Positions 1-64,000 of a stretch of 64,000 nt of DNA are shown in pieces. This DNA is from Halobacteriaceae archaeon (GTDB taxonomy: Archaea > Halobacteriota > Halobacteria > Halobacteriales > Halobacteriaceae). The notes beneath the pieces were generated by a model. That model saw only the letters and a list, made by a program, of their open reading frames with translations, was not told where the DNA came from and did no database searches. The position numbers were made by a program, and so were the translations under genes. Within the stretch, counting starts at the first letter, position 1. The number at the start of each line of letters is the position of its first letter. Where the stretch lies: the NCBI GenBank assembly GCA_042216675.1, contig JBDGTS010000020.1, positions 51,557-115,556 on the forward strand, given 5' to 3'.

Positions 1-901
1 CCACGTCTCCATCCGCAAGCAGTCGCCCGAGGCGATGACGCCCGCGGACCTCGTGGCGCGCGACAGCGTCTCGCCCGGCCTCGTCGCCCTCCTCTGGATG
101 GCCTACGAACACCGGGGCGTCGTCCTGTTCTCGGGGCCGACGGGCGTGGGCAAGACGACGCTGATGAACGCCCACATGCCCTTTATCCCCTACGACGACC
201 GGCCAATCTCCATCGACGAGGGCTCCCGCGAGGTCCGTCTGCCACAGGAGACGGGCGTCTCGCTGACGACCCGCGACCACGAGAACGAGTACAAGCGCGT
301 CTCGATGGCCGACCTGATGACCGAGACGAACTACCTCAACCCCGACGTCGAGGTCATCGCCGAAATCAACACGCCCGAGTCGTTCGCGACGTTCGGCGAA
401 GTGCTGAACACCGGCCACGGCGTCGTGGGCACCACCCACGCCGAGGACGTGGACACGCTGATCAACCGCACCATCGAGCAGGGACTGCCGGCGTATCTCC
501 TTCGGGAGCTGGACCTCGTCGTGTTCCCCAAGCACGTCGACGACGAGCGATACGTCGGCGACGTCGTGGAGTTCGTGGACCCCGAGGCCGCCGATCTGCC
601 CGGCGCGGGCGGCCGGACGACGAAGGCCGGCGAGGACATCGTCTGGAACCGCGTCGCCCACCGTGACTACGACGGCGACTTCCACCTCGCGGGCGACGGC
701 GACGCGGACGCCATCCGCTTCTTCGACCGGGTGGCCCGCGCGACGGACCGCCCCGTCGCGGAGGCGGAGGCCGAGTTCGAGCGCAAGCGCCGCTACGTCG
801 AGTACATGGTCCAAGAGGGGATGACGGACTTCGAGGCCGTCTTCGAGTTCCTCTCGGACCTGCGCAACGAGGAGGCGGCGACGGTGGAGGGCCTGCGGTA
901 G
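1..901 (+). CDS. Type IV pilus/type II secretion ATPase (PilB/FlaI-like), 5'-truncated by the window edge
   Basis: Walker A GPTGVGKT, Asp box SIDEGSRE, Walker B-like VIAEI and His boxes GHGVVGTTHA. The frame is open from the window start (HVSIRKQ...). Confidence 0.9.
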   Translation, partial: HVSIRKQSPEAMTPADLVARDSVSPGLVALLWMAYEHRGVVLFSGPTGVGKTTLMNAHMPFIPYDDRPISIDEGSREVRLPQETGVSLTTRDHENEYKRVSMADLMTETNYLNPDVEVIAEINTPESFATFGEVLNTGHGVVGTTHAEDVDTLINRTIEQGLPAYLLRELDLVVFPKHVDDERYVGDVVEFVDPEAADLPGAGGRTTKAGEDIVWNRVAHRDYDGDFHLAGDGDADAIRFFDRVARATDRPVAEAEAEFERKRRYVEYMVQEGMTDFEAVFEFLSDLRNEEAATVEGLR

Positions 902-967
902 CGGCGACAGATTGACGGTCCGCCGACGGGTGGTCACCGCCATGCGCGACCGGAGGCGAGCGAGGCC

Positions 968-2053
968 GTGACGGACGACGTACTGCGGCAGGGCCACGCC
1001 CAGACCCCCGCGGAAGCCGCCGCCGAACTCCGACAATTCCGCGAGTCGTGGGATTCGCTCGCGGAGTGGGAACGGCGGGCGGAGACGGTGCGCGCGGGCA
1101 TCCGCCGCGGCCTGAAGTTGCGCGACCCGCCCGAGAAGACGCCGCTCCGGCCCGAGCGCCACGACAGACGCGAGTACGACGGCTACGTCGTCGAGAACCT
1201 CGCCTTCGAGAGTGCGCCGGGATTCTACGTGACGGGGAGTCTCTACCGCCCCACCGACCACGACGGGTCGCTGGCCGGGATCCTCTGCCCCCACGGCCAC
1301 GGGGGGCGGTTCCTCGCCGAGCGACAGACGCGCTGTGCCGCCCTCGCGCGGATGGGCGCGACGGTGTTCCAGTACGACATGGTCGGCTACGGCGACTGGA
1401 GGGAGGCCGGCTGGGACCACGAGGAGACGCCCGAGGTGCTCCGCCTGCAGACGTGGAACAGCGTCCGCGCCCTCGACTTCCTGCAGTCGCTGTCGGCGGT
1501 GGACCCGGACCGAATCGGGATGACTGGCTGTTCCGGCGGCGGGACCCAGACGTTCCTCCTCGCGGCTCTCGACGACCGGGTGGCCGTCTCGGTGCCCGTC
1601 TGTCAGGTGTCGGCGCACTTCTTCGGTGGCTGTGCCTGCGAGAGCGGCATGCCAATCCACCGCGGCCCGGAGTACGTCACGAACAACGCAGAAATCGCGG
1701 CGCTCGCGGCCCCGCGGCCCCAACTCGTGATTTCCGACGGCGACGACTGGACGACGCACACGCCGGAGACGGAGTTCCCGTACATCGAGTCGGTCTACCG
1801 CGCGTACGGCGCCGCGGACGGAGTCGAGAACGTCCACCTCCCCGACGAGGGCCACGACTACGGGCCGTCGAAGCGCGCGGCGGCCTACCCGTTCCTCGCG
1901 ACCCATCTCGGCCTCGACGTCGACGCAGTGACGGACGCGGACGGCGAAATCGACGAGTCCTTCGTCACCACCGAGGACCGGGCCGACATGCTCGTCTTCG
2001 GCCCGGACAACCCCCGCCCGGACGACGCGGCGCCGCCGAACACCGCGCTGTAG
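968..2053 (+). CDS. Alpha/beta-hydrolase, acetylxylan esterase-like carbohydrate esterase
   Basis: Nucleophile elbow GCSGGG, CPHGH motif, C-terminal DW and GHDY (Asp/His) and no signal peptide. Confidence 0.8.
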
Positions 2054-2848
2054 TCAGTCCGGCAGGTCCTCGACGGCCACCGGCGTCGCGTCGGCGCGGT
2101 GCGCCTCGAACATCTCGACGGCCCACGCGCGCACCGTCTCGTCGTCGGACTCCACGACGGCAGGGCGAGTACCGTCCTCGTCGGAGAGCATCAACACCAC
2201 CGTCTCGTCGGCTATCATCAGGTCCACCGGCACCGCGCGGTCCGTACGGAAGTGCTCGCCCTGTCCGCTCGCGGCGATGTCGCGGAGCCACGCCCGCATC
2301 TCCGGGTCGGTGGCGATGGCCGAGAGCGAGCGCTCGGCGTGGACGACGGCGAAGGACTGCTCGGACTCGGAGACGGCCTCGCGGTGGTGGCGGATGGCCG
2401 CCGGCTTGGCCGTCCGAGAGAGGACGCGCACCGCGTCGGCGTCGGCCATCACCGACGCGTAGCGGCGCGCCGGGGCCGTCGGGTCGGCAGGGTCGGCCTC
2501 GGTGACCGTCGCGTCCGCGAACGCCCGGAAGTCCACGTCGATGGCGTCGGTGGGAAGCAGACCCAGAACATCGCGGAACCGCCGGCCCACGGCGGCGGAG
2601 TCCAGCAGTCGCGAGAGGTCCTCGGCGAGGAGGCGGCCCAGCGGCGTCACGCGGTAGGTGTCGCCGTCGCGGACCGCCCAGTTGCGGTCGGTGAAGTCGC
2701 CGAGGATGCGGCCGACGGTGACCCGCGAGGCGCCCGTCGCGTCCACGAGGTCGGTGCGCGTCCGCGGACCGTCGGCGAGTTCGCGCAGGACCGTGACGCG
2801 GTGGGCCGAGCGGGTGAGAAAGGCCACGTCCTCCAGCGAGTCGCTCAT
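2054..2848 (-). CDS. Winged-HTH transcriptional regulator (haloarchaeal ArsR/FilR1-middle-domain type)
   Basis: N-terminal FLTRSAHRVTVLREL...ASRVTVGRIL HTH and C-terminal VESDDETVRAWA motif typical of this family. Confidence 0.8.
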   Translation of the reverse strand: MSDSLEDVAFLTRSAHRVTVLRELADGPRTRTDLVDATGASRVTVGRILGDFTDRNWAVRDGDTYRVTPLGRLLAEDLSRLLDSAAVGRRFRDVLGLLPTDAIDVDFRAFADATVTEADPADPTAPARRYASVMADADAVRVLSRTAKPAAIRHHREAVSESEQSFAVVHAERSLSAIATDPEMRAWLRDIAASGQGEHFRTDRAVPVDLMIADETVVLMLSDEDGTRPAVVESDDETVRAWAVEMFEAHRADATPVAVEDLPD

Positions 2849-2885
2849 GGGCCCCGTTGCCGGAGATGGCGCTTCAGCCTTCCGC

Positions 2886-3815
2886 TCACGCCACCTGCGT
2901 CAGCGCCACCCCGGCGACGATGGCGACGACCGCACCGAGGAGGCGCGGGGACCGAGGGGGCGCCCCGGCGGCGGCGTAGGTGGCGCCGACCACGAGCAGC
3001 GGGTAGGTGTAGACGAGGGGCAACACGACCACCACGTCGCCGAGTCGGAGCGCCGCGAACTGACCGAGCCACGCCGCCGCGACGAGGGCGCCCGCGACGA
3101 CGAACGGGACGAGCGCGCGGGGACGGGTCCACACCGCGCGGGCCGTCCGGCGGCGGGCGGGCGAGACGACTGCCGCGCCGGCGAACACGACGGCCGCAGT
3201 GGTCTGGGTGACGGCCGTCGCGACGAGCGGTCGGGGGAAGCCCGCGAGGCCCCAATCCACGACGACGTAGCCGACGCCGACGGCGAGTGCCGCCCCGACG
3301 GGGTATGCGAACGCCCGGGGGTCGGCGTCACCGAGGGCCGTGAGGACCGGGTCGTCCGCGTCCGGGCCGGCCGATTTGCCGACGAACTGCAGGAGGGCGC
3401 CCCCGCCGACGACGGCCAGCAAGCCAACGGCATCGCTCACCGGGAGCGGTGCGCCGAACGCGACGACGGCCAGCGCCACGGCCACGACGGGGTTCGCGGT
3501 GACGACGGCCGCGGAGACGGACGGCCCCACCCGGTCGATACCCGCGTAGTAGAGCAAGCGGAAGGCGGCGGGGTAGAGGACGCCCGCGGCGACGAAGGGA
3601 CGGAGGCGAGCGGGGTCGGCCGGGAGCGAGGCCCCCCGGACGAGCGCCACCCCCCAGAACGCGACGAGGCTGACGACGACGGAGACGAGGGCCGCCGCGA
3701 ACGCGGGGGCGTCGAGGTCCGACGCCCCGTCGAGGCCCCGCCCGACGACGAGTGCCTGCAGGCCGAAACAGCACGCGGTGAACAGCGAGAGCGCCACGAC
3801 GAGGTCAGCGGTCAT
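2886..3815 (-). CDS. EamA/DMT family transporter
   Basis: About 10 hydrophobic segments in two repeats (GIDRVGPS...NPVVA; ALRLGDVVVV...YPLL). Start re-called at ATG 3815. Confidence 0.8.
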   Translation of the reverse strand: MTADLVVALSLFTACCFGLQALVVGRGLDGASDLDAPAFAAALVSVVVSLVAFWGVALVRGASLPADPARLRPFVAAGVLYPAAFRLLYYAGIDRVGPSVSAAVVTANPVVAVALAVVAFGAPLPVSDAVGLLAVVGGGALLQFVGKSAGPDADDPVLTALGDADPRAFAYPVGAALAVGVGYVVVDWGLAGFPRPLVATAVTQTTAAVVFAGAAVVSPARRRTARAVWTRPRALVPFVVAGALVAAAWLGQFAALRLGDVVVVLPLVYTYPLLVVGATYAAAGAPPRSPRLLGAVVAIVAGVALTQVA

Positions 3816-4007
3816 ACACGAACCGAAGGACCGACGCCGGATGGTGATTCCCGGCGAACACGGTTCGCGGTCGGGTGGGACGACGGCCGCTGAAGGACGT
3901 TCACGGCGTGAATCAGACGCGATTTCGTATCGCGGAGAACGGTTTATTGGGCCGGTCCCGGCGCGGGACGGCCAACTGTTTTGGCACTCGGTCGCACACG
4001 TCACGGT

Positions 4008-4898
4008 ATGGAGACGCGACCACTGGGCGACACGGGCCACGACAGTTCAATCGTCACCTTCGGCGCCATCGCGCTCGATTCGCTGACGCAGGCGGACGCG
4101 AACGCGATGGTGGACGACGTCCTCGACGCCGGCGTCAACCACGTCGACGTGGCGCCGTCGTACGGCGACGCCGAACGGAAACTCGCGCCGAAACTCGCGG
4201 AGCGACGCGACGAGGTGTTTCTGGGCTGTAAGACACAGGAGCGCTCCTACTACGGCGCGTGGGGGTCGCTGGAACGCTCGCTGGACCGCCTCGGCGTCGA
4301 CAAAATCGACCTGTACCAGTTCCACGCCGTCACGCGCTACGACCAACTCGACGCCATCACGGGCGACGCGACGCGCGACCGCGGCGAGGGGGACCACGGC
4401 GGCGCCCTCGCGGCGTTCAAAGAGGCACAGGAGGAGGGCCTCATCGACCACGTCGGCCTGACGAGCCACGGCGACCCGAGCGTCATCCGGAGCGCGATGG
4501 ACCGCATCCCCGAACTGGAGACGGTGATGTTTCCGTTCAACGCGACGCTGGACGCGAAGGAAGGGCCGGAACACGACTACCGCGCGGTCCTGGACGACGC
4601 ACGGGAGCGGGGACTGGGCACACTCTGTATCAAGGCCTTCGCGAAGGGGCCGTGGCCGGAGGACGGCGAGCGGCCCTACGCGACGTGGTACGAACCGTAC
4701 GACGACCCCGACGACTTAGCGGAGTGCCTGCGCTACGCCCTCTCGCAGGGGATGACCTCGATTCCGAACGCGGGGGACCCGGCCCTCGTGGCGCCGATTC
4801 TGGAGGCGGCGAACCGCTTCGAGGAACTCCCCGCGGACGAGCAAGCGGCCGTGCGCGCCGACAGGGAGGACGACGACTCGCCGGTGCCCTCGCCCTGA
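4008..4898 (+). CDS. Aldo/keto reductase
   Basis: METRPLGDTG start, DVAPSYG, SLERSLDRLGVDKIDLYQFH and GLIDHVG motifs. Start re-called at ATG 4008. Confidence 0.9.
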   Translation: METRPLGDTGHDSSIVTFGAIALDSLTQADANAMVDDVLDAGVNHVDVAPSYGDAERKLAPKLAERRDEVFLGCKTQERSYYGAWGSLERSLDRLGVDKIDLYQFHAVTRYDQLDAITGDATRDRGEGDHGGALAAFKEAQEEGLIDHVGLTSHGDPSVIRSAMDRIPELETVMFPFNATLDAKEGPEHDYRAVLDDARERGLGTLCIKAFAKGPWPEDGERPYATWYEPYDDPDDLAECLRYALSQGMTSIPNAGDPALVAPILEAANRFEELPADEQAAVRADREDDDSPVPSP

Positions 4899-5202
4899 GT
4901 GCGTCCGCCGGAACAGAGTCACAGTCCGCCGGGCCCGCGCGTCGGGTCGACGTCATCCTGTTCGGGACGGTGGCTGTGTTTGGGTGCGTCCCAGAACGGG
5001 TTGTCTGGGCCAGGCCCGATTGCCACCATCGGGGACGCAGTGAGCAAACAGACGCGTGTGACGGACCGCTGTTCGTCCTCGCGGTCGGCCGGAGACTATC
5101 ACTGCCATCCCGCTCGAACAGGTCGGTTCGGACGGCTCCGGACCGAGAGCGCGACGCGGGGGAAACGTTTATACGCCCTCTATATGGGGTGACGCGCGGA
5201 TC

Positions 5203-6729
5203 ATGAACTCATCCGGCGGCGATTTCGAGAGGGGGGCACCGGAGAGTGGCGACGCGTTCCGGCGAGCGGTCGGCGATACCGTCGAGCACGCTCGGACGGT
5301 GATCGAGGACGGTCCCCACGACGCCACGTGGGACTCCCTTGAGACACACGAGGCGGCACCGGAGTGGTTCCGAGACGCCAAGTTCGGTGTGTACTGCCAC
5401 TGGGGGCTCTATTCCGTCCCCGCATTCGAGAGCGAGTGGTATCCGCGCTTCATGTACGACGCCGATCACGAGATTCACGACCGCCGTAGTCTGGACAACG
5501 ACGTCTTCGGGCATCACGTCGAGACCTACGGTCCGCCCGACGAAGCGCCCTATCAGGACTTCGCCGAGGACTTCACGGCGGAGAACTTCGACGCCGAGAC
5601 GTGGGCAGACCTCTTCGACGAGATCGGTGCGCGGTTCGCCGGTCCGGTCGCGGAACACCACGACGGCTGGTCGAACTGGGAGTCGGAACTCAATCCGTGG
5701 AACGCCGGCGACCATGGCCCGCACCGGGACCTGGTCGGTGCGTTGGAGACTGCTGTCCGGGACCGCGGACTGCGGTTCATGACCTCGTTTCACCACGAAC
5801 GAACGCGGGACCACTTTCAGGCAGCGTACGAGCATTACCCGTCTGTCATGGCTGAGTACCCGGACGAGGTCATGTACGGAAACCTCGACGACGACCTGTA
5901 CTTCGACTACTGGTTGGCCCGTCTAGTGGAAGTCATCGACGAGTACGCGCCGGATTTGATCTGGCACGACGCGGGGTTAGAGAAGATTCCGGAGAGCCAT
6001 CACCGCCAGTACCTCGCGTACTACTTCAACCGGTCAATACAGTCCGACCAGGAGGCCGTCGTCACCGCAAAGAACGAGGACTTGCCTCTCGGCGTCGCCG
6101 TGGAGGACTTCGAGCGTGGCCGACCCGCCGAACAACGCGACCGCCCGTGGCTCACGGACACCTCCATCACGACGAACGGGTGGGCCTATCTCGAAGACCA
6201 GTCTCTGAAGACGCCGCGGACGATCGTACACGAGCTGATCGACATCGTCAGCAAGAACGGCTGTCTCCTCCTGAACTTCGCGCCCAGACCGGACGGGACT
6301 ATCCCCGAGTCACAGAAAGATGTGTTGCGCGACGTCGGCGCGTGGCTGGACACGCACGGTGAGGCAATTTACGGGACGCGGCCCTGGACGACCTTCGGCG
6401 AGGGACCGACGAACTTGGATGGCGGGGGACACTTCCTCGACGACGTGGAGTACACCGCCGCGGACGTCCGCTACACGCGGTCCAAGGATGCCGACACGCT
6501 GTACGCGATCGTGATGGGATGGCCGGCCGACGTGACCGTCAACCTCGATTCGGTCACCATCGACGATGGAGCGGACGGCGACGTGGGGCTCCTCGGGGGA
6601 CCGGACGAACTCGACTACGAGAGTGACCGGGAGAACGGGCTGTCGATTACCGTGCCAGACCTCGACGCCACCGCGCGGCCCAGCGACGTGGCCGTGGTCT
6701 TCAAACTCGCTGGGTTCGGCGTGGCCTAA
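5203..6729 (+). CDS. Alpha-L-fucosidase (GH29)
   Basis: WFRDAKFGVYCHWG, AEHHDG, PDLIWHD (nucleophile Asp), DFERG and VSKNGCLLLN motifs. Confidence 0.92.
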   Translation: MNSSGGDFERGAPESGDAFRRAVGDTVEHARTVIEDGPHDATWDSLETHEAAPEWFRDAKFGVYCHWGLYSVPAFESEWYPRFMYDADHEIHDRRSLDNDVFGHHVETYGPPDEAPYQDFAEDFTAENFDAETWADLFDEIGARFAGPVAEHHDGWSNWESELNPWNAGDHGPHRDLVGALETAVRDRGLRFMTSFHHERTRDHFQAAYEHYPSVMAEYPDEVMYGNLDDDLYFDYWLARLVEVIDEYAPDLIWHDAGLEKIPESHHRQYLAYYFNRSIQSDQEAVVTAKNEDLPLGVAVEDFERGRPAEQRDRPWLTDTSITTNGWAYLEDQSLKTPRTIVHELIDIVSKNGCLLLNFAPRPDGTIPESQKDVLRDVGAWLDTHGEAIYGTRPWTTFGEGPTNLDGGGHFLDDVEYTAADVRYTRSKDADTLYAIVMGWPADVTVNLDSVTIDDGADGDVGLLGGPDELDYESDRENGLSITVPDLDATARPSDVAVVFKLAGFGVA

Positions 6730-6931
6730 GCGGGACCGCTCCGCCAGCGCCGCGGCCATTCGGACTCGACGGACGACCACCGGCTGGCGACCGGTTCCGA
6801 GACCGCCTGGACCGCAGATAGAAACCCTAACTGCTCAGGAGAGCGGGCCTAGTCCCGTCGCAGAGAGCCACAGCAGCGGGTCGCCGCGCCGCGTGACCCG
6901 CGTCGCTCCCGTCGGGTGAAGTCGCCGGCCG

Positions 6932-8401
6932 TCACTCGGAGCCGTACGGCCCGGCTCGGTCCGGCCACTCCTCGTGCGCTGGATTCTGCGCCGGGAACCG
7001 CGCGTCGACGTCATCTTGCCACTCGTGAAGCCGCCGTCGGAGGTCGTCGACCACCGCCGGGCGGTGGTCACTCAGGTCCCGCGCTTCCCGGACGTCCGCA
7101 CCGAGGTCGTACAGGGCTACGTCGTCAGTCTCGAAGAACTCGATGAGTTTCCAGTCCCCCGCGCGCACCGCCGCCGAGGGCGTTCCCCCCTGATTCCCGT
7201 AGTGTGGGTAGTGCCAGAAGACGGCGTCGCGGTCGAGGCCCACCGTGTCGTCTTCGAGCAACGGGCGAAGGCTCTCGCCGTCGATTGCTTGCCCCTCCGG
7301 GTTCGGAACGCCCGCCGCGTCGAGGACCGTCGGGTAAACGTCCGGACTGGTGACCGGCGTGTCCACCATCGCGGCACTCTCGCCCGCGTCTGTGACGCCC
7401 GGCCAGTGGACGATCATCGGCACGCGATTGCCACCCTCCACCATCCAGCCTTTCCCTTCGCTGAGCGGCCGGTTCGTCGTTGGGGACCCCTCTGACGTCG
7501 CCAGCCCCCCGTTGTCGGACGTGAAGATGACGACGGTGTCGTCGGCCTGTCCCGTTCGGTCGAGGGCGTCCAGCAGGCGACCGACGCACCTGTCGAGCGT
7601 CTCGACCATCGCGGCATAGACGGGGTCCGACTGGACGAGGCGGCGTCGTATCCGCTCCTCTCTCTTGCCTTCCGTCGGGAAGCGACCACCGAGTTCGAAC
7701 TCCTCGACCTCGTCGAGACCGAGCGCGCGTCGCTTTCGCTCGTACCGTTCGACGAGGTCGTCGGGCGCCTGGAGGGGCGTGTGAACGAGGTACGGGCTGT
7801 AGTTGAGGAAGAACGGGTCGTCGCTCTCGGCGTGGTCTTCGACGAGCGTCACGGCCTCGTCAGCGAGTCGGTGGGGCAGATAGGCGCCGTCATCGGCGCT
7901 CTCGTCGAGATTCGGGATCTCCCACGGTCGAAAGTAACCACCTTCCCCGGCCGGCATACCCCACTCGCAGCCGCCGACGTTGACGTCGAAGCCGTGGTCC
8001 TCGGGCCGACTGTCCTGCGACGCGCCGCCGAGGTGCCACTTCCCGACGTGATAACGCCTGTAACCGGCGTCGCTCAGTGTGGCCGCGAGCGTCGTCTCCT
8101 CGTGCGGGAGGTGGTCCGAGTACTCGGCGTCGACTAGTTTGCCCCGGGCCGGATGGGTCCGACCGTGGAAGTCGATCCAGTCGGTGACGCCGACCCGTCC
8201 CGGATAGTTCCCCGTCATGATGCTCGCACGGGTCGGTGAGCAGACCGGACACGACGCGTACGCGTCGGTGAAGCGCGTTCCGTCCCGGGCGAGTTGGTCG
8301 AGGTTCGGGGTCTCGTAAAATGGACTCCCGTAACAGCCCAGATCTCGCCAGCCGAGATCGTCCGCGGTGATACAGACCACGTTCGGCCGATTTGCGGCCA
8401 T
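6932..8401 (-). CDS. Sulfatase (S1, formylglycine-dependent, arylsulfatase-like)
   Basis: PNVVCITADDLG, CSPTRASIMTG (CxPxR), GKWHLG, SDNGG and GKG motifs. Start re-called at ATG 8401. Confidence 0.93.
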   Translation of the reverse strand: MAANRPNVVCITADDLGWRDLGCYGSPFYETPNLDQLARDGTRFTDAYASCPVCSPTRASIMTGNYPGRVGVTDWIDFHGRTHPARGKLVDAEYSDHLPHEETTLAATLSDAGYRRYHVGKWHLGGASQDSRPEDHGFDVNVGGCEWGMPAGEGGYFRPWEIPNLDESADDGAYLPHRLADEAVTLVEDHAESDDPFFLNYSPYLVHTPLQAPDDLVERYERKRRALGLDEVEEFELGGRFPTEGKREERIRRRLVQSDPVYAAMVETLDRCVGRLLDALDRTGQADDTVVIFTSDNGGLATSEGSPTTNRPLSEGKGWMVEGGNRVPMIVHWPGVTDAGESAAMVDTPVTSPDVYPTVLDAAGVPNPEGQAIDGESLRPLLEDDTVGLDRDAVFWHYPHYGNQGGTPSAAVRAGDWKLIEFFETDDVALYDLGADVREARDLSDHRPAVVDDLRRRLHEWQDDVDARFPAQNPAHEEWPDRAGPYGSE

Positions 8402-8795
8402 GTGCCCGACCCACCTCTGGGCCGCTGATAAATGTATGCCCAGGTGGCCCGAGCAGGGACGCGGGTTCGAGCCCCGAGCGAACCGTGCCCGAGACCGAGC
8501 GCGAGTCGCCACCGGCGGCCCCAGGACTTCGAGTGACGGACGAGCGCACGGCTCCCCGGGCCGAACCGACGATTCGGGGAGGAGGTCCGATGAGCGGCGA
8601 TTCGAGGCACCGGACGCGACCCGCCGCGCACCTCGCGGCGACGTCGAGTTCGAGCGGGACAGTCTCGAACCGACCGACGCCGGGAGGCGGCAGCGTCCGG
8701 ATGGACAGCCGAGGGACGGCTCCCGCGCCTGTCGCCCGGGTCCCCTGTCCATCGAATCGAACCGGAGAGGCTATGCAGTGGTGGCCTGTTACACG

Positions 8796-9746
8796 ATGCC
8801 TATGGACACGACGCTGATGCTACCCCCCGCCCCGGATCGGCGGTGGACGATCGCCCGACAACTCGGTATCGACACGGCAGTCGTCCGTTTCTGGGGGGTC
8901 GAGGAGTGGTGGACGTTCGACACGCTGTTGGAGACGCGCAACCGCTTTGCCGACCACGGGCTCTCCCTCGACGTGGTCGAGGACCGCCCGCCGATGGAAC
9001 GGACGGTGCTCGGAGAGCCGGGCCGCGACGAGGAGATCGAGACGGTCAAACGGCTCCTCCGGAACATGGGGACACTCGGCATCGACACCTACTGCTGGGT
9101 GTGGACCGAGAACCCACTGGGTGTCCTCCGGACCTCCCGGTCCGTCCCGTTGCGTGGGGACTCCCGGACGACTGCCTACGACCACGCCCAGCAACAACTG
9201 GCCGACGACCACCCGGCAGCGGACCTCACCGAAGAGGAGCTGTGGGACAACCTCCAGTACTTCCTCGACGAGGTCGTCCCGGTCGCCGAGGAGGCCGGCG
9301 TGAACATGGCGCTCCATCCGGACGACCCGCCGACGTCGCCGATCCGCGGCGTCCCGCGACTGGTCACGTCCGTCGAGAACTACGAGCGCATCCTGAGCAT
9401 GCACGACAGTCCCAACCACGGCGTGACGTTCTGTCAGGGCAACTTCGCGGCGATGGGGGCCGACGTTCCATCGGCCATCGAACAGTTCGGCGAGAAGATT
9501 CACTTCGTCCACTTCAGGGACGTGAACGGTGACGCCGACTCGTTCGTCGAAACGTGGCACGACGACGGCCCGACCGACATGAAGGCGGCTATCGACGCCT
9601 ATCGAGATGCGGGGTTCGACGGGCCGATCAGGCCCGACCACGTTCCGAAGATGGTCGGCGAGCAGGACCGGGACGAGGCGATGGCCGGCTACACGGACAT
9701 GGGCCGACTGTTCGCCGTCGGATACATCGAGGGCTTACTGGAGTAG
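8796..9746 (+). CDS. uxuA: Mannonate dehydratase (UxuA family)
   Basis: LWDNLQYFLDEVVPVAEEAGVNMALHPDDPP, FCQG, HFVHFRDV, RPDHVP and GRLFAVGY motifs. Start re-called at ATG 8796 (alternative 8802). Confidence 0.88.
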   Translation: MPMDTTLMLPPAPDRRWTIARQLGIDTAVVRFWGVEEWWTFDTLLETRNRFADHGLSLDVVEDRPPMERTVLGEPGRDEEIETVKRLLRNMGTLGIDTYCWVWTENPLGVLRTSRSVPLRGDSRTTAYDHAQQQLADDHPAADLTEEELWDNLQYFLDEVVPVAEEAGVNMALHPDDPPTSPIRGVPRLVTSVENYERILSMHDSPNHGVTFCQGNFAAMGADVPSAIEQFGEKIHFVHFRDVNGDADSFVETWHDDGPTDMKAAIDAYRDAGFDGPIRPDHVPKMVGEQDRDEAMAGYTDMGRLFAVGYIEGLLE

Positions 9747-9871
9747 CCGAGACCGTCGCCGGCGCAGACCGCGTCGCGTCGTCTCCGTCGGGCGCCGGGC
9801 CGTGACTCTGGACCGCGACCGTGGCGCAGACGCCCCACACTCTTATACGCGGCTTCGCGGATGGTCACGCC

Positions 9872-10756
9872 ATGGCTCCTTCGACTGTGGCCGTGACCGG
9901 CGGCAACGGGAAGATCGGACGCGCGGTCCTGCGGGATCTGGATGGCCACGGATACGAGACGGCGAACGTCGCACGCGGAAAGCGACGCGAAGACGTCTCG
10001 GACCAGTACGTCACGACGGACCTGCTCGACGCGGGCGAGACGTACGGCGCACTGGCCGAGACCGGTGCCGACGCGGTCATCCACATGGGCACCATCCCGG
10101 GACCCCACGGCCACCCGCAGCACAGGACGTACGAGAGCAACGCGATGAGTGCGCTCCACGTCCTCGAAGCCAGCGAATCGCTGGGACTGGAGGCCTGCTG
10201 TCTCGCGTCCAGCATCAACGCGATGGGCGCAGAACACCAGCAGCGACCGCCGGAGGTCGAGTACCTGCCCGTCGACGAATCCCATCCGCGCACGCCGGAC
10301 GACGTGTACGGCATCGCCAAACACGCGATGGAAGTCACGGCAGACGGCTTCGGTCGCCGCCCGGACACGGACCTCACCATCTCGTCACTCCGGTATCCGT
10401 GGGTCCCGACCGAGGAGGAGATGGTCGAGAGTATCGTGGCGGCCGACCGGTCGGCGGACACGCTCCCGGATCGCGACCCCTGGACCGGCAGCCACGTCCT
10501 GTTCTCGTATCTCCATCTCGACGACGCGGCGGCCGTCGCTCGGAGAGCTATCGAAGCCGAACACGACGGACACGAAGTGTTCTGGGCGACCGCTGACGAC
10601 ACCACGGCGACCGTCCCGACGGCGGCTCTCGCAGACGAGTTCTTCCCCGACGCGGAGGTCCGAGCGCCCCTCGAGGGCCACGAGGCGCTGTTCGACATCT
10701 CGAAAGCCGCCTCGATGCTCGGCTGGACGCCGAAACACAGCTGGCGAGACGACTGA
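9872..10756 (+). CDS. NAD-dependent epimerase/dehydratase (extended SDR)
   Basis: TGGNGKIG Rossmann motif, ASS and YGIAK catalytic motif. Start re-called at ATG 9872. Confidence 0.88.
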   Translation: MAPSTVAVTGGNGKIGRAVLRDLDGHGYETANVARGKRREDVSDQYVTTDLLDAGETYGALAETGADAVIHMGTIPGPHGHPQHRTYESNAMSALHVLEASESLGLEACCLASSINAMGAEHQQRPPEVEYLPVDESHPRTPDDVYGIAKHAMEVTADGFGRRPDTDLTISSLRYPWVPTEEEMVESIVAADRSADTLPDRDPWTGSHVLFSYLHLDDAAAVARRAIEAEHDGHEVFWATADDTTATVPTAALADEFFPDAEVRAPLEGHEALFDISKAASMLGWTPKHSWRDD

Positions 10757-10937
10757 GCGGAGCACCCACACCCTCGTCTCCCGACCGCGACGCGGTAGGG
10801 GGTGTTGAAAGACCGGGTCCACAGCCCGGGGCTCGCGCGTGAACCGCCAGTCGTTCCCGAGTGCCGCAGCGGCGTTCGCGGTGGTCGAGTCAGAGGACGG
10901 CACCCGGCTTTATACTTCCATTGGCAGACGGTGACGC

Positions 10938-11747
10938 ATGGTCGGCACGACGCGGTACGATTTCGGCGGCGAATCGGCAATCGTGACGGGGTCGACGAAG
11001 GGTATCGGGCGAGGCATCGCGGAGACGCTCGTCGAACACGGGGCGAACGTTGCGGTGAACTCCCGAACGCCGGACGCAGTCGAGCGGACCGTCGAAGAAC
11101 TCGGCGACGACGCCGACGGGCAGGTGATCGGCGTCCCCGCAGACGTTGGCGACCCCGCGGGGGTCGAGAAGCTAGTCGGCGACGCCATCGACGCGTTCGG
11201 GGAGATCGACCTGCTGGTGAACAACGCGGCCATGTGGCCCCGCGAGGCGTCGATGATCGAGGCCGACCTCGACGACTGGGACCAGACGATGGCCGTGAAC
11301 GTCCGGTCGCAGTTCTACGCGTCCAAACTGGTCGCCGAGCACATGGTCGCGAACGAAATCGAGGGGAACGTTGTCAACATCACCAGCCAGACGGGCGACC
11401 GGCGCACCGGCCAGCGGGGGCTGTACGGCCTGTCGAACACGGCGGTCAACGGGCTCACCTGGCGGATGGCAGCCGACTACGCGGAGGAGGGGATTCGGGT
11501 CAACGCCGTGTCCACCGACGTCACGCGGACGTATCAGCTCCGGCACGAGGCCGAGATGATGGCCGACGCCGACGACGAAGACCGAACTCCGGACGAGATA
11601 CTGAACGACTGGGGGGCAAAACGGCCACTCGGTCGGCTCGGTGAGCCCGAGGACCTCGCGAACGCGGTCTGCTGGCTCGCCAGCGACAAGGCGGCGTACG
11701 TGGTCGGCACGATTCTCCGCGTGAGCGGCGGCGGGAATCTGATGTGA
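10938..11747 (+). CDS. Short-chain dehydrogenase/reductase (sugar dehydrogenase-like) with an atypical YxxxN active site
   Basis: TGSTKGIG, LVNNAA, IRVNAV and PLGRLGEPED motifs. The catalytic region reads YGLSN. Confidence 0.88.
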   Translation: MVGTTRYDFGGESAIVTGSTKGIGRGIAETLVEHGANVAVNSRTPDAVERTVEELGDDADGQVIGVPADVGDPAGVEKLVGDAIDAFGEIDLLVNNAAMWPREASMIEADLDDWDQTMAVNVRSQFYASKLVAEHMVANEIEGNVVNITSQTGDRRTGQRGLYGLSNTAVNGLTWRMAADYAEEGIRVNAVSTDVTRTYQLRHEAEMMADADDEDRTPDEILNDWGAKRPLGRLGEPEDLANAVCWLASDKAAYVVGTILRVSGGGNLM

Positions 11748-11840
11748 GGAAACACACAGCGTGGGAGGCGGGCGTACTTCGAGCGCGTGGGCAGACGGCT
11801 GTCCGTAGCGACGGGACAGAGAGACCCGGCCCGGCGACCG

Positions 11841-14063
11841 CTACGGTTCGAGGAGGTGAATCGGGTGCTGTGTTTCTACGGCGAGGAGCGCATCGAGTTG
11901 CTCGGCGCAGGAGGTACCGCTGGCGACGACGGTCCGGTCGGGGGTCTCCGCCTCGAACTGCTGGGCTACCGTCTCCCCGACGTCCATGCTGAGTTCGTAG
12001 TAGTCGGACTTGTAGCCGAAGCTCCCGGCCATGCCACAGCACTCGACGTCGGAGGTCACGACGTCGTAGCCGAGATCCTCGAGGACGGTCACCGTGTATG
12101 GCTCCAGCCCGAGGGTGCGTTGCTGGCAGTGACTGTGGTACGCGACGCCGGCCCCGTCCCCGTGCCGGAGCGATTCGGCGTCAGCCCCGTTTTCGAGCAG
12201 GCCGTACACGTACTCGAAGAGGTCGTAGCTCGCGTCGGCGAGTGCGTCGTCTGTCCCCTCGAGGAGTTTCTCGTACTCGCGCTGGAACATCGCGAGGTCG
12301 CTGGGCTCGACGACCACGACGTCGGTCCCGTCGGAGAGATACCCGTCGAGTGCGCCTCTGAGCGCAGTCGCCTTCGACTCCGCGGTGGCGACCATTCCTT
12401 GCGAGAGCGGCGCGCGACCGGAACCGCCGATGTCGGGCACGACCACATCGCACCCGAGCGCCTCGAGGACGCGGACGGCGGCCTTCCCGCGGGCGGTCTG
12501 GACGTAGTTGGTGTACACGTCGGGGTAGAGGACGACCCGTCGCGCTGCGTTCTCGACCGTCGGCGACCGGTTCGCGGCCCAGTCCACGAGCGTTTCGCGC
12601 CGGAACGTCGGGAGGTCCCTGCAGGCGTCGATCCCCAGCACCGAGTCCATCGCCCGTCTGACGAGCCCGGTGGACCCGAGGACGTTCGAGACAGGTGCCG
12701 TCTTGCTCCCGAGTTTCGCGACCGTCTCGAAGTTGCCGAAGAACCGCTTTTGAAGCGAGAGACCGCCAGTCTCGTCGTCGGGCGTCAGCCCGTCCACGAG
12801 GAAGTCGAAGTCGTGCTCAGTCTGTCGGTTGATGCGGTCCCGGACGACGGTATTTATCCAGGGGATATCTATCTCGACCGGGCAGGCGTTTACGCACCGT
12901 GAACAGCCCGTACAGAGGTCGTTGAACGACGCCGCGGCGTCGAGGCCTTCGACGCCGGCCTCCCAGCCAGTCGCGATGCCGCCGGAGTACGTCTCGCCCC
13001 CGAAGGCGTGCCCGCCGACCGACTGGAAGTTCGCACAGGAGTTCGCACACGCGCCACACCTGATGCAGTACAGCGTCTCCCGCAACTCCGGGTCGTCGCG
13101 CATCTCCCAGCGACCGTTGTCCACGAGGACCAGGTAAAAATCCCGGGTACTGTCCTCCTCCCCCGCCACGTCCCCGCACCCGCTCTCGCCGTCGGACGTC
13201 TCGCTCGGGTCGAAGTCGACCGTCGGCGTCTCCACCGGCGGCGTGAGGACCGACAGATATTGCGGGATGGACTGTCCCGACGCCGCCCGCGAGATCAGTT
13301 CCGCGAACGGATGCAGGGCCGAGACGTCGGGGATGACCTTCTCGATTCCGGCGACGGCGACGTGGGTGTCGGGAACGCTGGCGCACTTGCGTGCGTTCCC
13401 CTCGTTGGTGACCAGCGCGATGGAGCCACTCTCGGCAAGGACGAAGTTCGCGCCGGTGACGCCGACCTCGGCCGTCTCGATCCGCTCGCCGAGATGTTCG
13501 CGGGCGAACTTGGTCAGTCGCTCGGCCGAGTCCAACGGTTCGTCGGGATCGAACACGGCCTCGAACAGGGCCGTGATCTGTTCGCGGGACTTGTGAAAGG
13601 ACGGGCCGACGATGTGGGAGGGGGCCTCCCCGGCAACCTGAATCACGAACTCGCCGAGGTCCGTCTCCCAGACGTCAACGCCGTCTGCGTCCAGCGCCTC
13701 GTTGAGGTCGATCTCCTCCGTCGTCATCGACTTCGACTTGACGACAGCGTCGGCGTCGGCGCCATCCACGACGTCGGCGACGTACCGCCGGGCGTCCGTG
13801 GCGTCGTCGGCGACGTACACGGTGCCACCGTGTTCCTCCACCGCCGCCCGGGTCCGGTCGATCAACTCGGGCAACCGCTCGATAGCGTCTTCCTTGATGG
13901 CCCGTGCCTCGGACCGGTACTGGTCGTACTCCGCGCGCCCCATCTCGTCGATCGCCCGGTACCGCTCGGAGTTGACGTGGCGGGTGTTCGCTTTGACCTG
14001 CTCCCCCTCGGTGGTGAGCAGGTGCCGGATGCGCTCGGCAGTCGTCGAGCGCGAGTCGGTCAT
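11841..14063 (-). CDS. LUD-domain Fe-S protein (LutB-like) fused to a C-terminal Cys-rich CCG oxidoreductase domain; lactate utilisation
   Basis: VKSKSMTTEE, ETDLGE and TNEGN motifs, 4Fe-4S motifs CIRCGACANSC and CTGCSRCVNACP, plus HSHCQ and CCGMAGSFG. Confidence 0.9.
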   Translation of the reverse strand: MTDSRSTTAERIRHLLTTEGEQVKANTRHVNSERYRAIDEMGRAEYDQYRSEARAIKEDAIERLPELIDRTRAAVEEHGGTVYVADDATDARRYVADVVDGADADAVVKSKSMTTEEIDLNEALDADGVDVWETDLGEFVIQVAGEAPSHIVGPSFHKSREQITALFEAVFDPDEPLDSAERLTKFAREHLGERIETAEVGVTGANFVLAESGSIALVTNEGNARKCASVPDTHVAVAGIEKVIPDVSALHPFAELISRAASGQSIPQYLSVLTPPVETPTVDFDPSETSDGESGCGDVAGEEDSTRDFYLVLVDNGRWEMRDDPELRETLYCIRCGACANSCANFQSVGGHAFGGETYSGGIATGWEAGVEGLDAAASFNDLCTGCSRCVNACPVEIDIPWINTVVRDRINRQTEHDFDFLVDGLTPDDETGGLSLQKRFFGNFETVAKLGSKTAPVSNVLGSTGLVRRAMDSVLGIDACRDLPTFRRETLVDWAANRSPTVENAARRVVLYPDVYTNYVQTARGKAAVRVLEALGCDVVVPDIGGSGRAPLSQGMVATAESKATALRGALDGYLSDGTDVVVVEPSDLAMFQREYEKLLEGTDDALADASYDLFEYVYGLLENGADAESLRHGDGAGVAYHSHCQQRTLGLEPYTVTVLEDLGYDVVTSDVECCGMAGSFGYKSDYYELSMDVGETVAQQFEAETPDRTVVASGTSCAEQLDALLAVETQHPIHLLEP

Positions 14064-14578
14064 CGCGGCTCACCCGTTTCGACGATGATCGCGTGGACTC
14101 GTTCCGGGCCGTGGACGCCCTGGACCAGCGCACCCATGTCCCCGGTCGCGCTGGGTCCCGTCGCCAGCACCATCGAGTCGTGCCCGGCCGCGAACTCGTC
14201 AGTGAGCCAGTCGAACGCCGATTCGAGGTCTACGCGGATGTCCGCCGTCCGGAGGACGACGACGTGATACTCCGGCAGGAGCGCGACCAGTTCGTCGCCC
14301 GCAGGGCGAGACGCCACGGCGACGGTTCCCAACGACGCGATACCGAGCGGAGAGCCGGTAACCCCCGTCGTCGCGGCGCGCAACTCCGCGGGACCGGGGT
14401 CCACGGTGATCGCGTGGTCGCTCAGTGACAACCGGGGAAACGGAAGCGATGCCCCGACCGCAGGGGTCTCGATAGCGTCGGCGAGTGCGGCATCGAACTC
14501 GTCCAGACCGACGACCGTTGACGACACGTCCGCACGCTCGAGCGACTGCCGGAACTGCTGGACCCGACTGGAAGCCAT
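14060..14578 (-). CDS. LUD-domain protein (LutC-like)
   Basis: TGPSATGDMGALVQGVHGP motif. Overlaps the start of the LutB-like gene by 4 bp. Confidence 0.88.
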   Translation of the reverse strand: MASSRVQQFRQSLERADVSSTVVGLDEFDAALADAIETPAVGASLPFPRLSLSDHAITVDPGPAELRAATTGVTGSPLGIASLGTVAVASRPAGDELVALLPEYHVVVLRTADIRVDLESAFDWLTDEFAAGHDSMVLATGPSATGDMGALVQGVHGPERVHAIIVETGEPR

Positions 14579-14837
14579 ACGGGCCCAACGGCGGTCGATG
14601 TTATAGTGTTCCGGTCAGTTCCGTTCCCTGACAGGCCGTCCGTGGCGACGCTGGACGGGGGCTGTGGATGCCACCGCACAGGGGAATCGGGATCACAGCA
14701 CAGGCCCGATTGCGCCAGCGGCGGGCGAACCGCATCTCGGCGGGCGGTCGAAACGGCGTGAACAAGATCCTCGCGGCGCGGCGTTCTGCGGATGGGATCC
14801 AGCGGGCCCCGGTCCGACCGGGGCTCGGAACACGCAC

Positions 14838-15704
14838 TCACAGATGCAGGTCGTGGAACGTCCGGTGGGAGAGGTACGCGCGGTCGCGCCGCGACAGGAA
14901 GTCGACGCCGTCGATCCAGGACAGACAGTCCCCGTAGTCCGCCCAGCTGTCCATCCAGGGGTAGTCCGACCCGAGCATCAGGCGCTCCGGACCGAACCAC
15001 TCCAAGAGATTGCGCACGTATCCGTGGAGGTCCGCGTACGGCCAGTCCCGTCCGGCCGACCGGGGAAGCGAGCTCACTTTCACGTATACGTTCTCGTGTT
15101 CGGCCACGGCCTCGAAGGTCGCCCACGGGTCCTCATCCGGGTCCGTGGTCTCGTCGGGCCACGCCATGTGATCGATCACGATGTCGGTGTCAGGGTGGTC
15201 GGCGGCGAGCTCGGCCACGTACGAGAGTTGTTCGGCCTTGGGGAACACGAAGACCGCGGCGTCTTGTGCTGCGACCTCTTCCCACACCGGGGCGAGCGCC
15301 TCCTCGAGAATCCAGTCGCCCGTGCGGTTCACCTCCGTCGGAATCGTCTCGTACTCCAAGGCGGCGTGCATTCGAATCCCGAGCATCCGTTCGTGACCGA
15401 CCACGCGCCGCACCCTCTCGCGGAGGTCGCCATCCTGCGGAAAGAAGTCCATGATGCCGACGCCGTACAGCCGATCCGGATGCGCCTCGATACCGCGCAT
15501 CGTGTATTCGTTGGCGCGTTCGCCCCGTCCGTAGAGCGGCGTCGTCACCGTCACGGCCTCGTCGATGCCGAGGCGGTCCATGTCTGCGAGCAGGTCCTCG
15601 TAGGTGTAGGGCCCCTCCCACTCCGGTGGCAGGAGGTCTGCCGCCCACGGCAGTTCGGGCGTGTCGCGGCCCCAGGTGTGGGTATGCGTGTCGATCAGTT
15701 TCAT
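14838..15704 (-). CDS. Amidohydrolase_2 family protein (sugar lactonase-like)
   Basis: IDTHTH, IDHMA, YVKVS and FGPERLMLGSDYP motifs. Start re-called at ATG 15704. Confidence 0.85.
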   Translation of the reverse strand: MKLIDTHTHTWGRDTPELPWAADLLPPEWEGPYTYEDLLADMDRLGIDEAVTVTTPLYGRGERANEYTMRGIEAHPDRLYGVGIMDFFPQDGDLRERVRRVVGHERMLGIRMHAALEYETIPTEVNRTGDWILEEALAPVWEEVAAQDAAVFVFPKAEQLSYVAELAADHPDTDIVIDHMAWPDETTDPDEDPWATFEAVAEHENVYVKVSSLPRSAGRDWPYADLHGYVRNLLEWFGPERLMLGSDYPWMDSWADYGDCLSWIDGVDFLSRRDRAYLSHRTFHDLHL

Positions 15705-15736
15705 CGGGACGACTGTGTGCCACGACCGGAATAAAA

Positions 15737-16116
15737 CTACGCCGTACCCCACGGGGCGGCGAATCGGGACCCGCAAACGGCTCCCTTGCGCTCGAACGAC
15801 CAGCATTCGTCGATGAGCGCCATCTCCCCCGAGTCGGCATCGGCGCTGGAGCGCTTGAACTCGCCGACCCGCTCTTCGCACCCCCGGCACTCGGGTCGGC
15901 CATGGACGCCTCGGTGAACGTCTCGAAGTCCCCGACCTCGATGTAGCCTACGGAGATGTCGTCGTGGACGAACAGCCGGAACGCGTGGACGCCGCCGCGA
16001 GCCATCGCGTCGGACACTGCTTCGGGGACGTCCTCGTGGGCCTCGAGATAGTCGTCGACGTGCTCCGGGTCGAGGCGCTGTACCATCGCCACTCGTTCGA
16101 GACTGTCATTCATCAT
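15737..16116 (-). pseudogene. L-rhamnose mutarotase-like, frameshifted near 15893-15896
   Basis: N-terminus RLDPEHVDDYLEAHEDV...GVHAFRLF. Restoring one base after ...MAD gives PECRGCEERVGEFKRS...EMALIDECWSFE, ending at TAG 15737-15739. Confidence 0.75.
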
Positions 16117-16219
16117 ATAAGTCGGGAGAGCCGCGTCGCTTAGTTCTTCAGGTGGTCGGGCCGCTCGACCGCTCGATCGGGTGGCATCATCGGAGGCAGA
16201 GCGGTGATGACGAACGGAT

Positions 16220-17383
16220 TCATATCCGACCGCTGGCGCTACTCTCGTCGATAACGGTCCGATCGGTAGTTCTAGCCTCGACGAAGTCCCAGTCGATGTC
16301 GACGCCCAGTCCTGGCCCCTCGGGGACGGGGATCGCTCCGTCGTCGATCGCCTGTACGTCCTCCGTGAATCCCTGCGAGACCGTCCAGGTGACCTCGGGG
16401 TGGAGGAGCCCCGCCTCGAAGTAGTTCGTGTTCCGGATTGCGCTCAAGCAGTGAAGGTGTGAGGGGCCGCCCACGTGGAGTTCGACGTCGACACCGAACG
16501 CATCGGCGAGATGCGCCGTCTTCATCACCCCGGTGATTCCACCGTCGAGATGCGCGTCGCCACGGACCAGTTCGAGTGCCCCTGCCTGGATGTGGTTCGC
16601 GCGTCCGTAATGTCCACCCCTGACGTTCTCGACGCCGAGTATCGGCGTCGCCAGTTCCTGAACGAGTTTTCGACCGAGTTCGATGCTCTCGCCGCCGTCA
16701 GCCAGTGGGTCCTCGTACCAGAAGTAGTCGAGGTCGTCGAGAACGCGGCCGACACGTAGCGCTTGCGTGTATGTCTGGTACTCGCTCCCAGCGTCCAGCA
16801 TCAGCGCCATGTCGTCGCCGACGGCATCGGCAACCGCTCGACAGGCCGCGATATCTCGGTCCGGATCGCCGAACGGATGCAGTTTGAACGCAGGATACCC
16901 CGCCTCCAAGCACTCGATTGCGAACTCAGCGTACGCCTCGGGGCTGTCCAGTCCACCCGCGTCGTCGGCCCAGTAGGTGGACGCGTAGGCGGGAATCCTG
17001 TCCCGGTACCCGCCGAGCAGCGTCGAGACACTCGCGTCGTGGTGCTTGCCCGCGAGGTCCCAAAGTGCGACGTCGATCGGACCGATTCCGAGCCGATCCG
17101 TGTGTCTGAGCGCGCCCCACAGCTCCTGCCAGATCCCCTCCCGTTCAAGCGGGTCCCGACCCAGCAGGTATTCCGAAGCGATCATCTCGACCTGGGTTAC
17201 CATCGGAGGTGTGAACATGAATCCCCGATAGTGTCCCTGGAGTCCCATGTCCGTGGTTATCGTGAGGACGAATCCAGAGGGTTCGAGCGTCTCCCCGGGA
17301 CTGTATGCAGGGTGGTCATTATACATGCTGACGTCGTCAAGACTGTACGTGAACTCCTGAATCTCCACCTCGGTAATACGCAT
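16220..17383 (-). CDS. Mandelate racemase/enolase superfamily protein (acid-sugar dehydratase-like)
   Basis: IDVALWDLAGK, LLGG, FKLHP, MLDAG, WYEDP, GGITG and PEGPGLG motifs. Confidence 0.9.
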   Translation of the reverse strand: MRITEVEIQEFTYSLDDVSMYNDHPAYSPGETLEPSGFVLTITTDMGLQGHYRGFMFTPPMVTQVEMIASEYLLGRDPLEREGIWQELWGALRHTDRLGIGPIDVALWDLAGKHHDASVSTLLGGYRDRIPAYASTYWADDAGGLDSPEAYAEFAIECLEAGYPAFKLHPFGDPDRDIAACRAVADAVGDDMALMLDAGSEYQTYTQALRVGRVLDDLDYFWYEDPLADGGESIELGRKLVQELATPILGVENVRGGHYGRANHIQAGALELVRGDAHLDGGITGVMKTAHLADAFGVDVELHVGGPSHLHCLSAIRNTNYFEAGLLHPEVTWTVSQGFTEDVQAIDDGAIPVPEGPGLGVDIDWDFVEARTTDRTVIDESSASGRI

Positions 17384-17907
17384 ACTCAGCGTATTCAGAT
17401 ACTCCTGTTAAATATTGCTCCGCGAGGCCCGACAGGAGCAGCTGATCGTCGTGTCGGAGAGAGCTGCGAGAATAGGTTTCCCTGTAGCGTGTCAGAGAAA
17501 CAGACACAGCCAGTTTACCGCGGTACAACCTGAGTAAACGTGTTGATATGAGCAGGAGTATAGAAGACAGTGCAAGATAGAGAGACCCTGTTCAACAGCC
17601 GGATGGCGCTCTCGTCCCTGGATTGATATGGCTCACGGCGGCTAATCGATGCGAAGTACGCGCGCCGACCGAAATTCAACGGCCCCGTTTCGCTACTCAC
17701 CTCTTCACCCGTTTCCATGCCGACGACTGTCCCCTCAGGCACCGCCATCTCGTACCCCGTTTCAGGTGTGATCCCGCGGTGTTCTGCCCCCTCGAGTTGC
17801 TGCCGACGCCGTGATTCTCGAATTGGACCTTTCGATAGTGGACATCCATGCCGCCCTGGAGGGTGAATCCATGCGGTGAAGTTCGACTATCCCAACGCTA
17901 TCGGTCT

Positions 17908-18205
17908 ATGTCACGGGACGATCCGGCGTGTGAGTCGCTGCAGGACCCCTCTATCCCTCGCTGGTTCGAGGAAACGACACTCGGGGTCTACACACTCTGG
18001 GGACCCTGCGCAGTTCCCGGAAACAACGCGTGGGACGCCGGACTGCGCTACGACGAGGACTCAAAGCACTTCGAGCAGCACCGCGAGGACTGGGCCCGCG
18101 ACTCCGCTGACGCCGGGGCCGACTACGTCGACGTCACTGCAACTCACGACGATGGCTTCCTGATGTGGGACAGCGACATCTCGCGATGGAACGCGGGCGA
18201 GTGCC
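17908..18205 (+). pseudogene. Degenerate N-terminal fragment of a GH29 alpha-L-fucosidase
   Basis: ESLQDPSIPRWFEETTLGVYTLWGPCAVP...DWARDSADAGADYVDVTATHDDGFLMWDS...WNAG aligns by eye with the GH29 N-terminus (compare 5203..6729). Key residues are altered, there is an internal deletion and the C-terminus is absent. Confidence 0.7.
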
Positions 18206-18215
18206 GTCGCCCTGA

Positions 18216-18650
18216 CTACTTGCGCTGGAGTTGCGAGACGTTCTTCTCGCCGGGCCGGCGCGTCAGGTCCAAGCCCTCGATGCGCCGGATGGTGAACTCG
18301 CCGAGCAGGTGGACCTCACAGCCCTCCTCGAGGTGGCCGCCCACGGTCCGGTCGCCGTCGAAGGCGGTGACGTGGAGGTGTGGCTCCCCGTCCGCGATGA
18401 CGCCGTTGACGTTCGTCACCTCCCACGCGCCGTCGAGTTCGAGGTCCGTGTTCCGCTCGGACTGGTCCTCGGGGAACTCGTCGGTGTGGACGTAGTGGAT
18501 GCTGAGGTGCCGGAACGTGCCGATGCCGGTGACGACGGCGCCCGTCTCGACGCCGTGGTCGTCGCAGGCGGCGCGCAGGGACTCGAGGGCGTCGTCGCCG
18601 GGGTCCAGTCGCACGACGACGTGGCCGTCGTCGGACGCGAACGACTCCAT
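18216..18650 (-). CDS. PPC/DUF296 domain protein
   Basis: VVRLDPGDD, TGIGT and PHLHVT...GGHL motifs. Its ATG overlaps the upstream stop codon (TGATG). Confidence 0.88.
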   Translation of the reverse strand: MESFASDDGHVVVRLDPGDDALESLRAACDDHGVETGAVVTGIGTFRHLSIHYVHTDEFPEDQSERNTDLELDGAWEVTNVNGVIADGEPHLHVTAFDGDRTVGGHLEEGCEVHLLGEFTIRRIEGLDLTRRPGEKNVSQLQRK

Positions 18651-19687
18651 CAGGACTCACCCGGCGGGTCGAGGGGCACACAGATGTTGTACGTGTCCGT
18701 CGGCCACGAGGCGTGCGAGGGCAGGTCCGCGGGCGTCTCCGCCTCCGCTTTGTCCTCCGCGCTGTGTTCGTGGACCGCGAGGTAGAGGTGGGTCGCCTCG
18801 CCGTCCTCGACGAGGACCTGCGCGCGTTCGACGTTGGCGAACGTGTCCGCGGTGCCGTCGTCCCACTCGACGACGAGTTCCCGGTCACCCGTCGTCCGTT
18901 GGGGATAGGCCTCCGGCGGGTCGGAGACGGTCCACTCGACGCCCTCGGAGGAGGTGGCGTGGAAGCCCGCGTAACTGTCGACGAAGCCCGCGTCCTCGTG
19001 GTGGTGGTGCATGTCCTTCGCGACGAGTTCGTACTGCTCCGTGGCCTCGGAGTACCAGACGGCGTGGTCTTCGAGGGGGGAGAGGACGTGCTTGCCGACG
19101 CGTTCGTACTGCTCGTCCCAGTGGTCGGCCTCGTAGACGCTCATCTCGAAGTCGCCGTCGCGGACGTAGAGGAGGACCCGGCCGTCGTCGTGGACGACGG
19201 GCACGGCGTTCGTCTCGCCGGGGACGACGGGGCCGTGTTTCTCCCACGGGCCGGCGGGGTGGTCGGCAGTGGCGAGGCCGACGGCCTTCCCCGTTCGCTC
19301 GACGCCGTGGGGGTCCTCGGGCGTCGGACGCGGTCCCTCGTAACTGCACCCGTAGTAGTAGAGCAGGTAGGTGCCGTCGTGTTCGGCGACGGACGGATTG
19401 TGGGACATCCGGTCCCAGTCGCCCTCCTCGCCGGGCGGGATGACTTCCTCCGCGAACTCGAAGGGACCCTCGGGCGTGGGCGCCGTCGCCCGCACGACGT
19501 GGGAGTTCGAGGTCCACCCCGGCGAGAAGGTGACGCCCTTCGACCACCGCGAGGCGAACATGTGATAGTCGCCGTCGGGGCCGGGCACCACCGAGGCGCC
19601 CCAGATCCAGTAGTCGTCCATGCGAAAGCCGCCGTCCGTCGGTGCGGGTCGCAGGCGCTCGCGGAACCCGCCCGCTGTCGGTGCCAT
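18650..19687 (-). CDS. Five-bladed beta-propeller glycoside hydrolase-like protein (GH43/GH117 superfamily-like)
   Basis: GGFRMDDYWIWGASV...YHMFASRW, HNP, EDHAVW and ERAQV motifs, with no signal peptide. Start re-called at ATG 19687 (alternative 19699). Confidence 0.75.
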   Translation of the reverse strand: MAPTAGGFRERLRPAPTDGGFRMDDYWIWGASVVPGPDGDYHMFASRWSKGVTFSPGWTSNSHVVRATAPTPEGPFEFAEEVIPPGEEGDWDRMSHNPSVAEHDGTYLLYYYGCSYEGPRPTPEDPHGVERTGKAVGLATADHPAGPWEKHGPVVPGETNAVPVVHDDGRVLLYVRDGDFEMSVYEADHWDEQYERVGKHVLSPLEDHAVWYSEATEQYELVAKDMHHHHEDAGFVDSYAGFHATSSEGVEWTVSDPPEAYPQRTTGDRELVVEWDDGTADTFANVERAQVLVEDGEATHLYLAVHEHSAEDKAEAETPADLPSHASWPTDTYNICVPLDPPGES

Positions 19688-19766
19688 GCCCGCCCCCATC
19701 AGGCGGGCCCACATAAGCGTTGTGCGGCGACAAACCGTTTCAGTCGCGCGCCCCACCCCCGAGGCG

Positions 19767-20006
19767 ATGACTGGACCGCACCCATCGAAACACGAACTCG
19801 AAGACGCCCGCGTCTACGTCCACGTCGCGGGCGAGGACAGTGCCGGGGCGACGGTGACCCACGTCGACGTGGAGCATCCCGCCCTCGACGACATCATCGA
19901 ACCGGACGAGAGCACGTTCGTCGGCGGCAAGGACGGCGGCGTGTTCATCGGCCTCGAAGACGAGATGATAGACCGCGCGGAGGCGTACGTCGAATCGCAG
20001 GAGTGA
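19767..20006 (+). CDS. Small acidic hypothetical protein (79 aa)
   Basis: ATG 19767, haloarchaeal codon bias and acidic composition. Divergent from the GH-like gene. Confidence 0.65.
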   Translation: MTGPHPSKHELEDARVYVHVAGEDSAGATVTHVDVEHPALDDIIEPDESTFVGGKDGGVFIGLEDEMIDRAEAYVESQE

Positions 20007-20037
20007 GAGCGACGCGGAGGCCACAAGAACTAACCGA

Positions 20038-21300
20038 GTGGTTGGAAAGCCGACGTGTACGCCCCGCCTCAGCAGGCGCGCCCTCCTCGGCGCCGGCGCC
20101 GCCGGCGTCACCGCCACGACGGCCGGATGTCTCGGCGGCGGGTCCGCGTCCTTCGACGCGTGGACGCCGCCGCCGGAGACGTGGCCGCTGGCGCGCTACG
20201 ACCCCCGGAACAGGAACCACAATCCGAACGCCGCGCCGCCCCGCGACGGCGTCGAGACGGCGTGGGAAAGCCAGACCGACGTGGACGTGTGGACGCTCGT
20301 GGTCGCGAACGGCCGCGTCGTCGCCGCCGGCGACGAGGGTCTCGCCGTCCTCGACGACGACCGGGGCACCATCGACGAGCGCGACCCCGTGCCCGCGCAG
20401 GCGGCCGGCTTCGGCCCGCGCGACGAGTACGGCCGCCGACCGCTGTACGCGGCGACGGTCCTCGGCTACCGTGTCGACACCGCCATCGCCGCCCTCCGGG
20501 ACCGGCGCTACGGCGGTGCGGGCGGGTCGACGACGTTCTGGCGGACGTACGAGACGGCGGGCGGCGAGGCCATCCACCTCGTGACGGGCGCCGACGGCGT
20601 GTACGTCGGCCACATGGGCGGCCCCCTCGTCGCCGCCGCGGCCGACGACGGGAGCGAGCGCTGGCGGAAACGGGGCGCCGTGCCGGCGCTGACGGACGGA
20701 CGCCTCCTCGCCGGGGAGTACAGCGCGCTCCGCGCATACGAGCCACGCTCGGGCCTCGACGCGCGCCTCACCGGCGGGCCGGCGGAGACGTGGAGGCAGC
20801 GGGGTGGGCACGAAGCGCCCGTCATCTCGGACGGGCGGGTGTTTGCCGGCCGTCGAGCCGGCATGGGGTCGGAAGAGCCCTCGCTCTTCGGCCACGACGC
20901 CGCCACCGGCGAGCGACTGTGGGAGCCCCGCTCGCTCGGCACCAGCGCCAGTTCGCCGGCCGTCGTCGGCGACACGGGCTACGTCGGCGTGTCGCGGGAG
21001 AACGACGACGGCATCACCCAAAGCGGAGCGCTCGTCGCTCTCGACCTCACCGACGGCACGACGCGGTGGCGCCGCGACTGGAGCGCAGGCGTCGGCGACC
21101 CCGTGGCCGGCGGCAACGGCGTCGTCGTCGCGCAGGGCGGGCAACCCGACACCGAGGCGGACCGCCTGCGCGCGTACGACGCCGAGAGCGGCGAACCGCT
21201 GTGGACCCACGACGCGCCCGACCCGATTGACGCCGTGGCGCTGGTGCAGTCGACGGTGTTCGTCGGGTCCCGCGACGGGCGCGTGGCGGCGCTCCGCTGA
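20038..21300 (+). CDS. Tat lipoprotein with PQQ-like (BamB-type) beta-propeller repeats
   Basis: SRRALLG...AGC lipobox, WPLARYDPRN and repeated AxDxxxGxxxW docking motifs. Confidence 0.82.
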   Translation: MVGKPTCTPRLSRRALLGAGAAGVTATTAGCLGGGSASFDAWTPPPETWPLARYDPRNRNHNPNAAPPRDGVETAWESQTDVDVWTLVVANGRVVAAGDEGLAVLDDDRGTIDERDPVPAQAAGFGPRDEYGRRPLYAATVLGYRVDTAIAALRDRRYGGAGGSTTFWRTYETAGGEAIHLVTGADGVYVGHMGGPLVAAAADDGSERWRKRGAVPALTDGRLLAGEYSALRAYEPRSGLDARLTGGPAETWRQRGGHEAPVISDGRVFAGRRAGMGSEEPSLFGHDAATGERLWEPRSLGTSASSPAVVGDTGYVGVSRENDDGITQSGALVALDLTDGTTRWRRDWSAGVGDPVAGGNGVVVAQGGQPDTEADRLRAYDAESGEPLWTHDAPDPIDAVALVQSTVFVGSRDGRVAALR

Positions 21301-21359
21301 GAACCGGATGATTTCGCAGGGAAGGGAGGGTAGTAGGCCCTGCGTCGGAACCGGAGACC

Positions 21360-22598
21360 ATGAGCGACCCCGTGGCACTCGGCACCGTGGACGTGAGCGC
21401 GGCCGGCGGGCGCCCGAAGATGCGCCTCGGCGACCTGACGGGCGACGGCCGCATCGACCTCCTGTTCGCGCAGGGCGACGACATCGACGCCACGCGCACG
21501 CCCCACGAGGTGACCTCGCTGACCGCCATCGACCTCGACGGCGAGGTGCGGTGGCAGGTGGGCGACGTGACCGCGGCCGGCGGCAGTCACGGCGCGGACT
21601 ACCCCGTCCAGATCTGGGACGCCGACGGCGACGGCGCGAACGAAGTCTGTTGCGTGATGGACGACCGGTTCGTCGTCGTGGACGGCGCGAGCGGCGTCAT
21701 CCAGCGGACCCACGACCTGCCGCACCCCGACGCACACGACTGCATCGTCCCCGCGAACCTCACCGGCGGCGAGGGGCGCCAGGACGTGATTCTGAAGGAC
21801 CGGTACGACAAACTGTGGGCTCTCGACGCCGACTTCGAACTGCTGTGGACCCACGAGGGGAACACCGGCCACTACCCGTGGCCCCACGACTTCGACGGCG
21901 ACGGCCGCGAGGAGGTGATGGCGGGCTACGACTTCCTCGACTCCGACGGCACCGTGGAGTGGTCCGCCGACATCACCGAGGCCCACGCCGACTGCATCTG
22001 GATTGCCGACGTGGACGCGGACGGCGACCCCGAGATTCTCATCGGCGAGGGCGGCCTCTACGCCTACGACCCGTCGGGCGAGGAACTGTGGCGCAACACG
22101 TCGCCCCGTGAGGTCCAACACATCGCGCCCGGCGACTTCCGGAGTGAGTCGGGGCTTCAGGTCGCGGGCCTCGACCGCATCGTCCGTGGGTCCGGCCGCG
22201 GCGGCGGACAGGACGGCATCTTCGTCGTGGACGACGCGGGCGAACTGCTCGTCGAGGAGGACCGCGACCCCGGCGGGTGGCTCACCATCCTCGAACCGAT
22301 GCCGAACTGGGACGGCCGCGACCGGGACCTGATTCTCGGATGGCGCCGCGGCGGGGACACGAATCCGACGCTGTACGACGGGCATCTGAACCCCGTCGTC
22401 ACGTTCCCCGTCGACGGCGACCTCGCGCACGCGGACCTCTGTGACACGGGACGAGAGCAAGTGGTGATTCGCGACGGCGACACAGTGCATCTGTTCGGCG
22501 ACGAGGACGTGACGCTCGCACCGGCCCCGGACGCCGACCCGCGCCCGCAGCCGAAACGGCTGGCGACGGCGACGCTGTATCCGGGCGGGGAGCGGTGA
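21360..22598 (+). CDS. FG-GAP/Ca-binding beta-propeller protein, rhamnogalacturonan lyase (PL11)-like
   Basis: Repeated DxDGDGxxE loops (DLTGDGRID, DADGDGANE, DFDGDGREE, DVDADGDPE), GHYP and HAD His motifs, and no signal peptide. Confidence 0.6.
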   Translation: MSDPVALGTVDVSAAGGRPKMRLGDLTGDGRIDLLFAQGDDIDATRTPHEVTSLTAIDLDGEVRWQVGDVTAAGGSHGADYPVQIWDADGDGANEVCCVMDDRFVVVDGASGVIQRTHDLPHPDAHDCIVPANLTGGEGRQDVILKDRYDKLWALDADFELLWTHEGNTGHYPWPHDFDGDGREEVMAGYDFLDSDGTVEWSADITEAHADCIWIADVDADGDPEILIGEGGLYAYDPSGEELWRNTSPREVQHIAPGDFRSESGLQVAGLDRIVRGSGRGGGQDGIFVVDDAGELLVEEDRDPGGWLTILEPMPNWDGRDRDLILGWRRGGDTNPTLYDGHLNPVVTFPVDGDLAHADLCDTGREQVVIRDGDTVHLFGDEDVTLAPAPDADPRPQPKRLATATLYPGGER

Positions 22599-22631
22599 AA
22601 AATCGCCCAGCGAAAGACGCCGCGCGAGCGC

Positions 22632-24683
22632 TCACTCCATCTTCGGTTCGAACGCGCCGAAGTGGTGTCGGGACTGCGGATAGCCGGGGTTGCCCGTCGC
22701 GCCCATGATCTTCAGGCCGTACGTCTCGCTCCGCGAGACGGCGTTCCAGAGGTCAGCGTTGTACATCTGACCCACGGGACGGCGGTCCTTCGGTTTCGGC
22801 GAGTATTCGCCGTTACCGTACACCAGCGACGGGACCGTCTGGTTGAAGATCCACGCGAGTCGGCGGGTGATTGCCTCGTGGTCGTTGCCCGACTGGTTCA
22901 GTTTCTGAATCATCGGCACGACGTCGACGGTTTCGGTCGAGCTGTCCGGGTTGCCGATTTCCGATGGGACCTCCCACTGGTCGGGGTGATTGACCTTCTT
23001 CGTCGCCGACCCACCCCACGGGTAGTCCTGCCCGAGGAAGCCAAAGCCCTGCTGGAACTCCGAACCAGGCCAGCCCATGCCGCCCTCGTCGAAGTCGTAG
23101 AACAGGTCGTAGTCGCCGCTCCGGAGCGTCTTGCTGACCAGCGTCGATTCGATGGCGGTGAATTCCGTCTTGATACCGAAACTCTCCAGTCTGTCCTTGA
23201 ACGCCCGGGACACCTCGACGGGGATTTCGCTGGACTGCTTGAGCGTGATGATGAAGCGGTCGCCGTTCTCCATCTGCCAGTTGCCCCCGCTTTTCGAGAG
23301 GCCCGCCTCCTGGAGGAGGGTCGTGGCGCGGTCCTGGGCCGACGACTGGACGGTGTACCCCGACCAGTTGTTCTTCACCGCACCCGTATCGAGGCGCTTG
23401 ATGACGCTCCCCCACGAGAGCCCCGTCGGTGCCGGGACCGGGACCGGACTCTGCTGGGACGTCTCCTGCGTGTTCTGATAGCCGATGGTGGACAGTTGCA
23501 TCTGGTTCATCAGGTGCAACAGTGCCTTCCGAACCTTCGTCTTCGCGAGGGCCGGGTGGTTGAAGTTGACGTGGAAGCCGACCTCGGTGTTGGCCGCGTA
23601 CACGCGTCCCGTGCGCGGCGGCTTCTTCCACCCCTGGTTCTTCAGGTCACGACCCTGTGCTGCGCTGCTGAGGCGCACGTAGTCGAGGTCACCGCCCAGT
23701 GCGGCCTGTCCCGCGACGCTTTGCTCGGAGTAGAAGGTGAGTTCCGCGGTCATACCCTCATCGACCCACTTCTGATGTTCCTCCTTGCCGACGCGGGTCC
23801 CGCTCTCGACGTCGGGCCAGTTGACGGCCACGAGGCCGTTCCACTCCTCCCACGGTTCGTACACGACGGTCTGGCCGCTTATCTCCTTGATTTTGAACGG
23901 CCCGTAGCCGATGGTCTCCTCGAACGGCCGAGTGACGCTCCTGATTTCCTGCGTGATGGACTCCATCTCACTCTTGCTGGCAGCGTCCTCGTAGCGCTGT
24001 CGCCAGTCGGACCACTCGTCGTGTTTGACCCACATCGGCCCGTTGCTGATGGTACAACAGGAGTGATGGAGGTTCGCCCCGTACATCGTGTTCCACCACG
24101 GGTCGTGTGGCGTCGATGGATCCCGCATGTCCACCTCGACTGTGGTGTCGTCGATGGCGCGCACGTCGGTGTAGGGGATTGCCTTCTCGCCCCCGGTGCT
24201 CTGGGCCAGATACAGTTTCATCATCCGGCCCGTCTCGTAGTCCTTGGCAGTGTAGGAGTCGCCGTTGTGCCACGTCAGGTCGTCGCGGATTTTGAACGTC
24301 GCGGTGCCGTCCTCGATGGGGTCGGTGTGGCGCGGGTGGCCCTCGAGGATGCCCATCATCGCCCGCTCCGGGTTCAGCATGTCCCAGAGACCGACGCCCG
24401 TGAACATCATCGCCCAGTGGTACAGTCCCATCCCCTGTGCGACGGGGCCAAAGGGGTTGAAGTACAGGTCGTCCGGCGGATTAGCGAAGTAGAAGGCGTT
24501 GAACTTCTTATCCGCGATGCCGCCGGAGCCCCCGGTTTCAGCCGGCGTGCTATCGTCGCCGCCGCCGTTCCCCGAACAGCCTGCGACGCCGGCCACCGAC
24601 CCCGCTCCGACCGTTGCGAGGAGATTACGTCTCGATAGCTCTGAGCGAGACTCGTCCGACGAGTCCGTGCCATGTCCTGGCAT
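22632..24683 (-). CDS. ABC transporter substrate-binding Tat lipoprotein (family 5, Opp/Dpp class, probably oligosaccharide-binding)
   Basis: SRRNLL...AGC lipobox, IRDDLTWHNGD, IGYGPF and KVRKAL motifs. Confidence 0.85.
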   Translation of the reverse strand: MPGHGTDSSDESRSELSRRNLLATVGAGSVAGVAGCSGNGGGDDSTPAETGGSGGIADKKFNAFYFANPPDDLYFNPFGPVAQGMGLYHWAMMFTGVGLWDMLNPERAMMGILEGHPRHTDPIEDGTATFKIRDDLTWHNGDSYTAKDYETGRMMKLYLAQSTGGEKAIPYTDVRAIDDTTVEVDMRDPSTPHDPWWNTMYGANLHHSCCTISNGPMWVKHDEWSDWRQRYEDAASKSEMESITQEIRSVTRPFEETIGYGPFKIKEISGQTVVYEPWEEWNGLVAVNWPDVESGTRVGKEEHQKWVDEGMTAELTFYSEQSVAGQAALGGDLDYVRLSSAAQGRDLKNQGWKKPPRTGRVYAANTEVGFHVNFNHPALAKTKVRKALLHLMNQMQLSTIGYQNTQETSQQSPVPVPAPTGLSWGSVIKRLDTGAVKNNWSGYTVQSSAQDRATTLLQEAGLSKSGGNWQMENGDRFIITLKQSSEIPVEVSRAFKDRLESFGIKTEFTAIESTLVSKTLRSGDYDLFYDFDEGGMGWPGSEFQQGFGFLGQDYPWGGSATKKVNHPDQWEVPSEIGNPDSSTETVDVVPMIQKLNQSGNDHEAITRRLAWIFNQTVPSLVYGNGEYSPKPKDRRPVGQMYNADLWNAVSRSETYGLKIMGATGNPGYPQSRHHFGAFEPKME

Positions 24684-24791
24684 AGCAACTCGTTTATATC
24701 ACCCAGCATTTATACCTTTTCATAATTCGGAATATGTAGCACGGAGCCCGGCCCGACCCCGGTCGGACGGGGAATAGTGCCCGAAGCCGAC

Positions 24792-27008
24792 CTATTCGGA
24801 ATCCACGACTTCGCTGGACTCCGACTTCTCGCCCGCCGTCTTCGCGTGTCGGGCGCGGATGCGCGGGTTGTAGAGGCGGTCCGTGCCCTGACTGAACAAC
24901 AGGAGCCCCAGCGACAGCGTCGTGATCGCGAAGAGCGGAATCGCGATGAGGTAGAACCGGTCGGGGCTGGTGAGCGCACCCGAGTCACGCGCGTTGTCCA
25001 TCCAGACGCCCCAGTTGAGGGAGTTGTACGGCAGGATGCCGAGGAAGTACAGCCCCGCGGAGACGAACACGATGTTGCGCGCGGCCCGCATCGTGTTCAT
25101 CGTGATGAGGGGCATCAGATTCATCAGAATCTTCTTCGAGAAGATAGTCGAAGAGGAGAGCCCCATCGTGCGGGCCGCCTCGACGTACGACTTCTCGCGG
25201 ATGGTCAGCACCTCCGAGCGCAACTGTCGAGCGAGACTGGGCCAGTCGTCGATGGCGAGGATGATGCCGACGATTGCCGGACTGCTCGGCTCGAAGATGG
25301 CCGCGATGACCACGAGCAGGGGGATGCCCGGAATGTTGATCATGATGTCCGTGAGCGTCGTGAGGAGCCAGTCGATGGTCCCGCCGAAGTAGCCCGAGCC
25401 GATGCCCACGGCCGCACCCACGAGCGACGCGAAGAGGGCACCCGCGAACATCATCTTCAGCATCGGCGTCGTGGAGTACACGAGGCGCGAGACGAGGTCG
25501 GTCCCGATCTTGTCCGTCCCGAGCGGGTGGGCGAGCGACTGGAAGGGGCCCATGCTGAAGTTCTCCGGACTCGCCTGCAACGCGCTCGGCTTGGCGACGA
25601 TTTCCGGGGCGACGAAGCCGAGGAAGACGTAGAACAAAACGATGAGCAAGCCGACGCGGGCCCGCGGCGCGGACCAGAGGATGCGCATCGGCGTGAGCAC
25701 GCGGCGATCGAGCGTCCTGTACCCCGGTTGCAGGTACCGTCGGTCGAGCGACTCGTAGGCCACCTCCAGTCGCTCACGGAGCCCCTCCGGTGCCGTCGCG
25801 GTTCCGGGGGCCCCGGCCGAGTCGCCGTTACTGACCGGTCGGCCGCCGTTGCTGGCAGCGGTGCCACCGACCGCCGCCCCCTCGACGCGGTCGAATCCCG
25901 ACAGATCGACGGGGTCGAGGCGCATCGAGTCGGCGTCCGAGCCACGGACCAGCCGCCTCACTTTCCGAACGGCCCCCTGTGCGAGTCGCGCGAGGTTCGT
26001 GCCGTAGGACGCCGACTCGCGGTTGCTGACCCGGGGGTCGATCCAGCCGTACGTGAGGTCGGCGATGAGGAGTGCGATGACGGTGACGACGGTGAAGATG
26101 ATCAGCCCGCCCAGCATGAGCGGGTAGTCCCGGGTCTGGATGGCCTTCCACATGTAGTAGCCCATCCCGGGGTACGTGAAGATGTTCTCCATGATGATGG
26201 ACCCGCCGAAGACGGCGGCCATGCCGGCCATGATGCCCGTGTACATCGGAAGCAGCGAGTTCCACGCGACGTAGCGGACCATGATGCGGGACTCGCGGAG
26301 GCCACGCAGTCGGCCCACCCGGATGTAGTCTTCACCGAGGATTCGGGTGCAGTGCGCGCGGAAACTCAGCCCGCCCCACGCGGTGACGGCAAAGGAGAGA
26401 ATCGGGAGGGAGGCGTAGTAGAGGACGCCCTTCATGAACGGGAGGTTGAACCCGGGCGTCGTGCCGGGCTGCATCTGCCCGCGGGTCGGGAACCAGCCGA
26501 GGACGAACCCGAAGACGAACAGGAGCAACAGCGCCACGACGTAGTAGGGCACCGAGTCGCTGAACATCACGAAGTAACTGCCGAACACGTCCCACTTCGA
26601 GCCCTCTTTGGTGGCGAGGAAGGAGCCGATGAGCAGGAACATGATGGTCCCGATGCTGATGGCGACGAGCGAGATGAAGATAGTCCACGGGAGCGCGTCG
26701 AGGATGATGTCGCTGACCGGGCGATTGAAGGTGACGGAGCGCCCGAAGTCGAAGTGAAGAACCACACTCGACAGGTAGTTGAGATACTGTTCATGGAGGG
26801 GTGCGTCCGGTTTGAGCTGGAGATATGTCTGGACGATGCGGTTGATCTGGGTCTGACTTAACTGCGACACGCCCGCCAGTCGCGCGGCCATGTATGCCGC
26901 TGGACTACCCGGCATCTTGTGGACGATGACGAACGAGAGCGTGATCGCCCCCCAGATGGTGATACCCGCCTGCAGCAGTCGCTTCCCCAAGTAGCCCGCA
27001 GTTACCAT
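24792..27008 (-). CDS. Fused DppB-DppC ABC permease
   Basis: N-half: MPGSP, DFGRS, EDYIRVGRLRG, ENIFTYPGMG and RDYPL. C-half: HPLGTD and YVEAARTMG. The halves are joined by an ~80-aa linker with no stop codon. Start re-called at ATG 27008. Confidence 0.9.
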   Translation of the reverse strand: MVTAGYLGKRLLQAGITIWGAITLSFVIVHKMPGSPAAYMAARLAGVSQLSQTQINRIVQTYLQLKPDAPLHEQYLNYLSSVVLHFDFGRSVTFNRPVSDIILDALPWTIFISLVAISIGTIMFLLIGSFLATKEGSKWDVFGSYFVMFSDSVPYYVVALLLLFVFGFVLGWFPTRGQMQPGTTPGFNLPFMKGVLYYASLPILSFAVTAWGGLSFRAHCTRILGEDYIRVGRLRGLRESRIMVRYVAWNSLLPMYTGIMAGMAAVFGGSIIMENIFTYPGMGYYMWKAIQTRDYPLMLGGLIIFTVVTVIALLIADLTYGWIDPRVSNRESASYGTNLARLAQGAVRKVRRLVRGSDADSMRLDPVDLSGFDRVEGAAVGGTAASNGGRPVSNGDSAGAPGTATAPEGLRERLEVAYESLDRRYLQPGYRTLDRRVLTPMRILWSAPRARVGLLIVLFYVFLGFVAPEIVAKPSALQASPENFSMGPFQSLAHPLGTDKIGTDLVSRLVYSTTPMLKMMFAGALFASLVGAAVGIGSGYFGGTIDWLLTTLTDIMINIPGIPLLVVIAAIFEPSSPAIVGIILAIDDWPSLARQLRSEVLTIREKSYVEAARTMGLSSSTIFSKKILMNLMPLITMNTMRAARNIVFVSAGLYFLGILPYNSLNWGVWMDNARDSGALTSPDRFYLIAIPLFAITTLSLGLLLFSQGTDRLYNPRIRARHAKTAGEKSESSEVVDSE

Positions 27009-27103
27009 GGGGGGAGGTAACACAGGTCATTCTTAAGTATTTTTCTTAGAGGACTGTAACCAGCGTCGCGGAGCGATCTGCGGTGTGTGAACTCGGCACA
27101 ACC

Positions 27104-27111
27104 TATAAATA
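27104..27111 (+). promoter_or_regulatory. TATA box for a probable leaderless transcript of the 34-aa ORF
   Basis: TATAAATA lies 30 nt upstream of ATG 27134. Confidence 0.55.
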
Positions 27112-27133
27112 GTACATAAGCAAACGTGTCCCC

Positions 27134-27238
27134 ATGAAAGTCGAGAAGGAAGGGAGTACCCTGAAGTACCTGCTGTATCTGGGCATAGCACTGCTGGGCG
27201 TCTTCATCGTGTACTGGACCTATGTCACGCTGGTTTGA
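27134..27238 (+). CDS. Small single-TM protein, 34 aa (MKVEKEGSTLKYLLYLGIALLGVFIVYWTYVTLV); absent from the ORF track
   Basis: ATG...TGA read directly from the sequence, one clean hydrophobic helix after a charged N-terminus, and a TATA box at leaderless spacing. Confidence 0.6.
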   Translation: MKVEKEGSTLKYLLYLGIALLGVFIVYWTYVTLV

Positions 27239-27272
27239 CCGGGCTCGCGGCGACAGTGGAGGTGGCTGACGG

Positions 27273-27509
27273 ATGGACACGAGAACGCGTGATCGGCTCC
27301 TCGGGTCCATCTCCCTGAAGGTAGCCGTCGCGGGCGTCGTGTTGATCGGCGCGGGGGCGGGTATCGACGTCGTCCTCAGGCCGCTTCTCGACGCGGGGCG
27401 ACAGGCCGGCGTCTGGGCTGGCGTCGTCGGCCTCGTCGGCCTCTACGTCACCCTCCTGTCTCTGGTCGTCCTCGGGGTGCTGGAGTTCCTCCGGTACATG
27501 GGCTACTAG
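27273..27509 (+). CDS. Small two-TM membrane protein (78 aa)
   Basis: Two hydrophobic helices and a GGAGGTG SD-like motif upstream. Confidence 0.65.
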   Translation: MDTRTRDRLLGSISLKVAVAGVVLIGAGAGIDVVLRPLLDAGRQAGVWAGVVGLVGLYVTLLSLVVLGVLEFLRYMGY

Positions 27510-28591
27510 TCCTCCAGCGGATCGCTCTCCGCGTACTCCTCGTCGTCCTGCGCCCAGAAGCACGCCGTCTTCGTCTCCGCGGTCGATTCGAGGGCCGGGT
27601 TGCGCTCGGCGCAGGTCTCACGGGCCTCCGGACACCGCGTGTGGAACGAACAGCCGGATGGCGGATTCACCGGGTCGGGCACGTCGATGTCCCGAAGCGG
27701 CGGCTCCTCAATAGGGTCGTCGTAGTCCCTGATGCTTGAGGACGCCCACATCAACACCTGCGTGTAGGGATGTTGGGGGTTCTCGATTATCTCTTCGACC
27801 GGTCCGATCTCGACGAGTTCCCCGAGGTACATAATGCCGATGCGGCCGTCAGCCTTCTCGGTGAGGTAGCGCGCGTTCGAGATGTCGTGGCTGATGAACA
27901 GATAGGAGGTGTCGAAGCGCTCCTGCAGTTCGAGCATCAGGTCCATCATGTCCACCCGCAGGCTCACGTCGAGGGCGCTGATGGCTTCGTCCGCGAGGAC
28001 GAGTTCCGGTTGCATCAGCAAGGCGCGCGCGAGGGCCACCCGCTGTTGCTCGCCGCCGCTGAGTTGGTGGGGGTACCGCGTGAGGTAGTTCTCGGCCGGC
28101 GTAACGCCCACCGCCTGCAGGAACTGGATCAGGTACTCCCGTCTCTCGTCGGCGGCCAGTCCGTCGTACCACCGCTTCAGCGGGTCCGAGAGGATGGCCT
28201 GCACGGTCCGCTGGGGCTCCAGCGACGCGCCGGGGTCCTGATGGATGATCTGGAGTTTCGGCCGAATCCGGCCGAAGGGGATGTCCCCCCGTCCGGCCTT
28301 GGCGGCCTGAACATCCTGTCCTCGGTAGCGCACTGCCCCTGAGGTCGGTTCTTGGAGGCCGATGGCCGTCTTGCCGAGCGTCGTCTTGCCACAGCCACTC
28401 TCGCCGACGAGTGCGACGACTTCGTTCTCGCCGATGTCGAGGGACACGTCCTGCACCGCACGGACGGCACGTTTCTCCCCTGTGAGGCGGTCGATGACGG
28501 ACTGTCCCGTGTCGAACTCGACGGACACGTCGTCGAGTGATACCACCGGTTCCTCGGTCCGTTCGGTCGGTTTGTCGGTTTGCTCGCTCAT
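27506..28591 (-). CDS. Oligopeptide/dipeptide-class ABC ATPase (OppF/DppF-like)
   Basis: GESGCGKT, LSGGEQQR, LADE, SHD, HPYT and PSGCSFHTRCP motifs. Confidence 0.93.
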   Translation of the reverse strand: MSEQTDKPTERTEEPVVSLDDVSVEFDTGQSVIDRLTGEKRAVRAVQDVSLDIGENEVVALVGESGCGKTTLGKTAIGLQEPTSGAVRYRGQDVQAAKAGRGDIPFGRIRPKLQIIHQDPGASLEPQRTVQAILSDPLKRWYDGLAADERREYLIQFLQAVGVTPAENYLTRYPHQLSGGEQQRVALARALLMQPELVLADEAISALDVSLRVDMMDLMLELQERFDTSYLFISHDISNARYLTEKADGRIGIMYLGELVEIGPVEEIIENPQHPYTQVLMWASSSIRDYDDPIEEPPLRDIDVPDPVNPPSGCSFHTRCPEARETCAERNPALESTAETKTACFWAQDDEEYAESDPLED

Positions 28592-29631
28592 TAGTCTTCG
28601 TGGACGTCGAGGGGGATGGCGTCAGACGCGTCCTCCCAGTGGAAGCACTTCGTGCGTTGCGTCTCGGTCACGTCGTAGAACGGCGGGTCCTCCGTCTCAC
28701 ACTCCTCGGTGGCGAGGGGGCAGCGCGGATGGTACGAACAGCCGTCGGGGACGTTCACCGGGTCCGGGCTCATCCCCGGTATCGGCTCCATGTCCTCGAT
28801 GTCCATGCCCAAGTCCGGGATGGCCCGCATCAGTGCCCGCGTATACGGATGCGCGGAGTTCGTCACGAGTTCCTCGACGCCGCCGACTTCGACCACTTCG
28901 AAGGCGTACATCACGGCCAGTCGGTCACAGAGTCGGGAGATGGTCGCGATGTCGTGGCTGATGACGATGACCGTGAGGTCGTACGTCTCCTTCAGGTCGT
29001 CGAGGAGCGCGAGGATAGACTGCTGCATCAGCAAGTCGAGCGCGGACGTCGGCTCGTCCATGATGAGGAGTTCCGGGTCCAGGATGAGACTCAGCGCGAT
29101 GAGGACGCGCTGTTGCATCCCCCCGCTGAGTTCGTGGGGGTAGGAGTTCAGCACGCGGTCGGGGTCGAGATACACCTGCTCCAGTAGCTCTCGCGCGTGC
29201 GCCATCTTCTCCTCTGAGTCGGCGTCGTGTGCGTCGATGGTTTCGAGGAAGTGGTCCTCGATAGAGAGCGTTGGATTGAACGAGTCCATCGCCCCCTGAA
29301 ACACGAACGCGATCTCCTCCCACCGAACCTGTCGGAGTTCCTCCTCGGTGAGGTCGAGAATCCGTTGCTCCGTCCCGTCACGCTCGACGTACGTCACCTC
29401 GCCGCGGGAGACCCCCGGGTCCTCGACGGCGTCCAGAAACGAGAGGGCGAGCATCGACTTGCCACTCCCGCTCTCGCCGACGAGTCCGAGAATTTCGCCT
29501 CGTTGGACCGTGATGTCCACGTCGTTGACGACGATCGCCTCGCCTCGCTCCATCGCGAACGCGACGTTTACGTCCTCGCCGCGCACGATGGCATCGGGCG
29601 CGTCGGTCGCGTCTCGGGTAGTTCCTGACAT
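28591..29631 (-). CDS. Oligopeptide/dipeptide-class ABC ATPase (OppD/DppD-like)
   Basis: GESGSGKS, LSGGMQQR, MDEPT, HPYT and GCSYHPRCP motifs. Confidence 0.93.
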   Translation of the reverse strand: MSGTTRDATDAPDAIVRGEDVNVAFAMERGEAIVVNDVDITVQRGEILGLVGESGSGKSMLALSFLDAVEDPGVSRGEVTYVERDGTEQRILDLTEEELRQVRWEEIAFVFQGAMDSFNPTLSIEDHFLETIDAHDADSEEKMAHARELLEQVYLDPDRVLNSYPHELSGGMQQRVLIALSLILDPELLIMDEPTSALDLLMQQSILALLDDLKETYDLTVIVISHDIATISRLCDRLAVMYAFEVVEVGGVEELVTNSAHPYTRALMRAIPDLGMDIEDMEPIPGMSPDPVNVPDGCSYHPRCPLATEECETEDPPFYDVTETQRTKCFHWEDASDAIPLDVHED

Positions 29632-29699
29632 GAGTTATCGTTTACCTCGGGTCGCTACTCCCCCATTTTCGAACGTGATAGTTAAAACCTCCCACACCG

Positions 29700-30512
29700 T
29701 CAGGCCCCGGCCGCCGGGAGGTCGGTATACGGCTCGGACTCGAACAACACCGTGTCGCAGTTCGGACAGTGGACGACGGTCCGGGCCTGTCCGGAGACAC
29801 AACAGGACGTGACTTTCTCCGCGGCGACGTGGTCCGAGCAGTCCGGACACCTGTCGAGAAACGGCCGGAGCCCCCGGGTTACGACACTGCGCCGAGCCAC
29901 GGGGACGGCGTCCCAGCGGGAGAGACGGTCCGCTAGCACTCTGTCGGCGGCGAAGTCGGCGACAGCGGCGGTACGAGACACCCAGCGACCGAGAATCCTG
30001 TCCTGTTCGTGAGCGATTAGGTCACCCTCCTGTTCGGTCACGGCGGCGTCCTCGCCGAGTGCGTCCCGAATCAGGTCCTCGACGGACGCGGACTCGCGGA
30101 TGGCCGTCATCTCTGCGTGCCAGTCGGCCCGGAACGTCTCGTCCAGACAGAGGTCGTCCACCTCGGCGCACTCGGTGACGGCCCCCGCCCGCCGGAGGAC
30201 CGCTTCCGGGTCCGGTTCGTCGTCCATCTCCGCGGCGGGAACCGTGGTGTCGTGGTGGTCGAAGTGCCGGAGCACTGAGTCGGGGAGGTACTGCGTCAGC
30301 GTGGGAGTCCCGGGGACGACGTAGCCACGGAGGTAGACGGCCGCGACGCCGACGACGAAGGCGGCGACGCCGACGCCGACAGCCGTCGCGAGGGCGACGG
30401 CGAGGCTGAGGGTCGCGACGATGACGACGTTGACGACGGTGCAGGCGAGACACCGGTTCTCGCCGGTGTACTCGGGGTTCCGGAGGTGCCCGAAGGTTCC
30501 TGAGCCGAGCAT
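29700..30512 (-). CDS. Haloarchaeal hypothetical membrane protein with Cys pairs (zinc-ribbon-like C-terminus)
   Basis: PEYTGENRCLAC, two TM segments, GYVVPGTPTLT and CPDC...SCC...CPNC. Start re-called at ATG 30512. Confidence 0.75.
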   Translation of the reverse strand: MLGSGTFGHLRNPEYTGENRCLACTVVNVVIVATLSLAVALATAVGVGVAAFVVGVAAVYLRGYVVPGTPTLTQYLPDSVLRHFDHHDTTVPAAEMDDEPDPEAVLRRAGAVTECAEVDDLCLDETFRADWHAEMTAIRESASVEDLIRDALGEDAAVTEQEGDLIAHEQDRILGRWVSRTAAVADFAADRVLADRLSRWDAVPVARRSVVTRGLRPFLDRCPDCSDHVAAEKVTSCCVSGQARTVVHCPNCDTVLFESEPYTDLPAAGA

Positions 30513-30663
30513 GGGAGAGAGGAATTCACAGACCCGTATAGTTCTGTTGCCCGTTAGCACGGCACGCAGGTCGATGATTAACTCTGCCACGAGTATGACC
30601 TATTTTTAATACGTTTAATCGTGAATATTAATTCGTGCCATCCCGGCACAGGATTGATAAACG

Positions 30664-32913
30664 ATGACAGACGACACACCGGCGACAGACAGGACGAACG
30701 AATCGGACGGGCAACTACCGCTCTCGCGACGCGCGGCGCTGGCGCTGTTGGGGGCCGGCGGCGCGGCGGCCGCGGCGACGGGGCCGGCGGCGGCGACCCA
30801 CACAAACGGCGACGACGGCGCGCCGACGCGTCCGTGGAACCAGCACGTCGACGCACAGGACCACGACCTGACGAACGTCGCGTCGCTGGAGGCGGACCAC
30901 GCGTCGCTGGGGACTCTCGACGTAGACGTCACGTACACGTCGGCCCGCGAGGCCGACGTCATCGTCTGGAAGGACGACGACGGGACGTGGTACGCCGACG
31001 GGACGACCGAGCGGGTGGCGACGGGGTCGGACGTGCTGGCCGTCACGCAGGCCGCGGTGGACAGCCTCACGGACGGCCGCGACTGGCAGGAGAAAGTCCT
31101 CGTCGTCTCGCCCGGCACGGCGACGGGCGAGGTGAGCGCCATCTCGGTGCCGAGCTATACGGTCCTCGACATGCCGTACCGGGTCCACATCCCGACGGAC
31201 GTCGACGTCGACTACGTCGTGAACGCCACAGACGAGACTGACATCGCGATTCCGCGCCTCCACGTCACCGGCGCGCCGTTCATCCCCTGCCGACTGCAGG
31301 GCGTCCGGCGCACGACGGTCGGCGAGTTCCGCTACTACGCGGACCCGGACGCCGACACGGACGTGGGCCTGCGCATCGACGACTGGGGCGGCGAGGTCCA
31401 GTGTGAGGACGTACAGGTGGGCCGCGCGTACGTCGAGCACTCCGAGAACCACGGCGTCGAGACGGTCAACGTCCACCGGTTTCAGGCCGACCAGATCATC
31501 GGCAACGACACGGGCGGCACGGCCTGCTTGCTGAACCGAACGACGGACGCGACGGTCAACAGCGTCGTCGGGTACGAGACGGGGAGCAAGGAGGAGGCGT
31601 ACGCGACGTTCCGTCTCGCGAACGACAACCAGAACATCTCCGTCGGGCAGGTCGTCAGCCGCGGGGGCTTCCGGGGGCTGGCGATCATCACCGACGCCCA
31701 GCGGGTTTCCATCGGGGAAGTCGACATCGCGGAGCCAGAGTTGAGCGGCATCCAGATGGTCGACGCTGCAGACGTCACCATCGGCGGCGGCGTCATCCGC
31801 AACCCCGGCGACCACGGCGTCAACATCTACTCGCTGAACAACGAACCGCCGAACGAGAACATCAGCATCACGGACCTCCGCATCATCGACGACCGCGACG
31901 AGACGGAGATGGAGTACGCCATCAACGAGGGCGGAGAGTCCGCGAACAACCGCTTCGTGGACAACGACCTCGACCCCGGCACGCAGGGCGTCATCAACGT
32001 GGGCTCGGGGACGACCGTCGTGCGGGACAACACCGGCGGCGGCCTCGACGAGGGCAAGATGACGCTCACCGGCGGGGCGGCCCCGGCGGCGCGCGTCGAG
32101 GGCGTGACTGCCACCGGAAGTTCGGCGCTCGAAGCGCGAATCCAGCCGGTCCGGCCGCCGGAGACGGCCTTCGGGTTCGAGTCGCACTTCGAGTGGACCG
32201 GCGGGGAGTGGGACCTCGTCGTCGAGTGGACGACCGACCCGGGAACCGACGTCGACGCGACGTACATCGTCGACCGCGACCAGCCGAACCTCGCGGGCGT
32301 CGAGACGGGGCCGCCGTCGGAGTGGAACCCCGACGAGGTCGACGAGGAACCGGGCGCGGGCGTCATCGACGACTTCGAGGACGAGAACATCTCGGAGTAC
32401 GTCGGCGCGACCGGGGCCTACGAGGTGAACAGCGACGCGCCGGTGGCCGAAGGGTCCTACAGCCTCAAGAACACGGGCGGCGACGAGGCGCTCATCGGCT
32501 CCTTCGCGGGCCTCGACCGCTACCCGAGCGCGGGCGACACGTTCGCCGCGAAGGCCGCGAGCATCGACGACGCGGAGAACTTCGGGCTCCTGTTCGGCAT
32601 GCAGGACCTGTCGAACTTCTACTTCACGCGCTACTGGAAGGGCGGCCCGGACCTCCAGATCTGGCGCGTCGAGGACGGCAGCTACAGCGAACTCGCGAGC
32701 GTGGACGTGCCCGAGACCACCGTCGGCACCGTCTACGACTACGTCGTGGACTGGGCCGCCGACGGCACCATCACGCTCGAACTGCGCGAGACGGACGGCA
32801 CCGTCATCGGGACGACGACGGCACAAGACACGACGTTCACGGAGGGCGGCATCGGCACCCGTCGGTCGGGGATGCTGGACGACATCCGCATCACCGACGC
32901 CGGGAGCCAGTGA
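30664..32913 (+). CDS. Tat-secreted right-handed parallel beta-helix (pectin lyase-like) protein with a C-terminal ConA/LamG-like domain
   Basis: LSRRAALALLG Tat signal, repeated V/I-x-I-G-x-V and Asn-ladder beta-helix pattern, and a C-terminal IDDFED...GGIG...DDIRI domain. Confidence 0.72.
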   Translation: MTDDTPATDRTNESDGQLPLSRRAALALLGAGGAAAAATGPAAATHTNGDDGAPTRPWNQHVDAQDHDLTNVASLEADHASLGTLDVDVTYTSAREADVIVWKDDDGTWYADGTTERVATGSDVLAVTQAAVDSLTDGRDWQEKVLVVSPGTATGEVSAISVPSYTVLDMPYRVHIPTDVDVDYVVNATDETDIAIPRLHVTGAPFIPCRLQGVRRTTVGEFRYYADPDADTDVGLRIDDWGGEVQCEDVQVGRAYVEHSENHGVETVNVHRFQADQIIGNDTGGTACLLNRTTDATVNSVVGYETGSKEEAYATFRLANDNQNISVGQVVSRGGFRGLAIITDAQRVSIGEVDIAEPELSGIQMVDAADVTIGGGVIRNPGDHGVNIYSLNNEPPNENISITDLRIIDDRDETEMEYAINEGGESANNRFVDNDLDPGTQGVINVGSGTTVVRDNTGGGLDEGKMTLTGGAAPAARVEGVTATGSSALEARIQPVRPPETAFGFESHFEWTGGEWDLVVEWTTDPGTDVDATYIVDRDQPNLAGVETGPPSEWNPDEVDEEPGAGVIDDFEDENISEYVGATGAYEVNSDAPVAEGSYSLKNTGGDEALIGSFAGLDRYPSAGDTFAAKAASIDDAENFGLLFGMQDLSNFYFTRYWKGGPDLQIWRVEDGSYSELASVDVPETTVGTVYDYVVDWAADGTITLELRETDGTVIGTTTAQDTTFTEGGIGTRRSGMLDDIRITDAGSQ

Positions 32914-32958
32914 CCGCCGAGGGGCACTTCTTTTATCGAGGCGGGCGATGGCGGTGCC

Positions 32959-33498
32959 ATGAGCGACCTACAGGAGACGGCGGCGGACGTGGCCGACGAC
33001 CTCTCGAAGAGCGACGTCGTCGTCCGGACCCGACCGGCGGTCCACCGACAGGTGAAACGCCGCGTCGACGTGGAACACGTCACGCTGGACGCGGTGCGCG
33101 AGGGGTTCGCCGAGATGGGATGGACCTACGACCGGCATCTGTACTTCGACCCGGAGGCCGTCGCGGCGCGCGCGGCGGAACTGGCCGCGACGTACCGCGA
33201 GTCCGAGGGGCGTCTCGTGGTCAGCCACGACGAGGTGTGTGACCGGCTCCACGACTCGGAAGAGGAGGAGCGCCAACGGGTCTCGGGGTGGAACGGCGGC
33301 GACTTTCTGGACACGGTCGTCGACGCCTTCGCCGAGCGTGGCTGGCACACCGAGGTCCACGACCGACAGCGCGTCTACCAGTTCCCGCTGTACCGCGTGT
33401 TCGAGGAGAACCATCCGAACGGCCGGGGCGGGCGCTCGACGGCGGAACTGTTCGGCGACTACGTCTCCACGTCGATGGAGACGCTCGCCGAGGAGTGA
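32959..33498 (+). CDS. Hypothetical protein (179 aa) with an internal duplication
   Basis: Acidic haloarchaeal composition, TTTTAT upstream, and a repeated motif GFAEMGW / AFAERGW. Confidence 0.7.
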   Translation: MSDLQETAADVADDLSKSDVVVRTRPAVHRQVKRRVDVEHVTLDAVREGFAEMGWTYDRHLYFDPEAVAARAAELAATYRESEGRLVVSHDEVCDRLHDSEEEERQRVSGWNGGDFLDTVVDAFAERGWHTEVHDRQRVYQFPLYRVFEENHPNGRGGRSTAELFGDYVSTSMETLAEE

Positions 33499-33539
33499 AC
33501 GACAGGGATTTGAGGGACGACTCGGTTCTTCGGACACGG

Positions 33540-34145
33540 ATGTTCGAGAGACGACAGATACTCGGCGCGCTCGGTACCGCCGGCGCGACGCTGCTCGCTG
33601 GCTGTGGCTCCTCCGGCAACGGCGGCGGGGGACAGGACTACGCGACGCCCGGCGAATCGCGAGAGCTGAGCGGGATTCGTTTCACCGTCACCTCGGTGAC
33701 GGAGACGACGACCGTCGACGCGGTGGCCCCGGACGTGAACGACACGGCAACCACCTACCGGACGACGCGGCTGACCGCCGGCGAGGACAGCATCGGCGAC
33801 CAGCGACGCTTCCTCGTCGTCGACCTGACGGCCGAGAACACCGGCGACTCGGCACAAGAACTGCCCGCGCCCGCGCCGACGCCGCCCGCGGCGGCGGGGC
33901 GCATCTCCATCACAGGGGCCGCGCGGGGCGTCAACCCCCGCTCCGTCACCGGCCAGCTGCTCCGGGACAGCACGCCTGTGGAGAGTTTCGGGGCGCGGGT
34001 CGCCGACCTGAACTGGTCACTTCCGCCCGGCGAATCCGTCAGCGGGTGGCTCCTGTTCCGCGTCAGCGACGACTTCAACCGCACGACGAACACGCTCACC
34101 GTCGAAATCGACGCCACCACCGCGCGCTGGCAGTTGAAGACGTGA
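33540..34145 (+). CDS. Tat lipoprotein, DUF4352-like Ig-fold (paralog 1 of 3)
   Basis: MFERRQILG...LLAGC and FLVVDLTAEN...LPPGESVSGWLLF. Start re-called at ATG 33540. Confidence 0.78.
   Translation: MFERRQILGALGTAGATLLAGCGSSGNGGGGQDYATPGESRELSGIRFTVTSVTETTTVDAVAPDVNDTATTYRTTRLTAGEDSIGDQRRFLVVDLTAENTGDSAQELPAPAPTPPAAAGRISITGAARGVNPRSVTGQLLRDSTPVESFGARVADLNWSLPPGESVSGWLLFRVSDDFNRTTNTLTVEIDATTARWQLKT
33983..34049 (+). repeat. 67-bp near-identical block, copy 1 (66/67 identical to 35325..35391)
   Basis: GAGTTTCGGGGCGCGGGTCGCCGACCTGAACTGGTCACTTCCGCCCGGCGA-A-TCCGTCAGCGGGTGG. Confidence 0.9.
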
Positions 34146-34187
34146 GAGGAACCGTTTTAGCCCGAGACCGCTGACACTCAGTATCCG

Positions 34188-34796
34188 ATGTACGACAGGC
34201 GCACGGTCCTCGGTGCCGTCGGCGGGGCGGCGGCCACCCTCCTCGCCGGCTGCGGCGGTTCGTCGGACGGGACGTTCGCCCCACCCGGCGAGGCGCGGAC
34301 GATCAGCGGGCTTCGAATCACCGTCACGGACGGCCTCCAGCGGCGACAAATCGACGTCGCTCCCGACGGCGACGGAAACCGGACGACGCGGCTCACCGCC
34401 GGAACGAGCAAACTCCGCAACGCGCGGCAGTTCGTCGGGGTAAAACTCCACATCGAGAACGCCACCGACGAGGAACAGGAGTTGCCTGCGCCCGCGCCCG
34501 CACCGCCGCTGGCGGCCGGCAAAATCGCCATCGAGAGCGCCGCCAAACCACTGAGCGACGTGACCCCCGAGCGATACGAGGGGCACCTGTGGGTCGACGG
34601 GGAGCCACGCCAACCCCTGACCGAGGCGCTCGCGGCCCGGGATCTACTGCTCGCCCCCGAGGCGTCCGTCGCCGGCTGGGTCGTCTTCCTCGTGGACGAG
34701 GCGCTCGACCTGTCGGAGAGCCCGCTGGCGGTGGAAATCGAGGGTGTCTCTGTGCGCTTCGAGATCCCCGTCGACGACGCATCGACGCCCGGATAG
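34188..34796 (+). CDS. Tat lipoprotein, DUF4352-like (paralog 2 of 3)
   Basis: MYDRRTVLG...LLAGC, FVGVKLHIEN, QELPAPAP and LAPEASVAGWVVF. Confidence 0.8.
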   Translation: MYDRRTVLGAVGGAAATLLAGCGGSSDGTFAPPGEARTISGLRITVTDGLQRRQIDVAPDGDGNRTTRLTAGTSKLRNARQFVGVKLHIENATDEEQELPAPAPAPPLAAGKIAIESAAKPLSDVTPERYEGHLWVDGEPRQPLTEALAARDLLLAPEASVAGWVVFLVDEALDLSESPLAVEIEGVSVRFEIPVDDASTPG

Positions 34797-34890
34797 CGAC
34801 AGTGGACGTGGAGGGCGAACGGCGCCACGTCTCGGTCGCGACGACGACGGCGGCGACATGCACTTTGACCTCCGCCTCCACCACCGAGGC

Positions 34891-35487
34891 GTGAACAGGC
34901 GTGGACTCCTGCGGACGCTGGGCGTCGGGGCGGCGGCGCTGGCGGGGTGTAGCAGTTACCGGTCGGGTGCCGGCGAGGACGGCGTCCCCGGCGAGACGCT
35001 GGAACTACTAGACGTACACTACACCCTCACGAGCGTCGCCGAAGCGGAGACGATCGAGGTGGCTGGTGCGGAGGCGGACGCCGACAGCACGACCCTGCTG
35101 GCGGCCGACGCGTGGCGGAGCGGGACCGACCGGCGGTTTCTCGTCACCGATCTGCGCGCCGAGAACCGGTCGGGCGAGTCACAGGGACTCCCGGCGCCGA
35201 GTCCGGCGCCACCGGCCGCGACGGGCCGCGTCTTCGTCACGGGCCGCAACGACCCGGTAGGTCGCAAGGGCCTCGACGCGGCGCCCGTCGTCGGCCGCCT
35301 CGTGCGCGACGGCGCGGCGGTCCCGAGTTTCGGGGCGCGGGTCGCCGACCTGAACTGGTCACTTCCGCCCGGCGACTCCGTCAGCGGGTGGGTCGTGTTC
35401 CACGTCCGGGAGGGCTACGACCGCTCGAAGAACGAGTTCGTCGTCAGAATCGGCAACGCGGCGGCGCACTGGGCGCTCTCCGCGTGA
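34891..35487 (+). CDS. Tat lipoprotein, DUF4352-like (paralog 3 of 3)
   Basis: GTG 34891 MNRRGLLR...LAGC and FLVTDLRAEN...LPPGDSVSGWVVF. An earlier ATG at 34858 is possible. Confidence 0.75.
   Translation: MNRRGLLRTLGVGAAALAGCSSYRSGAGEDGVPGETLELLDVHYTLTSVAEAETIEVAGAEADADSTTLLAADAWRSGTDRRFLVTDLRAENRSGESQGLPAPSPAPPAATGRVFVTGRNDPVGRKGLDAAPVVGRLVRDGAAVPSFGARVADLNWSLPPGDSVSGWVVFHVREGYDRSKNEFVVRIGNAAAHWALSA
35325..35391 (+). repeat. 67-bp near-identical block, copy 2
   Basis: Same as 33983..34049 except for one A/C difference. Confidence 0.9.
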
Positions 35488-35528
35488 CCGGGGCAACTGT
35501 TAAGCACCCACACAGTAAAGGTCGTGAC

Positions 35529-35675
35529 ATGACTGATCCCGAAAGTGCCGTCGAGTGTCAGCCCGGGTTCGGCCGCGCGACGCGATGCCCGTCCTGTGAC
35601 CGCCGCGTCGTCGACGGCGGCTACTGCCCGGAGTGTGAGGCGGACCGGGACGCCCGCCCGACAGACGCGGTTTGA
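35529..35675 (+). CDS. Small CPxC zinc-finger protein (48 aa)
   Basis: CPSC...CPEC. TTAAG TATA-like element ~28 nt upstream of ATG 35529 (leaderless spacing). Confidence 0.7.
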   Translation: MTDPESAVECQPGFGRATRCPSCDRRVVDGGYCPECEADRDARPTDAV

Positions 35676-35753
35676 GAGCGGAGTCGGGGCCGAAACCCGA
35701 CGCCGCCTTCCGCGGCGCGTAGTTTTATCCTCCCGGCTCCGCTTCGGTCGGTG

Positions 35754-38405
35754 ATGACGTCACGCAAGACGGACGGTCCCGACGGCGTTCCGGAGGCACC
35801 GCTCGACTGGCCGGCGGTGACGACGGCGACGAAACCGTGGACCCGGTGGTGGTGGCTCGGGGACGCCGTCGACGACGGCAATCTCGAACGGGAACTCTCC
35901 CGCCTCGACGAGGTAGGTATCGGCGGCGTCGAGGTGACGCCCATCTACGAGGTGGAGGGCGAGGAACACGTCTCGCTGGACTTCCTGAGCGAGGACTGGA
36001 TCGAACGCTTCGAGCACACCGTCGCCGAGGCCACGCGGCGCGGGATGGGCGTCGACGCCGTGCCCGGCACCGGGTGGCACTTCGGCGGCCCGAACGTCGA
36101 CTTCGAGGACTCGGCGATGAAGTTCGACGCCGAGACGACGCGCCTCGACGGCGACCCCTACGAGGCCGACTTCGACCCCGACCGACTCCAGACGGTGATG
36201 GCCTACAGCGAGGACGGCCGCTCGGTCGAACTGACCGAGGAGGTGGACGACGACGGGCAAATCGCGTGGCGCCCGGACGAGGGCGAGTGGTCCGTCGTCG
36301 CTATCGTCGGCGAGATGGGGCGGGACGTGAAACGGGCCGCGCCGGACCGTGAGGGGCCGATGGTGAGTCCGTTCTACCCGGCCGCGATGCGGCGCTACCT
36401 CGGCCGCTTCGACGCGGAGTTCGCCGAGTACGACGGCCCGCCGTTCCGGGGGACGTTCCACGACTCCTTCGAGTTTCAGGCCCACTGGTCGCCGCTCCTC
36501 CTCGACGCCTTCGAGGAGGACTGTGGCTACCGCCTGCAGGACCACCTGCCCGAACTGCTCGGGAACCACCCCGACGAGGAGCGAGTCGGGCGGGTGAAAG
36601 CCGACTACCGGCGCGTCCTCTCGGACCTCTATTCGGAGACGATTTCCGAGTGGCTCCGCTGGAACCACGAGGACGGCCGTCAGGCCCGGTTTCAGGCCCA
36701 CTGCGCGCCGGGCAACATCCTCGATTTGTACGCGCTGGCGGACATCCCCGAGACGGAGTTCATCGACGAGAAGCGCAACATCCTCGGGTCGAAGCTGTCC
36801 TCCTCGGCCGCGCACGTCACGGGGTCGCGGCGCGCCTCGGCGGAGACGGCGACGTGGCTCGACGAGCACTTCACCGTCTCGCTGGGGCAACTGAAGGAAC
36901 ACGTCGACGAACTGTTCCTCTCGGGCGTGAACCACGTCGTCTTCCACGGCACCGCGTACGCGCCCGACGACGCGCCGTGGCCGGGGTGGCTGTTCTACGC
37001 GGCGACGCAACTGAACCCACGGAACCCCATCTGGAAGGACCTGCCCGCGCTGACGGAGTACGTCACGCGGTGTCAGTCCGTCCTCCAGTCGGGCGACCCG
37101 GACGCCGACGTGCTCCTCTACTGGAACGTCGAGGACGTGTGGCACGCCGAGGACGGCTTCGCCGACAGGCTGAGCGTCTTACAGGAAGAGTGGTTCGAGT
37201 CCTACTCCTTCGGCCGCGTGGCGCGGTGGCTCTGGGAGCAAGGGTACAGCTTCGACTTCGTGTCCGACCGACAGTTGCAGGACGCGCGGGTCAAGGACGA
37301 GCGCATCGTCATGCCCGGCGGCGAGTACGAAACCGTCGTCGTCCCCGAGACGGCCCACGCACCGGTGGACACGGCAGCGGCGCTCCGAGACCTCGCGGAC
37401 GCGGGCGCGACGGTGGCCTTCGAGAGCGAGGTGCCCGACGACGTGCCCGGCCTCGGGAGCCTCGACGAGCGACGCGACCGCCTCGCGGCGGTTCGGGAGG
37501 ACATCGACCCCACCGACGGTGAGGCCGAGGTCGGCGACGGCCGAGTGCTCGTCGGCGACGTGCCGAACCTGCTTCCGCGCACGGACGCGCGCCGGGAAGC
37601 CCTCGTCGACGAGGGCCTGAAGTTCGTCCGTCGCACCTTCGACGGCGGCACGCACTACTTCCTCGTCAACACGGGTGAGAGCGCCGTCGAGGGCTGGGTG
37701 CCGCTGGCAGTCGACGCCGCCGACGTGGCGCGCTTCGACCCGATGTCCGGCGAGACGGCACCCGCCGCCGTCCGCGAGAGCGAGTCGGGCGTCGAGGTGT
37801 ACTGCCAACTCCACGCGGGCGACTCGGTGGTCCTGCGCGCGTTCGATGATGAGACGCTCGACGCCGAGCCACGGGGCTACTGGCACGAGAGCGACCCCAT
37901 CGAACTCGACGGCCCGTGGTCGGTGGAGTTCATCCGTGGCGGTCCGGAGCGTCCGCCGGGCGTCGAGATGGACGCCCTGCGCTCGTGGACCGAGGTGAGC
38001 GACATGCACGAGCGCTTCGCGGGCACCGCCCGCTACGAGACGACGTTCGACCGGCCCGAATCGGGCGAGGCGTGGTGGCTGGACCTCGGCGACGTGGCCG
38101 ACAGCGCGACGGTGTGGCTCAACGGCGAGGAACTCGGGACCGCGCTCCGCGCGCCGTTCCGGATTCCCGTCGACGAACTCGACGCCGAGGACAACACCCT
38201 CCACGTCGAGGTGACGAGTCGCGCTGCGAACCGCGTCCGCGACTTGGACCGCCGCGGCGTGGACTGGAAGCGCTTCGGCGACATCAACCTCGTCGGCCGG
38301 GACTACGAACCGTTCGACGCGTCCGACTGGGACGTGCGCCCGGCCGGACTGCTCGGCCCAGTGACACTCGTTCCCCGCGAGGCGTTCGCCCCCGGCGCGG
38401 ACTGA
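35754..38405 (+). CDS. Alpha-L-rhamnosidase (GH106) with a C-terminal sugar-binding domain
   Basis: KPWTRWWWLG, GIGGVEVTPIY, GTGWHFGGP, FHDSFE, QAH, DIPETE, SAETATWL, HGTAY and PAGLLGPV motifs. Confidence 0.88.
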   Translation: MTSRKTDGPDGVPEAPLDWPAVTTATKPWTRWWWLGDAVDDGNLERELSRLDEVGIGGVEVTPIYEVEGEEHVSLDFLSEDWIERFEHTVAEATRRGMGVDAVPGTGWHFGGPNVDFEDSAMKFDAETTRLDGDPYEADFDPDRLQTVMAYSEDGRSVELTEEVDDDGQIAWRPDEGEWSVVAIVGEMGRDVKRAAPDREGPMVSPFYPAAMRRYLGRFDAEFAEYDGPPFRGTFHDSFEFQAHWSPLLLDAFEEDCGYRLQDHLPELLGNHPDEERVGRVKADYRRVLSDLYSETISEWLRWNHEDGRQARFQAHCAPGNILDLYALADIPETEFIDEKRNILGSKLSSSAAHVTGSRRASAETATWLDEHFTVSLGQLKEHVDELFLSGVNHVVFHGTAYAPDDAPWPGWLFYAATQLNPRNPIWKDLPALTEYVTRCQSVLQSGDPDADVLLYWNVEDVWHAEDGFADRLSVLQEEWFESYSFGRVARWLWEQGYSFDFVSDRQLQDARVKDERIVMPGGEYETVVVPETAHAPVDTAAALRDLADAGATVAFESEVPDDVPGLGSLDERRDRLAAVREDIDPTDGEAEVGDGRVLVGDVPNLLPRTDARREALVDEGLKFVRRTFDGGTHYFLVNTGESAVEGWVPLAVDAADVARFDPMSGETAPAAVRESESGVEVYCQLHAGDSVVLRAFDDETLDAEPRGYWHESDPIELDGPWSVEFIRGGPERPPGVEMDALRSWTEVSDMHERFAGTARYETTFDRPESGEAWWLDLGDVADSATVWLNGEELGTALRAPFRIPVDELDAEDNTLHVEVTSRAANRVRDLDRRGVDWKRFGDINLVGRDYEPFDASDWDVRPAGLLGPVTLVPREAFAPGAD

Positions 38406-38520
38406 CCGGCCGAGAGGCGAACGTTTAACTGTCGAGACGTGACAATCCGCAGAATAGAACCGATGCAGACGCAGGGATGCACGGCGTTCGAGGGGGCCCG
38501 ACAGCGGTCCGGGGGCCCGA

Positions 38521-40392
38521 ATGTCGGATAACGGTACGTTTCTGGGCGCGGTGGACCGTGGGCTGTACGCGCTGTTCTCGCGTCACGCCGACGCCACGCG
38601 CCACGGCGCGGCCCGGCGCTGGTACCGCGGCACGTCGGTGACGACGAGTTTCGACGTGTACCTCGCGCGGGCCTACGGGCTCTCGTGGGTGGCGTTCGCT
38701 CTCGCCACCGGGTGGACGCTCCTGTTGCTGAGCGCCGGCGCGCCCGGCGTCCTCGGCGCCGCGACGGCCACGATTGCGCGCCTCGCGCCGCCGCTGTCGG
38801 GCGTGGTGTCGCCGCCACTCGTGGCCGCGGTGGCGACGGCGCTCGCGGGCCTCCTCGCGAAGCGGCTGACGCTCTGGCTCGGGGGCGCCTATCTCCGGTG
38901 GGCCGCGCGGGCGCGGCGGGCCGACATCGAGCGGACGCTCCCCGGCGCGGTGCGCTACCTCCACGCGCTGGCGGCGGGGAGCCGGGACGAGCGGGCGATG
39001 CTCGCCGAAGTCGCCGACCAGCGGGCGGCGTACGGCGAGACGGCGACGGCGTTCCGCGCGGTGCTGAACAAGGCGGCGCTCACGGGGAGTCTCGGCACCG
39101 GCCTCCGCGTCGTCGCTCGCGACACGCCCGCCGAGGACACGCTGGCGCCGTTCCTCCTGAAATACCGGGAGTACGCGGATCAGGGCGACGACGCACTGGC
39201 GGAGTATCTGCGACTGGAGGGGCGGATGCTCGGCCGGCGGCAGTCCCGCGAGCGCCGGCAGGCGGAGGGTTTTCTCGAACTGCTGGCGGAACTGTTCATC
39301 GTCCTCCTCGTCCTGCCGACGCTCCTCATCATCGTCCTCACGGTGCTGAGCGTCCTCGCGCCCGGCCTCGGGCGCCCGATTCCGACGCCGGTGGGCACCG
39401 TGACGGTGCGTGTGGCGCTCGTCTACGCCTGCGCCGGCTTCGTCCTCGCCGTCGGCGCCGTCGCGGCGTGGCTGGTGCAGGAACTCAGCCCGCCGAACGC
39501 CCGCGCGGCGACGCACCCTCGGAGCGACGGGTGGACGGCGATGGCCCGGAACGCGCTCCGAAACCCCGCCGACGCCGCCGTGTTCGCGGTCCCCCTCGCC
39601 GTCGGGGTGGCGCTCACGGCGTGGCGGACCGGCGCGACGGCGGTGGACGTGGCGCTGTTGGGCTACGTCGCCTACGGACTCCCCGTCGGCGGGGTGGCGC
39701 TCCGCCGAGCGCGCATCGACGACGAGAAGGACCGGGAAATCAAGGACTTCGTCCACGCCGTCTCCGGCCACGTGGCGCTTGGCCGGCCGTTCCCCGACGC
39801 CGTGGAACACGTCGCCCGCGACGTGGACCTCGGCGAACTCGGCGACGACGTGGCCGACCTCGCGTTCAACATCCGGGTGAGCGGCCGGAGTGACGACGTG
39901 CAGGGCGCCGCGATGTCGCAGTTCGTCGAGCGCGTGGGGACCCCGCTGGCCGAGCAGACGGTCGGCCTCGTCACCGGTGCCCTCGACGTGGGCGCGGACC
40001 CCGAGACCGTGTTCGACACGCTACAGGCCGAAATCGGGCGCCTCTACCACGAGAAGCGGGCGCTCCGGGCGAATCTGGCCGTCTACGTCGCCGTCGGCTG
40101 GACGACGGCCATCCTCGTCGTCGGGGTGACCATCGCCATCAATCGCTACGTGCTGGACAGTTTCGATCAGTTGGCCACCGTCTCGGGCGCGATGGGCGGG
40201 TTCGTCCTCGACCCGGCGGCGGTGGACCCGGCGCGGGACCGCTTTCGCTTCTACGTCGTGACGCAGGCGACGATGCTCGCCTGCGGGTGGTTCGCCGGTT
40301 TCGCCAACCGGGGGCGCTACGACGCACTGCTCCACTCCGCGTCGCTGGTCCTCGTCGCGCACGTCGTCTTCAGGCTCTCGGGGGCGGTCTGA
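38521..40392 (+). CDS. Type IV pilus platform protein (PilC/TadC, T2SS F family, duplicated domain)
   Basis: DIERTLPGAVRY, YGETA, AEGFLELLAE, FVERVGTPL and ACGWFAG motifs, with multiple TM segments. Confidence 0.88.
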   Translation: MSDNGTFLGAVDRGLYALFSRHADATRHGAARRWYRGTSVTTSFDVYLARAYGLSWVAFALATGWTLLLLSAGAPGVLGAATATIARLAPPLSGVVSPPLVAAVATALAGLLAKRLTLWLGGAYLRWAARARRADIERTLPGAVRYLHALAAGSRDERAMLAEVADQRAAYGETATAFRAVLNKAALTGSLGTGLRVVARDTPAEDTLAPFLLKYREYADQGDDALAEYLRLEGRMLGRRQSRERRQAEGFLELLAELFIVLLVLPTLLIIVLTVLSVLAPGLGRPIPTPVGTVTVRVALVYACAGFVLAVGAVAAWLVQELSPPNARAATHPRSDGWTAMARNALRNPADAAVFAVPLAVGVALTAWRTGATAVDVALLGYVAYGLPVGGVALRRARIDDEKDREIKDFVHAVSGHVALGRPFPDAVEHVARDVDLGELGDDVADLAFNIRVSGRSDDVQGAAMSQFVERVGTPLAEQTVGLVTGALDVGADPETVFDTLQAEIGRLYHEKRALRANLAVYVAVGWTTAILVVGVTIAINRYVLDSFDQLATVSGAMGGFVLDPAAVDPARDRFRFYVVTQATMLACGWFAGFANRGRYDALLHSASLVLVAHVVFRLSGAV

Positions 40393-41100
40393 GTGGCTCG
40401 CACCCGCGCCCAGTCGAACGTCGTCGGCGTCGCCCTGTTGGTGGGCGTGACGGCGGTCAGTCTCGGCCTCGTCGCCGCCAGCGCCGGCACCGTCCTCGAC
40501 GCGCAGACGGCGCGCGCCGACACCGCCCGCGTCGCCGACGGCCTCGACGACGCCGTGCGCCCGGCCGAGACGACCGGGGTCCGAGAGCGCCGCCTCGCGA
40601 TTCGAGACGGGTCCTTCGAGACGGTGCCCCGCGAACTCCGGATTCTCCGCGGGGAGACTGTGGTCGCGGAGCGCTCGATTGGCGCCCTGCGCTTCGAGAA
40701 CGCCGAGGGAAGCGCCACGTTCGTCGCTGGCGCGATATTCCAGCGAAGCGGGGGGACCGCACTCCGCAGACCGCCCGGCGTCCGCCTGACGGACGGTCTG
40801 CTGGTGGTGAACGCGCCCACGCTCCGGGGCGACGCCGCCTACGCCGTCAGCGGCACGGCGACGGTGACAGTCCAGACGCGAGTGTCACACGACCGGACGA
40901 CCCTCGGTCCCGGCAACTACAGCGTGGCTATCGAGACGGCGTCGCCGGCCCCGTTCGCTCGCCACTTCGAAGACCGAGGTCTGTCGGTCGAGCGCCGCGA
41001 CTTCGACGGTGACGGCGTCGAGAGTGTCGTCGTGGCGTTCCCGGTGGCCGACCGCCTCCTGCTGTTCACGCACCGCACCGAGGTGGCGATTCGTGGCTGA
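40393..41100 (+). CDS. Pilin-like protein with a class III signal peptide
   Basis: RA/QSNVVGVALL cleavage motif followed by a hydrophobic stretch. Confidence 0.82.
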   Translation: MARTRAQSNVVGVALLVGVTAVSLGLVAASAGTVLDAQTARADTARVADGLDDAVRPAETTGVRERRLAIRDGSFETVPRELRILRGETVVAERSIGALRFENAEGSATFVAGAIFQRSGGTALRRPPGVRLTDGLLVVNAPTLRGDAAYAVSGTATVTVQTRVSHDRTTLGPGNYSVAIETASPAPFARHFEDRGLSVERRDFDGDGVESVVVAFPVADRLLLFTHRTEVAIRG

Positions 41101-41536
41101 CCGCGCGGTGTCCCCCGTCGTCGGGAAGGTGCTCGAAATCGGCCTCGTCCTCCTGTTCGCGACGGCGGTGACGGCGGCGGTTTCGGGCAGCGTGGTCCCA
41201 CACGCACGGACGGCCGCCGGCGACGAACTGGCCGACCGGACGCTCGCGACGGCCGCGACGGGCGTCGAGGACGCCGTGCCCGAAGCGGGCCGGAACGTGA
41301 GCGCGACGGCGCACCTCGACCTTCCGGACCGAATCCGCGGCGAGTCGTACACGCTCCGAACCGAGGGGCGGACGCTCGTCCTCGACCACCCCCACGCGGG
41401 CGTCGGGGCCACGCACCGTCTCGCGCTTCCGACCCGCGTCGCGGCGGTGCGCGGCACCGTCGAGAGCGACGAGTCAGTCGTCGTGCGCGTCACGTCGACG
41501 CCGGCGGGCCTCGTCGTGGAGGTGACGGCGGCGTGA
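41093..41536 (+). CDS. Pilin-like protein with a class III signal peptide
   Basis: GTG 41093, DRA/VSPVVGKVLEIG. Overlaps the upstream stop codon. Confidence 0.82.
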   Translation: MADRAVSPVVGKVLEIGLVLLFATAVTAAVSGSVVPHARTAAGDELADRTLATAATGVEDAVPEAGRNVSATAHLDLPDRIRGESYTLRTEGRTLVLDHPHAGVGATHRLALPTRVAAVRGTVESDESVVVRVTSTPAGLVVEVTAA

Positions 41537-42189
41537 CCCGCGGACAGGCCAACCTCGTCGCCCTCGCGGTGGCGATGCTCCTCCTCACCGCCGCAATCGG
41601 TGTGACGCTGGCCGTCGCGACGGGCGCCTTCGCCACGGCCGACGCGAACGCCCGGGACCGTGCCGCCGCGGCGGGCGTCGCGGAGCGGCTCGTCGCCGCC
41701 GACGGTTCGCTGACGGTGCGCGAGAACGTCCTGAACGGGAGCGAGGTGGCGACCCTCGACGCCGAGGCGCTCCGGGCGGCGGTCCCGGCGACCCGTGACC
41801 GGGCCGTCCGGGTGCGCCTCGACGGCGAGACGCTGGTCGAGACGGGCGACCCGACCGGTCCGACCGTCAGGCGACTCGTGCTAGTCGAACGGCGACGGAC
41901 CATCACGCGGACGGTGGCCGCCGACATGAACGGCACGTTCCGGGTCGCCCCGACGGGGGTTGTGACGGTGACCGTCGAGCGGTCGGCGGGCGTCGAGACC
42001 ATCACCGCGAACGGCCGCGTCGTCGCCCACGACCCGGTGGCGCTGAACGGCACCATCGAACTCGACGTGCGCCGGGACCGGCCGACCGCCCTCGCGTTCA
42101 ACGGGTCGAATCCGACCGGGACGGTCCGGGTGCGAACGCACCCGTGGGAGACCGAGCAGGCGGTACTGGAGGTGACCGTCGATGCGTAG
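41533..42189 (+). CDS. Pilin-like protein with a class III signal peptide
   Basis: RG/QANLVALAVA, GTGA overlap. Confidence 0.82.
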   Translation: MTRGQANLVALAVAMLLLTAAIGVTLAVATGAFATADANARDRAAAAGVAERLVAADGSLTVRENVLNGSEVATLDAEALRAAVPATRDRAVRVRLDGETLVETGDPTGPTVRRLVLVERRRTITRTVAADMNGTFRVAPTGVVTVTVERSAGVETITANGRVVAHDPVALNGTIELDVRRDRPTALAFNGSNPTGTVRVRTHPWETEQAVLEVTVDA

Positions 42190-42580
42190 AGGGCAACTGT
42201 CGCTCTCCGTCATGGAGGCCGGCATCGGCGTCCTCCTGCTGACGGCCGTCGCGGCGGGGTTCTTCCTCGTCGGCGACGGCGCGGACGGCCGGGCAGCGGC
42301 GCAACTCGACACGTACGCCCACGACACCGCCGTGGTGCTGACGGCGGCGGGCGACGGCGGCCCGCAGGTGGACCGTGCGCTCCGGTCGGCGGCGGCGTGG
42401 GAGACGAACCGGACGGCGATTCGGAACCGTGCGGCGGCGCTCTTGCCTGCGAACGTGCTGTTCCGCGTCGAGACGCCCCACGGCGCCGTCGGCTATCCGG
42501 CACCCGAAAATCGGCCAGTCGGCGTCGAGCGCGTGCCGACGGCGGCGGGGACGGTGACCGTCCGGGTGTGGTATCCGTGA
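42182..42580 (+). CDS. Pilin-like protein with a class III signal peptide
   Basis: RRG/QLSLSVMEAGIG. Confidence 0.82.
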   Translation: MRRGQLSLSVMEAGIGVLLLTAVAAGFFLVGDGADGRAAAQLDTYAHDTAVVLTAAGDGGPQVDRALRSAAAWETNRTAIRNRAAALLPANVLFRVETPHGAVGYPAPENRPVGVERVPTAAGTVTVRVWYP

Positions 42581-43083
42581 CCGAACGCGGCCAACTCGTC
42601 GTCCTCGCGGCGGCGCTGGTGGCGGTGGCGCTGTTGCCGATGGTGGCGGCCTACCTCCAGTTGGGCTACCAGCCGACCACCGCGGCCGACAGGGGGGTCG
42701 GTGACCCGGCGGCGACGACCGAGCGAGCGCTGTCGGACGCTCTCGCGCGCCCGGCGACGAACGTGTCCGACAGGAACTGGTCGGCGCGGGGCGCCGCCTC
42801 GCTGACGGTGCGGCGTGCGCTCGGCCCGACGTTCAGGGCGATTCGGAACGCCGGCCCGCCCGACGCCGCCACACGCGTCGCGTTCAACGACACCGCGGCC
42901 CGGCGCGTCGCCGAGACTGCCTGCCCAGCGGGACCGAACCGCCAATTCGGGCCGTGTCGGGGTATCGGGGGCGTCGTCGTACAGGCTCGGGAGAACCGCA
43001 CGCACCTCGTCGCGGTGGCGGTGGACGTGACGCGGGCGAGCGCCGACGGTCGGACGGCGGCGACGCTCGTCGTCTTCCGATGA
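42577..43083 (+). CDS. Pilin-like protein with a class III signal peptide
   Basis: GTG 42577, ERG/QLVVLAAALVA and a Cys pair CPAGPNRQFGPC. Confidence 0.82.
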   Translation: MTERGQLVVLAAALVAVALLPMVAAYLQLGYQPTTAADRGVGDPAATTERALSDALARPATNVSDRNWSARGAASLTVRRALGPTFRAIRNAGPPDAATRVAFNDTAARRVAETACPAGPNRQFGPCRGIGGVVVQARENRTHLVAVAVDVTRASADGRTAATLVVFR

Positions 43084-43084
43084 G

Positions 43085-44251
43085 TCAGGCTCGGACGGCC
43101 CGGCGGGCACGGCGCCCGGCGAGGAGAACGACGAGGGCGAGCGCCATCGCCACCTCGACGAGCATCGCCGTCCCGATGGAGAAGCGCTCCGCGAGGACGC
43201 CGACCGTCGCGGGCGCGACGAGGAAGCCCACCTGCCCCGCGACCATCGCGAGTGCGTTCACGGGACCGGTGAACTCGGGGACGGCCGTCACGCCCCACGT
43301 CAACAGGAGCGGAAAACAGGCGGAGACGAAGAACCCGGCGGCGAAGACGCCCGCCAGAAACGGGAGCGTCGGCATCGGGCCGACGCCGAACAGGACCGCC
43401 AGCAAGAGGGCGAGGGCCGCGGCGGCCCCGAGGACCACGTCCGGCGGGTCGTAGCGGTCGGCGACGCGGCTGAACGCGAACCGGCCGGGGACGTACGCCG
43501 CGAGGAACGCCGAGAGCGAAACGTTCGCGGCCGTTCGCGGGAGGAAGTCGGCGGCGTAGTACGGGAGCCACGCGAAAAACGTGCTCTCGATGCCCCCGAC
43601 CAGAATCACCGTCAGCGACATCCCCACGACGGCGGGCCGGTCGAACAGCGGCCGGAAGTCCGCGAGCGTGAACGCGCTCTCGGTCCCGGCGCCCGTGGGG
43701 AACTCGGCGTGCCACGCGACGACGGCCACGGCGAGGAAGACGGTGCCCAGCGCGTAGTACGTCAGCCGCCACGACCCGAGTGCCAGCGCCGCGGTAGCGA
43801 GGACGGGACCGAGCGTCGCGCCGACGGCCCACGCCATCGCCTCCAGCGTGAACACGCGACCCCGGGACTCCGGATAGAGGCGGCTGAGAATCGGCCGGTC
43901 GAGGCCGCGAACGAGGCCGACGGCGGCGCTTCTGAGGCCGACGAACGCGAGAAGCGAGACGAACGAGGAGGCGGTACCGAGGAGGAACAGCGTCGCGCCC
44001 GAGAGCGCCAGCCCGGTGGCGACAGTCGCGCGCATCGGCAGGCGCCCCGCGAGGACGCCCACTACGACGACGGGACCGACGAAGCCCAGCGTCGCGACGG
44101 GCGTCAGCAGGCCGAGTTGGACCTCCGAGACGCGGAACGCGACTTCGAACGTGGGGACGAGCGCACCCCGGGCCTGAAGCGCGGCGCCGCCGCTGGCGAC
44201 AGCGACGAACAGCACCGCGGTCCAGACGCGGCGGCGGTCGGCCTCGGTCAC
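43085..44251 (-). CDS. MFS transporter
   Basis: About 12 TM segments, GVLAGRL motif A-like, and SRLYPESRGR. Confidence 0.85.
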   Translation of the reverse strand: MTEADRRRVWTAVLFVAVASGGAALQARGALVPTFEVAFRVSEVQLGLLTPVATLGFVGPVVVVGVLAGRLPMRATVATGLALSGATLFLLGTASSFVSLLAFVGLRSAAVGLVRGLDRPILSRLYPESRGRVFTLEAMAWAVGATLGPVLATAALALGSWRLTYYALGTVFLAVAVVAWHAEFPTGAGTESAFTLADFRPLFDRPAVVGMSLTVILVGGIESTFFAWLPYYAADFLPRTAANVSLSAFLAAYVPGRFAFSRVADRYDPPDVVLGAAAALALLLAVLFGVGPMPTLPFLAGVFAAGFFVSACFPLLLTWGVTAVPEFTGPVNALAMVAGQVGFLVAPATVGVLAERFSIGTAMLVEVAMALALVVLLAGRRARRAVRA

Positions 44252-44290
44252 GGCCAGACTGTGACCGGGGGCGTCGAAAAGGCTACGGGC

Positions 44291-44821
44291 TCACTCGGGA
44301 CCGACGGCCTCCCCGAACCCCCACTCGTCGGCCCGGTCGGCCGCCTCCTCGCGGGCCCGCTCCCGGATGGCCTCGATTTTCTCCTCGTTCTCCAGAAACG
44401 CGCCGACGGCGTCGGGAGAGGCCGCGCCCGCATCGCCGGCGTCGTCGGGGGCGGCCCGGCGCGTTCGCTCGGCGAGTGCGGCGTCGGCGGCGAGGATGTC
44501 CGCGGGCACTCCCGTATCGACGGCCGCGTCGGCGTCGGGGTCCGGGCCGGGCGGATGCTCGTGGAGGGTGACGCGATACGGACCCGATACGGCGGTGTCG
44601 GCCACGGCGTCCGGCCCGCGACGCCCCGTACCGGTGTGGGCGGCGGCGACGGGGGCGCCGTCGCGCAGGGCGAGAACGCCCGCACCGTCGCCGTCGAGGA
44701 GGAGCGTGTCCTGCGGTTCGAGGACGGCGTAGCCGGTGAGCGACCGGTCGAGTGCGGCCGCCAGCGCCGCGCCCGCGTCGGCGACAACCCGGTCGTAGAT
44801 GACCGCGCCGGCGGGCCTCAT
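44291..44821 (-). CDS. Haloarchaeal hypothetical protein co-transcribed with minD
   Basis: LTGYAVLEPQDTLLL and AFLENEEKIEAIRERAREEA. ATGA overlap with the minD stop codon. Confidence 0.75.
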   Translation of the reverse strand: MRPAGAVIYDRVVADAGAALAAALDRSLTGYAVLEPQDTLLLDGDGAGVLALRDGAPVAAAHTGTGRRGPDAVADTAVSGPYRVTLHEHPPGPDPDADAAVDTGVPADILAADAALAERTRRAAPDDAGDAGAASPDAVGAFLENEEKIEAIRERAREEAADRADEWGFGEAVGPE

Positions 44822-45591
44822 GGCTCCTCGGGGACGACGGCCTGTCGGAACCGCTCGGCGACGGCCCCCGAGTCGCCGGAGCGCACGTCGATGGCCGCCG
44901 CGGCCGCCCGGAACGCGGCGGCGGCCTCGCTGTCGGGCGCGTGTTCAAGCAAGGGCCGCCCCGCCCGGCGCGCCGCGGGCGCCGCGTCGTCTTCGGGGAC
45001 GGCGCCGAGCGTCGGCCCCTCGAAGTAGTCGGCGCCCGTCGCCTCGACTTCTTCGACGGCGGCGGGGTCGCGGACCCGATTGAACAGGACGCCGGCGACC
45101 CCCGTGTCGTAGGACACGGCGTACTCCTGCACCTTGAGGCCGTCGCTGAGGGCCGGGACCGTCGGCTGGAGGACGAGGACGACCCGGTCTGCCAACACGA
45201 TGGGGAGGACGGCGCTCTTCGACCCGAGGGTCGCGGGGGAGTCGAGGAGTAAGACGTCGGTGTCGGCCGCGAGGTGCGCGACCACGTCCCGGAGGCGCCC
45301 GGGATCAGCGGCCGCGAAGTCGGCGAGGTCGGTGCCACACGGCACGACCCGCATCCCGAAGCGCTCGTAGGTGGCGTCGGCAACCGTCGCGTCGGTGTCC
45401 TCGACGAGCAAGTCGTGGAGCGTCGTCTCCGCGTCGTCGAGGCCCGCGTGGAACAGGAGGTTCGCCATCCCGGTGTCGGCGTCGATGACGGTGACGTCGT
45501 ACTCCTCAGCCAGCGCCATCCCGAGCGCAAGGGTCGCCGTCGTCTTTCCGGTTCCCCCTTTGCCGCTTGCGACGGCGAGCGCCTCGACCAT
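44818..45591 (-). CDS. minD: MinD/ParA family ATPase
   Basis: Deviant Walker A SGKGGTGKTT, IDADTGMANL and LLDSPA. Confidence 0.88.
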   Translation of the reverse strand: MVEALAVASGKGGTGKTTATLALGMALAEEYDVTVIDADTGMANLLFHAGLDDAETTLHDLLVEDTDATVADATYERFGMRVVPCGTDLADFAAADPGRLRDVVAHLAADTDVLLLDSPATLGSKSAVLPIVLADRVVLVLQPTVPALSDGLKVQEYAVSYDTGVAGVLFNRVRDPAAVEEVEATGADYFEGPTLGAVPEDDAAPAARRAGRPLLEHAPDSEAAAAFRAAAAAIDVRSGDSGAVAERFRQAVVPEEP

Positions 45592-45616
45592 GGGCGCCCA
45601 TCGGAGCGGGCGAAAA

Positions 45617-46153
45617 TTACTCTTCGGTCTCCGAACCGGTCCAGAGCAGCGAGGAGACGACGCCCGGGCGGTCCATCAGCGGCGCGAGTCGCTCGTCGGC
45701 CTCCTCGCGCGCGGCCCTGATGTCGGCCGGCAGGTCACCGGGCCGGGCGTCCTCCGTGGCGTGTTCGCGGCTCTGCTCGTACAGGCGCGAGACGGCGTCG
45801 CGGTAGGCGCCGACGGACTCCGCCCTGTCGATGGCGTCGGACACCTCGTCGGGCCGAACCGGCCGGACGAGGATCTCGTCGAACGCGAGGGTCGGAAGCC
45901 CCTCCGGCGGCGAGTCCGTGAACAGCAGTACCGCCGGCACCGCCGGATCGCCGAACGTCCCGTCTCTGAGCGCCCGGAACAACGCCGTCGCGCCGTCCAT
46001 CGTCGCGTCGAGGACGACGGCGCGCGGGGTGCGCTCGGCCAGCGTCTCGCGCGCTGCCGTCACTGACTCCGCCTCGAGCACCTCCACGTCGGCGTCACGG
46101 GCCGCCCGCTCGCACGCCCGCGCCGCGTCTCCGGTGACGACGAGGAGGATCAC
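45617..46153 (-). CDS. Degenerate receiver domain plus HalX-like helical domain protein
   Basis: VVLD, FDEILVRPV (degenerate KP) and a C-terminal helical segment. Confidence 0.6.
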   Translation of the reverse strand: MILLVVTGDAARACERAARDADVEVLEAESVTAARETLAERTPRAVVLDATMDGATALFRALRDGTFGDPAVPAVLLFTDSPPEGLPTLAFDEILVRPVRPDEVSDAIDRAESVGAYRDAVSRLYEQSREHATEDARPGDLPADIRAAREEADERLAPLMDRPGVVSSLLWTGSETEE

Positions 46154-46293
46154 GTATCACGTTGTGAACAGCACCGAGACATAATACTTTGGGAACGGGC
46201 ATGAAATTATCAATCTTCCGGGGGCTCCCCCGACGGTATCCCCCGATTCGATGGCGCCGGTCGGCGCGAGTCGAACGCAGTTTTACGTGTCGC

Positions 46294-46533
46294 TCAGAGA
46301 ACGTCTCCGAGGATGACCTGATCGTTTCTGACCGCCGTCACCTCGGACTCGTCGAAGCGGTGGTGCGGGTCGTCGGGGTCCCAGCCGAGTTCGTCGGCGA
46401 GTTCGTCGTGGACGTGGTTCCAGTCCGGGTCCACGTAGACGGTGTCGCCCGCTACGTCGGTCACCACACCGATGCGTTCGGTCTCGTGGACGACTTCCTT
46501 GCCGCGGTCGTCGCCCGTGAGTGTCACTGTCAC
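46294..46533 (-). CDS. Small PRC-barrel-like haloarchaeal hypothetical protein
   Basis: DDRGKEVV...IGVVTDVAGDTVYVDPD...LGW pattern. Confidence 0.65.
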   Translation of the reverse strand: MTVTLTGDDRGKEVVHETERIGVVTDVAGDTVYVDPDWNHVHDELADELGWDPDDPHHRFDESEVTAVRNDQVILGDVL

Positions 46534-46614
46534 ACTCGGGCACGTCGGACGGCGGCAGGAAAACCGCTCTGGCCGCGTCCGAACTGTTTTCTCGCGAGCG
46601 TCCCGAACGGGAGT

Positions 46615-47871
46615 ATGGCGGAAGCGCTGATACTGGTGGGGCTACTGGTCGCGGTGTTCGTCGGCTACAACATCGGCGGGTCGTCGACCGGCGTCGCCTT
46701 CGGTCCGGCCGTCGGCAGTCGAATCGTCAGGAAAGTCACCGCCGGCGCGCTGTTCACCGTGTTCGCGTTCCTCGGCGCGTGGACCATCGGCCGGAAGGTC
46801 ATCACGACGATGAGTTCCGAAATCGTCGCGGCGTCGGCGTTCACGCCCGCAGCGAGCGTCGGCGTTCTCTTCTTCACGGGGTTCGCGCTCCTCATCTCGA
46901 ACCTCTACGGCGTGCCGGCCTCGACCTCGATGACGGCCGTCGGAGCGATCGTCGGTCTGGGGTTGGCGACGGGGACGCTCAACGCCGCGCTGATGTTCAC
47001 CATCCTGTCGGCGTGGATCGTCGCCCCCCTCGTCGCCGTCCTCACGGGCGCGTTCATCGGGCGGTACGCGTACCCGTATCTCGACGCCAAGTTCGCGTTC
47101 GGTCGCCTAACGAACCCGCTCATCGCCATCGACACGCAGGGGACCGTCCCGCGGCTGTCGGTCGACGAGGGCGTGGCACCGCGGGACGTCCTCGGGTCGA
47201 CGCTCGTGGTCGCCATCGCCTGTTACATGGGGTTCAGCGCGGGGGCCTCGAACGCCGCGAACGCGGTCGCGCCCCTCGTCGGGAACGGCGCCATCGGTGC
47301 CAGCCCGGGGATTCTGGTCGCCGTCGGGGCCATCAGCGTCGGCGGGTTCACCATCGCGCGCCGGACGCTGGCGACGGTCGGCGACGACGTCACCGACTTG
47401 CCGATTCTCGCCGCCCTCATCGTCTCCACGGTGGGCGCGACGATCATCACCGTCCTCTCGTGGCTCGGGATTCCGGCCAGCCTCGCGGTCAGCACGACCA
47501 GTTGCATCATCGGCCTCGGCTGGGGCCGGGCGAGTCGTGCCCGCACGCTCAAGGAAATCGCGACGCCCTCCGCGGAAGACTCCGTCCCGGAGGTCGCCAC
47601 CGGCGCGCTCAAGTCGCCACCGGCGACGGACGGGGAGGAGACGGCCGCGAGTCCGACCGTCGGCGAACTCGCCGAGGGCGAGGTCCCCGACCCGGAGAAA
47701 CAGCAGGTTCCCGAATCGCGCGTCCCCGACGTCGGGGAGGAGAACCCCGAGGAACTGTCCGCCGAGAGCCTGTTCGACCCCGCGGCGACGGCCCGCATCG
47801 TGGCGCTCTGGGTCATCACGCCCTCGATTTCGGTCGTTAGCGCCTTCGTACTGTTTTCGCTGCTCGGGTGA
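46615..47871 (+). CDS. Inorganic phosphate transporter (PiT family)
   Basis: NIGGSSTGVAFG, PASTS, GASNAANA and GIPAS motifs. Start re-called at ATG 46615. Confidence 0.9.
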   Translation: MAEALILVGLLVAVFVGYNIGGSSTGVAFGPAVGSRIVRKVTAGALFTVFAFLGAWTIGRKVITTMSSEIVAASAFTPAASVGVLFFTGFALLISNLYGVPASTSMTAVGAIVGLGLATGTLNAALMFTILSAWIVAPLVAVLTGAFIGRYAYPYLDAKFAFGRLTNPLIAIDTQGTVPRLSVDEGVAPRDVLGSTLVVAIACYMGFSAGASNAANAVAPLVGNGAIGASPGILVAVGAISVGGFTIARRTLATVGDDVTDLPILAALIVSTVGATIITVLSWLGIPASLAVSTTSCIIGLGWGRASRARTLKEIATPSAEDSVPEVATGALKSPPATDGEETAASPTVGELAEGEVPDPEKQQVPESRVPDVGEENPEELSAESLFDPAATARIVALWVITPSISVVSAFVLFSLLG

Positions 47872-47938
47872 GGGGGTCGGGTATCGGCGAACCGTCGGCA
47901 CTCTCTGTCCGATTCTGCCGTGAACCGACGCGAGAATC

Positions 47939-48070
47939 AGTCCGCCCTCCCCGATTCTGAACGCCGTCAGACGGTCCGGGCATGCGGCGCTACGCGCCGT
48001 TCCGGAACTGCGACTGACGTGCTCAAATCGGATCGGGAGCCGTTTCACTGCTCACTTCGTTCGCAGGAAA
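47939..48070. repeat. tRNA-adjacent element: 18-bp duplicate of the tRNA-Tyr 3' end plus nested hairpins
   Basis: AGTCCGCCCTCCCCGATT occurs at 47939-47956 and 48071-48088. Inverted pairs are CCGATT/AATCGG, CGTCAG/CTGACG, TCCGG/CCGGA and CGGCGC/GCGCCG, with a second hairpin at 48043-48070. Confidence 0.75.
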
Positions 48071-48072
48071 AG

Positions 48073-48146
48073 TCCGCCCTCCCCGATTTGAACGGGGGAC
48101 AAGTCGATCTACAGTCGACTGCTCTACCAGTCTGAGCTAAGGGCGG
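48073..48146 (-). tRNA. tRNA-Tyr(GUA), intronless, CCA not encoded
   Basis: CCGCCCT TA GCTC AGACTGGTA GAGC A GTCGA CTGTAGA TCGAC TTGTC CCCCG TTCAAAT CGGGG AGGGCGG A. Full cloverleaf with C1-G72 and A73. Confidence 0.97.
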
Positions 48147-48190
48147 GCGCATCCAAGAGTAGGCGCCGTCGCGGACTTAAGGATTCTCAT

Positions 48191-49090
48191 TCAGAGTGCG
48201 AGGAACACGGCCGTGAAGCCGAGCGCGTAGGGCAGGCCGCTCAGGAGTCGGTCGTCGAGCAGTTCGCCGGCCAACAGTCCGTTGCCGATGGCCTGAAAGA
48301 AGGTTCGGACCACGTCGGGGTCGACGCGCAGTTCGCCCACGAGGATGTGGTCGGGACGCTGGTGAAGCGCCTCCGAGAGCAGTTCGTCCGCGTCGACGGT
48401 GGGCCGGTCCTCGCCCACGTCGGACTCGCGGGTGGTCGTCGCCACCCAGTTCTCGTGGGGGAGCCCGATTTCGCGCGTCTCCTCGATGGTGACCACCTTG
48501 TGGTCCGGCGGGACGAACAGCGACGCGGCGTTCATCGACGTGGTCTTGCCCGACGCCGTCGGCCCGGCGAAGACGACGGAGGAGTTGTGCTCGATGGCGA
48601 GCCAGAGATACCCATCTGCTCGACGGAGAACGTCCCCAGATCGACGAGTTCGGTGGGCGTAAACGGCTCTTCGCGGAACTTTCGGAGCGTGAAGTTCGAC
48701 CCCCGCGTCGCCACGTCCGACGCGAGCGTGAGTTGGATGCGGGACCCGTCGGGGAGCGTCGTCGTCAGCAGGGGGCGGGCCGCCGAGAGGTGTCTGTCGG
48801 CGCGTTGCGCGAGGCGGGCGGCGATGCCGTCGAGGCGGTCCGCGCCCCACGCCCGGTTCGTCTCGACGTCGCCGTGGTCCGCGTGGAAGACGTACGCCGG
48901 CCGGTCGCTCCCGTTACAGGACAGGTCTTCCCCCGCAGAGTCATAGATGAACGGGTCCACCGGCCCGTAGCCCACGAAGTCGGACAGGAAGTAGTCGCGC
49001 AGTTTCACGAGGGTGGCGTCGGCCACGCCGGCGCCGTAGTCGGCGATGTCGCTGTCGAGAGCGTCGAGAAAGCCTCCTCGCGGGCGTTCG
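48191..49090 (-). pseudogene. Collapsed pilB/flaI-pilC remnant: ATPase middle fragment with a frameshift, fused to a TadC-like C-terminal TM tail
   Basis: GYGPVDP...EDLSC...LPDGSR...FTLRKF. After a frameshift near 48611 come LWLAIE...GPTASGKTT...IEETRE...RPDHILVGE...FFQAI and then GNGLLAG...LLSGLPYALG. No N-terminus and no His boxes. Confidence 0.8.
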
Positions 49091-49206
49091 CGCCTGACAT
49101 TCACCGAACACGTGTACGGCAACCGTTTAGCGGCTTGTGGCCCCCGACGCGCGTCAGACGCTCGGGAAGGTTGAAATAGGAAGGGCGTCAATAGGGGACA
49201 CGGTCG

Positions 49207-49710
49207 ATGAGCAAGATCACGTTCCGGGCCGACGACGACCTCGTGGACCGCGTCGAAGCGCTCGACGCCTCCAAGAGCGAGGTCATGCGCGCGGCCCTGC
49301 GCTCGTACCTCGACGGCGACGCCGAGGCGGCGAGCGGCGCGTCCGGATCCATCGACGAGATGGTGGCCGAACGCGTGGACGACATCGTGGCGGACCGGGT
49401 GGAGGAGCGAGCGCCTGCCCGCGACGTGAACGTAAACATCTCCGTGGAGACGCCCGACGCCGGGGGCGTCGACGCGGACGTCGAACGCGGCGGGGAGCGC
49501 CGGCCCGACCGGAGCCCCGCCGCTGGCTCGGCCGGCGCCTGCTCGCAGTGCGGCGAGGACCTGTCGCGAGACCACGTCTTCTGCCCGAACTGTGGGGAGA
49601 AGGCGGCCCGCCGCACCTTCTGTGAGTGCGGCGACGAACTCCGGTCGGACTGGTCGCACTGTCCCAGTTGCGGGCGTCGGACGGCCTCGGCTGACGTACT
49701 CGACGGGTAA
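49207..49710 (+). CDS. cdrL: CdrL-like ribbon-helix-helix plus double zinc ribbon regulator
   Basis: MSKITFRAD...SKSEVMR RHH, with CSQCG, CPNCG, CECG and CPSCG. Lies upstream of cdrS-ftsZ2. Confidence 0.85.
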   Translation: MSKITFRADDDLVDRVEALDASKSEVMRAALRSYLDGDAEAASGASGSIDEMVAERVDDIVADRVEERAPARDVNVNISVETPDAGGVDADVERGGERRPDRSPAAGSAGACSQCGEDLSRDHVFCPNCGEKAARRTFCECGDELRSDWSHCPSCGRRTASADVLDG

Positions 49711-49873
49711 GACACCGCGTTTACACCGGCCGTTAACTTTTTTAAGTATGCGCGGAATGGTGAGTGTACGTAAGACGGCCTGTCTTACACAGGTGTGACG
49801 CGGAACGCGGCTCACGCCGCCGTTCCCGACACCCGTAAGACGCCGTGCGGCGAGGTCCGGTGGGCCGTCTTAC
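49707..49873 (+). promoter_or_regulatory. cdrS-ftsZ2 promoter region with a TATA box and an array of GTAAGAC/GTCTTAC half-sites
   Basis: TTTTAAGT at 49740-49747. GTAAGAC at 49707, 49770 and 49835. GTCTTAC at 49782 and 49867. Perfect palindrome GTAAGAC-N5-GTCTTAC at 49770-49788. Confidence 0.7.
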
Positions 49874-49892
49874 CACCAGGGGGAAACCAACA

Positions 49893-50066
49893 ATGGAACG
49901 CGTCACTCTCCGAATCCCGAAACAGCAGATCGAGGAAGTCGAACAGATGGTCGAGCGCGGCCAATTCCCGAACCGGAGCGAGGCCATCCGGTCGGCCGTT
50001 CGGGAGATGCTCAGCGAGCAGCGCGAGGTCAAGGACAACAACACGAAGACGTGGGCGAGGGTCTAA
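49893..50066 (+). CDS. cdrS: CdrS ribbon-helix-helix cell-division regulator
   Basis: [37 protein letters not shown], directly upstream of ftsZ. Confidence 0.92.
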
Positions 50067-50067
50067 G

Positions 50068-51231
50068 ATGGATTCAATCGTCAACGACGCGCTCGAACAC
50101 TCGGAGCGCGAATCCCGCGAACTCGACGACAGCGACGCCTCGGAGTTCGGCGACCCGCGCATCGTCATCGTCGGCTGTGGCGGCGCCGGCAACAACACCG
50201 TCAACCGCCTGTACAACATCGGTGTCGACGGCGCGGACACCGTCGCCATCAACACCGACAAGCAGCACCTCCAGATGATCGAAGCCGACACGAAGATTCT
50301 GGTCGGCAAGTCCCTGACCAACGGCCTCGGCGCCGGCGGCGACCCCAACATGGGGGAGCGAGCGACCGAGATGGCACAGGGGACCATCAAGGAAGTGCTG
50401 GAGAACGCGGACCTCGTCTTCGTGACCGCGGGGATGGGCGGCGGCACCGGCACCGGCGCCGCGCCCGTCGTCTCCAAAATCGCGAAGGAGGAGGGCGCCA
50501 TCGTCGTCGGGATGGTCTCGACGCCGTTCAACGTCGAACGCGCCCGCACCGTGAAGGCCGAGGAAGGGCTCGAACGCCTCCGCAACGAGGCCGACTCCAT
50601 CATCGTCCTCGACAACAACCGCCTGCTCGACTACGTGCCGAACCTGCCCATCGGCAAGGCGTTCTCGGTGATGGACCAGATCATCGCCGAGACGGTCAAG
50701 GGCATCTCCGAGACCATCACCCAGCCCTCGCTCATCAACCTCGACTACGCCGACATGACGTCCATCATGGACCAGGGCGGCGTGGCCGTGATGCTGGTGG
50801 GTGAAACGCAGGACAAGAACAAGACCGAGGAAGTGGTGAAGGACGCGATGAACCACCCGCTCCTCGACGTGGACTACCGCGGCGCCTCGGGCGCCCTCGT
50901 CCACATCACCGGCGGCCCGGACCTCGCGCTTCGCGAGGCCGAGGGCATCGCCGAGAACATCACCGAACGCCTCGACGCGAGCGCCAACGTCATCTGGGGC
51001 TCCCGCATCGAGGAGGAGTACAAGGGCAAGGTCCGCGTCATGGCCATCATGACCGGCGTCCAGAGCGCGCAGGTGCTGGGCCCGTCCACCCAGAAGCAGG
51101 CCGACAAGTCACGCGCGAGCATCGAGGGCGTCGAGAACGACGCCGCCCAGAACGCCCAGACGGAGTGGAGCGAAACCGACGGCGGCGAACCCGAAGTCGA
51201 GACGGAGAACGGCCTCGACGTCATCCGGTAA
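50068..51231 (+). CDS. ftsZ: Cell division protein FtsZ (FtsZ2 type)
   Basis: GCGGAGNN, tubulin signature GMGGGTGTG and INLDYAD. The cdrS context indicates FtsZ2. Start re-called at ATG 50068. Confidence 0.96.
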
Positions 51232-51277
51232 CCGCCCGGGCGACGCCCCGGCCATCGTCGCCATTTCGCCGTTTTAT

Positions 51278-52258
51278 TCACGCCAGCGCGTCCAACAGCG
51301 TGCACTTCCGGCAGCGGTCGCCGGCCGTCGTCGCGCCACAGGACTCACAGGTGCCGTACTCCGCGCCGTCGTCGCCGCTGTACCGCGCGGCGGCCAGCGA
51401 CGCCATCTCCTCGTATCCGGCCATGATGGAGTGTCGCGTGCCGGGGTGCTCCTCTTCGAGTGCGAGCAGGTGCTCCTGAATCTCCGCGCGGAACGACTCG
51501 CTGGAGTGGGGACACTCCGCGACGTGCGCGGGCAGGCCGCGCAACTGGGCGTACAGCGCCACCTCCTTCTCGGGCACGTCGCGGAGGGGTTTCGCCCGCG
51601 GAATCATGTCGGCCGGTTCGGTGCGCGCCTGCAGGGGGCCATCGCTCTCCTCGAAGGGGCCGAGGCTGGCGTCGTAGTGGCGGGCCATCTGCTCGACGTT
51701 GCCCTCGAAGACGTTCATCAGCGCCGTCTCCGCCTCGTCGTCGAGGTTGTGCCCGGTGAGGAGCTTGTCCGCGCCGTACTCGTCGGCGTAGTCGGCGAGC
51801 AAGTCCCGCCGGAACACGCCGCAGTAGGCGCAGGCGGCCATCCCCATCGGGTCGTCCTCCACCACGTCGTCCATCTCGACGCCGAACTCCTCGGCGTAGC
51901 TCACCAGTTCGTGTCTGACGTCGAGGTCCGCGGTCAGGTCCTCGCAGGCGGCGACGCTCTCGTCGCGGTAGCCCTCGATGCCCTCGTGAATGGTGAGCGC
52001 CACCAGCTCGACGCGGGGGTCCTCGGCGAACGTCTCGTGGAGAATCTGGGTGAGGACGACGCTGTCCTTGCCCCCCGAGAGGCCGACGACCCACGTCTCG
52101 GGGTCCTCGGGCGTCGCGTCGCGGGGGAGGAGGCTGTCCTCGCGGACGCGCTGTCGGACCCGGCGCTCGACGGACTCCAGAAAGTGGGGCTCACAGAGAT
52201 GGCTCCCCGAGTAGGCCGCGTGCATCACGGCCGGCCGGTCGCACTTGGTACACTCCAT
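51278..52258 (-). CDS. ncsA: tRNA 2-thiolation protein NcsA (TtuA/Ncs6 family)
   Basis: N- and C-terminal Zn fingers, PP-loop SGGKDS, CAYCGVFRR and GHNLDDEA. Confidence 0.92.
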   Translation of the reverse strand: MECTKCDRPAVMHAAYSGSHLCEPHFLESVERRVRQRVREDSLLPRDATPEDPETWVVGLSGGKDSVVLTQILHETFAEDPRVELVALTIHEGIEGYRDESVAACEDLTADLDVRHELVSYAEEFGVEMDDVVEDDPMGMAACAYCGVFRRDLLADYADEYGADKLLTGHNLDDEAETALMNVFEGNVEQMARHYDASLGPFEESDGPLQARTEPADMIPRAKPLRDVPEKEVALYAQLRGLPAHVAECPHSSESFRAEIQEHLLALEEEHPGTRHSIMAGYEEMASLAAARYSGDDGAEYGTCESCGATTAGDRCRKCTLLDALA

Positions 52259-52393
52259 TGGCGAACCGTTGCGGACGGGCGGGTTTCACCGTTACGACGC
52301 GCTATAAACCACATGTCGCGATAGTAAATCGGGGTGCGGCCCCAGACCGACCGCGAGAGCAACCCTTATTCGCCGCGTGGGCCATGTACGAGC

Positions 52394-53278
52394 ATGTCTT
52401 CCACAGAGACCGTCGTTGTGACGGGCGCACGCGGTCGGTTCGGGAGTCGAACGGCCGCGTCACTCGCGGAGGCCGGGCACGACGTCGTCGCCGTCGACCT
52501 GACGGCGCCCGACGAGACGTACGAGAACATCACCTTCCACGCCGTGGACCTGACCGACGAGGAGCGAACGCGCGGGGTCATCGCCGACGCCGACCCCGCA
52601 CACGTCGTCCATCTCGGCGCCATCCCGAGTCCGAACCGGGGCGACAACGTCTACGAGAACAACTCCATCTCGGCGTACTACGTCCTCGACGAGGCGGGCA
52701 AAGTCGGCGCCGACGTGGTGCAGGCGTCGAGCGAGAGCGCGTACGGCTTCCCGTTCGCGGCGGAGCCACGCCTGCCCGACTACCTCCCAATCGACGAGGC
52801 CCACCCGATGCGCCCGGAGGACCCCTACGGCGTCTCGAAAGTCGTCGCCGAAGAACTCGGGGCGATGGTCGCCCGGCGATACGGCATCTCCGTCGCGTCG
52901 TTCCGCCTCTCGAACATCATGTACCCCGGCAACTACACCGTCCTTGACGGGCGCGGGGACCTCTCGAACGGCGTCGGCAACTTCTGGTCCTACGTCGACG
53001 GGCGCGACTGCGTCTCGGCGGTCGAGGCCGCGATGGAGGCCGATATCGAGGGGCACGAACCGTACATCATCGCCGCGGCGGAGAACCACCTCGACCGGCC
53101 GACGCGGGAGGCGTTCGAGGAGTTCTTCGGCGAAGTTCCCGAACCGTGTGACCTCACGGGCGAGGAATCAGCGCTCTCGGTGGCGAAGGCGCGCGCCGAA
53201 CTGGACTGGGAACCCGAGCATACGTGGCGCACGGCGGCCGAGGAGGAGTTCTCGGAACCGCCGTTCGCGGCGGACTGA
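52394..53278 (+). CDS. NAD-dependent epimerase/dehydratase
   Basis: TGARGRFG, ASSE and YGVSK motifs. Distant paralog of 9872..10756. Start re-called at ATG 52394. Confidence 0.87.
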   Translation: MSSTETVVVTGARGRFGSRTAASLAEAGHDVVAVDLTAPDETYENITFHAVDLTDEERTRGVIADADPAHVVHLGAIPSPNRGDNVYENNSISAYYVLDEAGKVGADVVQASSESAYGFPFAAEPRLPDYLPIDEAHPMRPEDPYGVSKVVAEELGAMVARRYGISVASFRLSNIMYPGNYTVLDGRGDLSNGVGNFWSYVDGRDCVSAVEAAMEADIEGHEPYIIAAAENHLDRPTREAFEEFFGEVPEPCDLTGEESALSVAKARAELDWEPEHTWRTAAEEEFSEPPFAAD

Positions 53279-53284
53279 GGCCCC

Positions 53285-54091
53285 TCACTCCAGCGGGTTC
53301 GTCCCGAGGACGTTCAGGACCGCGAGCGTTCCGACGGCGAGGGCGACCAGAATCACCGCCAGCGGGAACGCGTGGTCCAGCCCGAGCGTCGTGAACGACA
53401 CCCAGATCTGGACGGGCATCGTCCGCGGGTAGTACGCGAGCATCACCGTCGCGCCGAACTCCCCCATCGACCGGGCGAAGGCGAGGGTGACACCGGCGAC
53501 GATGCCCGGCCACGCGAGGGGCAGGGTCACCTGCCTGACGGCGGCGAGGCGGTCCTTCCCCAGCGAGCGGGCGGCCTGTTCGAGGCTCCGGTCGACGCTC
53601 TCGAAGGCCGCCTTCGCCGTGACGACGACGAACGGCGAGGCGACGAAGGTCTGGGCCAACACGACGCCGACGAGCGACCGGGTGAGGGGGACGCCGTGCG
53701 CCGCGGCGGTGCGCCCGAGCAGGGTGCCCGGCCCGACGACGGTGAGCAACAGCATTCCGCTGACGACGGGCGGGAGGACGAGGGGCAACACGACGAGCGC
53801 CGTCACCAGCGTCTTGAAGCGGCCGTCGGCCCGCGCCAGCCAGTAGGCCAGCGGGAGGCCGAAGGCAGTGGCGACGGCGGTACTGATCAGCGACGCCGCG
53901 AGCGAGGTCCCCGCGGCGGAGACGACGGTCGGGTCGCGCAGGCGGCCGAGTACCGCGCCCGGCGAGCGTCCGAGGAGGAGCGATGAGAGCGGGAGCAGGT
54001 AGTAGACGAGCAACACCCCGCCGAGCAGGAGCGTCGTCGAGAGCCAGTCGAACCGGCCCGCCGTCTCAGTGCGCGAGTTCGTCGGGAGCAT
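53285..54091 (-). CDS. Molybdate/tungstate ABC permease (ModB/WtpB)
   Basis: LPLVLPPVVSG, EQAARSLG and ARSMGEFGAT motifs. Start re-called at ATG 54091. Confidence 0.88.
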   Translation of the reverse strand: MLPTNSRTETAGRFDWLSTTLLLGGVLLVYYLLPLSSLLLGRSPGAVLGRLRDPTVVSAAGTSLAASLISTAVATAFGLPLAYWLARADGRFKTLVTALVVLPLVLPPVVSGMLLLTVVGPGTLLGRTAAAHGVPLTRSLVGVVLAQTFVASPFVVVTAKAAFESVDRSLEQAARSLGKDRLAAVRQVTLPLAWPGIVAGVTLAFARSMGEFGATVMLAYYPRTMPVQIWVSFTTLGLDHAFPLAVILVALAVGTLAVLNVLGTNPLE

Positions 54092-54956
54092 GAGGAGTGA
54101 ACCGGGGGTAGCCGTCGGGGACGCCGAAGCCGAAGGCCGAGAGGTAGTCGCCGGCGACGTGACGACGGAACGTCTCGCGGACCGCGGGCGACGAGCGCCG
54201 AACTGTCGCAGCGTAGCGGATGACGTCGCCACGGACGACGGTTCCGTCGGGGAGTTCGTAGGTGGTGCGGGCGTACCGGTCGGCGCGGGCGGGGTCGCTC
54301 AGGTTCACCGCCGGGGGGAGCGGCCGGTAGTCGTAGCCCCTGTCGTGGACCATCGTGCGGTACGTGATGGCCGCGTCGATACCGCCCGTCTCGAACTGGC
54401 TGACGAGCTGCGTCTCGGGGTACAGTTGGTCGCGCGACGGAATCGCGTCGCGAAGGTCGATGTCAGCGTCGTAGTGGTCGGTAGCGAGTTCGAGCGCGAA
54501 CAGCGTCCGGTAGCCGAGGGGGTCGAGGTCCGGGTCGGTGCGCCCGAAGCGCACGTCGTCGCGCAGGAGTGGCCGGTACCAGTCGTCGGCCCGGGCGACG
54601 CGGCGCCCGCCCGGCGTGTCGGCGTTGTACGCGAGGACGAGCGCGTTCGTCGCGAACGCCGCGTGCCAGTCCGCGTCGAGCCCGTCGAACAGCGCGGGGT
54701 CGGCCAGCGAGAGGACGTCGGGGTCCTTCGCGCCCGACGCGACGAGGCGGGCGGCGTGCGCCGACCCGCGCGCCTCGACGCGGAGCGCCCGGTCAGTGGC
54801 GGGCCGCAGACCGTTCTCCACGGCGTTGGTCAGGCTCCCGGCGACGAGCATCGAGACGGGTGCGCCCTCGCCGACGACGCTCGCACAGCCGGCCCCAACG
54901 CCGAGGGCACCCGCCACCCCCGCGAGCACTGCGCGTCGGCCCACGGAGGTGGTCAT
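54066..54956 (-). CDS. Molybdate/tungstate-binding lipoprotein (WtpA/ModA-like)
   Basis: RRAVL...AGC lipobox, AGSL, GS, DPDLDPLGYR and ETQL motifs. Confidence 0.85.
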   Translation of the reverse strand: MTTSVGRRAVLAGVAGALGVGAGCASVVGEGAPVSMLVAGSLTNAVENGLRPATDRALRVEARGSAHAARLVASGAKDPDVLSLADPALFDGLDADWHAAFATNALVLAYNADTPGGRRVARADDWYRPLLRDDVRFGRTDPDLDPLGYRTLFALELATDHYDADIDLRDAIPSRDQLYPETQLVSQFETGGIDAAITYRTMVHDRGYDYRPLPPAVNLSDPARADRYARTTYELPDGTVVRGDVIRYAATVRRSSPAVRETFRRHVAGDYLSAFGFGVPDGYPRFTPHAPDELAH

Positions 54957-55049
54957 GTCCAGCCGTTCGGCTAAGCGGTGGATAAACCTGACTGATGGCG
55001 CCGTATTTCGTCCGAAACACCCATCCCAACCGAAAAATCCGCCCGGCCG

Positions 55050-55778
55050 TCACTCCGCGAGTTCGCGGTCCCGCACGACCAGCACCGGCGCGACGGCGCC
55101 CTCGGCGACGCGTTCGGCGTCGTCGCCGAACAGGGCCGCGAGCAGGCCCGCCTCGCCCTCGCCCATGACGATGACGTCGAACTCGCCCGAGCGCTCGACG
55201 ATGGCGCGCACCGGCGCCTCGGGGGCCGTCGTCTCGACGCGAAGTTGGTCGGCCGGGAGCCCCCTGTCGCGGAGGCTCCGGCGGGCGTCGTCGACGGCGG
55301 CGTCCGCGTCGAAGCCCTCGCTATCGAGGCCCCAGAGCGTCACCGACCCCTCGCCGTCGGCGAGGAGCGTCGCTACGAGGTCGGCCAGTCTACCCCGGTC
55401 GGTGGCGCCCCGAATCGGTACCAGCACGTCGTCCACCTCGCCGACGGGGTTCGGGAGGAGGATGGCGGTGACGCCCTCCTCGGCGGCGACGCGCGAGACG
55501 GTCTGGTCCCGGTCGTGGGTGAACGCCACGCGCGTCTCCACCTCGCGGCCGGCCTCGCGGAACACGTGGGCGACGTCCTCGGCGGCCTCGCGGGCGCGGT
55601 CCTCGAACTGCATGCTCGCCTGTTCGGTCGGCGTCTGCTCGGGGAGGACGTGGTAGCCGAGCACCACCACCTCCGCGGGCGCGAGGAACTCGACGAGGGA
55701 CTCCGAGATGGACTCGCCCTCCAGCACTTGGACGGGGACGAGCACGCGGGGCGGTTCGCGGATGGCGAGGTCGGACAT
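55050..55778 (-). CDS. Universal stress protein (tandem USP domains)
   Basis: VLVPV...PEQTP...DVIVMG...APVLVVR, adjacent to an APC permease. Confidence 0.85.
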   Translation of the reverse strand: MSDLAIREPPRVLVPVQVLEGESISESLVEFLAPAEVVVLGYHVLPEQTPTEQASMQFEDRAREAAEDVAHVFREAGREVETRVAFTHDRDQTVSRVAAEEGVTAILLPNPVGEVDDVLVPIRGATDRGRLADLVATLLADGEGSVTLWGLDSEGFDADAAVDDARRSLRDRGLPADQLRVETTAPEAPVRAIVERSGEFDVIVMGEGEAGLLAALFGDDAERVAEGAVAPVLVVRDRELAE

Positions 55779-57206
55779 TCAGAGCACCCCCTTGAGTCGC
55801 ACGTCGCTCGCGTAGTACTTGTACCACCCGGCCGACGCGAGCATGATGGCGACGCCGATTACCTGCGAGGCCGTCTGCATGAACCCGATGAGCGCGAAAC
55901 TCGCGAGGGCGCCGAGGCCCGCGACGAGGGGGTACGCCGGCACCCGGAAGTCGGGGTCGTACCACGCCGGTTCGTCGCGGCGCATCGCGATGAGCGCCAC
56001 GCACATCAGCCCGTACATGACGAGGTGGAGGAACGACGCCACCTCCGCGAGCACCTCCACTTCGCCGAGGGCGACGAGGGCCAACACCGGGCCGCCGGCC
56101 ATCGCCAGCGCGACGTGTGGCGTGCCGTACTGCAGATTGACCCGGCTCGCCCGCTGGGGGATGAGCGCGTCCTTGCTCACCGCGAAGACGGCCCGCGAGG
56201 TGGAGAGGATGGACGCGTTCGCGCTCGACACGGTGGCGAGGAGACCCGCAAGCAGGATTGCGATTGCCCCCGGCGTGCCGGCGAAGTAGCGGGCCACCTC
56301 GACGATGGCCGTCTCGCCGAAGCCGGCCAGTTTCCCGCTTCCGAACGCGCTCGTCGACACAAAGATTGTGGCGACGTAGAGGACGCCGACGATGAGCACG
56401 GAGCCGATCATCGCCAGCGGGAGATTGCGACCGGGGTTCTTGATGTCGCCGGCCACCGTCGCCACCTGCGCGAAGCCGAGGTAGGAGGTGAACACCAGCG
56501 CCGCCGTCGTGAGCATCGGCATCGGGCCGAACGGCATGAACGTCTCGGGGGCGCTCTCGGCGCCGAAGACACCGACAGCGTCGAGGCCGCCGTAGCCGAG
56601 GAACAAGACGAGGATGCCCAACAGCAGTCCGACGACGTAGTTCTGGAGTTTCGTCGCGTTCTCCGTCCCGACGAGGTTCAGCGCCGTCAGCAGGACGCCG
56701 AAGACGAGTGCCAACGGGACGACGACGCTCGCGCTCCCGAGGTTCACGCCGGCCTCCGCGAGGAGCGCCGCCGCGTAGTTGCCGAACCCGACGAGGTAGA
56801 ACGCCGTCGCGAACACCAGCCCCAGCCAGATGCTGATGCCGACGATAGCGCCCGGGAGCGCCCCCAGCCCCCGGGAGATGAAGTAGTAGCCGCCGCCCGA
56901 CTTCGGCATCGCCGTCGCCAACTCGGAGGCGGGGAGCGCCACCAGCAGTGCGATGACGGCGCCGATGGCGAACGACCCGGCGGCCGCGAGCCCGGCCCGC
57001 CCCGCCGCGAGGCCGGGGAACACGAAGATGCCGGCCCCGATCATCGTCCCGACGCCGATGGCGACGCCGCCCCGCAGCCCGATAGAGCGCTCTAACTCCG
57101 AGCCCTCCTCGGTGACCGTCGTCTCCTCGGTGGCTGTCGTGGGCGCCGCCACCTCGGCGGGTGATTCCCCGGCCCTGTTCGACGACGCGTCGCTCGCCGT
57201 GTCCAT
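55779..57206 (-). CDS. APC family amino acid permease
   Basis: [27 protein letters not shown] and PGRNLP motifs. Start re-called at ATG 57206. Confidence 0.9.
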
Positions 57207-57300
57207 GTAGCGGGGGTCTCGGCGACGCCTCATCAAGGGTGAGACTACGTTCTTTGTCGGCAGAGAAACATTCTTTGGGTCGGGGGTGGCGGGGTGACAC

Positions 57301-57759
57301 GTGCAACGCCGCCTCGCCGTGACCTACGCCGTCTCCATCGCCGTCGGGTGGGCGTACCTGCTCGCCACCGACGGGGCGGGCGTCGGGGAGTTCTCGGCCC
57401 TCGCGACGCTGGGCGCCGGCTTCCCGCCCGGCATCGCGGCCGGGGTCCTCGTCAGCAATCTCCCCGTCGGGCCGACGTGGCACGACGCGATGGCCCGGCC
57501 CCGGGGCATGGTCGGCCTGAAGGCGGCGCTCGCGGCGACGCTCTCGTTCTACGTCGTCCGCTCGGCGGCGTTCGCGCTCCGAGCCACGCCGGAGACGTAC
57601 GATTTGGGTATCTTCGGTGTGCGCACGATTCACAGTCCGGCCATCGTCACCGCGATGCACGTCGCCGCGAACCTCCCGGGCGTCGGCGTCGCCGCCGGCG
57701 CCGGCCTGCTGAGCGCCCACGTCGTCTGTGAGTTCTGTGACGACGTGGCGGCGCTGTGA
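57301..57759 (+). CDS. Hypothetical membrane protein
   Basis: About four hydrophobic segments. The only plausible ORF between two minus-strand genes. Confidence 0.5.
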
Positions 57760-59007
57760 TCAGTCGGCGCCCGCGACGGCGCCTGAGGGGCCGTGGCTCT
57801 CGACGAGGCGCCACGCGACGAGACCCGCGGCGCCGAACGCGAGGACGCTCGACGCGCCGAAGGCGACGCCCCAGCCCCAGATGTCCGCCGCCGCCCCGAC
57901 GACGAGTGGGCCGACGACCCCCCCGACGCCCCGCGTCGTCGTCCGCAGGCCCATCAGTTCGGATTCGCGGTCGACGGGCGCCACGTCGCCGATGAAGGCG
58001 ATGGTGCCCGTCGTCAGCGCCGAGAAGGTGACGGCGTGGACGACGAACGCCAGCACCGCGACGCCGATGCGGGCGTTCAGGTCCGGCAGCCCGAGCGCCA
58101 CCGCCAGCAGCAGCGCCTGCAGGCCGGCGCCCACGAGGCCGGCGGTGATGAGCGGCTTGCGCCCGATGGTGTCGGAGTAGCGCCCCAGCGCGTACATCGC
58201 CCCGGTCCGGAGCGTCGGGCTGACCGCGAGGACGGCCCCCATCAGCGGTTCGGAGAAGCCCAGCGCGCCGATGAGGAACACCGGCATAATAGAAGACATC
58301 CCCTTCTGGGTCATGTTCCGGAGCGCGAGCGCCACGTACAGGTACTGGAGGCCGTTCGTGCGGAGGTGCGCCCTGTCGCCCACCTCGGGGAGCAGGCGCG
58401 AGCGGACCTCCGAGAGAAGCTCGCCGAACGAGGGGTCCACGTCGGGGGAGGGTGTCGGGTCGGTGAGGAGGACGACGCCGAGCGCCGAAACGGCGCCGAT
58501 GACCGCGACGAGGAGGTACGTCTCGCCGGGGAGCAGGAAGCCGAGGACGTAGCCGCTGGCGAGGCGCCCCGAGATGTCCCCGACCGAGAGGGCGCTGTTG
58601 TAGAAGCCCACCGAGCGGCCCCGGCCCTCGTCGCCGCCGCGTTCGCTCACGATGGCGAGCATCGCGGGGCCGAAACCGGCCGCGAAGACGGAGTAGAGGC
58701 CCCGGACGCCGAGTTGCGCCCAGAGCGTCTGCGTGAAAACGAGGGGGACGAGCGCCGCCGCGGCGAGGACGGACGTGCCGAAGAGGACGGCCCGCCGGCG
58801 CCCCGTCACGTCGGCGACGGCGCCCCAGAACGGCGCGGCGAACAGCAGGCCGAAGTGGAACACCGCGAGGGCGAGGCTGACGTAGAACTCGCTGGCGATG
58901 TCGCCGATGTAGACGGCCATCACCGTGCCGAGCAGCGCGGCGCTGGTGATGCGCGTGATGGCGACGAAGGTGACGACGGCCTGCTGTTCGCGGCGTTCGG
59001 TGAGCAC
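57760..59007 (-). CDS. MFS transporter
   Basis: Motif A copies GAVADVTGRRR and GRYSDTIGRK, about 12 TM segments. Confidence 0.9.
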   Translation of the reverse strand: MLTERREQQAVVTFVAITRITSAALLGTVMAVYIGDIASEFYVSLALAVFHFGLLFAAPFWGAVADVTGRRRAVLFGTSVLAAAALVPLVFTQTLWAQLGVRGLYSVFAAGFGPAMLAIVSERGGDEGRGRSVGFYNSALSVGDISGRLASGYVLGFLLPGETYLLVAVIGAVSALGVVLLTDPTPSPDVDPSFGELLSEVRSRLLPEVGDRAHLRTNGLQYLYVALALRNMTQKGMSSIMPVFLIGALGFSEPLMGAVLAVSPTLRTGAMYALGRYSDTIGRKPLITAGLVGAGLQALLLAVALGLPDLNARIGVAVLAFVVHAVTFSALTTGTIAFIGDVAPVDRESELMGLRTTTRGVGGVVGPLVVGAAADIWGWGVAFGASSVLAFGAAGLVAWRLVESHGPSGAVAGAD

Positions 59008-59113
59008 TCGTCACGCCGTGGTCGGTGGCCGGGCAAAAACGTCTCGCTCCGGTCGTCCGTTTGCCGCCTCTGACGAGAAACGGTTTTCCGCGCCGACACC
59101 TGAACGGGAGGTG

Positions 59114-59758
59114 ATGGACCGCGAACGGGCCGTCGAACGGGTCGCCGAACTCGTGGCCACCGTCGAGGACGAGGAGATGCCGGTGCCGGTGCGCGAGGTG
59201 TGGGTGTACGGCGACGTGGCACTCGGCCTCGACCCGGTGGAGCGACTCGACGTGTACGTCACGAAGGACATCCTGCTCGGGGACGACACCGACCCCGCGC
59301 CCGACGTCGACCGGGAACTCGGCGTACAGGGCGTCGGGCAGACGGTGCGGGCGTCGTGGGCCGAGGCCCACCCCGAGTACGTCCGCGCGAACGAGAGCGG
59401 CCACGTCGCACCGGAGCGCTGTCTCGCCGCGCATCTGCTGGATGACGACGAGCCGATTCACCTCGAAGTGTGCAACGCCTCCTTCGAGGACAACGTCACC
59501 CAGCGACTGGAGGGCGCCCGCGCCCGCGGCACCTACGAGGAACTGCTCGACCCCCGCGGCGTCTGCCTCTGGGTCGACGGCCAGCGCTCCGAATCGGCGT
59601 TCGAGAAACTCCGGGCGAGCGAGTTCGCCTTCCCCACCCTCGACGGCGCGCTCGAGATGCTCGGGATGGACGACGAGGAGGCGACGACGGCCGCCGAGGC
59701 GCTGAAGGCCTACCGGGAGGGACAGGACGGCGTGACGGTGCGGGGCGACGTGGTGTAG
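59114..59758 (+). CDS. Conserved haloarchaeal protein (DUF7095-like, degenerate nucleotidyltransferase-like N-terminus)
   Basis: MPVPVREVWVYGDVALGLDPVERLDVYVTKD. Start re-called at ATG 59114. Confidence 0.75.
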   Translation: MDRERAVERVAELVATVEDEEMPVPVREVWVYGDVALGLDPVERLDVYVTKDILLGDDTDPAPDVDRELGVQGVGQTVRASWAEAHPEYVRANESGHVAPERCLAAHLLDDDEPIHLEVCNASFEDNVTQRLEGARARGTYEELLDPRGVCLWVDGQRSESAFEKLRASEFAFPTLDGALEMLGMDDEEATTAAEALKAYREGQDGVTVRGDVV

Positions 59759-59796
59759 CGGTCTGAGTTCATCGTTCGGCGTGAATCGCCCCGGCG

Positions 59797-60735
59797 TCAG
59801 CGCGACTGCGTGTCCCGTTCTTCCTCGCGAGCCGTGAGTCCGCGACGGAGGTAGTCGAGGGTCGCCCGCCACGCCGCCGCCGAGGCGTGGGCATTCGTCT
59901 CGGCGGTCCCGCCGAATCGATGGCGAGCGGTCGGGTCGCTCGTCTCGTCGAACCGATAGGGGACGCGGATAGCGTGGCCCGCATCCGGAAATGACCGGTG
60001 CTCGGACGGCCACGGGTGATTGTTGGCGTCGAGCCGTTCGATGGCGACGGACGAAAGAGCCGGCGATGGCCAGACCTCGTCAGCCCCGCCGGATATCAGC
60101 AGCACAGGCCCGTCGATTCGCTCGACTTCGATTGCCGCCTGCGCCCGCTGTGAGCGAGTGGCCGCCCCGACGGCGTCCGACCCGTCAGCCGAGTCAGTCT
60201 GCGCTATGGTCTCTTCGAGTCCCTCCTCGTTCGTCTCCACGGACTCCTCGACGGGAATATACGGAACCGGCCCGCCGTCGACAGTCCACGCGGCGACTTC
60301 CTCCTCGACCCCGTCCATCCACGTCGGGGCAGGGAACGCGAGTCCGCTCGTGACGTATCCCACGACGACTCCGACTCGCTCACAGCGGGCACCTACGAGC
60401 AAGGCGGCCTCACCGCCGCGCGAGAGTCCGATGGCGCCGACGTGCCCGGACGAGACGTCCGGCCGGTCGGTCAGCCAGTCAATCGCCCCTTCGAAGCGCG
60501 AGAGCGGAATCCGAGCGAGTGCGTCCGGCGTTCCGGGAGTCCCGAAGTACTCGACGCAGAAGGCGGTGTACCCGTGTGCCGCCAGATATCGGGCGTACTC
60601 CTGCTCGTATCCGCGGCCACCCCCGGCCCCGTGGAAGACGAGTACACCGGGGTGCGGGGCGGGGCCGATCCCCTCGTACAGGCGGCCGGTCACGTCTCGC
60701 TGGCGGACGTCCCGTCCCTCGACGAACGCTGACAT
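59797..60735 (-). CDS. Acyl-CoA thioesterase/BAAT-like alpha/beta hydrolase
   Basis: GLSRGGE, SGGADEVWPS and AGH catalytic triad motifs. Start re-called at ATG 60735. Confidence 0.85.
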   Translation of the reverse strand: MSAFVEGRDVRQRDVTGRLYEGIGPAPHPGVLVFHGAGGGRGYEQEYARYLAAHGYTAFCVEYFGTPGTPDALARIPLSRFEGAIDWLTDRPDVSSGHVGAIGLSRGGEAALLVGARCERVGVVVGYVTSGLAFPAPTWMDGVEEEVAAWTVDGGPVPYIPVEESVETNEEGLEETIAQTDSADGSDAVGAATRSQRAQAAIEVERIDGPVLLISGGADEVWPSPALSSVAIERLDANNHPWPSEHRSFPDAGHAIRVPYRFDETSDPTARHRFGGTAETNAHASAAAWRATLDYLRRGLTAREEERDTQSR

Positions 60736-60837
60736 CTGGACGTATATCGCTTCTAGCAGTTCCGTCAAAAGCCTTCGCGTCGAGCGAGAGCCCCCACCTG
60801 TCACGAATTAGTCTGCGGACGGACACCGCACCGCCCA

Positions 60838-61626
60838 TCAAACCCGCCCCACCGTGACGTAGAACGGCACGACCTCCGAGCGGCGGTATTCGCCGCGCTG
60901 AATCTGCTCGATTGCCGACCGACCCATCGCCTTCCAGTCGGCCTCGAGCGCGTCGATTTCGCTCGCGCTCATCCCGCCGGCCCGGAGCGTCGCGCGCGCC
61001 TCGCTGATGCGCGTCCCGCGGGCCTTGAGTTTCGCGCCGGTCAGCGCTCGCTCCGAATAGGGGGGTTCGACGACGCGCGTGTGGTAGTACGTCGCCTGCG
61101 CCTCGACGGTGAGGCCCGCGTCGCCGAACACGTCGGCGGCGTCGGCGCCGAGCGTCACGTCCGAGGGCACGCCCGCCGCGTACGCCTCGCGAGCGCTGGC
61201 CGCCAGCGCCGCCTCACCGCCCACCGTCGACTCGACGGCCACGGCCGCGTTGTCGGGTTCGACGGCCGCGACGAGGTCTGAGGAGACGTGGGCGAACTCA
61301 CGAACCGCCACCGCGGGGTCGGGGAGGTTGACGAGCAAGGCCTGACACGTCACGAGGTCCGCGGCGTCGTCGCGGAAGGGCAGGCGCTCCGCGTCGCCCG
61401 CGAGGGCCGGTGGTCCCGCCTCGGCGAGCAGATCGGGGTCGGCGTCGCACGCGACGACGGGCGCAGGCGTCTCCTCGCGGAGGACGGCCGTGAACTCCCC
61501 CGTTCCCGCGCCCACGTCCACCACTCGCTCGCGGTCCGGAAGCGAGAGGGCGCGGAGGGCCGACCGGTCGCCGGCCCACATCCCGCGGCGGGTGTCCGCG
61601 AGGTAGTCGGCGGAGAACTGTCGCAC
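60838..61626 (-). CDS. Class I SAM-dependent methyltransferase
   Basis: VDVGAGTG, GDAERLPF and CQALLVNL motifs. GTG start at 61626 (MRQFSADYL). Confidence 0.87.
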   Translation of the reverse strand: MRQFSADYLADTRRGMWAGDRSALRALSLPDRERVVDVGAGTGEFTAVLREETPAPVVACDADPDLLAEAGPPALAGDAERLPFRDDAADLVTCQALLVNLPDPAVAVREFAHVSSDLVAAVEPDNAAVAVESTVGGEAALAASAREAYAAGVPSDVTLGADAADVFGDAGLTVEAQATYYHTRVVEPPYSERALTGAKLKARGTRISEARATLRAGGMSASEIDALEADWKAMGRSAIEQIQRGEYRRSEVVPFYVTVGRV

Positions 61627-61659
61627 GCCGGGAGGCAGGCGCGGCGGCGGCAAAAGGTG

Positions 61660-63047
61660 TGCGGTCGGTGGATGCCCGTCGCAGGGGGCCGGCGGACGGT
61701 TTCGCCCGGTTCGACCGCCCCGCGGTCGACGGTGACCCGGACCTTCTGCACGCGCGTGTCCTCGACCTGTTCGGCCCGCAGCGTCACGTTCTCGTAGTCG
61801 AACTCCTCGCCCTGTTCGACGAGGCGGCCGGCGCGGTTGAAGATGAAGCCGGCGATGGTCTCGAACTCCTCGCCCTCGGGGAGGTCGATGCCGAGGGCTT
61901 CGTTGATCTGTTCGATGTTGACCGCGCCGCGGGCGACCACCTCGTCGTCGTCCACGAACTCGATGGGGTGCTCCTCGCCGCCGACCAGTATCTCGCCGAC
62001 GATCTCTTCGAGGATGTCCTCCATCGTGATGAGTCCCTCCGTGGCCCCGAACTCGTCGACGACGATGACCATGTGCATCCGGTTCTCACGCATCTCCGAG
62101 AGGAGGTCGTCGACGTTCTTCGACTCCGGAACGTGAAGCGTGGGTTGGGCCACGGTAGCCACGTCCCGGTCGTCCTCGTCGGCGTCGCGATGCAGGTCAC
62201 GGATGTCGAAGATGCCGATCACGTTGTCCAGTGACCCTCGTACACCGGCAGGCGGGCGTGTCCCGACTCTATGCACTTTTCGACGGCCTCCTCGACGGTG
62301 GTGTCCGCGGAGATGGCCGCCATGTCGAGGCGCGACGTCATCACCTCCTTGGCGACGGTGTTCTCGAAGCGCAGGGTGCGCTGGATCATCTGCCGTTCCT
62401 CCTCGTCGAGGATGCCCTCGCGTTCCCCGGTCTTGACCATGTTCCGGATCTCGTCGCGGGTGACGTAGGTCGATTCGATGGACGGGCTGCCACCGGTGAC
62501 TCTGTTCACGAGACTCGTGAGGTAGTAGAACAGGGTGATGAGGGGCCACATGGGCTTCTCGACGATTTTCAGCCCGCGGGCGACGCGCCGGGCGTGCAGT
62601 TCGGTGTTCTCGACGGCGTAGGACTTGGGCGCACTCTCCCCGAACACGAGCACCATCGACGTGATGCCGAGCGACGAGACGACGACCGCCGTGCCCGCGT
62701 CGAAGTAGAAGCCGACGAGGGTCGTCGAAATCGACGACATCGTGATGTTGACCATGTTGTTGCCGACGAGGATGGTCACGAGCAAGCGGTGGGGATCCTC
62801 CTTGAGCGACTGGACCGCCCGCGCACCGCGCTTTCCCTCCTGAACCATCGCGTCGACCTGATGGGTCGGGAGCGAGGACAGCGCAATCTCCGACGACGAG
62901 AAGAAGCCAGACCCCAGCAGAAGCAACAGAATCATCCCGATGCCGAGCGCGGTGACTCCCGTCCGCCCCAGTTCGACACCGAGGACCGACGCGGCGGACA
63001 GTGCGATGCTGACCTCAGATGCGACTGTGAGTACGGATATCCCCCAT
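61660..63047 (-). pseudogene. Hemolysin/CNNM (DUF21-CBS-CorC) family protein, frameshifted
   Basis: FFSSSE, GNNMVN, GESAPK and VMTSR in one frame. LDNVIG, VPESK, VDEFG, EEIVGE and FETIAG in another. One G is missing near 62236 and one extra G follows the probable ATG 63047. No stop codon occurs before the methyltransferase, so the 3' end is approximate. Confidence 0.8.
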
Positions 63048-63306
63048 CAACCGGGAAATTGCCGGAGCAGAGGATTAATTCTTGGGCAACCATCCACGCG
63101 ATTTCCCAATTCGTGTCCACGAAGAGGGGGAGTATCGTGTCTTTTTGTCCCGCTGTCGCACTCAGTCCGCTACAATCCGAAAATATTCAGTGAGTTCTCG
63201 TGGGCTGCTGTCGCCTCGGTCGGCGCGGGCACTTCGGACCCGCCCCTTCACCCGTTCAGGTGGGTGGACCGAGAGGAGTCCGTGCGAACGCGGCGCACGC
63301 AACCGG

Positions 63307-63558
63307 CTACTTATGAGAGTTGGCCACGGTCCGAACCGGTTCGCCGTCGACGCGCACCTCGCCGGTCCCGCGGACGAGAACCGTGTGGTCGGGAACTTCG
63401 AAGGTCAGTTTCCAGTCGGTCTGGTCCGACGCACAGAGCGACCTGAGCGCGTTCGTATCGACGTGGTCGTAGAGCGTGAAGTCGAGGTCGTGCGGGGAAC
63501 ACCCCTCGACGTCCGCGATGGCCCCGATGATGATGGGGATGACCGCATCTCGCCTCAT
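63307..63558 (-). CDS. HalOD1 output domain protein
   Basis: AIADVEG...LYDHVDTNAL...LTFEVPDHTVLVRGTG. Start re-called at ATG 63558. Confidence 0.85.
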   Translation of the reverse strand: MRRDAVIPIIIGAIADVEGCSPHDLDFTLYDHVDTNALRSLCASDQTDWKLTFEVPDHTVLVRGTGEVRVDGEPVRTVANSHK

Positions 63559-63929
63559 CGGTCCCCTCCATTCTGCTCGTGAAAGTGGCACCCGTCGAAG
63601 AGATGCTGTGGGAACTCGTCGTACGCGTCTATCGCCTGCAGCACCGCGGCCACCTCCTCGAAGGCGGGGCCGCGCTGCACAGACAGGGGCGTTGTGTCCC
63701 ACTCGATGAAGCCGTACTCCGCCATCAACGGAAGGTGATGGTGGACGAGGTTCAGGTGCAGGTCCGTCGGGTCGAGCCGAAACTCCGGCATGTTCGCGGC
63801 TTCGGGCAGTGAAAGAGAGCGGTCGGGGGGCGCCTCGAGCAACGAGCCGACGAGTTGTCGCCGAGGCGCCTCCGTGAGCGTCGTGTAGATTCCGCGCCAC
63901 CGGTCCCCGAGTTCCTGAACGGAGTCCAT
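63555..63929 (-). CDS. DUF7344-like winged-helix protein
   Basis: PRRQLV...LVHHHLPLMAEYGFIEWD...RGPAF. ATGA overlap with HalOD1. Start re-called at ATG 63929. Confidence 0.8.
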   Translation of the reverse strand: MDSVQELGDRWRGIYTTLTEAPRRQLVGSLLEAPPDRSLSLPEAANMPEFRLDPTDLHLNLVHHHLPLMAEYGFIEWDTTPLSVQRGPAFEEVAAVLQAIDAYDEFPQHLFDGCHFHEQNGGDR

Positions 63930-64000
63930 GCACCACGAGATTTCCCCGCTGTAGAAATTTGTTTCGCCTGTCACGAGGAGTGCGAGAGACCGGTCACTCC

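What the first reader, a model, noticed from the sequence alone, without database searches (positions are those of the whole stretch)
968..38405. Candidate archaeal polysaccharide utilisation locus for a sulfated, acetylated rhamnose/fucose/uronate glycan
Seen in one region: a Tat-secreted beta-helix protein, four Tat surface lipoproteins besides the ABC binding protein, and a peptide-class ABC importer. Also present are signal-less processing enzymes (GH106, GH29, GH43-like, PL11-like, sulfatase, esterase) and monomer catabolism (UxuA, mutarotase, SDR, lactonase-like, enolase-family, LUD). Known: this capture, import, intracellular debranching and catabolism logic mirrors bacterial PULs, and archaeal Opp/Dpp-class ABC systems often carry oligosaccharides. 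Inference: the substrate could be ulvan-like, rhamnogalacturonan-like or a microbial EPS. Such complete loci are poorly described in haloarchaea, and this is the best candidate for a new system in the window.
Basis: partly seen in the sequence, partly recalled or inferred. Interest (0 to 1): 0.8.

Follow-up and report, generated by a model that had tools for sequence, protein, structure and literature searches.

The report
Haloarchaeal glycan import-and-breakdown gene cluster
A salt-lake archaeon carries a 37-kb block of genes that looks built to cut, import and digest a rhamnose-, fucose- and uronic-acid-rich sulfated polysaccharide; it is a new example of a kind of locus already reported in these organisms.

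Summary
Window 968-38405 encodes a Tat-secreted beta-helix protein, five Tat lipoproteins (one is the ABC binding protein) and an Opp/Dpp-class ABC importer with a fused permease. It also encodes signal-less GH106, GH29, a sulfatase closest to subfamily S1_16, a PL11-like propeller, a GH43-like protein and an esterase. Deoxyhexose and uronate catabolic genes with LudBC complete the block.

Corrections:
- The esterase is a homologue of the uronate methyl-esterase BT1017, so "acetylated" has no support.
- The mutarotase gene is frameshifted.
- An extra GH29 fragment is present.

The block lies exactly between a pilB-like and a pilC-like gene. These two genes abut in 25 of 29 family loci examined. 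GH106 and the binding protein have no close relative in 55 family genomes.

One metagenome contig (L038) keeps the right half in the same order at 66-92% identity (lipoproteins 41-51%). The left half could not be tested there.

Beta-helix homologues in Natrinema, Haloferax and Halopiger plasmids sit in rhamnose/uronate loci. PUL-like loci and pectin gene sets in haloarchaea are already published. Verdict: a new member of a known kind, of moderate interest. The substrate is inferred, not shown.

The parts
968..2053 (+). BT1017-family carbohydrate (uronate methyl-) esterase homologue, no signal peptide
   Evidence: PDB 6GOC E 1.6e-73. Ser189/Asp260/His296 align with the BT1017 triad at the same spacing. 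About 70% identical to many PVC-bacterial proteins.
2054..2848 (-). Transcription regulator (HVO_A0261_N wHTH + FilR1 middle domain); membership in the locus is uncertain
   Evidence: Pfam E 8e-27 and 1.7e-17
2886..3815 (-). EamA-family membrane transporter; membership is uncertain
   Evidence: Pfam PF00892; start codon chosen
4008..4898 (+). Aldo/keto reductase (candidate sugar dehydrogenase)
   Evidence: PF00248 E 2e-24
5203..6729 (+). GH29 alpha-L-fucosidase / alpha-L-galactosidase-type enzyme, cytoplasmic
   Evidence: PF01120 E 1.4e-93; best PDB match 7LJJ, an exo-alpha-L-galactosidase, E 7e-93
6932..8401 (-). Cys-type S1 sulfatase, closest to subfamily S1_16, cytoplasmic
   Evidence: CSPTR motif. 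PDB 6UST E 3.4e-165 and 9FO1 (S1_16) E 1e-117. An FGE gene is present in the genome at C6.
8796..9746 (+). UxuA-type mannonate dehydratase
   Evidence: PF03786 E 1.5e-77; NCBIfam NF003027 at 202.7 bits against a cut-off of 191
9872..10756 (+). NAD-dependent epimerase/dehydratase-family oxidoreductase (candidate uronate or sugar dehydrogenase)
   Evidence: PF01370 E 1.4e-21
10938..11747 (+). SDR oxidoreductase
   Evidence: PF13561 E 9e-57
11841..14578 (-). LudB (LUD + 4Fe-4S + CCG fusion, 740 aa) and LudC (172 aa): NAD-independent L-lactate dehydrogenase pair
   Evidence: Pfam and NCBIfam. 64% identical to the pair in the Natrinema zhouii locus. The H. volcanii LudBC deletion impairs growth on rhamnose (PMC8305020, passage read).
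14838..15704 (-). Amidohydrolase_2 sugar lactonase
   Evidence: PF04909 E 1.5e-32; weak match to the L-fucono-1,5-lactonase model, E 4.7e-15, below cut-off
15736..16116 (-). RhaM-family mutarotase gene interrupted by a frameshift near 15890
   Evidence: The N-terminal 75 aa lie in one frame and the C-terminal part in another; compared with the C2 paralogue. The sequence is identical in contigs of two runs.
16220..17383 (-). Enolase-superfamily acid-sugar dehydratase
   Evidence: PF13378 E 5.6e-45; best PDB match 1RVK/4HCD E 1e-63
17848..18215 (+). Remnant of a second GH29 gene (N-terminal ~120 aa only)
   Evidence: PF01120 positions 13-134 of 345; local GC 0.61
18216..18650 (-). PCC/DUF296 protein, role unknown
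   Evidence: PF03479 E 1.7e-21
18650..19714 (-). GH43-like five-bladed-propeller glycosidase candidate, cytoplasmic
   Evidence: PF04616 below cut-off. Atlas neighbours are GH43-type clusters, TM 0.85. 92% identical over the part seen in L038.
20038..21300 (+). Tat lipoprotein with a PQQ_2 beta-propeller; absent from the syntenic contig L038
   Evidence: RR motif plus lipobox; PF13360; no match in L038
21360..22598 (+). PL11-like FG-GAP beta-propeller, cytoplasmic
   Evidence: The family profile hits YesX, YesW and 4CAG at E 5e-22 to 5e-20. 54 of 57 family members match PF21348. A 68% homologue lies beside an RG acetylesterase in Halomontanus rarus.
22632..24683 (-). Tat lipoprotein solute-binding protein, family 5 (Opp/Dpp class)
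   Evidence: PF00496 E 3.7e-30; RR motif plus lipobox
24792..27023 (-). Fused OppB+OppC-type ABC permease (743 aa)
   Evidence: Two BPD_transp_1 stretches; NCBIfam OppB-type models match residues 11-338 and OppC-type models residues 441-725. The gene is also fused in L038.
27506..29631 (-). Two ABC ATPases (OppF-like and OppD-like) with the oligo_HPY domain
   Evidence: Pfam and NCBIfam
29700..30512 (-). Conserved membrane protein of unknown function
   Evidence: No Pfam family. 66% identical in L038. A paralogue lies between sulfatase genes on C2.
30664..32913 (+). Tat-secreted right-handed beta-helix protein with a C-terminal lectin-like beta-sandwich: candidate extracellular depolymerase
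   Evidence: 71 homologues, many carrying PF13229 or Ricin domains. AF2 model pLDDT 81.5. Best structural match is the AlgE4 A-module, Z 37.4; the next matches (Z 27-32) include tailspike depolymerases, phi29 gp12, the NosD subunit, and PL6 and GH28 enzymes. The C-terminal domain resembles CBM66.
32959..33498 (+). Conserved acidic cytoplasmic protein of unknown function
   Evidence: No Pfam family; 79% identical in L038
33540..35487 (+). Three tandem paralogous ~200-aa Tat lipoproteins (33540-34145, 34188-34796, 34858-35487)
   Evidence: Alignment A4. One has a weak DUF4352 match. L038 has two copies. No full-length match in 300 class genomes.
35754..38405 (+). GH106 alpha-L-rhamnosidase (BT4145-like), cytoplasmic
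   Evidence: PF17132; NCBIfam NF049897 matches over its full length, 780.8 bits. 81% identical in L038.

Best explanation
The block is a PUL-like glycan utilisation cluster of the ABC-importer type used by archaea and Gram-positive bacteria.

Inferred sequence of events:
1. The Tat-secreted beta-helix enzyme, which carries its own lectin-like domain, cuts an acidic heteropolysaccharide outside the cell.
2. The surface lipoproteins hold the polymer or its fragments. These are the three small paralogues and perhaps the PQQ propeller.
3. The family-5 binding lipoprotein and the fused-permease Opp-type ABC system import oligosaccharides.
4. In the cytoplasm, exo-acting enzymes strip the oligosaccharides. 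GH106 removes terminal alpha-L-rhamnose. GH29 removes alpha-L-fucose or L-galactose. The sulfatase closest to S1_16 removes sulfate from a galacto-configured sugar. The BT1017-like esterase removes methyl esters from uronates. The PL11-like propeller and the GH43-like enzyme act on the remaining rhamnose-uronate and other linkages.
5. Deoxyhexoses are oxidised through the non-phosphorylative route (mutarotase, dehydrogenase, lactonase, enolase-type dehydratase, SDR) to pyruvate and L-lactate. LudBC oxidises the lactate. Uronates enter through UxuA and oxidoreductases.

Shown here: gene content, export signals, family memberships, conserved order of the right half, and recurrence of the beta-helix family in rhamnose/uronate loci.

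Inferred: every activity, the substrate, and co-regulation.

The most likely substrate class is a sulfated, partly methyl-esterified polysaccharide of rhamnose, fucose (or L-galactose) and uronate. It could be pectic (RG-like) or an algal or cyanobacterial exopolymer.
For: - Export signals are found only on the beta-helix protein and five lipoproteins. All GH, PL, sulfatase and esterase proteins lack them.
- An FGE gene that could mature the Cys-type sulfatase is in the genome.
- L038 keeps the order GH43-like, PL11-like, SBP, permease, two ATPases, membrane protein, beta-helix, u179, lipoproteins, GH106, pilC. Identity is 66-92%; the lipoproteins are at 41-51%.
- Beta-helix homologues at 43-46% identity lie within rhamnose/uronate/Lud loci in Natrinema zhouii, Haloferax gibbonsii and Halopiger xanaduensis plasmids. 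The H. gibbonsii locus also holds an Opp-type ABC system and a sulfatase.
- The PL11-like homologue in Halomontanus rarus lies beside an RG acetylesterase, GH78, GH43 and GH2.
- LudBC is linked to rhamnose growth in H. volcanii (PMC8305020, passage read).
- The same genome has a second pectin-type locus on C4: PL2, two PL22, GH28, GH78, a GH106-like protein, GH42, GH127 and an SBP_bac_5 protein.
- The nearest non-archaeal GH106 and esterase relatives with a source name are mostly Verrucomicrobiota and Planctomycetota, plus one Kiritimatiellae (GH106) and a few other phyla (esterase). Verrucomicrobiota are reported to consume sulfated methyl-pentose glycans (PMC8857213, title and abstract seen in the listing).
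Against: - No activity, ligand or expression data exist.
- Only the right half is shown to be conserved. An orthologue of the left-end esterase did not appear from the relative's 167-kb contig among the 120 best hits.
- Genes lie on both strands in ten or more transcription units.
- rhaM is frameshifted, and a GH29 remnant is present.
- The last pathway enzyme, the FAH-type diketo-hydrolase, is not in the locus. Copies lie on C2 and C28.
- No GH105 or GH88 gene is present to process lyase products.
- The best structural match of the beta-helix is an epimerase (AlgE4). Fold does not fix activity.
- One beta-helix homologue (Halomontanus rarus, 51% identity) is not in a glycan locus.
- The PQQ lipoprotein is missing from L038.
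Confidence: 0.6

Rival explanations
1. The block is a mosaic, not one system. Only the right half (GH43-like to GH106, about 19 kb) is a coherent import-and-trim unit. The left half is a set of independent sugar-acid and deoxyhexose catabolic modules. These are the esterase, regulator, EamA, AKR, GH29-sulfatase, UxuA, the oxidoreductases, LudBC, the lactonase and the enolase. They would have accreted at a rearrangement-prone spot between pilB and pilC.
For: - Synteny in L038 is documented only from the GH43-like gene rightwards.
- No esterase orthologue from the 167-kb contig is among the 120 best hits.
- The pilB|pilC junction holds unrelated gene sets in the nearest genera: 23.5 kb in G049, and at least 11 kb in G047 and G050.
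- Signs of decay lie at the seam between the halves: the rhaM frameshift, the GH29 remnant and a low-GC stretch at 16-18 kb.
- Gene orientation is mixed.
Against: - The left-half functions are exactly those needed for the sugars that the right-half enzymes would release: fucosidase, sulfatase, deoxyhexose route, lactate oxidation.
- The same combination of beta-helix, Lud, lactonase, enolase and UxuA is found together in Natrinema zhouii.
Confidence: 0.25
2. The secreted beta-helix protein and the lipoproteins act on the organism's own or its neighbours' cell-surface polymers. They would do epimerase- or lyase-type remodelling of an exopolysaccharide or biofilm matrix, perhaps linked to the adjacent pilus genes. 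They would not serve nutrient acquisition.
For: - The best structural match is the AlgE4 mannuronan C-5 epimerase A-module (Z 37.4, rmsd 2.1 over 323 residues). Alginate epimerase/lyase enzymes are also listed.
- The block is flanked by type-IV-pilus-like genes.
- The small lipoproteins have no full-length relative in 300 sampled class genomes.
Against: - The beta-helix gene is embedded among cytoplasmic exo-glycosidases, an importer and catabolic genes. Its homologues are too in 3 of 4 other contexts examined.
- No glycosyltransferase or polysaccharide export genes are in the block.
- In 25 of 29 family loci the pilus genes abut with nothing between them. The pilus neighbourhood is therefore secondary.
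Confidence: 0.1
3. The ABC system is a genuine peptide importer, and its position among glycan genes is coincidental.
For: All transporter components match Opp/Dpp/Nik-type models.
Against: - All NCBIfam peptide or nickel equivalog scores are far below their cut-offs. For example Opp4A scores 29.6 against 650 for the SBP.
- The transporter stays in the same place among glycan genes in L038.
- An Opp-type system sits in the analogous H. gibbonsii locus.
- Opp/Dpp-class oligosaccharide uptake in archaea is established knowledge (recalled, not checked in a paper here).
Confidence: 0.05

Closest known systems
Haloarchaeal PUL-like loci for glycosaminoglycans (Natronoarchaeum and Haloarcula H-hyl strains; Sorokin et al. 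2026, PMC13260240, passages read)
   Same: Regions of tens of kb combine a Tat-secreted depolymerase, an ABC oligosaccharide transporter, a sulfatase and cytoplasmic exo-glycosidases. They are interspersed with non-CAZyme genes and appear horizontally acquired.
   Different: - Those loci are on plasmids, are built around PL8/GH88/GH154, and were validated by growth on hyaluronate and chondroitin.
- This one is on a contig whose neighbouring genes are housekeeping (chromosome-like).
- It is built around a beta-helix protein, GH106, GH29, a PL11-like protein and a BT1017-like esterase.
- It belongs to an uncultured MAG and has no physiology.
Rhamnose/uronate clusters with beta-helix genes on megaplasmids of Natrinema zhouii, Haloferax gibbonsii and Halopiger xanaduensis (annotated records), and the H. 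volcanii rhc L-rhamnose pathway (Reinhardt et al. 2019, cited in PMC10838023 and PMC8305020; not read itself)
   Same: - Homologous secreted beta-helix protein, 43-46% identity.
- LudBC, 64% identical in N. zhouii.
- Amidohydrolase lactonase and enolase dehydratases.
- UxuA in N. zhouii.
- Opp-type ABC and a sulfatase in H. gibbonsii.
   Different: - Those loci use GH28, GH88, GH78 and PL22, an IclR regulator, and the rhcD+LLM pair.
- They lack GH106, GH29, the BT1017-like esterase, the GH43-like protein, the small lipoproteins, u179 and the membrane protein.
Bacteroides thetaiotaomicron pectin PULs (RG-I: BT4145 GH106; RG-II: BT0986 GH106 and the BT1017 methyl-esterase)
   Same: The closest characterised relatives of three enzymes come from these systems or from PL11 RG lyases. 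They are GH106, the esterase (PMC7939467) and the PL11-like propeller. That BT4145 belongs to the RG-I PUL is recalled, not checked here.
   Different: - There is no SusC/SusD pair and no periplasm; import is by an ABC system.
- A sulfatase is present, which pectin does not need.
- The GH106 score is below the BT4145 equivalog cut-off.
Gram-positive PULs / CAZyme gene clusters with ABC importers
   Same: Secreted depolymerase, lipoprotein binding protein, ABC importer, cytoplasmic exo-enzymes and a local regulator.
   Different: - Export is by the Tat pathway, as is usual in haloarchaea.
- The importer is Opp-class with a fused permease, rather than CUT1.
- The regulator is of the HVO_A0261/FilR1 type.

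Membership tests
Bacteroidota-type PUL (sensu stricto) | Adjacent SusC-like TonB-dependent transporter and SusD-like lipoprotein genes | tested here: not met
   No SusC, SusD or TonB-related Pfam family was found in any ORF of the window. The resemblance is in logic only.
ABC-type PUL-like cluster (Gram-positive / haloarchaeal sense) | Two or more CAZyme genes co-located with a transporter and a regulator | tested here: met
   GH106, GH29, the PL11-like and GH43-like proteins, the esterase, the sulfatase, the Opp-type ABC system and a wHTH regulator lie within 37 kb.
ABC-type PUL-like cluster (Gram-positive / haloarchaeal sense) | Co-induction of the genes by the target glycan | not testable with these tools
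   No RNA holder was listed. The organism is an uncultured MAG.
GH106 | Significant full-length match to the family model | tested here: met
   PF17132 scores 177.7 bits against a cut-off of 29. PDB GH106 structures 6Q2F and 5MQM match at E 2e-44 and 1e-34.
GH106, BT4145 equivalog (NF049897) | Score over the curated equivalog cut-off | tested here: not met
   780.8 bits against a cut-off of 1300. It is a family member, but the same specificity is not implied.
GH29 | Catalytic and C-terminal domains over the Pfam cut-offs | tested here: met
   PF01120 scores 314.5 bits and PF16757 47.1 bits.
S1 formylglycine sulfatase | C/S-x-P-x-R maturation motif and the sulfatase domain | tested here: met
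   CSPTR lies at residues 54-58 counted from the Met at 8401. PF00884 scores 196.8 bits. An FGE gene is in the genome.
Sulfatase subfamily S1_16 | SulfAtlas subfamily assignment | tested here: inconclusive
   The best solved relatives are 6UST (E 3.4e-165) and 9FO1 (E 1e-117), both called S1_16 (PMC11760155, passages read). SulfAtlas itself was not available.
PL11 rhamnogalacturonan lyase | Homology to the eight-bladed propeller catalytic domain | tested here: met
   The family profile against YesX, YesW and 4CAG gives E 5e-22 to 5e-20 over chain residues ~113-555. PF21348 scores 34.3 bits against a cut-off of 27, but over 93 of 490 positions.
PL11 rhamnogalacturonan lyase | Full PL11 architecture and conserved catalytic and Ca-binding residues | tested here: inconclusive
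   The protein has 412 aa against ~600 for YesW and YesX, and lacks their N-terminal ~110 residues. Catalytic residues were not examined.
BT1017-family methyl-esterase | Homology to the catalytic module with the Ser-Asp-His triad | tested here: met
   6GOC matches at E 1.6e-73 over chain residues 127-438. Ser (in GCSGGG), Asp and His are aligned with spacing +70 and +106, as for S282/D352/H388 (PMC7939467).
GH43 | Match over the Pfam gathering score | tested here: not met
   PF04616 scores 28.7 bits against a cut-off of 32.2. Only fold-level and language-model neighbours are GH43-type.
Opp/Dpp (PepT) ABC importer | Family-5 SBP, two permease domains, and two ATPases with the oligo_HPY domain | tested here: met
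   All substrate-specific equivalog cut-offs were missed.
Non-phosphorylative (diketo-hydrolase) deoxyhexose pathway | Mutarotase, dehydrogenase, lactonase, dehydratase, 2-keto-3-deoxy dehydrogenase and FAH-type hydrolase | tested here: inconclusive
   Candidates for five steps are in the locus, but rhaM is frameshifted. The FAH hydrolase is found only on C2 and C28. The enolase's best solved relative is Atu3453-type, not a rhamnonate dehydratase.
Haloarchaeal LudBC L-lactate dehydrogenase | A ~730-aa LUD+Fe-S+CCG fusion followed by a small LUD protein | tested here: met
   A 740-aa and a 172-aa gene overlap by 4 bases. This is the same architecture as HVO_1692/1693 described in PMC8305020.
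Tat lipoproteins | Twin-arginine motif followed by a hydrophobic stretch and a lipobox Cys | tested here: met
   Read directly in five N-termini. No predictor was run.

The most novel reading that the evidence does not exclude
The three tandem ~200-aa Tat lipoproteins found only in this lineage may be a new family of archaeal surface glycan-binding proteins. Together with the secreted beta-helix enzyme and the Opp-type importer they would form an archaeal counterpart of the Sus-like capture, cut and import machinery. The whole set would have been assembled partly from bacterial imports (GH106, esterase), whose named nearest relatives are mostly PVC bacteria. It would let a haloarchaeon feed on sulfated, methyl-esterified rhamnose/fucose/uronate polymers, a growth mode not yet obtained in culture for pectin-type substrates.
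Probability: 0.25. Interest if true: 0.65.

Novelty: new member of a known kind. Interest (0 to 1): 0.4.

Why it matters
Haloarchaea were long seen as consumers of simple substrates. Recent isolations show that they also degrade chitin, cellulose, mannan and glycosaminoglycans. Attempts to enrich pectin-degrading natronoarchaea had, as of 2025, given only marginal growth (PMC12343721, passages read).

This MAG encodes a complete-looking route for a rhamnose/fucose/uronate glycan, and a second pectin-type locus on another contig. It points to an uncultured salt-lake lineage that may fill that niche.

It also offers concrete targets: a beta-helix depolymerase, a binding protein, a salt-adapted GH106, a BT1017-type esterase and a sulfatase closest to S1_16. 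These could be used for enzyme assays and for designing enrichments.

The result also shows how such loci are built. Named nearest non-archaeal relatives of two enzymes are mostly PVC bacteria. Haloarchaeal transport and lactate modules sit beside them. The whole lies at a rearrangement-prone chromosomal site.

Tried and rejected
- The first genome-contig scan, with the beta-helix protein, gave no confirmed relative.
- The second scan, with the haloarchaeal GH106 alignment, kept 80 loci. All were bacterial at 48% identity or less, so it gave no archaeal context.
- The beta-helix protein found no solved structure by sequence.
- The AF2 model of a small lipoprotein, from a 5-sequence alignment, had pLDDT 50. 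It was too poor for a fold search, so none was run.
- The Pfam match of the small lipoproteins to DUF4352 is below the cut-off and seen in one paralogue only.
- No flanking direct or inverted repeats beyond chance lie at the block's two junctions. The longest match is 7 nt; shuffled sequences average 7.8.
- No integrase or transposase family was found in the block. The way the block arrived is therefore unknown.
- No RNA holder was listed for the stretch.
- Earlier-findings look-ups by place (near), by words and by sequence gave nothing.
- The ARAGORN tRNA-Glu call at 388-480 lies inside the pilB-like coding frame. It was taken as spurious.

Full report
**What is there**

The window has a high GC content (0.61-0.74). 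I picked ORFs by the GC3-GC2 contrast and scanned them against Pfam and NCBIfam.

Between 968 and 38405 lie about 30 genes. Coordinates and evidence for each are in the parts list. Three groups stand out.

1. Exported proteins
   - A 749-aa protein has a twin-arginine signal and no lipobox (30664).
   - Five proteins have a twin-arginine signal plus a lipobox Cys. They are a PQQ_2 propeller (20038), the family-5 solute-binding protein (24683, minus strand) and three tandem ~200-aa paralogues (33540, 34188, 34858).
2. An Opp/Dpp-class ABC importer with a fused OppB+OppC permease and two ATPases.
3. Proteins without signal peptides
   - Enzymes: GH106, GH29, a Cys-type sulfatase with CSPTR, a PL11-like propeller, a GH43-like protein and an alpha/beta-hydrolase esterase.
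   - Catabolic genes: UxuA, AKR, two Rossmann oxidoreductases, an Amidohydro_2 lactonase, RhaM, an enolase-family dehydratase and the LUD pair.

**Refinements of single genes**

- *Esterase.* Pfam hits only its nucleophile elbow. It matches the catalytic module of BT1017 (PDB 6GOC) at E 1.6e-73, with Ser, Asp and His aligned at the spacing of the published triad.
  - BT1017 is a uronate methyl-esterase of the RG-II system. It is active on methyl-GalA and methyl-GlcA, and inactive on acetylated RG-I and pNP-acetate (PMC7939467, passages read).
  - "Acetylated" therefore has no basis; "methyl-esterified uronate" fits better.
- *Sulfatase.* It matches 6UST at E 3.4e-165 and 9FO1 at E 1e-117. Both are described as subfamily S1_16, acting on sulfated Gal or GalNAc (PMC11760155, passages read). 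An FGE gene is in the genome on C6.
- *GH29.* Its best solved relatives are an exo-alpha-L-galactosidase (7LJJ) and fucosidases.
- *GH106.* It matches the BT4145 model over its full length but below the equivalog cut-off: 780.8 bits against 1300.
- *Propeller at 21360.* It has 1401 relatives at E<=0.001 in the representative library.
  - A profile of 57 of them hits the PL11 structures YesX, YesW and 4CAG at E 5e-22 to 5e-20.
  - 54 of the 57 match PF21348.
  - It is PL11-related but shorter, and its catalytic residues were not checked.
- *GH43-like protein.* It is below the Pfam cut-off. Atlas neighbours are GH43-type clusters, including ones fused to GH29 or to sulfatase domains. This is a lead only.
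- *Enolase.* Its best solved relative is the 1RVK/4HCD protein (E 1e-63). From memory this is a galactarate dehydratase; I did not check that.
- *LUD pair.* It has the architecture of H. volcanii LudBC, whose deletion impairs growth on rhamnose (PMC8305020, passage read).

**The secreted protein**

It has 71 homologues.
- All those that carry a source name are from haloarchaea, and many are annotated as right-handed beta-helix proteins.
- Several have Ricin-type lectin domains, and a few a weak GH28 hit.
- The own genome holds at least four further paralogues, on C1, C2, C4 and C29.

The AF2 model (pLDDT 81.5) has a beta-helix at residues 95-543 and a C-terminal beta-sandwich at 600-745.
- Against about 48,000 solved chains the best match is the AlgE4 mannuronan C-5 epimerase A-module (Z 37.4, rmsd 2.1, 323 residues).
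- About 5 Z units lower come phi29 gp12, phage tailspike depolymerases, K5 lyase, an alginate epimerase/lyase, the NosD subunit of an ABC transporter, and PL6 and GH28 enzymes.
- The C-terminal domain resembles CBM66 and galectins.

This supports a polysaccharide-active beta-helix enzyme with its own binding module, probably acting on a uronate polymer. Fold does not fix the reaction.

**Comparative evidence**

1. *Absence from relatives*
   - GH106 has no match at E<=1e-20 in the 55 other genomes of the family, 30 of which are of high quality.
   - It has none at E<=1e-30 in 400 other sampled class genomes (only the two best candidates per genome were scored there).
   - The binding protein has none at E<=1e-60 in the 55 family genomes.
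2. *Position between the pilus genes*
   - The block lies exactly between a pilB/ArlI-like ATPase (ending at 901) and a pilC/ArlJ-like gene (starting at 38521).
   - pilC orthologues occur in 45 of 55 family genomes.
   - In 25 of the 29 relatives' loci fetched, the ATPase gene abuts pilC.
   - The four exceptions are one truncated contig (L020) and the three nearest genera.
   - In G049 the two genes are 23.5 kb apart with unrelated content: cytochrome oxidase, amidase, GH51 and others. In G047 and G050 at least 11 kb of unrelated genes follow.
   - The junction is thus a variable spot in this sub-clade.
   - No flanking repeats or mobility genes were found.
3. *A close relative*
   - A metagenome contig (L038) carries, at 66-92% protein identity and in the same order: the GH43-like gene, the PL11-like gene, the SBP, the fused permease, both ATPases, the membrane protein, the beta-helix gene, u179, two small lipoproteins (41-51%), GH106, pilC (90%) and DUF7289.
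   - The PQQ lipoprotein gene is absent there.
   - The part of that contig to the left could not be read.
   - The esterase search listed no orthologue from a contig of that length among its 120 best hits.
4. *Annotated haloarchaeal plasmids*
   - Beta-helix homologues lie inside rhamnose/uronate loci in 3 of 4 contexts examined.
   - Natrinema zhouii: IclR, CUT1 ABC, Ricin, GH28, LudBC, FAH, lactonase, rhcD-type enolase + LLM, GH88, UxuA and a mutarotase.
   - Haloferax gibbonsii: rhc genes, GH88, SGNH hydrolase, Opp-type ABC, sulfatase and GH28.
   - Halopiger xanaduensis: GH78, GH28, PL22, GH43 and rhc genes.
   - The Halomontanus rarus homologue is the exception.
   - A 68% homologue of the PL11-like protein in H. 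rarus lies next to an RG acetylesterase, a Ricin protein, GH43, GH78 and GH2.
   - These loci share the beta-helix, LudBC, the lactonase, and in one case the ABC ATPases at 55-57%. They do not share GH106, GH29, the esterase, the GH43-like protein, u179, the membrane protein or the small lipoproteins.
5. *Affinities of GH106 and the esterase*
   - GH106 has 16 relatives at 62-81% identity. Two carry source names (a Halorhabdus MAG and a Halobacteriales MAG); the rest are unnamed, mostly from metagenome sources.
   - Below that there is a drop to 50% or less. Where those sequences carry a source name, they are Verrucomicrobiota or Planctomycetota, with one Kiritimatiellae.
   - No haloarchaeal plasmid has GH106: 22 records matched, all bacterial.
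   - The esterase is about 70% identical to a very large family. Its named members are mostly Planctomycetota and Verrucomicrobiota, with a few from other candidate phyla.
   - Both genes therefore look like bacterial imports.
6. *The small lipoproteins*
   - A profile of them hit 53 of 300 class genomes.
   - Almost all matches cover only the signal-peptide region. None covers more than about half of the 199 model positions.
7. *A second locus in the same genome*
   - Contig C4 carries a pectin-type locus.
   - Its genes are a beta-helix paralogue, GH51, GH2, a 1258-aa GH106-like protein, two PL22, SBP_bac_5, a GH43-like paralogue, GH42, PL2 (E 1e-141), GH28, GH78, enolases, LudB, GH3 and GH127.
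   - Further sulfatases and GH29 genes lie on other contigs.

**Signs of decay**

- rhaM is split by a frameshift near 15890, next to a run of five G.
- 17848-18215 is a GH29 N-terminal remnant in a low-GC stretch.
- Contigs from two salt-lake metagenome runs of one study cover 15500-18700 without any difference. X1 may be the source of this DNA; X2 is a second sample.
- These features are therefore not one-off assembly errors. Contigs can still hide rare variants.

**How it most likely works**

The mechanism is set out under Best explanation. Inferences rest on the family knowledge named above. Two gaps stand out:
- The final FAH-type hydrolase is encoded elsewhere, on C2 next to another mutarotase and enolase, and on C28.
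- No GH105 or GH88 gene is present. If the beta-helix or the PL11-like protein is a lyase, the handling of unsaturated uronates is unexplained.

The substrate class is a sulfated, partly methyl-esterified polymer of rhamnose, fucose (or L-galactose) and uronate. The evidence does not separate pectic RG-type material from algal or cyanobacterial exopolymers.

**Comparison with what is known, and novelty**

- The block is not a PUL in the SusC/SusD sense.
- It works like the ABC-type PULs of Gram-positive bacteria and like the PUL-like loci just described in GAG-degrading haloarchaea (PMC13260240).
- Pectin and RG gene sets in haloarchaeal genomes were noted in 2011 (PMC3102087).
- The rhamnose pathway and LudBC are known (Reinhardt et al. 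2019, as cited in PMC10838023 and PMC8305020).
- My literature searches found no description of a haloarchaeal locus combining GH106, GH29, a BT1017-type esterase and a PL11-like protein. They found none of the small lipoprotein family either. These searches cover only the held library.

I therefore rate it a new member of a known kind, with interest 0.4. The bolder reading, a new family of surface glycan-binding lipoproteins in an archaeal Sus-like apparatus, is not excluded. I put it at about 0.25.

Noticed in passing
window 2-901 and 38521-42580 (with G000:C3:50304-52457): A type-IV-pilus-like operon is split by the 37-kb block. The operon holds a PilB/ArlI-like ATPase, a PilC/ArlJ-like gene, and DUF7289, DUF7263 and DUF7262 pilin-like genes. 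ATPase and pilC abut in 25 of 29 family loci. In the nearest genera they are separated by other, unrelated gene sets.
   Followed up: yes
window 15736-16116 (-): The RhaM-family mutarotase gene carries a frameshift near 15890, beside a G5 run. The same sequence is in contigs of two metagenome runs.
   Followed up: yes
window 17848-18215 (+): An N-terminal remnant (~120 aa) of a second GH29 gene lies in the lowest-GC stretch of the block. It suggests a past rearrangement between the two halves of the locus.
   Followed up: partly
window 27134-27238 (+): A 34-codon ORF for a single-pass hydrophobic peptide lies in the 480-bp gap between the ABC ATPase and permease genes, on the opposite strand. 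It is conserved at the protein level in L038 (tblastx).
   Followed up: partly
G000:C4:23645-107792 (loci L136-L140): A second, pectin-type CAZyme region lies in the same genome. It holds PL2, two PL22, GH28, GH78, a 1258-aa GH106-like protein, GH2, GH42, GH51, GH3, GH127, SBP_bac_5, LudB, and beta-helix and GH43-like paralogues, interspersed with housekeeping genes.
   Followed up: partly
window 968-2053: The esterase is about 70% identical to thousands of bacterial proteins, unusually high for an archaeal-bacterial pair. Named ones are mostly Planctomycetota and Verrucomicrobiota, often annotated 'acetylxylan esterase' or 'dienelactone hydrolase'. The only strong characterised relative is the methyl-esterase BT1017, so those public names may be wrong.
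   Followed up: partly
window 24792-27023 (-): The OppB-like and OppC-like permease halves are fused into one 743-aa protein, here and in L038. They are separate genes in the analogous Haloferax gibbonsii locus.
   Followed up: no
window 388-480 (-): ARAGORN calls a 93-nt tRNA-Glu(CTC) inside the pilB-like coding frame. It is probably a false positive.
   Followed up: no
window 29700-30512 (-) and G000:C2:71926-72693: A conserved membrane protein with Cys motifs and no Pfam family lies divergent from the beta-helix gene. Its paralogue lies between two sulfatase genes on C2.
   Followed up: no
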